From NCBI GenBank assembly GCA_964589775.1, contig CAZPUN010000013.1, forward strand, positions 50,057 to 70,056: a stretch of 20,000 nucleotides of DNA, in the 5' to 3' direction. The notes under the pieces are model-generated. The model did not search any database. It was not told the DNA's origin and saw only the letters and a list, made by a program, of their open reading frames with translations. The stretch comes from an uncultured archaeon (GTDB lineage: Archaea; Asgardarchaeota; Thorarchaeia; Thorarchaeales; CAZPUN01). Of this stretch, positions 1-20,000 are shown piece by piece (position 1 is the first letter of the stretch; every line of letters begins with the position of its first letter). A program made the translations under genes and the position numbers.

Positions 1-69
1 TGGTCTAGTGGCTATGATTTCGCGCTTACACCGCGAAGATCGCTGGTTCGAATCCGGCTCGGCCCACCA
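1..69 (+). tRNA. tRNA-Val (anticodon TAC), 5' end truncated by window edge
   Basis: Anticodon arm TCGCG-CTTACAC-CGCGA, T arm GCTGG-TTCGAAT-CCGGC, acceptor 3' strand TCGGCCC-A, encoded CCA at 67-69. No intron in the visible part. Confidence 0.93.
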
Positions 70-88
70 TTCTTATCTTTAACTTAGC

Positions 89-260
89 GCTGGGGTATCC
101 AAGCCCGGTATGGAGCCAGCCTGCTAAGTTGGTGACCCTTGTGGTCTCGAGGGTTCGAAAGTGTATATACACCGATAATCTCGTGAGAGGCGAAGTAGCC
201 CATGAGTACGGTGTACCGGTTGAAAGTGTATATGCACCGAAAATCCCTCCCCCAGCGCCA
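89..260 (+). tRNA. tRNA-Ser (anticodon GCT) with a predicted 84-nt intron in the T-loop (about 160-243)
   Basis: Acceptor GCTGGGG/CCCCAGC, discriminator G, encoded CCA. Anticodon arm CCAGC-CTGCTAA-GTTGG, long variable arm GACC..GGTC, T stem GAGGG/CCCTC. T-loop TTCGAA is interrupted and T244 completes TTCGAAT. BHB: TTCG/CGAA central helix with AAA and AAT bulges. Confidence 0.88.
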
Positions 261-352
261 TAAAATGTTCGAAAACGTAGAATTCATAACTGTTTGTGTC
301 GTATTATATATTATATAAAAAAATTTCTTCTACTGAAGGTGAAAGGTACTAT

Positions 353-883
353 ATGTATGACGCAATGAGAATTAATAGTGATTTATTCAAAACTGTATTG
401 GAAGAATTAGGCGGAAAAGAAGCAGTTGAAATTGCATCTGTATTAATTAATGTTCCAGAAACTACTGATGAGGGTATTGCTACAAAAACCGGTTTAAGAT
501 TAAATGTAGTACGTAAAGTGCTATATAAATTACATTCAAATAGCTTGGCTTCCTATCGTCGAATTCGAGATCAATCTACTGGATGGTTTATTTACTTTTG
601 GAAATTAAACCCCGATAGAGCGCAATACTTGATTAATAAAAAGAAAAAAACAGTTCTGAATTTATTGGAACAAAGATTAGAATATGAAAAAAACAATGTA
701 TTTTATGTCTGTAAAAATAATGATACTCCATTATTAACATTTGATGAAGCAATGGAATATTCATTCAAATGTCCACATTGCGATATGCCTCTGATATACT
801 TTGAAAACAAAGCTGCTATTGAATTTCTAGAAAAAAGAATTGACGAGCTCAAGCGAGATCTATCAAGATATAATAACCTATAA
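353..883 (+). CDS. tfe: Transcription initiation factor E subunit alpha (TFE-alpha, TFIIE-alpha homologue)
   Basis: ORF 296..883. Winged-helix N-terminus (LEELGGKEAVEIASVLINVPETTDEGIATKTGLRLNVVRKVLYKL) and C-terminal zinc ribbon (FYVCKN..FKCPHCDMPL). ATG at 353 preceded by GGTG/AGGTA is a more likely start than GTG 296. Confidence 0.88.
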   Translation: MYDAMRINSDLFKTVLEELGGKEAVEIASVLINVPETTDEGIATKTGLRLNVVRKVLYKLHSNSLASYRRIRDQSTGWFIYFWKLNPDRAQYLINKKKKTVLNLLEQRLEYEKNNVFYVCKNNDTPLLTFDEAMEYSFKCPHCDMPLIYFENKAAIEFLEKRIDELKRDLSRYNNL

Positions 884-926
884 AAATATTCTATACTTTC
901 CGATAATAAAAAAGGAATGAGGCATA

Positions 927-1682
927 TTGTCATCAATTATTTTAGCTCGTAGGCTATATGGTCCTTTTTTAAAAAAGGCCTATAATTATTTCAAACGAGA
1001 ACTTAGTGAGATTTTTTCTGAATTGGATCTTAAATTTGTTTGTAATTTACTTGACGATGGTCGTTTAAAAATTAAATTAGAGGGTATTGATAGCGAATTT
1101 GCATCAAATCTATTGAAACAAAAGTATGGCGAGTGTATTTCTGTATCACAACTAAAAATTGGAACAAAATTCATAGGAAATCTAATTGATGTTGGAAAAC
1201 ATGGATTTGGTCTCTATGTTCGACCGTGTTACTGTAGTGAGTTTTATAAAGACGCGCTATTACCTTTGTATTTAATAAAAAAACAATTATCTAATGAATC
1301 CTTACGCAAGCTTGTTTTTAGATATGGTTTTGTCGAGTTTCAAAACATCGAAGTTGAAATTGTGGATTTAGATTATAAATTAGAATCTCCTGATGTTCCA
1401 TACAAAATTTCTGTTAATTTTACAAGGCGTCAATTAGATATATTTAATTCTTGGGTCAATGCAAACCATGATCGTATTATTATTTCAGGTGCATTGCTAT
1501 CTGATGTGCGACGTGCGCTGATTAAAACAGATCATATATCTGATATTTTAAAAATGAAGAGTCCCTGGATATTAGAACATATTCTTGTTGTAAAAAAGTC
1601 ATCAAATGCTACTGGCATTTTATCCTCTATCGGAAAATATCTCTCAAATGTACCTATAGGTATTATTCGTCGTAAGAATTAG
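927..1682 (+). CDS. Conserved archaeal hypothetical protein, DUF2110-like
   Basis: 251-aa intact ORF directly downstream of tfe, ending at the Shine-Dalgarno of the next gene. Family assigned from recalled sequence features only. Confidence 0.6.
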   Translation: MSSIILARRLYGPFLKKAYNYFKRELSEIFSELDLKFVCNLLDDGRLKIKLEGIDSEFASNLLKQKYGECISVSQLKIGTKFIGNLIDVGKHGFGLYVRPCYCSEFYKDALLPLYLIKKQLSNESLRKLVFRYGFVEFQNIEVEIVDLDYKLESPDVPYKISVNFTRRQLDIFNSWVNANHDRIIISGALLSDVRRALIKTDHISDILKMKSPWILEHILVVKKSSNATGILSSIGKYLSNVPIGIIRRKN

Positions 1683-1694
1683 GAGGAATTTATT

Positions 1695-2357
1695 CTGAGA
1701 CTCGACGAATATATTCGATTTTTAGGAATAGTGGAGTCTAGAAATAGATCTCAAAATTTAATTCAAAATGGTATGGTCTTTGTTAATGGAAAAATGGTAA
1801 AGAAGCGGTCCTATGTTGTCAATGATAGTGATTTTTTGCTTGTTTTATTAAATGATGACTATCGCTATCCATTGGGTTATTCAAAAATAAAGAGATTGTT
1901 AAAATATATAAATATACAAATTTCCAAAAAAGCAAAAATATTGGATGTAGGTTCAAGCCATGGAGGATTTATTGAATATTTCTCTCAATATACACATAAT
2001 ATAACTGCTATAGAAATTGATAAAGAAAAGGTTAATTATTTAAAATCAAAATATAATTTTTTGGAAATAATTTGTGCCGATGCTTTTAAAATTCCGTATA
2101 ATAAATTTAAGAAAAATTCATTTGATATTATTTCTATTGATGTTACTACTGAACCTGAGGGCACTTTAAACTTGATTAAAAAATTTCTTTTATTCTTAAA
2201 AGGTGAAGGCATTCTTATTGCTGCATTTAAGTGTAATTGTTCTTTTATTGAAAATGAATTGAATAATATAAAATATTTTGGGGGTGTTGTAAAAAAGGTC
2301 ATTCAGCTAGATGAAAAAAAGCGTGAATGCCACGTATTTATTTCCCGCGACGTTTGA
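1695..2357 (+). CDS. S4 RNA-binding domain + FtsJ/TlyA-like SAM-dependent rRNA methyltransferase
   Basis: Extending the track ORF (1731) upstream in frame gives RLDEYIRFLGIVESRNRSQNLIQNGMVFVNGKMVKK, a typical S4 domain, followed by ILDVGSSHGGFIEYF (SAM motif). No ATG/GTG/TTG before 1731. CTG 1695 follows AGGAGG at normal spacing. Confidence 0.72.
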   Translation: MRLDEYIRFLGIVESRNRSQNLIQNGMVFVNGKMVKKRSYVVNDSDFLLVLLNDDYRYPLGYSKIKRLLKYINIQISKKAKILDVGSSHGGFIEYFSQYTHNITAIEIDKEKVNYLKSKYNFLEIICADAFKIPYNKFKKNSFDIISIDVTTEPEGTLNLIKKFLLFLKGEGILIAAFKCNCSFIENELNNIKYFGGVVKKVIQLDEKKRECHVFISRDV

Positions 2358-2853
2358 TCTTTACAACATCCCCTAGTGTTAATTCTTCATCTTTTTTATC
2401 AAGTTTTATAGGAATGTCAGGTATTTCTATTCGTAAGCTTATTCCTAAGACTCTCTCTAATTTTTTAATTGTTTTATTTTCTGGGACTATCCGTTTAGTC
2501 TCGATTGCTTGTAAAACTGATAGTCGTTCTCCAATTTGTCTCGCGAGTTCTTGTTGTGAAAGTCCCAATTTTTGGCGTCTCTCTTTAATTACTACATTGT
2601 AGTCCTCAATAATTTCATAATCTTCGTCCAATTGTCTTGATTTTTTATGCGTTCTAATTTTTGGCTTTGGAATGTAGACTTGTTTTCTTATTCTTTTTGA
2701 ACTGTGTTTCTTTTGTTCTATAGGCTCAGATTTAATTTCCTCACCTAATTTTGCGCACGTAGAACAAACAGTCATTGTGGCTCCTTCAATTCTAATGGTA
2801 ATTGGTTTGCCCTTTATAGGGCGCCCACAAATCTCACAAAGCAATTTGGTCAC
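2338..2853 (-). CDS. Archaeal multiprotein bridging factor 1 (aMBF1), zinc ribbon + HTH
   Basis: CEICGR..VCSTCAKLG zinc ribbon, then HTH VVIKERRQKLGLSQQELARQIGERLSVLQAIE. Start may be TTG at 2844 (GGTG-N6-TTG) rather than GTG 2853. Confidence 0.88.
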   Translation of the reverse strand: MTKLLCEICGRPIKGKPITIRIEGATMTVCSTCAKLGEEIKSEPIEQKKHSSKRIRKQVYIPKPKIRTHKKSRQLDEDYEIIEDYNVVIKERRQKLGLSQQELARQIGERLSVLQAIETKRIVPENKTIKKLERVLGISLRIEIPDIPIKLDKKDEELTLGDVVKIKRRGK

Positions 2854-2959
2854 CTTTTATATAATATAAAAAGCATTAACACAAATAACCGTTACAATTT
2901 TATTTATAGCATTTTTTATATTAAAAGTAACAAATATAAACATATAAAATAAAGAATTA

Positions 2960-4174
2960 ATGGGTATGACAATGACGGGATCAGTAACTGACAAAGATAA
3001 CAAACGAATTAATGATGCATATTTATCTAGTTATGCACAACATCTTGAAAGAAAATTAAGAGCTCTTGAAACTGAAAAGCAAATCTTGCATGCTGAAAGA
3101 GCAAGACTTCAACAAGAGCTTCATTCATTACGAGTTGAATTAGAAAAAATGCGGCATCCTCCGCTTGTTGCTGCTACTATTGTTGATGTATTACCTGATG
3201 GGCGAGCTATTGTTCGTAGTACTACTGGGCCCTCGTTCGTTGTATATGTTGCATCATCAATACCACAAAAGTATTTACAACCGGGAAGTCATGTTGCATT
3301 AAATCAGAGAACTTTTGCGATAGTTGAAGGTCTTCCTGTAAATCGAGAACCATTTATTAAAAATATGGAAATTGAAGAGGTTCCGAATGTTACATATGAT
3401 GATATTGGTGGATTACATGAACAAATCCGTGAAATTAGAGAGACTGTTGAACTTCCACTATTAAAACCCGAATTATTTGAAAAAGTTGGAATTGAACCAC
3501 CAAAAGGCATATTACTTACTGGGCCTCCCGGGACTGGAAAAACATTGTGTGCAAAGGCTGTTGCACATGAAACAAAAGCAACATTCATTAAAGTAATTGC
3601 ATCCGAATTCGTTCAGAAGTTTATTGGTGAAGGTGCGCGTATTGTTCGTGAAATTTTTGACTTAGCACGTGAAAAAGCCCCTACAATTATGTTTATCGAC
3701 GAGTTGGATGCTGTTGGAAGTCGCCGCTTAGATATTGCAACTAGTGGAGATCGTGAAGTACAACGGACTCTTATGCAGCTTCTAAGTGAGATGGATGGTT
3801 TTGAATCTCGTGGGAATGTCAGAATTATTGCAGCTACAAATCGACCTGATATTTTAGATCCTGCACTGTTAAGACCCGGACGCTTTGATAGAATCATTGA
3901 ATTTACTCTACCTAATCTAGATGGGCGTATTGAAATATTCAAAATCCACACAAGAAATATGAATATAGATAAAGATATTGATTTCATAAAATTAGGCGAA
4001 TTAAGCGAACATGCAACCGGTGCAGATATTAAGGCTATTACGACTGAAGCCGGCATGTATGCCATACGCGCAGGTCGAACAAAAGTAACAATGGATGATT
4101 TTATCAACGCAATTGAAAAAGTTTTACATAAAACAAGTAGATCATTCAAAGCTCCTGTTGATATTTACGCCTAA
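2960..4174 (+). CDS. pan: Proteasome-activating nucleotidase (PAN), AAA+ ATPase
   Basis: N-terminal coiled coil, Walker A GPPGTGKT, Walker [27 protein letters not shown]-terminal ...DIYA fitting an HbYX motif. Confidence 0.95.
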
Positions 4175-4289
4175 TTTTTCCTTTTTTTACTTAACAATTT
4201 TTTATATTCTGATGTATTTTTTTAATATGTACATATTATTTTTATCTGATAACGTAATTCTATTAAGATTATAAATCTCAATTTTATTT

Positions 4290-4501
4290 GCGATGACGAG
4301 ATATTCCCACTATCGAGGGCGCGTTGAGAAATATCGATGATACGCTGCGCAATATGTGGGAAACATCTGAGCAAGCGCCGGAACTACAGAAACACCAGAA
4401 TTCCTGGCACGAGAGAGCTCAGCAGAGGTGGACGGAATGTCCTGACTGTGAAGCTGAGTGTTAGTGCGTTAGGATACAGGTGTTCCTGTACCGGCGCTTT
4501 T
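4290..4501 (+). ncRNA. Candidate structured non-coding RNA (family unidentified)
   Basis: GC-rich block in an AT-rich intergenic region with no ORF. TTATAAAT at 4269-4276, TTCCCAC(4304-4310)/GTGGGAA(4356-4362), long rod AGCGCCGG(4374-4381)+TACAG(4385-4389)+AACACC(4391-4396) paired to GGTGTT(4479-4484)+CTGTA(4486-4490)+CCGGCGCT(4491-4498), then TTTT. Confidence 0.55.
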
Positions 4502-4506
4502 AGATT

Positions 4507-5172
4507 TTAAATCTCAATTGTATCTCCAGGATTTAGAATGTGTGCTTTTGTATTTGGCGATTCTTTTTCGACGTATTTCATAAATTCATTAGGATCTTTC
4601 TCTATTACCGGAAATGTGTTATAATGCATAGGTATTACATGTTTAACTCCTAATAGTTTAGTAGCAATAGCTGCTTCCTTAGGTCCCATTGTGAATGTCG
4701 AACCAATCGGTAATAGTGCAATATCTGGTTTATAAACATCGCCTAATAATTTCATATCACCAAATAATCCAGTATCACCGGGATGATAAATTGTATGACT
4801 TGCAAATTTCACAATGAAGCCGATAGGTGCCCCGATTGATGAAGAATGGAATGCTCGGGTCATAATTATTTCGGTATTTCCTAATTTATATGTACCACCA
4901 ATATTCATCCCTAATGTATTTTTCACTCCTTTTTCAGAAGCAACATTTGCTAATTCGAAGATACTCACAAAGGTTGCATTGGTTTTTTTAGCAATTTCTA
5001 TGCCTTCATCTAGTCCATGGTCTCCATGATCATGAGAGACAAAAACAAAATCACATTTATTTATGTCATCAATTTTCATTTTTGAAGTTGGAGCTGATAA
5101 CCATGGATCAAAGAAAGCAATTACATCATCCTCAATTTTAAAACCTGCATGTCCTATGTATGTTATTTTCAT
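4507..5172 (-). CDS. UPF0173-type metal-dependent hydrolase (metallo-beta-lactamase fold)
   Basis: MKITYIGHAGFKIED..FVSHDHGDHGLDEG..YHPGDTGLFGDMKLLG..IPMHYNTFP. ATG at 5172 preceded by GAGGTG-N6. The upstream extension in the ORF track is probably not translated. Confidence 0.88.
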   Translation of the reverse strand: MKITYIGHAGFKIEDDVIAFFDPWLSAPTSKMKIDDINKCDFVFVSHDHGDHGLDEGIEIAKKTNATFVSIFELANVASEKGVKNTLGMNIGGTYKLGNTEIIMTRAFHSSSIGAPIGFIVKFASHTIYHPGDTGLFGDMKLLGDVYKPDIALLPIGSTFTMGPKEAAIATKLLGVKHVIPMHYNTFPVIEKDPNEFMKYVEKESPNTKAHILNPGDTIEI

Positions 5173-5240
5173 AATAACCACCTCATCCAAATCTTTAATT
5201 GTATTTATGCATTTTAATTCATCGATTATATTATAGGAGG

Positions 5241-6143
5241 TTGAACACCTCGAACGATGAAATATTAGAAAAATATTTGTTAGCTGGAAAAATTGCTGCA
5301 AATGCACGAGAAAAAGCTGCAGCATTAGTAAAGCCTGGTGCTATGGTACTTGAAATCTGTGAATTTGCAGAGAATTATATTCTTCAATCTGGTGCAAAGC
5401 TTGCATTTCCGTGTAATATTTCCATTAATGAGATTGCTGCACATTATACACCTTTTGTTAATGATTTAACGAAAATACCAAAAAAAGGGCTTGTAAAAAT
5501 TGATGTTGGGGCTCACATTGATGGATATATTGCAGATACAGCAAAAACTGTCGATATTGATGGTAGCTATCAAAAATTAACCGAGGCTTCGCTACATGCA
5601 TTAACTATGGCAATTGAGCACATGCGACCTGATGAATCTCTTTCCAACATTGGAAAAATTATCATGAATTCTATAAATTCATATGGATTTAAGCCGATTC
5701 GCAATTTAACTGGTCATCTACTTCAAAGATATATTTTACATGCCGGTAAAAGCGTTCCAAACGTTCCTATGAGTGGATTACCCAAAATAAAAGTTGATGA
5801 AGTTTATGCGATTGAACCATTTGCGACTGATGGTGCTGGATCTATTTTTCAAATTCGCCATGGTCAAATTTTTAGTTGTGTAAAAAAACCAACATTCTTT
5901 GCGACAAAATCAAAGCGTGAACTCTGGAAGATACTAAAATCTAAATTTGGCACTCTACCGTTTGCAGCACGATGGCTTAAAGATACATGGAAAGAACCTG
6001 ATGAACGATTGCATAAACTAGCAAAATCACATCTTCTTTATGAATATCCTCCACTTATTGAATACAAACGTGGTATGGTTTCTCAATGGGAACACACAGT
6101 AATTGTAACATCAGAAGGTCCAATTATAACTACAAAAATATAA
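5241..6143 (+). CDS. map: Type II methionine aminopeptidase
   Basis: LVKIDVGAHIDGYIADTAKTVDI, LTGHLLQRYILHAGKSVP, YAIEPFATDG, SQWEHTVIVTSEGP. Start uncertain (TTG 5241 or upstream). Confidence 0.9.
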   Translation: MNTSNDEILEKYLLAGKIAANAREKAAALVKPGAMVLEICEFAENYILQSGAKLAFPCNISINEIAAHYTPFVNDLTKIPKKGLVKIDVGAHIDGYIADTAKTVDIDGSYQKLTEASLHALTMAIEHMRPDESLSNIGKIIMNSINSYGFKPIRNLTGHLLQRYILHAGKSVPNVPMSGLPKIKVDEVYAIEPFATDGAGSIFQIRHGQIFSCVKKPTFFATKSKRELWKILKSKFGTLPFAARWLKDTWKEPDERLHKLAKSHLLYEYPPLIEYKRGMVSQWEHTVIVTSEGPIITTKI

Positions 6144-6153
6144 AAAAAAAGGA

Positions 6154-6516
6154 TTATAATTCGGGATTCTTTTCTTCCTCTTTTTCTACAAATATTCCCT
6201 TTATTACTAATTCGGAATTACATTTTGGGCAATTTCCGACGACTTTAAAGATGTAATCATCATCTTTGAAGTTTCTTATTTCCTTAAATCCGCAAGATTT
6301 GCATATTATAAGTGTATGTGTTTCAGGTTCAGGTTCTTCCGTAGTCCTCTTTGTTCCTGTTGATAATAATGTAAATGCTGTGGAAATTAGTAATAAAGCT
6401 ATAAAGAAATTCAAATAATCATCTTGGGGATTTCCAAAAAACAAAAAATAACTTCCCAATGACATCAAAATGAATGCAATAATGGTTGTTATTAGTGATT
6501 TTATGTTGACTTTCAT
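6154..6516 (-). CDS. Small membrane protein with C-terminal zinc ribbon, function unknown
   Basis: Two hydrophobic segments (TTIIAFILMSLGSYFLFF; FFIALLLISTAFTLL) and CKSCG..CPKC. Start taken at the internal ATG 6516. Confidence 0.6.
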   Translation of the reverse strand: MKVNIKSLITTIIAFILMSLGSYFLFFGNPQDDYLNFFIALLLISTAFTLLSTGTKRTTEEPEPETHTLIICKSCGFKEIRNFKDDDYIFKVVGNCPKCNSELVIKGIFVEKEEEKNPEL

Positions 6517-6517
6517 T

Positions 6518-7633
6518 TTATATACCAACTCCAATTGTATTTCCAATTCCAGCTAAGATTATGTGATCACCTGGTTTTGTTCTTTTCAATATCGCTTCTT
6601 CTATTGTTTTTACAATTTCATCGACAGTGTCCAATATTTGTTTATTCATTGTACCTACTGCTTCTGCTTCTGACTGTTTACATACTATTGCATCGATTGG
6701 TATGTTTCTTTCTGTTGCTGTTTGTTCAATTGCATATTTTTCCGGCCCTGGATCACCAATAGCGGCTCCGACACCCTCTACAATCGTTCCCGTCTTTTCG
6801 CCTTCTAGTTTTAGTGCAGCATCAACAGTTATGATCCGTTTAATTTCATTTTTATGAAGATCTATCATTTTTTTAATAGCAAAACCTGGTTTTCCAACTC
6901 TTCCTCCCGGTCCAGTAGCGCGAATAACATATATTGTTCTTCCTTCAAAATTCACCTGATAATATCCAATTTCTTTTTCAAAGTTGTCATGATATTCAGG
7001 TGCATTATGTTTTTTAGCAAAGGTGGTAACTGATAATGGGCCAATACTATCTCCGATGGGTTTTCCTTTTGAAAATGGATCTATTGCTTTTGCATATGAT
7101 TTCGCTAATCTCATAATGTCTGCTAATTGCATCTGTAATTGCATAATTATTAGAGTACTTCCTGTCTTTTTACCTAAAATCCAATAATGTCTTACAATTC
7201 TAAAAATTAAATTTAATACCATAGCTACTTCGACTGTATTTTCTAAATTGCTCCGTGTAACTTCATTTGCATTTGGTGCAATGTCTTTGATAAATTCTTC
7301 AAATCTTTCTTTTCGTGTCTCAATTAAATGCTCAAGTCTATCTAAAACACCTGCTGGATCTTTATCAACAGGTTCTATTGTAAAGAATTCCAAGAATTTT
7401 TCAAATTTTTCTTTTGGATCTTTTCCTTCTTCAGTATACTTCTTTATGACTTCTAGCGCCTTTTCTTTGCTATTTATCATCATTATTCGTAATTCTATTA
7501 AAGCAGATTCTATTTGTCTTAACCACATATGTAATTGAAATTTTTGACCGTATAGAGAAAATACTATTATAAAGACTAAGAATGCTATGTTTATAATCCA
7601 ACCAAAATCTGATGTATCATTAAGAAATTGCAT
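6518..7633 (-). CDS. DUF1512-like conserved archaeal protein
   Basis: 371-aa ORF with one N-terminal TM and conserved C-terminal region VRATGPGGRVGKPGFAIKK..TVDAALKLEGEKTG..VGAAIGDPGPEKY. Family from recalled similarity. Confidence 0.65.
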   Translation of the reverse strand: MQFLNDTSDFGWIINIAFLVFIIVFSLYGQKFQLHMWLRQIESALIELRIMMINSKEKALEVIKKYTEEGKDPKEKFEKFLEFFTIEPVDKDPAGVLDRLEHLIETRKERFEEFIKDIAPNANEVTRSNLENTVEVAMVLNLIFRIVRHYWILGKKTGSTLIIMQLQMQLADIMRLAKSYAKAIDPFSKGKPIGDSIGPLSVTTFAKKHNAPEYHDNFEKEIGYYQVNFEGRTIYVIRATGPGGRVGKPGFAIKKMIDLHKNEIKRIITVDAALKLEGEKTGTIVEGVGAAIGDPGPEKYAIEQTATERNIPIDAIVCKQSEAEAVGTMNKQILDTVDEIVKTIEEAILKRTKPGDHIILAGIGNTIGVGI

Positions 7634-7711
7634 TTTACCTCACTTGTTCTTCTAATTTACTTGCATAATTTCAATAAATGAAACTTATAAAACTAGTTCT
7701 GATTGCATTCG

Positions 7712-7789
7712 TGGTGGGCTGGGGGAGATTTGAACTCCCGACCTCTTGAGCCCAAGTCAAGAATCATAGCCAAGCTAGACTACCAGCCC
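7712..7789 (-). tRNA. tRNA-Pro (anticodon TGG), no intron
   Basis: Acceptor GGGCTGG/CCAGCCC, anticodon arm CTTGA-CTTGGGC-TCAAG, T arm GGGAG-TTCAAAT-CTCCC, encoded CCA. Confidence 0.93.
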
Positions 7790-7790
7790 A

Positions 7791-7883
7791 TGGAGCCCCG
7801 GGCGGGACTTGAACCCGCGGCCTCCTCCTTACCAAGGAGGCGATTTGGCCCTTTACTTGTCTAACCAACTGAGCTACCGAGGC
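7791..7883 (-). tRNA. tRNA-Thr (anticodon GGT) with a predicted 16-nt intron in the D-arm (about 7845-7860)
   Basis: Acceptor GCCTCGG/CCGGGGC, anticodon arm CCTCC-TTGGTAA-GGAGG, T arm GCGGG-TTCAAGT-CCCGC, encoded CCA. About 16 nt extra between GGTTAG and ATCG; GGTT/GGCC central helix with AGA and AAA bulges. Confidence 0.88.
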
Positions 7884-7935
7884 AACGTGTTCATTCATTT
7901 TTCTTTTGCTTTAAAAATCTTTTTTAAATGGTATA

Positions 7936-8137
7936 TGGTGGGGTCGACGAGATTTGAACTCGTGACCATTACCCCGAATTGCAGCGTATGCAATTCGCAC
8001 AGGTTTCTCAAGGCTTGCCTCTCCAGAAGTTCATCATCTGATCATCAGCAAACCTGTGTTGGCGCACAGCCTTCTGGAGCCTGCCGCGATTCAGGGCTTT
8101 TGGTATGACCAAGCATACCTGACTTCGCCACGACCCC
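7936..8137 (-). tRNA. tRNA-Trp (anticodon CCA) with three predicted introns: D-loop (8090-8115), anticodon loop (8005-8073), variable region (7969-7998)
   Basis: Acceptor GGGGTCG/CGACCCC, D stem GCGA/TCGC, anticodon stem GCAGG/CCTGT, loop CTCCAG|A, variable TGGTC, T arm ACGAG-TTCAAAT-CTCGT, encoded CCA. Removing 26+69+30 nt leaves a normal 77-nt tRNA including CCA. Confidence 0.85.
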
Positions 8138-8298
8138 ATCTATATTCATCAAATAATGAGTTAACATTATAAAATAAACATTTCGATAATATCCTATCTG
8201 GGCGCTTTATTTTATGGCGCCTGTATATAATCTAAATTATATACTTTGTGCAATTAAAGAAAACTTTATTTACAAAACTTATGATACTATGAATCGGT

Positions 8299-8420
8299 AT
8301 GCTGGCCATAGGTGGTGGTGATACGCCTGTTCCCATCTGAACACAGAAGCTAAGACCACTACCGGTCCGCGTAGTAGTGCGGTGCGCGAGCCCGTGCAAG
8401 CCGCGGATAGCTAGCAGCCA
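8299..8420 (+). rRNA. 5S ribosomal RNA
   Basis: GGTGGTGATACGCCTGTTCCCATCTGAACACAGAAGCTAAGACCACTACC core, with terminal helix GCTGGC/GCTAGC. Ends approximate. Confidence 0.93.
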
Positions 8421-8531
8421 TTCTCTTCTTATTCTAATATCTCTGCTTATTAAATGGCATGAGATAACTATATCCAAAAATATACCTAACAAAAAGATTT
8501 AAACATAAAATATAATAAAATAAGAGTGTGT

Positions 8532-8670
8532 GCGGAGGTATCCAAGCCCGGTCAAAGCCTGTCGGCTTACCGACGACTACCTCTGAGAATGGGGTCAGGC
8601 GATCTAAGGAGCCAGACTTAAGATCTGGTCGAGTAGTCGTTCGCGTGTTCAAATCGCGCCCTCCGCACCA
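8532..8670 (+). tRNA. tRNA-Leu (anticodon TAA) with a predicted 51-nt intron in the D-loop (8556-8606)
   Basis: Acceptor GCGGAGG/CCTCCGC, anticodon arm CCAGA-CTTAAGA-TCTGG, variable arm CGA..TCG, T arm GCGTG-TTCAAAT-CGCGC, encoded CCA. BHB: GGTC/GATC, bulges AAA and TAA, inner helix GCCTG/CAGGC. Confidence 0.9.
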
Positions 8671-8709
8671 GCTTTATTCTCATAAATCTTTACAAATAGT
8701 TCAGGATTG

Positions 8710-10038
8710 ATGTCTTTGGTCGATTACATTGGTAAAGCCAAATCCGTAGTGGATAAATTTGGTATTCATGTTGGAGATCTTATTGAAATAAAAACCAATA
8801 GTGGCTCATATATTGGAAGATTACTCCCTCGATCTCATTATGAAGGCGCTGATGAATTTATTGTTGTTAAACTAACAAATGGTTATAATATTGGTATTTC
8901 TGTTGAAAAGATAAATTCCATAACTCTATTAGAATCTCTTGAAAATAAAAAGAATGAGCCTCCTAAAACATTTCAAAAGAAAAAGGATTTACCTCACGTG
9001 GTTTTGATAAGTACTGGTGGTACGATATCTAGTAAAATCGATTATTCTACTGGTGCTGTTAGTCCTGCATTAACGGCAGAGGATCTATATCTTGCAGTGC
9101 CTGAATTAAAAGAAATTGTAAATATTGAAGTTGATGTTTTATTTAATGAATTAAGTGAAAATATATATCCCGAGCATTGGGAAAAACTTGCTGAGCGCAT
9201 ATTTCATCATATTGAAAATGGTGTTGATGGAATTATTGTGGCACATGGCACTGACACATTAGGTTACACTGCTGCAGCTTTGAGTTTCGCGCTTCAAAAT
9301 CTTCCAGTTCCAATAGTTTTGGTAGGTTCTCAACGTTCGAGTGATCGTCCTTCCTCAGATGCATTTATTAATTTACGTTCGGCAGCTGTTGTTGCAGGTT
9401 ATGCAAATCTTGCAGAAGTTGTTGTTGTAATGCATTCAACAACTAGTGATGATATTGTTGGGGTATTCAGGGGTACAAAAGTTCGAAAAATGCATACAAG
9501 TGCACGAAATGCATTCGTATCTATTAACATACCTCCTTTGGGATTTGTAAAAGGAATGAAATATATTGAGAACATTGCTCCAATTCGTACTCGAAATAAA
9601 AATCGTAAAATTTTATTGAAGAATAAATTTGATAAAAAAGTTGCATTAGTTTATTCCTATCCTGGATTGTTATCGGATATTTTCACTGAACTAATAAATA
9701 ATAGGTATTCTGGAATCCTTATTGCAGGTACTGGTCTTGGGCATATATCAAATAGGCTTCATAAGGTTCTCAAGTCTGCGATTGAAAATGATATTGTTAT
9801 TGCGATAGCCTCCCAATGTATTTTTGGTCGCACAAATTTGAATGTCTATAGTACTGGAGTAAACCTGCAAAAAATTGGAATAATTGAATCTCAAGATATG
9901 TTTCCTGAAACTGCATATGTAAAATTATTGTGGGCGCTTTCCAACTATTCTAAGGACAAGGCAATTTCTATTTTCCAAGAGAATATAGTTGGTGAAATTA
10001 TTGGTCGTACTTATCCTGAAACTATTTTTAATAGGTGA
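8710..10038 (+). CDS. gatD: Glutamyl-tRNA(Gln) amidotransferase subunit D
   Basis: L-asparaginase-like domain HVVLISTGGTISSKIDYSTGAVSPALTAEDL, IVAHGTDTLGYTAAALSFAL, IASQCIFGRTNLNVYSTG, with GatD N-terminal domain. Confidence 0.93.
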   Translation: MSLVDYIGKAKSVVDKFGIHVGDLIEIKTNSGSYIGRLLPRSHYEGADEFIVVKLTNGYNIGISVEKINSITLLESLENKKNEPPKTFQKKKDLPHVVLISTGGTISSKIDYSTGAVSPALTAEDLYLAVPELKEIVNIEVDVLFNELSENIYPEHWEKLAERIFHHIENGVDGIIVAHGTDTLGYTAAALSFALQNLPVPIVLVGSQRSSDRPSSDAFINLRSAAVVAGYANLAEVVVVMHSTTSDDIVGVFRGTKVRKMHTSARNAFVSINIPPLGFVKGMKYIENIAPIRTRNKNRKILLKNKFDKKVALVYSYPGLLSDIFTELINNRYSGILIAGTGLGHISNRLHKVLKSAIENDIVIAIASQCIFGRTNLNVYSTGVNLQKIGIIESQDMFPETAYVKLLWALSNYSKDKAISIFQENIVGEIIGRTYPETIFNR

Positions 10039-10043
10039 GATTA

Positions 10044-11930
10044 ATGAATTATTCTGAAATTAAGTTAAAAGTTGGTCTAGAAATTCATCAACAATTAGAC
10101 ACTAAAACGAAATTATTCTGTGAATGTCCAACAATATTACGTGATGATGATCCTTCTGGTGTATTCATAAGAGAACTTCGCCCAACAATGAGCGAGCTGG
10201 GTATAATTGATCAAGCTGCAATATTTGAATCTAAAAAGGTAAGAAAATTTGAATATGAATTTTATAATGACTCAACTTGCCTAGTTGAACTTGATGAAGA
10301 ACCCCCACATGCATTAAACGAAGAGGCAATAGATATATGCCTTACAATGGCTTTGTTGTTAAATTCTGAACCACTAGATGAAATTCATGTTATGAGAAAA
10401 ATTGTTATCGATGGTTCAAATACTTCTGGTTTTCAAAGAACATCGATAATTAGTATGGGCGGTTCTGTTTCTGTTGGCGACATTAATTGTAGAATACAAA
10501 CTATATGTCTAGAAGAAGATGCAGCCAGAAAAATAAACGAAGATACTAAAAATGGAATTGTGCGTTATAGATTGGATCGCTTAGGTATTCCACTTATTGA
10601 GATTGCAACTGCACCCGATATTCATACTCCTTCTGCAGCACAAAAAGTTGCATTACGAATCGGAAAGTTACTAAGAACAACCGGTAAAGTAAAACGCGGC
10701 CTTGGAACTATCAGACAGGATGTAAATATTTCCATCTTAGATGGTCCAGTTATTGAAATTAAGGGAATTCAGCAGCTCGATCTGATAGAGAAAGTTGTCG
10801 AAATTGAGGCGAAAAGACAACTTGAATTAATCAATATTATGAATGAACTAAGAAAGCGTAATGTAACTGCTAAAGATTTATCGAACGAAAAACATGACAT
10901 AACTGATTTATTGCAATATTCGAAATCAAAAATTATCAAAAGAGCATTAAAGCAAAAGGCAAAAATATTAGCTATAAAACTAAACGGATTTAGTGGCTTG
11001 TTGGGCCGAGAAATACAACCTGGTAAGAGATTTGGAAAGGAATTGGCATATTATGCTGGCTTTTATGGTGGTGTAAAAGGAATTTTTCATTCAGATGAAT
11101 TACCTAATTATGGAATTACGCAAGATGAAGTTGATAAAATTAAGAAATTTCTAAATTGTAGTTCGCAAGATGCATTTGTACTTGTTGCTGCGCCTAAAGT
11201 ATCTGCTGAAAAAGCATTAGATGGTGTCTTTGAACGTGTTCTTATGGCTTTTTCTGGAATTCCTGAAGAGACCCGCAAAGCTGAATCTGATGGTACAACT
11301 TCATATTTGCGACCAAGACCTGGCGCAGCCAGAATGTATCCCGAAACTGATGTTCGTCCTGTTATTATTTCTAATGAACGCATTAATAAAATTAAAGATA
11401 ATTTACCTGAACTTCCAGAAGAAAAAGTCAATCGATATATCAAAGAATACAATTTAAATGAAGAATTAGCTGATGAACTTGTATCTTCTCCAGATTTTAT
11501 ATTGTTTGAAAAGCTTTTGAGTGACGTTGACATAACTCCAAAAATTATCGCTACATATTTACTAAATACGTTCAGGACTTTAAGGCGAAATAACATTCCT
11601 GTTGATGACATTCCTTATGAACGTATTGTACAAATTCTTAAACTATTAAAAGATAAAAAGATCGCAAAAGAGGCGCTACCTGAGATTACCGAAAAAATCG
11701 CATTGAATCCTAAAATCGAAATTTCCAGTTTTGTATCTTCAATAACAATATCAGATCTTGATAAGATTATTTCAAAAATAGTACAACAAAAACATGATTT
11801 TATTCTCGAACGAGGTGAACGTGCATTAAGTCCTCTTATGGGTGTCGTAATGAAAGAAGTGCGTGGTAAGATCGATGGAAAAACTGTACGTGAACACTTG
11901 AAAAAAGCTATTGATGATGCACTAAAGTAA
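10044..11930 (+). CDS. gatE: Glutamyl-tRNA(Gln) amidotransferase subunit E
   Basis: KVGLEIHQQLDTKTKLFCECPTILR, RTSIISMGGSVSVGDINCRIQTICLEEDAA, GLGTIRQDVNISI, RPRPGAARMYPETDVRP. ORF overlaps gatD by 4 nt. ATG 10044 follows GGTG-N6. Confidence 0.94.
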   Translation: MNYSEIKLKVGLEIHQQLDTKTKLFCECPTILRDDDPSGVFIRELRPTMSELGIIDQAAIFESKKVRKFEYEFYNDSTCLVELDEEPPHALNEEAIDICLTMALLLNSEPLDEIHVMRKIVIDGSNTSGFQRTSIISMGGSVSVGDINCRIQTICLEEDAARKINEDTKNGIVRYRLDRLGIPLIEIATAPDIHTPSAAQKVALRIGKLLRTTGKVKRGLGTIRQDVNISILDGPVIEIKGIQQLDLIEKVVEIEAKRQLELINIMNELRKRNVTAKDLSNEKHDITDLLQYSKSKIIKRALKQKAKILAIKLNGFSGLLGREIQPGKRFGKELAYYAGFYGGVKGIFHSDELPNYGITQDEVDKIKKFLNCSSQDAFVLVAAPKVSAEKALDGVFERVLMAFSGIPEETRKAESDGTTSYLRPRPGAARMYPETDVRPVIISNERINKIKDNLPELPEEKVNRYIKEYNLNEELADELVSSPDFILFEKLLSDVDITPKIIATYLLNTFRTLRRNNIPVDDIPYERIVQILKLLKDKKIAKEALPEITEKIALNPKIEISSFVSSITISDLDKIISKIVQQKHDFILERGERALSPLMGVVMKEVRGKIDGKTVREHLKKAIDDALK

Positions 11931-11989
11931 ATCTCATCATCAATCAATATATTTTTTAAGGAAAATGACATTTCACACTATGTGATAAT

Positions 11990-12117
11990 GCCGGGGTTGC
12001 CTAGCCTGGTTATGGTTAAAAGCAATTTAACCGCCAAAGGGCGCCAGACTCATAATCTATTCAAAAAGGGGTCGATGAGCTATCTGGAGGTCGCGCGTTC
12101 GAACCGCGCCCCCGGCA
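11990..12117 (+). tRNA. tRNA with anticodon CAT (probably elongator tRNA-Met) with two predicted introns: D-loop (12013-12038) and anticodon loop (12055-12081); no encoded CCA
   Basis: Acceptor GCCGGGG/CCCCGGC, D stem GCCT/GGGC after splicing, anticodon stem CCAGA/TCTGG, loop CTCATA|A, T arm GCGCG-TTCGAAC-CGCGC. Followed by CTA rather than CCA. Confidence 0.85.
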
Positions 12118-12175
12118 CTAATTTTAGCAAAAAAGTCTAAAATACTAAAAGTATGATTTTGTTTTGGTGAATGTT

Positions 12176-13384
12176 ATGAGCCTTCCTTTCAAAACTCTTG
12201 ATGATATTAATCTAACTGGCAAAAAGGTATTAGTAAGAGCCGAATTAAATTCGCCCATTGATCCCTCTAGCAAAAAAATTCTTGATACTTCTCGGATTGA
12301 TTCTCTTAAAAAAACATTAGATGAATTGAGCAATTCTGCGATAGTAATAATAGCTCATCAGGGACGACCTGGCTCTGATGATTTCATAGATCTTTCGCCA
12401 CATGCTGAACGATTAAGAGAGTTGGGATATAATGTAAAATTTGTAGATGATATTATTGGAACAAAATCAATTAATGCGATCAAAAATCTAAAAATTGGAG
12501 AAATCTTAGTATTGGATAATGTTCGTAAAATTCCTGAAGAAATTAAAAAAATGTCATTTGAAGATGCTTCTAAGACTCAGCTAGTAAAAACACTTGCGCC
12601 ATTATTTGATTCATTCATTCAAGATGCTTTTGGAGTAGCACACAGAGCACAGCCTTCTGTAATTGGATTTCCTGAACTTTTGCCTAGTGTAGCAGGTAGA
12701 CTTGTTGAACGTGAATATCGTGCATTATCTACACTGGTGGAAAATATAAAGCATCCATATGTTGTAGTTTTAGGTGGCGCCAAATTATCTACAAAGATTC
12801 CATTTATTGAACACCTATTAGAAAATGAAATGGTTGATTTCGTATTAACTGGCGGTTTGGTATCAAATGTTTTCTTATATGTTAGTGGAATTAGAATGGA
12901 TAGTAAAAACATACAAAAGGCAGATGATACTATAATAAAAATCGCCAAGCGAATATTTGAAAAGTATTCTGACAAAATTATTATTCCTAAAGATGTTGCA
13001 TATGAACATAATGGAAAGCGTGAAGAAATTAAAATAAGTGAAAAATCTGTGATTAACTTCCCGATTTTTGATATAGGACATGAGACTATTTCTGAATATT
13101 CGCAAATTATAAAATCTGCAAAAACAATATTTGCAAATGGTCCCTTGGGCTATTTTGAAAACTCACTATTTACAGAGGGTACTGATGCTATTATTGATGT
13201 TTTTAGATCTATAGATGCAAATATTATTGTTGGTGGTGGTCATTTAGGTGCTGTAATTTCCAGCAAATCTATTCCATCTAATATATATATTAGCACAGGT
13301 GGAGGCGCAGCATTAGCTTTTGTCTCAGGAAAAGAATTACCTTTGTTTGAAGCTCTAAAACGTTCATATTTAAAATTTAATTAA
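12176..13384 (+). CDS. pgk: Phosphoglycerate kinase
   Basis: KKVLVRAELNSPID, VIIAHQGRPGSDDF, VLGGAKLSTKI, FANGPLGYFE, GGGHLGAVI. ATG 12176 follows GGTG-N6. Confidence 0.93.
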   Translation: MSLPFKTLDDINLTGKKVLVRAELNSPIDPSSKKILDTSRIDSLKKTLDELSNSAIVIIAHQGRPGSDDFIDLSPHAERLRELGYNVKFVDDIIGTKSINAIKNLKIGEILVLDNVRKIPEEIKKMSFEDASKTQLVKTLAPLFDSFIQDAFGVAHRAQPSVIGFPELLPSVAGRLVEREYRALSTLVENIKHPYVVVLGGAKLSTKIPFIEHLLENEMVDFVLTGGLVSNVFLYVSGIRMDSKNIQKADDTIIKIAKRIFEKYSDKIIIPKDVAYEHNGKREEIKISEKSVINFPIFDIGHETISEYSQIIKSAKTIFANGPLGYFENSLFTEGTDAIIDVFRSIDANIIVGGGHLGAVISSKSIPSNIYISTGGGAALAFVSGKELPLFEALKRSYLKFN

Positions 13385-13435
13385 GTATATCACTAAGCAA
13401 ATATTTTTATTTTTTATTTTCATGTTATTTTGTGT

Positions 13436-13525
13436 GCCTCGGTAGCTTAGCGGCATAGCGGCAGACTTGTATATGAATGTAAAGAAATCTGCAGGTCGCG
13501 GGTTCAAATCCCGCCCGGGGCTCCA
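13436..13525 (+). tRNA. tRNA-Thr (anticodon TGT) with a predicted 15-nt intron at 37/38 (13472-13486)
   Basis: Acceptor GCCTCGG/CCGGGGC, anticodon stem GCAGA/TCTGC, loop CTTGTA|A, T arm GCGGG-TTCAAAT-CCCGC, encoded CCA. Confidence 0.9.
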
Positions 13526-13640
13526 CTTATTCCAAAAAATTATTATTTGTCTGCAAAGGTTTTTATTTTAATAATCACTCTTTTATCTAAGAAGAGTTAA
13601 ATATTTAATATGAGTATTTAAAAAATAATGGTGGTTCCTG

Positions 13641-14459
13641 ATGCAAATTGATGCTTCAAATTTATGGAATATGATTATAGGTGCCTTTAAACCCTTATCT
13701 GATGCTCTGAGTGGTATAGGAATTAATGTATCCCCGAGTTTCTTGTTTTTATTAATTACGGGAATTTCGGTCTTCCTACTTGTGATCTTTATAAGACGCA
13801 GAACAAGCTTACTTGATTCTGATATAATGCCAGAATATCGTGAGCTATTGGAGTCTTCTATATCTTCCCCATTGACTACGATTGAGATACGAAAGTTATC
13901 TCAAATCAGGGACCCCAGACAATTACTAATATTGATGAAAGTGGAAGAAGCTGCTGTAGAAAATGCAATTAAGTTATTAAATGCGCTTCTTAAATCTGGT
14001 GAAATTGACGAATCATTTCATAGTTCCATTCTTAATCTGTATGATGTTAGATTAAGAAGACTTCAAGAAGTATTAGAAAAGGCTCGTGATATTGATAAAC
14101 TAAAGAGAACTGAAGCTGATATTTCTCATGCTAGGCATGAATATATACGAAAGCTTGCTTCATTATCTGGTGCAGCGCCGCCTGTAGCTGGAGCGCCACC
14201 GGCAGCTGGGGCACCACCGGCAGCTGGGGCACCACCGGCAGCTGGGGCACCACCGGCAGCTGGGGCACCACCGGCAGCTGGAGCGCCGCCTGTAGCTGGG
14301 GCACCACCGGCAGCTGGGGCACCACCGGCAGCTGGAGCGCCATCCCGCCCTGTATCAATGGCACGAGCTATTACTGGGACTGATAAGAAAAAGGAATCTC
14401 TTCAAGATGAAATGCTTAGTGCTATTGAGCAATTAAAACAGCTTATTGAAATGGATTAA
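13641..14459 (+). CDS. Membrane-anchored coiled-coil protein with Ala/Pro/Gly tandem repeat, function unknown
   Basis: 272-aa ORF with N-terminal TM (SFLFLLITGISVFLLVIFI), helical region, about ten GAPPAA units, and basic/charged C-terminus. Start preceded by GGTG-N7-ATG. Confidence 0.75.
   Translation: MQIDASNLWNMIIGAFKPLSDALSGIGINVSPSFLFLLITGISVFLLVIFIRRRTSLLDSDIMPEYRELLESSISSPLTTIEIRKLSQIRDPRQLLILMKVEEAAVENAIKLLNALLKSGEIDESFHSSILNLYDVRLRRLQEVLEKARDIDKLKRTEADISHARHEYIRKLASLSGAAPPVAGAPPAAGAPPAAGAPPAAGAPPAAGAPPAAGAPPVAGAPPAAGAPPAAGAPSRPVSMARAITGTDKKKESLQDEMLSAIEQLKQLIEMD
14172..14345 (+). repeat. 18-bp in-frame tandem repeat (unit encodes GAPPAA/GAPPVA)
   Basis: About ten near-identical copies of GGGGCACCACCGGCAGCT in an otherwise AT-rich genome. 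Confidence 0.92.
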
Positions 14460-14529
14460 ATTATCGCGAACTTTTGTTCAGCGATATTATTTTATATTTT
14501 TATTTACGGTTTATTTTTGGTGTTATAGT

Positions 14530-15222
14530 ATGAGTTCTGCAAAGCATAATTCTGCAAAATCTGCAATTAAAATGGTAAAAGATAACTTTACTATTGGTCT
14601 AGGTAGTGGTACTACTGTTGTTTATTTTATTGAAGAATTATCTGAATTAGTTAAAATGGGATATCATATTAAAGTGGTCCCATCCTCCTATCAGTCTTAT
14701 TCATTGGCAATAGAATATAAAATACCTATTACAAATTTAGATGAATCTCCTATACTTGATATAACAGTTGATGGTGCAGATGAAGTGGATCCCGACCTAA
14801 ATTTAGTAAAGGGTGGTGGTGCTGCTCTAACTCGTGAAAAAATAATTGCTTCTGCTGCTAAAGAATTAGCCATTATTGTTGATGACTCCAAGATTGTCAA
14901 GCATCTCGGTAAGCGTATTGGAATCCCTATTGAAGTCTTACCCTTTGCATGGGGATCCGTTAAGCGAAAAATTTTAGATATGGGATATGAGCCTATACTT
15001 AGAATGGCAACACGAAAAATGGGCCCTGTTATTTCTGATAATGGAAACTTCATAGTTGATGTGCAAATAAAAAATATTATAGATGATTTATACGAATTTA
15101 ATCATGCTTTACTTGAAATTCCTGGCGTAATTGAAACAGGTTTATTCATTAATATGGCTGATGTAGTACATGTTGGTACCTCTGAGGGCGCCTATACCCT
15201 AAATCGGCCTAATAAAAAGTAA
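14530..15222 (+). CDS. rpiA: Ribose-5-phosphate isomerase A
   Basis: IGLGSGTTVVYFIEEL, DITVDGADEVDPDLNLVKGGGAALTREKIIA, GVIETGLFINMADVVHVGTSEG. ATG 14530 preceded by GGTG-N7. Confidence 0.94.
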   Translation: MSSAKHNSAKSAIKMVKDNFTIGLGSGTTVVYFIEELSELVKMGYHIKVVPSSYQSYSLAIEYKIPITNLDESPILDITVDGADEVDPDLNLVKGGGAALTREKIIASAAKELAIIVDDSKIVKHLGKRIGIPIEVLPFAWGSVKRKILDMGYEPILRMATRKMGPVISDNGNFIVDVQIKNIIDDLYEFNHALLEIPGVIETGLFINMADVVHVGTSEGAYTLNRPNKK

Positions 15223-15235
15223 CGGGGCTATTTAT

Positions 15236-15814
15236 ATGAATGATACACTTGATAATTCAAAAAATAAAGATGAGAACACAATTCCTGTAGTAACTTTTGA
15301 TACTCAGGAGTATATTGGCATTGTATCTCCTGAAGAATATTCAAAGATTCTTCAATCTGGACCATTTGGAACACTAATTCAGGACCAATATGTACTAACT
15401 CCAATTGAATGTATGTATTTACTTTTTAAAAATAAGATTTTTTTAATTGATTCAGATGGATCTCCAATATCAATACACCAGCTTTTGAAAATCATGCTTC
15501 CACAAGATAAGGATATATGGACAAAATTTCTTGTATATTTTGATCTGAGGTCAAGAGGTTACTCTGTAAAGCAAGGTTTTGGACCTGGCATAAGTTTTAG
15601 ATTATATCCTCGTGGAAGTAGATTGGGTGATGATACTGCAAAAATGTTAATTTACATATTAACTGACGGTGACTCTATATCACTTGATGAATTAGAGCGA
15701 ATAACAAAACTTTCAACAAGTTCAAGAAAAAAATTAATTTTTGCTCTAATTAATCCACAAGGTGAAATTACGTACTATAAAGTATCTCAAGTACCACTAA
15801 GTGAGGGAAAATAG
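15236..15814 (+). CDS. tRNA-intron endonuclease (EndA) family protein, apparently lacking the catalytic His
   Basis: C-terminal domain FLVYFDLRSRGYSVKQGFGPGISFRLYPRGSRLGDDTAKMLIYIL...SSRKKLIFALINPQGEITYYKV resembles archaeal EndA. Tyr and Lys positions present; Thr replaces the catalytic His in an ungapped recalled alignment. Confidence 0.82.
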   Translation: MNDTLDNSKNKDENTIPVVTFDTQEYIGIVSPEEYSKILQSGPFGTLIQDQYVLTPIECMYLLFKNKIFLIDSDGSPISIHQLLKIMLPQDKDIWTKFLVYFDLRSRGYSVKQGFGPGISFRLYPRGSRLGDDTAKMLIYILTDGDSISLDELERITKLSTSSRKKLIFALINPQGEITYYKVSQVPLSEGK

Positions 15815-15815
15815 T

Positions 15816-17420
15816 TTGAGTAATAATGAAATATATGTTTTGGATACGTCGATAGTAATTGATGGATGGTTGTCTAAGCAAATAAAATCTGGAAATTTCA
15901 ATAATTCAAAAATAGTTATTCCAAATGTAGTTATCGCAGAAATCGAATATCAATCAAACCAAGGATATTCTTCTGGTCGTGCAGGATTAGATGAATTAAT
16001 CGAATTACGAAATCTAGAAAAATCTGGTTTTATTGAACTGATGTTATTTGGTGATCGCCCCTCACTAGATCAAATAAAGCTAAGTTATGGTGGTGAGCTT
16101 GATGAACTTATTCGTGCAGTAGCTTTTGAATTAAATGCTACACTTATTACTATGGATAAAGTGCAGTCAAAAGTAGCGGAAATTCAAGGTATTAATGTAA
16201 TTCTTGTAAAGCCGATGCGTGAAAATGGATATAAAATAGAAGACTTTTTTGAAAGTGATATAATGTCTATTCATTTAGCAGAAGGTAATCCTCCGCGTGC
16301 TAAGCGAGGTTCTCCAGGTAATTGGCAATTAGTCACTTTAAGTGATGATATTTTAACAAGAGACGATATTAAACTTCTAATTGAAGATATTTTCTATCAC
16401 GCAAAAGCTATGCCTGATACATTTTTTGAGATACAGGATCGTGGTGCTACCGTAATCCAAATGCAAAATCTGAGAATTGTAATTACAACTCCTCCATTTT
16501 CGAATAAATATGAAATCACGGCAGTGCGTCCAATTGTTCATTTAACTATTGAAGACTATAACCTAGATAATCAATTATTGGCACGATTAGATACCCGCGC
16601 AGAAGGGATTCTTGTCGCCGGTTCTCCTGGTGCAGGAAAATCAACATTTGCTGCGGCATTGGCTGAGCGCTATGCAAATCAAAATAAAGTTGTAAAAACT
16701 ATTGAAAAGCCCCGTGATTTAGAAGTGCCTGATACGATTACACAATATACTACACTTTCAGACAATATGGAACGTACAGCTGATGTTTTACTTCTTGTTC
16801 GTCCAGATTATTGTATTTATGATGAATTACGTCGTACTGAAGATTTTCAATTCTTTGCAGATCTTAGATTTGCAGGTGTTGGTGTAGTCGGTGTTGTTCA
16901 TGCAAATGAACCTATTGATGCAGTACAACGCTTTTTATCGCGTGTCGAATTAGGACAAATCTCACGGGTTATTGATACTGTAATCTTTTTGAAAGGCGGA
17001 AAGATTACTCATGTTTCGTCATTAAATCTTACAGTTCGTGTCCCCTCCGGACTAGCTGAAAAAGACCTTGCACGTCCTGTTGTTGAAGTTCGTGATTTTC
17101 ATACTGGTGCTTTAGAATATGAAATCTATACATTTGGAGAACAAACAATTGTTGTTCCCATAAAAGGAAGCAAAAAACGGAAAGGCAAAAGAGAATCAAA
17201 GACAATTATTCCTAGTATATCTATTGAAAAGCGCCATATTGTTATTTATGTTGGACGTGAATATGCCGATCAAAAAATAACAATATTGTCTAATGGGAAA
17301 CCCTTATTTGACGCATTTGTTGGGAAGGAAGGAGTAGCTAAAATAAGAAAGAAAACAAAGAATGGACGCCTGTTATTTGACCATATTTCAGCAGGTGCAG
17401 ATATTAAAGTTCAGACTTAA
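15816..17420 (+). CDS. PIN-domain + VirB11/PilT-like ATPase with C-terminal KH-like region (PINA-type protein)
   Basis: PIN start IYVLDTSIVIDGWLSKQ, Walker A VAGSPGAGKSTFAAAL, VLLLVRPDYCIYDELRRTEDF, VVGVVHANEPIDAVQRFL. Start TTG 15816 (ORF open from GTG 15801), directly after the EndA-like stop. Confidence 0.85.
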   Translation: MSNNEIYVLDTSIVIDGWLSKQIKSGNFNNSKIVIPNVVIAEIEYQSNQGYSSGRAGLDELIELRNLEKSGFIELMLFGDRPSLDQIKLSYGGELDELIRAVAFELNATLITMDKVQSKVAEIQGINVILVKPMRENGYKIEDFFESDIMSIHLAEGNPPRAKRGSPGNWQLVTLSDDILTRDDIKLLIEDIFYHAKAMPDTFFEIQDRGATVIQMQNLRIVITTPPFSNKYEITAVRPIVHLTIEDYNLDNQLLARLDTRAEGILVAGSPGAGKSTFAAALAERYANQNKVVKTIEKPRDLEVPDTITQYTTLSDNMERTADVLLLVRPDYCIYDELRRTEDFQFFADLRFAGVGVVGVVHANEPIDAVQRFLSRVELGQISRVIDTVIFLKGGKITHVSSLNLTVRVPSGLAEKDLARPVVEVRDFHTGALEYEIYTFGEQTIVVPIKGSKKRKGKRESKTIIPSISIEKRHIVIYVGREYADQKITILSNGKPLFDAFVGKEGVAKIRKKTKNGRLLFDHISAGADIKVQT

Positions 17421-17472
17421 TGTATTATTAGAAAATCTTTTTTAATAATGCCCTATAAAAATCAATGAAAGC

Positions 17473-17595
17473 GGGCCCGTAGCCTAGCGGATAGACGAAT
17501 AGGTCCAAGGCGCTGGCCTCCTAATTTTAGTTGGAGCCAGTCAGTGGTCACGAGTTCGAAAGGTAAAAAACCCGAAACTCTCGTCGGGCCCGCCA
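17473..17595 (+). tRNA. tRNA-Arg (anticodon CCT) with three predicted introns: D-loop (17495-17508), anticodon loop (17524-17538), T-loop (17561-17578)
   Basis: Acceptor GGGCCCG/CGGGCCC, D stem GCCT/GGGC, anticodon stem CTGGC/GTCAG, loop CTCCTA|A, variable TGGTC, T stem ACGAG/CTCGT, T-loop TTCGAA|T, encoded CCA. Removing 14+15+18 nt gives a 76-nt tRNA. Confidence 0.88.
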
Positions 17596-17614
17596 ATTAA
17601 AAAAGGTGGGTCGC

Positions 17615-18094
17615 TTGATTTTTGAAAAGAATGAATTAATTGAATTTTTATCACATGCAGAACGATTGGTATTAATTGGGGTAGGTAATGAGAATTTAGG
17701 AGATGATGGTGTAGGAGTCTATATTGTAAATAGTATTCATAAAGCCACAAAATCTAATTTTGTATTAAATGGTGGTAGCGTTCCCGAAAATATTACTCAC
17801 AAATTAAGAAATTTATTGCCTACGCATATATTACTAATAGATGCCGCAAATTTTAATGAAGAACCTGGAAGTTTCATATTAGCAACATCCGACGATGTTG
17901 TTGGGAAATCAATTTCAACGCATCAATTACCTCTTTCTATTTTGATGAAATACCTTGAAAACGAATATCATGCAAATGTTCGTTTATTATGCATTCAGAT
18001 TGAATCAAAAATTCCTTCTATGAAATTAACACAAAGTGTGTTGCATACTGCAAATAATCTTATTAATATCTTAATTCCTTATTTTTCAAAATAA
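17615..18094 (+). CDS. Hydrogenase-maturation-protease (HycI/HybD) family protein
   Basis: LVLIGVGNENLGDDGVGVYIVNSI, THILLIDAANFNEEPGSF, STHQLPLSILMKYLE. TTG 17615 follows GGTG-N6 (ORF open from 17606). Confidence 0.75.
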   Translation: MIFEKNELIEFLSHAERLVLIGVGNENLGDDGVGVYIVNSIHKATKSNFVLNGGSVPENITHKLRNLLPTHILLIDAANFNEEPGSFILATSDDVVGKSISTHQLPLSILMKYLENEYHANVRLLCIQIESKIPSMKLTQSVLHTANNLINILIPYFSK

Positions 18095-18106
18095 GAGGTG
18101 AATATT

Positions 18107-19144
18107 TTGTATAAGACGGTAGAGTGGTTAGATAATAAAAATGCAGTAAAATTAATTGATCAAACAAAGCTTCCATTAAAAGAAAAATTCATTGTTACCA
18201 AATCATATAAACGAATTGCAAAGGCAATTAAAATTATGGAGGTTCGAGGAGCTCCTGCTATTGGTGTTGCCGCAGGGATGGGTATGGCATTAGCAGCTAT
18301 TGAGTCTAAAGCAAAAAATAAAGAACAATTAATTCACTTCTTAGAAAATGCGGGGAAAATTCTTACCTCAACGCGACCAACAGCTGTAAATCTATTCTGG
18401 GCAGTAGATCGTATGCTAAATAAAGCCCGTGAATTATCCGGCGACGTTGATTTTATCATCAATGAGTTAATAAAAGAAGCAAAACTAATTGCAGAAGAAG
18501 ATATACAATCTTGTATCAATATTGGAAAAAATGCCTTAGAACTGATTGAGGATGATTGGACAATTCAGACGATTTGTAATGCCGGTTCTTTAGCAACCGC
18601 TTGGTATGGTACTGTCGGTGGAGTAATTAGAGAAGCATATAAGAATAAGAAGGGCATAAAAGTTTATGCTGCTGAAACTCGTCCTAGATTGCAAGGTGCC
18701 AGATTAACTGTTTATGAATTTATGAAAGATAATATACCAGTTACACTAATTACCGATTCAATGATCGGAACCGTGTTTTCACAAGGAAAAATAAATTGTA
18801 TTGTTGTGGGCGCAGATAGAATATTAAAATCCGGACATGTAATAAATAAAATAGGTACATATACAATGGCAATAGTTGCAAAATATCATAACATTCCATT
18901 TTATGTTGCTGCTCCAATATCAACATTTGACCTAAAAACGCCTGTTGAAGAAGTCATTATTGAAGAACGTAGTGGTGATGAAATTCGTAAAATTAATGGT
19001 GAATACATCACTGTACCGGATGTTCCAGTGTACAATCCTGCATTTGACATAACTCCACCTGAATTGATCTCTGCTATAATCACAGAAAAAGGTATAATTC
19101 GAAATCCACAACCGGATACAATACTAAAACTTGTAAAAAGTTAA
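18107..19144 (+). CDS. mtnA: S-methyl-5-thioribose-1-phosphate isomerase-like protein (MtnA / aIF2B-related family)
   Basis: EVRGAPAIGVAAGMGMALA, TSTRPTAVNLFWAVDRM, TICNAGSLATAWYGT, ETRPRLQGARLTVYE, VVGADRI, NKIGTYTMAIVAKYH. TTG 18107 follows GAGGTG-N6. Confidence 0.85.
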   Translation: MYKTVEWLDNKNAVKLIDQTKLPLKEKFIVTKSYKRIAKAIKIMEVRGAPAIGVAAGMGMALAAIESKAKNKEQLIHFLENAGKILTSTRPTAVNLFWAVDRMLNKARELSGDVDFIINELIKEAKLIAEEDIQSCINIGKNALELIEDDWTIQTICNAGSLATAWYGTVGGVIREAYKNKKGIKVYAAETRPRLQGARLTVYEFMKDNIPVTLITDSMIGTVFSQGKINCIVVGADRILKSGHVINKIGTYTMAIVAKYHNIPFYVAAPISTFDLKTPVEEVIIEERSGDEIRKINGEYITVPDVPVYNPAFDITPPELISAIITEKGIIRNPQPDTILKLVKS

Positions 19145-19216
19145 TTGGCGCTTTTCTTTCCTTTTTTATTTTTGACAAATAATAATCTTTTTAATGATTT
19201 ATTTCAAGATATATAT

Positions 19217-19310
19217 GGGTCCGTAGTCCAGCCTGGATTAGGGCGCAGGCCTTCGGTCTTGTCAGGAAGATAGTCTGATGTCGGGAGTTCAAATCTCCCC
19301 GGACCCGCCA
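19217..19310 (+). tRNA. tRNA-Arg (anticodon TCG) with a predicted 15-nt intron at 37/38 (19257-19271)
   Basis: Acceptor GGGTCCG/CGGACCC, anticodon stem CAGGC/GTCTG, loop CTTCGG|A, T arm GGGAG-TTCAAAT-CTCCC, encoded CCA. CTTC/GAAG central helix. Confidence 0.9.
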
Positions 19311-19372
19311 TTTATAACACAATCGAAAGATTTTAATTATTATTGCCTTATAATCAAAACCACATGGTATAT

Positions 19373-19451
19373 GCCCCGGTGGTGTAGTCCGGCCTAGCAT
19401 TCAGGACTGTCACTCCTGAGATCTCGGGTTCAAATCCCGACCGGGGCGCCA
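19373..19451 (+). tRNA. tRNA-Asp (anticodon GTC), no intron
   Basis: Acceptor GCCCCGG/CCGGGGC, anticodon loop CTGTCAC in stem CAGGA/TCCTG, T arm TCGGG-TTCAAAT-CCCGA, encoded CCA. Confidence 0.95.
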
Positions 19452-19585
19452 GATCTTTCAAAAAATTCTGAAATACATTTCTTACAGTTAGAAATATTTT
19501 TAAGCGGTATAATGGGAATCTCATACGTTCAATTAGATAGTTAAAAACACATTTGCCATGTTTATGGCTTAAATCTAATAATTGT

Positions 19586-19698
19586 GGGCCCGTAGCTCAG
19601 AAACTTACCAATGAAGCTGGAACGGTAGAGCGTCAGGCTTTTATCAAAGTTCGGAAGAAACCTGCTGGCCGCGGGTTCAAATCCCGCCGGGCCCGCCA
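19586..19698 (+). tRNA. tRNA-Lys (anticodon TTT) with two predicted introns: D-loop (19603-19622) and anticodon loop (19644-19659)
   Basis: Acceptor GGGCCCG/CGGGCCC, D stem GCTC/GAGC, loop CTTTTA|A flanked by CAGG/CCTG, T arm GCGGG-TTCAAAT-CCCGC, encoded CCA. Confidence 0.88.
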
Positions 19699-19905
19699 TT
19701 CTAAAAATAGAAAATAATCATTGGTTGGAGAATATATTATAACATGACATTGGAGTCAATCTGTGGAGATGTATTCATATTGGTCGAGAATGAAATTGAA
19801 ATTGACCAAGGTCATTTTAGAAAAGATTATAACATAAAAATTATGAATGCATTTCCAATTATGATGAAAAAAATTTTTACTTAACTGGATGCGTGGTGTT
19901 TTATC

Positions 19906-20000
19906 TTGGATAATGAAAGAAATAGTCACTGGCCACTTGTAGAAGCTTTCTTGGAAAAGCATGGCTTAGTAAGCCAACATCTTGATTCATTTGATCGATT
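19906..20000 (+). CDS. rpoB: DNA-directed RNA polymerase subunit B (RpoB or split RpoB''), N-terminal fragment running off the window
   Basis: LDNERNSHWPLVEAFLEKHGLVSQHLDSFDR matches the conserved N-terminus of archaeal RpoB. TTG start with GGTG-N7. Confidence 0.8.
   Translation, partial: MDNERNSHWPLVEAFLEKHGLVSQHLDSFDR

Follow-up and report, generated by a model that had tools for sequence, protein, structure and literature searches.

The 20,000-nt window (the whole stretch of DNA that was analyzed) carries 12 tRNA genes, nine of them interrupted by a total of 15 introns, and a gene for a homologue of the splicing endonuclease EndA. Six introns sit in the D-arm, six at the canonical position 37/38, one at 43/44 and two in the T-loop at 59/60, an intron load of 75% of genes and 1.25 introns per gene in this 12-gene sample. 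The genes and introns are listed below; for introns, H is the number of pairs formed out of four in the central helix of the predicted bulge-helix-bulge (BHB) motif, and h and h′ are the base pairs in its flanking helices.

1–69, forward strand: tRNA-Val(TAC), truncated at its 5′ end by the window edge; intronless, with an encoded CCA (Rfam 43.9 bits)
89–260, forward strand: tRNA-Ser(GCT), one T-loop intron; spliced form tRNA-Ser(gct), 88 nt (raw Rfam 23.2 bits)
160–243, forward strand: Ser-GCT intron, 84 nt, 59/60; outer BHB with h 5 bp, H 4/4, h′ 12 bp
7712–7789, reverse strand: tRNA-Pro(TGG), intronless (ARAGORN; Rfam 59.9 bits)
7791–7883, reverse strand: tRNA-Thr(GGT), one D-arm intron; spliced form tRNA-Thr(ggt)
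7845–7860, reverse strand: Thr-GGT intron, 16 nt, 22/23; H 4/4 (GGUU/GGCC), flanks relaxed
7936–8137, reverse strand: tRNA-Trp(CCA), three introns; spliced form tRNA-Trp(cca), 77 nt (raw, a weak tmRNA-model match only)
8090–8115, reverse strand: Trp intron 1, 26 nt, D-arm 21/22; H 4/4, h′ 4
8005–8073, reverse strand: Trp intron 2, 69 nt, canonical 37/38; h 5, H 3/4, h′ 5
7969–7998, reverse strand: Trp intron 3, 30 nt, 43/44 (boundary of anticodon stem and variable loop); H 4/4, h′ 9
8532–8670, forward strand: tRNA-Leu(TAA), one D-arm intron; spliced form tRNA-Leu(taa), 88 nt
8556–8606, forward strand: Leu-TAA intron, 51 nt, about 21/22; h 2, H 4/4, h′ 5
11990–12117, forward strand: tRNA-Met(CAT), elongator-type stems, two introns, CCA not encoded; spliced form tRNA-Met(cat)
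12013–12038, forward strand: Met intron 1, 26 nt, 21/22; h 3, H 4/4, h′ 7
12055–12081, forward strand: Met intron 2, 27 nt, 37/38; h 5, H 4/4, h′ 2
13436–13525, forward strand: tRNA-Thr(TGT), canonical intron (Rfam 58.6 bits with a 17-nt insert; untyped by ARAGORN when raw)
13472–13486, forward strand: Thr-TGT intron, 15 nt, 37/38; h 5, H 3/4, h′ 2
15236–15814, forward strand: EndA homologue of 192 amino acids without the catalytic His; Pfam tRNA_int_endo N- and C-terminal domains
17473–17595, forward strand: tRNA-Arg(CCT), three introns; spliced form tRNA-Arg(cct), 76 nt
17495–17508, forward strand: Arg-CCT intron 1, 14 nt, 22/23; h 2, H 4/4, h′ 1
17524–17538, forward strand: Arg-CCT intron 2, 15 nt, 37/38; h 7, H 4/4, h′ 0 (hBH type)
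17561–17578, forward strand: Arg-CCT intron 3, 18 nt, T-loop 59/60; h 5, H 4/4, h′ 3
19217–19310, forward strand: tRNA-Arg(TCG), canonical intron; spliced form tRNA-Arg(tcg) (Rfam 45.6 bits)
19257–19271, forward strand: Arg-TCG intron, 15 nt, 37/38; h 5, H 4/4, h′ 2
19373–19451, forward strand: tRNA-Asp(GTC), intronless (ARAGORN, Rfam)
19586–19698, forward strand: tRNA-Lys(TTT), two introns; spliced form tRNA-Lys(ttt) (raw, a weak tmRNA-model match only)
19603–19622, forward strand: Lys intron 1, 20 nt, lying between 17 and 18 in the D-loop; H 4/4, h′ 3
19644–19659, forward strand: Lys intron 2, 16 nt, 37/38; h 4, H 4/4, h′ 1

A complete copy of tRNA-Val(TAC) in L005 is also intronless (73 nt, 63 bits). 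In the raw window, ARAGORN called only four tRNA genes, two of them untyped, and the Rfam tRNA model recovered six of the 12 at its gathering score. For example, raw tRNA-Leu(TAA) was missed by ARAGORN and by Rfam at the gathering score, and raw tRNA-Arg(CCT) gave no ARAGORN or Rfam match. In-silico excision of the 15 segments turned all nine interrupted genes into full-length tRNAs of 75–88 nt, which ARAGORN typed with the expected anticodons. An earlier note on this DNA had claimed 12 tRNA genes with 15 introns, mostly at non-canonical sites. All are present in the same genes and arms, and nine of the 15 lie outside the canonical site. The note had also stated that removal restores the cloverleaf and that standard callers would miss or mistype several of the genes, and both points are borne out. 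Because default annotation misses or mistypes half of these genes, estimates of completeness and codon capacity would be wrong for such metagenome-assembled genomes (MAGs) unless intron-aware callers are used.

The inserts share the geometry of BHB introns. With the 4-bp central helix placed at exactly 2 nt upstream of the splice sites, 13 introns have it complete and the other two have three of its four pairs. Where a repeated base left a junction ambiguous by 1 nt, we took the register that fits the BHB rule, a choice that does not affect the mature sequences. Overall, 58 of the 60 possible central pairs are formed, compared to 25.2 ± 3.5 (maximum 40) in 20,000 intron shuffles, and sliding the 3′ site by 1–4 nt left only zero or one intron with complete pairing. 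Eight introns have at least 2 bp in both h and h′, and six of the seven others have one flank of at least 2 bp; the flanks of the Thr-GGT intron have 0 and 1 contiguous pairs only. The motifs divide roughly evenly into strict (hBHBh′) and relaxed forms (hBH or HBh′, about seven), a split that is approximate and counts only contiguous pairs beside the bulges. Minimum free energy (MFE) folding also yields the motifs unforced for both Met introns and in the precursors with the Ser intron and the Arg-CCT T-loop intron.

This geometry is consistent with splicing by the archaeal pathway. The precursor would fold to place each exon-intron junction inside a 3-nt bulge, with the two bulges 4 bp apart, and EndA would cut after the second bulge nucleotide on both strands. 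An RNA ligase, presumably RtcB as in archaea, would then join the exons, and the intron would be released, usually as a circle. No RNA ligase gene was seen within the approximately 50 kb of genome that were read. Some BHBs in the three-intron genes compete for the same nucleotides, so that splicing of these transcripts would have to proceed stepwise. The helix of the Trp 43/44 intron, for example, uses positions 38–41, which are also part of the anticodon stem needed by the 37/38 motif.

The locus is syntenic in a sister species whose EndA, GatE and PAN proteins are 70, 79 and 94% identical to those in the window. The mature tRNAs of the two species differ at only 5 of 712 positions (exons 99.3% identical), and the introns common to both differ at 68 of 373 aligned columns (about 18%, leaving out a 65-nt Ser insertion). 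Intergenic DNA, like the introns, is strongly diverged, and the exons are nearly fixed. The spliced sequences of the sister species are also called as tRNAs with the expected anticodons by ARAGORN. With a single sister species compared, support from covariation is thin: pairing in the Thr-GGT central helix is kept through three substitutions (GGUC/GAUC in the sister species), and the h′ helix of Met intron 1 has one compensatory change (A-U to U-A). The Thr-TGT intron of the sister species forms all four central pairs (three in the window), its Arg-CCT 37/38 intron forms only two of four in the register used, and Trp intron 3 is 100% identical.

Nearly fixed exons amid strongly diverged introns and intergenic DNA argue against the interrupted genes being decaying pseudogenes with random insertions, replaced in function by intronless copies elsewhere in the genome. 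Every insert is, furthermore, bounded by a BHB in exact register, CCA is encoded in 11 of the 12 genes (eight of the nine interrupted ones, tRNA-Met being the exception), and in the published Asgard genomes, genes of this type are the sole copies. Decay is therefore very improbable, even though two mature tRNAs keep one stem mismatch each (C11-U24 in Thr-GGT and U27-C43 in Lys) and the genes were judged from part of the genome. The metagenomic source of the DNA also raises the prospect of assembly or chimera artefacts. This we practically discount, as identical genes recur in independently built assemblies (ENA ERZ27262694, Logan SRR8542060 and one NCBI record) and homologous introns occupy the same sites in three assemblies of the sister species. 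We thus favor functional genes with BHB introns.

Some of these introns appear to be changing between close relatives. The Arg-CCT T-loop intron has no counterpart in the sister species, an exact 18-nt presence/absence at the predicted junction that indicates a gain or loss. At the Ser site (59/60), the sister species has a 19-nt intron versus 84 nt in the window, where the intron contains an inner BHB around 179–224. We tentatively propose, as a possibility that we rate well below even, an undescribed deep Asgard-affiliated lineage with tRNA introns turning over now, in which an ancestral 19-nt Ser intron was tandemly duplicated around a 46-nt insert to produce the nested BHB. If this is true and the inner motif is cleaved, the Ser intron would represent a 'twintron' spliced by proteins and would capture BHB intron gain or growth in progress. 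The comparison of the two species (exons frozen, introns drifting, one gained or lost and one putatively enlarged by duplication) bears on how BHB introns spread.

The Trp 37/38 intron contains box C′/D′ motifs and two 12-nt guides with N+5 targets at C39 (D′ guide) and C34 (second guide). The C′ (GAUGAUGA) and D′ (CUGA) boxes are present and conserved; the canonical terminal C/D boxes (RUGAUGA/CUGA) are missing from this intron, and their sites hold GUGCGCC and GCAA. Like the box C/D guide in the Trp intron of Euryarchaeota (Clouet d'Orval 2001; Singh 2004; cited in PMC4090602), the intron has C′/D′ boxes and guides aimed at C34 and position 39. Its length (69 nt) is also close to the reported median of 65 nt. 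Unlike in the euryarchaeal guide, its terminal boxes are noncanonical and its host is apparently an Asgard archaeon.

The best solved-structure match of the window EndA is the alpha4 enzyme of M. jannaschii, with 145 residues aligned without gaps and the Tyr and Lys of the catalytic triad kept. However, H125 of the M. jannaschii protein aligns to Thr134; at this catalytic-His position the sister species has Ser, and the closest homologue beyond these two has Ala. The nearest homologues are either single units that lack the His or the N-terminal halves of fusions of two units; in the fusions among the best 80 representatives, the window-like unit almost always lacks the His, and the Y-H-K triad is in the other unit. 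The window EndA is most likely a structural beta subunit. The enzyme is not of the alpha'2 type (Thermoplasmata and cluster II Euryarchaeota), which we ruled out given a single 192-aa two-domain unit without the catalytic His.

The structural match to M. jannaschii could alternatively mean that the window EndA is itself active, as an alpha4 homotetramer that removes all the introns. Alpha4-type enzymes strictly require a BHB, and about seven motifs here are relaxed. This, the missing His and its position in the other unit of fusions make such an enzyme quite improbable. Furthermore, mutation of Y, H or K abolishes cleavage by M. kandleri EndA, with a His-to-Ala change sufficient to kill the enzyme (PMC5829648). 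A beta subunit, in contrast, matches the two-domain His-less unit of the (alpha-beta)2 EndA of TACK archaea, Asgard archaea and M. kandleri (PMC5829648; PMC2724299), a class that handles relaxed BHBs such as those among the substrates here. In this class the alpha partner has the L1 (Crenarchaea-specific) loop; the window unit shows no L1-type insertion relative to M. jannaschii. Within the approximately 50 kb of genome read, the sole EndA seen is His-less, with no catalytic alpha subunit and no L1 loop. Asgard archaea are reported to have a broad-specificity (alpha-beta)2 EndA carrying the L1 loop (PMC5829648), and Atabeyarchaeia-1 has two EndA genes. From these precedents we infer that the catalytic alpha subunit and its L1 loop are encoded elsewhere in the genome.

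The host looks like an Asgard-affiliated archaeon. The window has no 16S gene, and this placement is based on the best-hit names of two proteins, PAN and GatE. Among the best 120 matches of each (65–71% identity for PAN and 51–56% for GatE), those that carry a name are Thor-, Odin-, Hel-, Baldr- or Asgardarchaeia or Prometh(e)archae-, with one exception ('Thermoprotei'). Names from Thermoplasmatota are absent from both sets of 120. This result, together with an EndA that is not alpha'2, contradicts the view of the earlier note that the protein content is euryarchaeal or Thermoplasmatota-like. A host from a TACK or euryarchaeal lineage, in which the intron pattern would be more unusual, is unlikely. 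It would fit the nearest EndA homologue outside the genus, from Methanomethylicota (41% identity), and two 'Thermococci archaeon' MAGs with 48% GatE identity from a k-mer-limited genome scan, but the named PAN and GatE matches above are Asgard bar one, with identities exceeding those of the 'Thermococci' matches. Gene order also speaks for an Asgard host: tRNA-Asp and tRNA-Lys(TTT) adjoin as in Freyarchaeia, and the EndA gene is near HycI, as is one of the two in Atabeyarchaeia-1 (PMC11291895). Only one congener was found in 5.8 billion proteins, and the next relatives beyond it reach at most 56% (GatE), 71% (PAN) and 41% (EndA) identity. The particular lineage of this Asgard-affiliated host appears to be undescribed. 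Taken as a whole, it is very probable that these are functional tRNA genes interrupted by archaeal BHB introns, which would be excised, and that they reside with an EndA beta subunit in an Asgard-affiliated host.

Ectopic BHB introns at 22/23 and 59/60, with up to three per gene, a mixture of strict and relaxed motifs and intron turnover between close relatives are also described for Thermoproteales (Sugahara 2008; Fujishima 2010; reviewed in PMC4090602). The host here belongs to another phylum, and no families of near-identical introns across genes were found in its DNA, unlike in the Thermoproteales. Position 43/44 is missing from the site list in that review. The closer precedent is in the Asgard Atabeyarchaeia and Freyarchaeia, with introns in 92–95% of tRNA genes, often at non-canonical sites (Valentin-Alvarado et al. 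2024, PMC11291895). More than half of those genes have several introns, many of them two to four, and the three genomes hold 228 introns in total (PMC11291895). As in the window, standard tRNAscan misses some of these introns, and tRNA-Trp has a similar number (three to four versus three here) (PMC11291895). The organisms differ, however. The load in the window (75% of genes) is somewhat lower, Val-TAC, Pro-TGG and Asp-GTC are intronless here but intron-bearing in Atabeyarchaeia and Freyarchaeia, and Arg-CCT has three introns rather than one or two. With this Asgard intron load (PMC11291895) and an (alpha-beta)2 EndA already reported, the pattern is expected for the broad group rather than anomalous, and the outcome that the earlier note had named as counting against its view, a host lineage already known for such introns, applies here. 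The window is a further instance of a known phenomenon, with mechanism and taxonomic range unchanged, and adds an apparently unsampled Asgard-type lineage to the few archaea with very high loads of ectopic tRNA introns.

We located tRNA-like acceptor, anticodon and T-arm segments by inspecting the intergenic DNA at all 12 loci of the earlier note; at nine of them the segments are split by additional sequence. Exons were set by requiring a canonical cloverleaf, and junctions followed the archaeal rule of a 4-bp central helix (H) and 3-nt bulges, both strands being cleaved symmetrically behind the second nucleotide of the bulge. This yielded 15 predicted introns in nine genes, in a sample of 12 of the perhaps 40–46 tRNA genes of the genome:

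Ser-GCT: intron at 59/60 (84 nt)
Thr-GGT: intron at 22/23 (16 nt)
Trp: introns at 21/22 (26 nt), 37/38 (69 nt) and 43/44 (30 nt)
Leu-TAA: intron at about 21/22 (51 nt)
Met: introns at 21/22 (26 nt) and 37/38 (27 nt)
Thr-TGT: intron at 37/38 (15 nt)
Arg-CCT: introns at 22/23 (14 nt), 37/38 (15 nt) and 59/60 (18 nt)
Arg-TCG: intron at 37/38 (15 nt)
Lys-TTT: introns in the D-loop between positions 17 and 18 (20 nt) and at 37/38 (16 nt)
Val-TAC, Pro-TGG and Asp-GTC: intronless

The set matches exactly the list in the earlier note (six introns in the D-arm, six at the canonical site, two in the T-loop and one in the variable region), which had also stated that intron removal restores a plausible cloverleaf and that standard callers would miss or mistype several of these genes. 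Both claims stood. ARAGORN called each of the nine spliced sequences a full-length tRNA and gave it the anticodon expected. On the raw window, the same program returned four tRNAs and could not type the anticodon in two of these, and Rfam at its gathering score gave one 5S rRNA and six tRNA matches, one clipped by the window start. At a permissive threshold there was also a weak tRNA match (89–143) and weak matches to the tmRNA model (7936–8137 and 19586–19698), a model that shares its clan with tRNA. The 5S rRNA (8298–8419) is isolated among tRNA genes, remote from 16S or 23S genes. Directly upstream of tRNA-Val is an archaeal SRP RNA (182.8 bits in Rfam), at 6666–6978 of L005, a contig that reaches upstream of window position 1 and carries the complete tRNA-Val. 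The 3' CCA is encoded in 11 of the 12 tRNA genes, the sole exception being tRNA-Met(CAT) at 11990–12117.

Two alternative gene models were set aside. Taking GCCAG for the 3' strand of the anticodon stem in tRNA-Arg(CCT) was rejected because the variable loop would then be 9 nt, and GUCAG with a 15-nt intron at 37/38 was adopted. A perfect GAGC D-stem strand in tRNA-Thr(GGT) would require two tiny introns; the single intron at 22/23 was preferred. As predicted, mature tRNA-Thr(GGT) (7791–7883, minus strand) keeps a C11–U24 mismatch in the D-stem and mature tRNA-Lys(TTT) (19586–19698, plus strand) a U27–C43 mismatch, both also present in the sister species (GCA_053940065.1). The variable loop and T-arm are nearly identical in tRNA-Trp (7936–8137) and tRNA-Arg(CCT) (17473–17595), reading UGGUC ACGAG UUCRAAU CUCGU.

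The predicted junctions form bulge-helix-bulge (BHB) motifs far more regularly than shuffled sequence does. Central helices pair at four of four positions in 13 introns and at three of four in the other two (58 of 60 pairs), versus 25.2 ± 3.5 pairs and a maximum of 40 in 20,000 trials with shuffled introns, where on average 0.38 helices were fully paired. Moving the 3' site by 1–4 nt in either direction left only 0–1 helices fully paired. Permissive enumeration of BHBs returns hundreds of chance candidates per gene and is informative only with the cloverleaf requirement. Counting contiguous flanking pairs, eight motifs are strict (hBHBh', with both flanking helices) and seven relaxed. Furthermore, the BHB appears in unconstrained minimum free energy (MFE) folds of whole precursors for the Ser intron, both Met introns and the Arg-CCT T-loop intron.

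The proteins of the window recur exactly on independent assemblies (ENA ERZ27262694, Logan SRR8542060 and NCBI), and the sister species, represented by GCA_053940065.1 and two further assemblies, is fully syntenic with it. The comparative evidence comes from this one sister species, which shares 70% identity with the window in the tRNA-splicing endonuclease homologue (EndA), 79% in GatE and 94% in PAN. All nine interrupted tRNAs of the sister species give valid tRNAs when spliced in silico. Mature tRNAs differ at 5 of 712 positions between the two species, whereas the shared introns carry 40 mismatches and 28 gaps in 373 columns, with a 65-nt length difference in tRNA-Ser in addition. Pairing is retained through substitution. 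For example, H of Thr-GGT changes from GGUU/GGCC in the window to GGUC/GAUC in the sister species with all four pairs kept, and one pair of the hairpin in the Met D-arm intron changes from A–U to U–A. The two-species comparison of sequences argues for selection on exons and BHB geometry, rather than for pseudogenes. The T-loop intron of Arg-CCT (17561–17578) is missing from the sister species (at about 12290 of its contig L008) as a clean 18-nt indel, and the sequence there, ACGAG-UUCGAAU-CUCGU, is exactly the predicted ligation product. Such presence and absence between sister species indicates a recent gain or loss.

In the 37/38 intron of tRNA-Trp (8005–8073, minus strand), a D' box (CUGA) and a C' box (GAUGAUGA) are conserved. 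The intron also holds two guides of 12 nt each, which by the N+5 rule point to C39 and C34 of tRNA-Trp. Canonical terminal C and D boxes were sought in this intron and are absent, their positions holding GUGCGCC and GCAA. In Euryarchaeota, C34 and C39 of tRNA-Trp are methylated via an intron-borne box C/D RNA (PMC4090602). The intron of this Asgard-like host resembles that euryarchaeal intron-encoded guide.

The T-loop intron of tRNA-Ser(GCT) (160–243) is 84 nt long, versus 19 nt for its sister-species counterpart. It consists of that 19-nt intron in tandem duplicate, with a 46-nt insert in between. The two repeats form a 12-bp pairing that serves as h' of the outer BHB, and an inner BHB (179–224; CGAU/GUUG, bulges AAU and AAA) is nested within the intron and present in the MFE fold. 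A reading in which each repeat is a small intron of its own was rejected, the intervening 'exon' being unlike tRNA. The 46-nt insert starts with UCUCGU, the 3' T-arm string of tRNA-Trp and tRNA-Arg(CCT), which may be coincidence.

The window also encodes a homologue of the splicing enzyme:

15236–15814, plus strand: EndA homologue with both EndA Pfam domains and Thr134 instead of the catalytic His

Its gene is flanked by those for ribose-5-phosphate isomerase and a PIN/ATPase protein, with a HycI protease gene about 1.8 kb away. The protein aligns without gaps to the Methanocaldococcus jannaschii α4 enzyme and retains the Tyr and Lys of the catalytic triad. At the position of H125, the window protein has Thr, its sister-species counterpart has Ser and the closest homologue beyond these two has Ala. 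HMMER retrieved 778 homologues from 1.84 billion representatives; the best 80 are nearly all His-less single units, or two-unit fusions in which the window-like unit lacks the His and Tyr-His-Lys lies in the C-terminal unit. In M. kandleri EndA, mutation of any triad residue abolishes cleavage (PMC5829648). Given the missing His, the His-less nearest homologues and the inactive M. kandleri mutants, the gene is best read as the predicted structural β subunit of an (αβ)2 enzyme. A separate EndA homologue search gave only three proteins, with no catalytic α subunit among them, and a scan of metagenome contigs with EndA gave no match. Neither an α subunit nor an RNA ligase turned up in the roughly 50 kb of this genome that the analysis covered. 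Kaneta et al. described an L1 loop in Asgard (αβ)2 EndA that confers broad specificity (PMC5829648). The relaxed motifs of the window would fit such an enzyme, with a putative α subunit.

Between the PAN gene and a gene for a metallo-beta-lactamase-fold protein lies a structured RNA (about 4290–4500, plus strand) similar to an H/ACA guide with two hairpins. It contains a GAUGA element resembling a K-loop as well as two ACA motifs, and Rfam matches it weakly to the HgcG/Pab40 H/ACA RNA (E 0.004, under the gathering score). The RNA is conserved in the sister species, where one helix shows compensation (GGAC/GUCC to GGGC/GCCC); the spacer on its flanks is unconserved. An open reading frame of 272 aa (13641–14459, plus strand) has a hydrophobic N-terminal segment and about 13 AGAPPA/VGAPPA hexapeptide repeats; neither it nor its positional counterpart in the sister species (278–284 aa) matched Pfam.

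The G+C content of the window is 35%. Among the best 120 matches of PAN, the next homologues past the congener are 65–71% identical and all named ones are Asgard (Thor-, Odin-, Hel-, Baldrarchaeia or Promethearchaeia). Among those of GatE, the next are 51–56% identical and the named ones belong to Thor-, Odin-, Asgardarchaeia or Promethearchaeota, with one 'Thermoprotei' exception. The Thermoplasmatota-like host proposed in the earlier note is not borne out by these best matches, which suggest an Asgard affiliation. A scan of genome contigs with GatE found just two 'Thermococci archaeon' MAGs (48% identity), which were left out of the taxonomy because the scan needs exact shared 8-mers. No mention was found in a literature search for SRR8542060, GCA_053940065 and other accessions.

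A more distant, partly syntenic contig, L016 (GCA_027031765.1; 53% G+C), belongs to an assembly not listed in the supplement of the Asgard tRNA paper (PMC11291895) and carries two tRNA genes with inserts:

L016 2146–2506: tRNA-Leu(TAA), intron in the T-loop, versus the D-arm in the window
L016 6569–7017: tRNA-Met(CAT), large inserts downstream of the anticodon arm

Intron positions therefore vary among related lineages.

Thermoproteales are a classic case of ectopic protein-spliced introns, located at 22/23 and 59/60 among other sites and numbering up to three per gene (PMC4090602). A 2024 paper on two Asgard classes reported that 92–95% of their tRNA genes contain introns (228 in three genomes), more than half of the genes several, and often at non-canonical sites (PMC11291895). 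The tRNA set of the window therefore belongs to a documented phenomenon. Of the two EndA genes in Atabeyarchaeia-1, one sits two genes from HycI, an arrangement similar to the EndA–HycI distance of about 1.8 kb in the window, and tRNA-Asp adjoins tRNA-Lys(TTT) in Freyarchaeia as it does here. The intron patterns, however, are unlike those of the Atabeyarchaeia and Freyarchaeia genomes, so the host belongs to another lineage.

Follow-up and report, generated by a model that had tools for sequence, protein, structure and literature searches.

A histidine-less EndA-family protein of an uncultured archaeon is probably a structural (beta) subunit of a heterotetrameric tRNA-splicing endonuclease

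The EndA of M. jannaschii (PDB 1A79) is an alpha4 tRNA-splicing endonuclease that works alone. Its subunit has a Tyr115-His125-Lys156 triad, an Arg clamp, and an L10 loop with the sequence D-A-D-G-D. In catalytic units a pair of Arg residues, or an Arg and a Trp, sandwiches the flipped-out base of the bulge (PMC3241643). The alpha'2 enzyme of A. fulgidus (1RLV/2GJW) is a two-unit protein, the N-terminal half of which is a non-catalytic structural repeat (PMC6379350). In N-repeats of two-unit enzymes the His and the Arg clamp have been lost, and Tyr and Lys are often kept.

The (alpha-beta)2 endonucleases have a separate structural subunit, which pairs with the catalytic alpha subunit by its last beta-strand and has an L10-like loop that enters the other alpha (PMC2724299, PMC6379350). 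In the solved (alpha-beta)2 enzymes the alpha subunit by itself forms inactive dimers (PMC2724299, PMC6379350), and cleavage has been shown to need both proteins in P. aerophilum, Sulfolobus, and N. equitans (PMC2724299). The absence of the conserved His was the criterion for a structural subunit used by Yoshinari 2009 (PMC2724299). Kaneta 2018 (PMC5829648) reports wide conservation of the (alpha-beta)2 endonuclease in TACK and its occurrence in Asgard, and regards the enzyme of Korarchaeota as a lineage-specific fusion. The beta subunit of A. pernix (PDB 3P1Z/3AJV chain A, 170 aa) represents the crenarchaeal/TACK type, being a single unit with both domains and no catalytic His. In M. kandleri the (alpha-beta)2 EndA (PDB 5X89) is a heterotetramer encoded by two genes, and its beta has two domains and 166 aa.

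Here we investigate an endA-like gene in a 20,000-nucleotide stretch of DNA from an uncultured archaeon, referred to throughout as the window. The gene and the two domains of its product are located as follows:
15236..15814, plus strand: endA-like gene, ATG-start open reading frame of 192 aa, predicted structural (beta) subunit of the tRNA-splicing endonuclease
15320..15484, plus strand: EndA N-terminal domain, residues 29-83 (PF02778, 7.7e-07; model pLDDT >90)
15515..15775, plus strand: EndA C-terminal ('catalytic-type') domain without the catalytic His, residues 94-180 (PF01974, 2e-19)

By profile and by fold, the window protein is a member of the EndA / tRNA-intron endonuclease superfamily. 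The match to PF01974 scores 69.9 bits against a cut-off of 27 and covers profile positions 1-85 of 85, and that to PF02778 scores 29 bits against a cut-off of 21. The generic NCBI endA model, TIGR00324, is also passed (76.2 bits; cut-off 59.6). An AlphaFold2 model made with 52 homologues has a mean pLDDT of 92.2 and a pTM of 0.86, and superposes on 1a79 with TM 0.79/0.88 and an rmsd of 2.2 A. Foldseek matches this model to 1a79, 2cv8, 3ajv, and 5x89 with a probability of 1.00, those following 1a79 being endonuclease chains of S. tokodaii, A. pernix, and M. kandleri. In length class and domain order the window protein is the same as M. jannaschii EndA, and it is also of like kind to the ~20 kDa two-domain beta class of Yoshinari 2009. 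Like the A. pernix beta, it is a single unit that has both domains and is without the His.

The best match of the window protein in the PDB by phmmer is M. jannaschii EndA 1a79 (1.4e-20). Together with the PF01974 match, this bears out an earlier interpretation of the locus, here called the sequence-only reading, that the C-terminal half of the protein matches archaeal EndA. Residues 42-145 align without a gap to residues 25-128 of the 1a79 chain (frlyprgsrlgddtakmliyi in the window and frlyerganidkehsvylvkv in 1a79 around the catalytic site). This is the same alignment as the one the sequence-only reading had drawn against the M. jannaschii sequence, with Thr in the place of the catalytic His. 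Numbering in the PDB chain is offset by 8 residues, which the equivalences to M. jannaschii residues take into account. The positions of interest are:
15605..15607, plus strand: codon tat, Tyr124, equivalent to M. jannaschii Tyr115 and kept (gap-free 1a79 alignment)
15635..15637, plus strand: codon act, Thr134, at the catalytic His site, M. jannaschii His125 (gap-free 1a79 alignment)
15728..15730, plus strand: codon aaa, Lys165, equivalent to M. jannaschii Lys156 and kept (1a79 alignment)
15707..15709, plus strand: codon of Lys158, at the A. fulgidus Arg280 site, the first half of the bulge-base clamp (A. fulgidus alignment)
15788..15790, plus strand: codon of Gln185, at the second clamp site, A. 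fulgidus Arg302 and A. pernix alpha Trp183 (profile columns)

The Tyr-His-Lys triad is incomplete in the window protein: Y124 (M. jannaschii Y115) and K165 (K156) are present, as the sequence-only reading had stated, and T134 occupies the His site. As had also been read, the sole His, H81, lies in the N-terminal domain; it is not matched by a His in a 70%-identical orthologue. Both clamp residues of catalytic units are absent, with K158 at the Arg site and Q185 at the Arg/Trp site. Where M. jannaschii EndA has His, the Arg clamp, and D-A-D-G-D, the window protein has Thr, Lys/Gln, and N-P-Q-G-E, and both features required of an alpha4-type subunit, the complete triad and an acidic L10, are missing from it. 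The absence of the His was upheld, since the true alignment recovers no catalytic His at this position and independent ENA and Logan assemblies give an identical protein. In addition, the site is Ser in the orthologue (P0002) and Ala in a Methanomethylicota homologue (P0003). The loss of the His is thus not a sequencing error.

How common is such a unit? HMMER, run exhaustively over 1.84 billion representative proteins, returned 1098 relatives, the best 150 of which were parsed against the profile. Within these best 150 of 1098, the His is absent in 74/85 single-unit relatives, and the catalytic and clamp sites are occupied as follows:
Single-unit, His-less proteins (n=74): Tyr 66/74, Lys 67/74, Arg at the Arg280 site 15/74
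Single-unit, His-bearing proteins (n=11): His 11/11, Tyr 11/11, Lys 10/11, Arg 11/11
C-terminal unit of two-unit proteins (n=61): His 56/61, Tyr 61/61, Lys 60/61, Arg 61/61

The N-terminal unit of the 61 two-unit proteins is without the His (best 150 of 1098). Across the same best 150, the Arg280-equivalent site is Arg in 72/72 His-bearing units versus only 15/74 His-less single units. The second clamp site is R or W, where aligned, in the C-terminal units of two-unit proteins, and W, R, or Y in the His-bearing single units. At the His site the 74 His-less single units have P (20), A (10), V (10), T (9), G (6), S (4), and others including M and E. Such hypervariability means that there is no conserved substitute for the His in this clade.

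The pattern in the window protein, with His and Arg clamp lost and Tyr and Lys kept, is that of the A. fulgidus N-repeat. In three of the four NCBIfam two-unit models the match to the window protein falls in the N-terminal half, for example at positions 18-164 of 350 in NF006795. The window unit is a free-standing gene, whereas the corresponding units of A. fulgidus and of two Korarchaeota / Methanodesulfokora proteins (P0103 and P0118) are fused to a catalytic unit. In the latter pair a His-less N-unit is joined to a TACK-type C-unit with Tyr-His-Lys and 'GPGxxHAPY', and the Korarchaeota N-unit sequence '..FRLYPRGGRIGKSVAKSLV..' resembles '..FRLYPRGSRLGDDTAKMLI..' of the window. By the Rosetta-stone argument, this fusion suggests that units of the window kind partner with a catalytic unit. 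Judged on its residues, the window protein is without three separate features of a catalytic unit, and it groups with units known as structural.

The named members of the nearest clusters are from Methanomethylicia (Verstraetearchaeota), Culexarchaeia, Lokiarchaeota, and Helarchaeota. The closest relatives of the window gene, which comes from an AT-rich genome, are in Methanomethylicia (TACK). A scan of a genome collection found 21 loci, all from Methanomethylicia and at 36-43% identity, and all 21 are matched better by the His-less (beta-type) profile than by the catalytic-unit profile. Neither the window lineage nor its sister species is present in this collection, which is GTDB-based. Among about 15 billion proteins the window lineage forms no more than two 90%-identity clusters, and it is rare and rarely sampled. 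RpoA' and S12, matched against the PDB to place the organism, score equally with Thermococcus and Sulfolobus.

Two structural elements by which beta subunits make their contacts can be traced in the window protein, and both the C-terminal strand and an L10-like loop are common to it and the crenarchaeal/TACK beta. The terminal strand ITYYK (residues 178-182), which corresponds to the heterodimer-pairing strand of beta subunits, is present and predicted with high confidence in the AlphaFold model. Among the 52 relatives Y181 is invariant and Y180 nearly so (at least 90%). The loop is the following:
15752..15766, plus strand: L10-like loop N173-P-Q-G-E177, between strands 166-172 and 178-182 in the model, a lineage-specific variant

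This loop has the right length and a single acidic residue, E177. It deviates from the consensus of the His-less clade, D-R-x-G-[DE], and the 11 His-bearing single-unit matches have D-[DKE]-[ED]-x-[DS] (both among the best 150 of 1098). It is also unlike the strongly acidic D-E-E-[GS]-D of euryarchaeal N-repeats. The window loop is less acidic than in characterised structural units, an observation that counts against a beta assignment. The N-P-Q-G-E loop and the retention of the triad Tyr and Lys are differences between the window protein and the crenarchaeal/TACK beta with which it was compared.

[quoted passage not shown] An EndA C-terminal fold without the catalytic His is a feature of beta subunits and is found here. 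The sequence-only reading had taken the 192-aa single-unit protein for a structural or partner subunit, and the His-less clade, the loss of the clamp, the alignment to N-repeats, and the Korarchaeota fusion all point the same way. By analogy with the solved enzymes of Crenarchaeota, nanoarchaea, and M. kandleri, the same genome would also encode a separate alpha carrying Tyr-His-Lys, and the two proteins would assemble as a tetramer. The beta would pair via its C-terminal strand (beta9-beta9') with the catalytic alpha, forming a heterodimer, and its L10-like loop would dock into the alpha of the opposite heterodimer. [quoted passage not shown] The beta itself, being without the general-acid His and both clamp residues, would not be expected to cut RNA. 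As (alpha-beta)2 enzymes are the published norm in TACK and Asgard, the window case is not unusual; the gene would add one more beta subunit to the known TACK/Asgard (alpha-beta)2 endonucleases and be an ordinary component of the cell.

The models and structures of known beta subunits do not lie close to this protein. Its scores in the NCBIfam beta-subunit models NF007084, NF007085, and NF007086 stay well under the curated cut-offs, with 41.8 versus 157, 28.1 versus 101, and 14.8 versus 162 bits, respectively, and these models are probably too narrow for the His-less clade. The solved beta chains are very weakly similar to the window protein (3ajv_A E = 0.14, 2zyz_A 0.006, and NEQ261 9e-05), which is closer to the catalytic chains 1a79, 2cv8, and 3ajv_B than to the solved beta 3ajv_A (TM 0.62). 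Likewise, in the comparison with the 5X89 fusion the alpha part scores higher than the beta part (47 and 25 bits). This closeness to catalytic chains and the low scores in the beta-subunit models count against a beta assignment but may reflect divergence of the crenarchaeal beta subunits.

The genes surrounding endA in the window are as follows:
14446..15222, plus strand: rpiA (ribose-5-phosphate isomerase A), separated by 13 nt from the endA start that follows it
15816..17420, plus strand: gene for a PIN-domain and PilT/T2SSE-like ATPase, starting 2 nt past the endA stop (PIN 2.5e-11, T2SSE 2.7e-07)
17606..19144, plus strand: hycI-like protease and eIF-2B-family genes (Pfam)

The rpiA and endA-like genes are probably co-transcribed, and their order is repeated in the orthologous loci L001/L002. 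The PIN/PilT-like ATPase gene (called at 1592-3196 in locus L005) is kept beside endA in the genome of the P0002 orthologue, so that rpiA, endA, and the ATPase gene have the same order in the window and in the sister species. In Methanomethylicia, the hycI-like and eIF-2B-family pair adjoins the His-less endA in 20/21 loci, the remaining one (L037) being a short contig with hycI only. By tblastn these neighbours are 46-53% (eIF2B-like) and 31-39% (HycI) identical to those of the window. The common hycI/eIF2B-like neighbours support the orthology of the window gene to the beta-like genes of Methanomethylicia and put the organism of the window close to that group. In the 21 Methanomethylicia loci the endA orthologue is directly beside hycI and has no PIN-ATPase neighbour; the linkage of endA to this ATPase is therefore lineage-specific.

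Compared with its 70%-identical orthologue in the sister species, the window endA has a pN of 0.21 and a pS of 0.66, giving a dN/dS of about 0.15. Identity is 52% over residues 1-90 and 86% over residues 91-192. The intact frame, the dN/dS, and the conserved gene order indicate that endA is under purifying selection and is maintained as a functional gene rather than a remnant.

If the window protein is a beta, is its catalytic partner encoded nearby? The sequence-only reading had called for a search for a second EndA with an intact Tyr-His-Lys triad. The search has been made around the gene, and it found no second EndA homologue in the window (by six-frame hmmsearch), in 7 kb upstream, or in 14 kb downstream, about 41 kb in all. 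There is also no second EndA gene within 10 kb of endA in the sister species or in the 21 Methanomethylicia loci. A profile of 36 catalytic units was searched against a set of 5.8 billion proteins, and the best 120 of 2750 matches were all 266-336 aa, in the two-unit size class, with those that are named all euryarchaeal. The closest His-bearing single units (P0114, P0185, and P0327) were rejected as partners, their contigs being from other samples; the P0114 family is the DPANN/Thermococci-type alpha4 group. Viral contigs, scanned as a trial, gave no match, and in a PDB search with the ARMAN-2 alpha unit the crenarchaeal alpha was not among the five alignments listed.

Could the window protein instead be the only EndA of the organism, a homotetramer that cuts without the canonical His by means of another general acid or of Tyr and Lys with the geometry of the substrate? 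It has kept Tyr124 and Lys165, which are conserved across the His-less clade, it has both domains in a protein of alpha4-subunit size with the alpha4 enzyme of M. jannaschii as its best solved match, and no partner lies in the roughly 41 kb of reachable sequence. However, no alternative catalytic residue is conserved at the hypervariable His site (P, A, V, T, G, S, M, E), the lone H81 is missing from the orthologue, and both bulge-base clamp residues are absent. The protein shares its residue pattern with the non-catalytic N-terminal units of two-unit enzymes, and its relatives belong to TACK and Asgard lineages, where the catalytic alpha has been reported as a separate subunit. We consider such an enzyme very unlikely. 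It is highly improbable that the window lineage is without any His-bearing EndA and has this protein as its sole tRNA-splicing endonuclease, cutting the BHB without a general-acid His. The absence of any His-bearing endonuclease from the lineage, if true, would be the sole remarkable reading of the locus.

Or, is the gene a duplicated EndA that now acts outside the endonuclease complex, for example in RNA binding or with the PIN-domain ATPase? An L10-like loop that is off the clade consensus and an endA that is almost contiguous with the PIN/PilT-like ATPase gene in both species would suit such a role. Yet the ATPase linkage is a feature of this lineage that the 21 Methanomethylicia loci do not share, the C-terminal domain including the subunit-pairing strand is 86% conserved, and a second beta-like gene would be needed, of which none was seen in the region inspected. 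This makes a role outside the complex unlikely. The sequence does come from metagenome assemblies, from which an artefact of assembly or sequencing, or a decaying pseudogene, might give the appearance of a lost His. The chance of this is negligible given the identical protein in the independent ENA and Logan assemblies, the Ser in the orthologue, the clade relatives without the His, the intact frame, and the dN/dS of about 0.15.

The structural (beta) reading has consequences for annotation. Proteins of the His-less clade score above the cut-off of the generic endA model and are named 'tRNA-intron lyase' in public records, which probably overstates their function. Taking the His-less gene as 'the' endonuclease would lead to a genome being misclassified as alpha4-type. 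Such misclassification matters for studies that relate the architecture of the endonuclease to the diversity of tRNA introns.

The presence of intron-containing tRNA genes in the window implies that the cell needs an active endonuclease, and because these genes are heavily interrupted the catalytic subunit of this lineage would be worth retrieving. Non-canonical introns in the tRNA genes of the host are also found in lineages with a crenarchaeal/TACK (alpha-beta)2 EndA. The introns of the window are compatible with an (alpha-beta)2 enzyme in the organism, and to this extent the proposal of the sequence-only reading that a heteromeric enzyme accounts for them holds. Its causal step is right only in part. 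Broad specificity has been attributed to an alpha-subunit loop, L1/CSL (Yoshinari 2009, PMC2724299; Kaneta 2018, PMC5829648), and the P. aerophilum enzyme kept its specificity when converted to a homodimer (PMC2724299). The (alpha-beta)2 enzyme of M. kandleri, the alpha of which is without the L1 loop, has constrained specificity (PMC5829648). With specificity located in the alpha loop, and with the M. kandleri enzyme constrained, heteromeric architecture alone does not explain the odd introns. The putative substrates in the window are:
7794..7883, minus strand: tRNA-Thr(GGU)-like, with a non-canonical D-arm insertion of 17-19 nt, approximate (Rfam tRNA 48 bits)
7936..8137, minus strand: tRNA-Trp(CCA)-like, roughly 200 nt, with insertions in the D-loop, anticodon loop, and variable region (weak tmRNA-model match)
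13436..13522, plus strand: tRNA(UGU), with an anticodon-loop intron of roughly 15 nt (Rfam 58.6 bits; 17 nt versus 2 in the model)
19217..19307, plus strand: tRNA(UUC), with an anticodon-loop intron of roughly 15 nt (Rfam 45.6 bits; 18 nt versus 3 in the model)
19586..19698, plus strand: tRNA-Lys(UUU)-like, with D-loop and anticodon-loop insertions (weak tmRNA-model match only)

In the tRNA-Thr(GGU)-like gene there are 19 nt in the D-loop where the Rfam model has 2. The acceptor, the D-stem GCUC/GAGC, the T-arm, and CCA of the tRNA-Lys(UUU)-like gene can be made out by eye. The insertions of the tRNA-Trp(CCA)-like gene were also read by eye, and its fold has a z-score of -3.9.

The gene for the EndA-family protein lacking the catalytic histidine (15236-15814, + strand) shares its neighbourhood with genes for a hycI-like protease and an eIF-2B-family protein, both in the window (15236-19144) and in Methanomethylicia (loci L018-L038). 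In 20 of the 21 Methanomethylicia loci both genes lie near endA, and the remaining one, the short contig L037, shows hycI only. The proteins encoded there are 46–53% (eIF2B-like) and 31–39% (HycI) identical to those of the window. The hycI/eIF-2B pair is divergently oriented in the Methanomethylicia loci; in the window endA, the hycI-like gene and the eIF-2B-family gene are all on the same strand, with a PIN-ATPase gene inserted:

15816-17420, + strand: gene for a PIN-domain and PilT/T2SSE-like ATPase protein, 534 aa
10581-12185 in the sister-species loci L001/L002: the same PIN-domain and PilT/T2SSE-like ATPase gene

Only 2 nt separate the endA stop from the PIN-ATPase start in both species of this lineage, and the PIN-ATPase gene is absent beside the endA orthologue in Methanomethylicia. 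The two genes could be a lineage-specific operon of RNA-processing proteins.

The window protein passes the cut-off of the generic endA model TIGR00324, and its relatives without the catalytic histidine (P0003, P0005, P0009, P0010 and P0013) are named 'tRNA-intron lyase' in the public records. We infer that the curated beta-subunit models are too narrow for this clade, whose members are all probably over-annotated by the catalytic name. The window's organism is very sparsely sampled: its endA-like protein falls into just two 90%-identity clusters among ~15 billion proteins, and neither species of the lineage is present in the GTDB r232 genome collection. The G+C content of the window and of loci L001-L009 is 34–37%.

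The RNA genes and candidate RNA genes of the window include the following:

4249-4483, + strand: weak match to HgcG/Pab40, an H/ACA guide RNA family (23.8 bits, E = 0.004)
7794-7883, - strand: tRNA-Thr(GGU) gene with a D-arm insertion of 17–19 nt
7936-8137, - strand: tRNA-Trp(CCA)-like gene, ~200 nt
8298-8419, + strand: stand-alone 5S rRNA gene (80.6 bits)
19586-19698, + strand: tRNA-Lys(UUU)-like gene, weak tmRNA-model match (23 bits)

The tRNA-Lys(UUU)-like gene was undetected by ARAGORN and the Rfam tRNA model, the tmRNA model being its sole match. By eye, it has an acceptor stem GGGCCCG/CGGGCCC, a D-stem GCUC/GAGC, a normal T-arm and an encoded CCA, and its D-loop and anticodon loop are each interrupted, by insertions of ~17 nt and ~16 nt respectively. 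For tRNA-Thr(GGU), no exon-intron boundaries restoring a normal D-stem could be placed; GCUC lacks a GAGC partner, and GGGC is available with one G-U pair.

The tRNA-Trp(CCA)-like gene (fold z-score -3.9) has insertions in three places: D-loop, anticodon loop and variable region. Archaeal tRNA-Trp introns carry box C/D guide RNA. The anticodon-loop insertion contains two UGAUGA boxes as well as a segment, CUUCUGGAG, complementary to CUCCAGAAG, the anticodon-loop sequence, and recalls such a guide.

The 5S rRNA gene adjoins the cluster of interrupted tRNA genes; no 16S or 23S rRNA gene was detected within the window. The HgcG/Pab40 match, below the gathering score of 77, falls in the intergenic stretch that separates the PAN-like ATPase gene from the beta-lactamase-fold gene.
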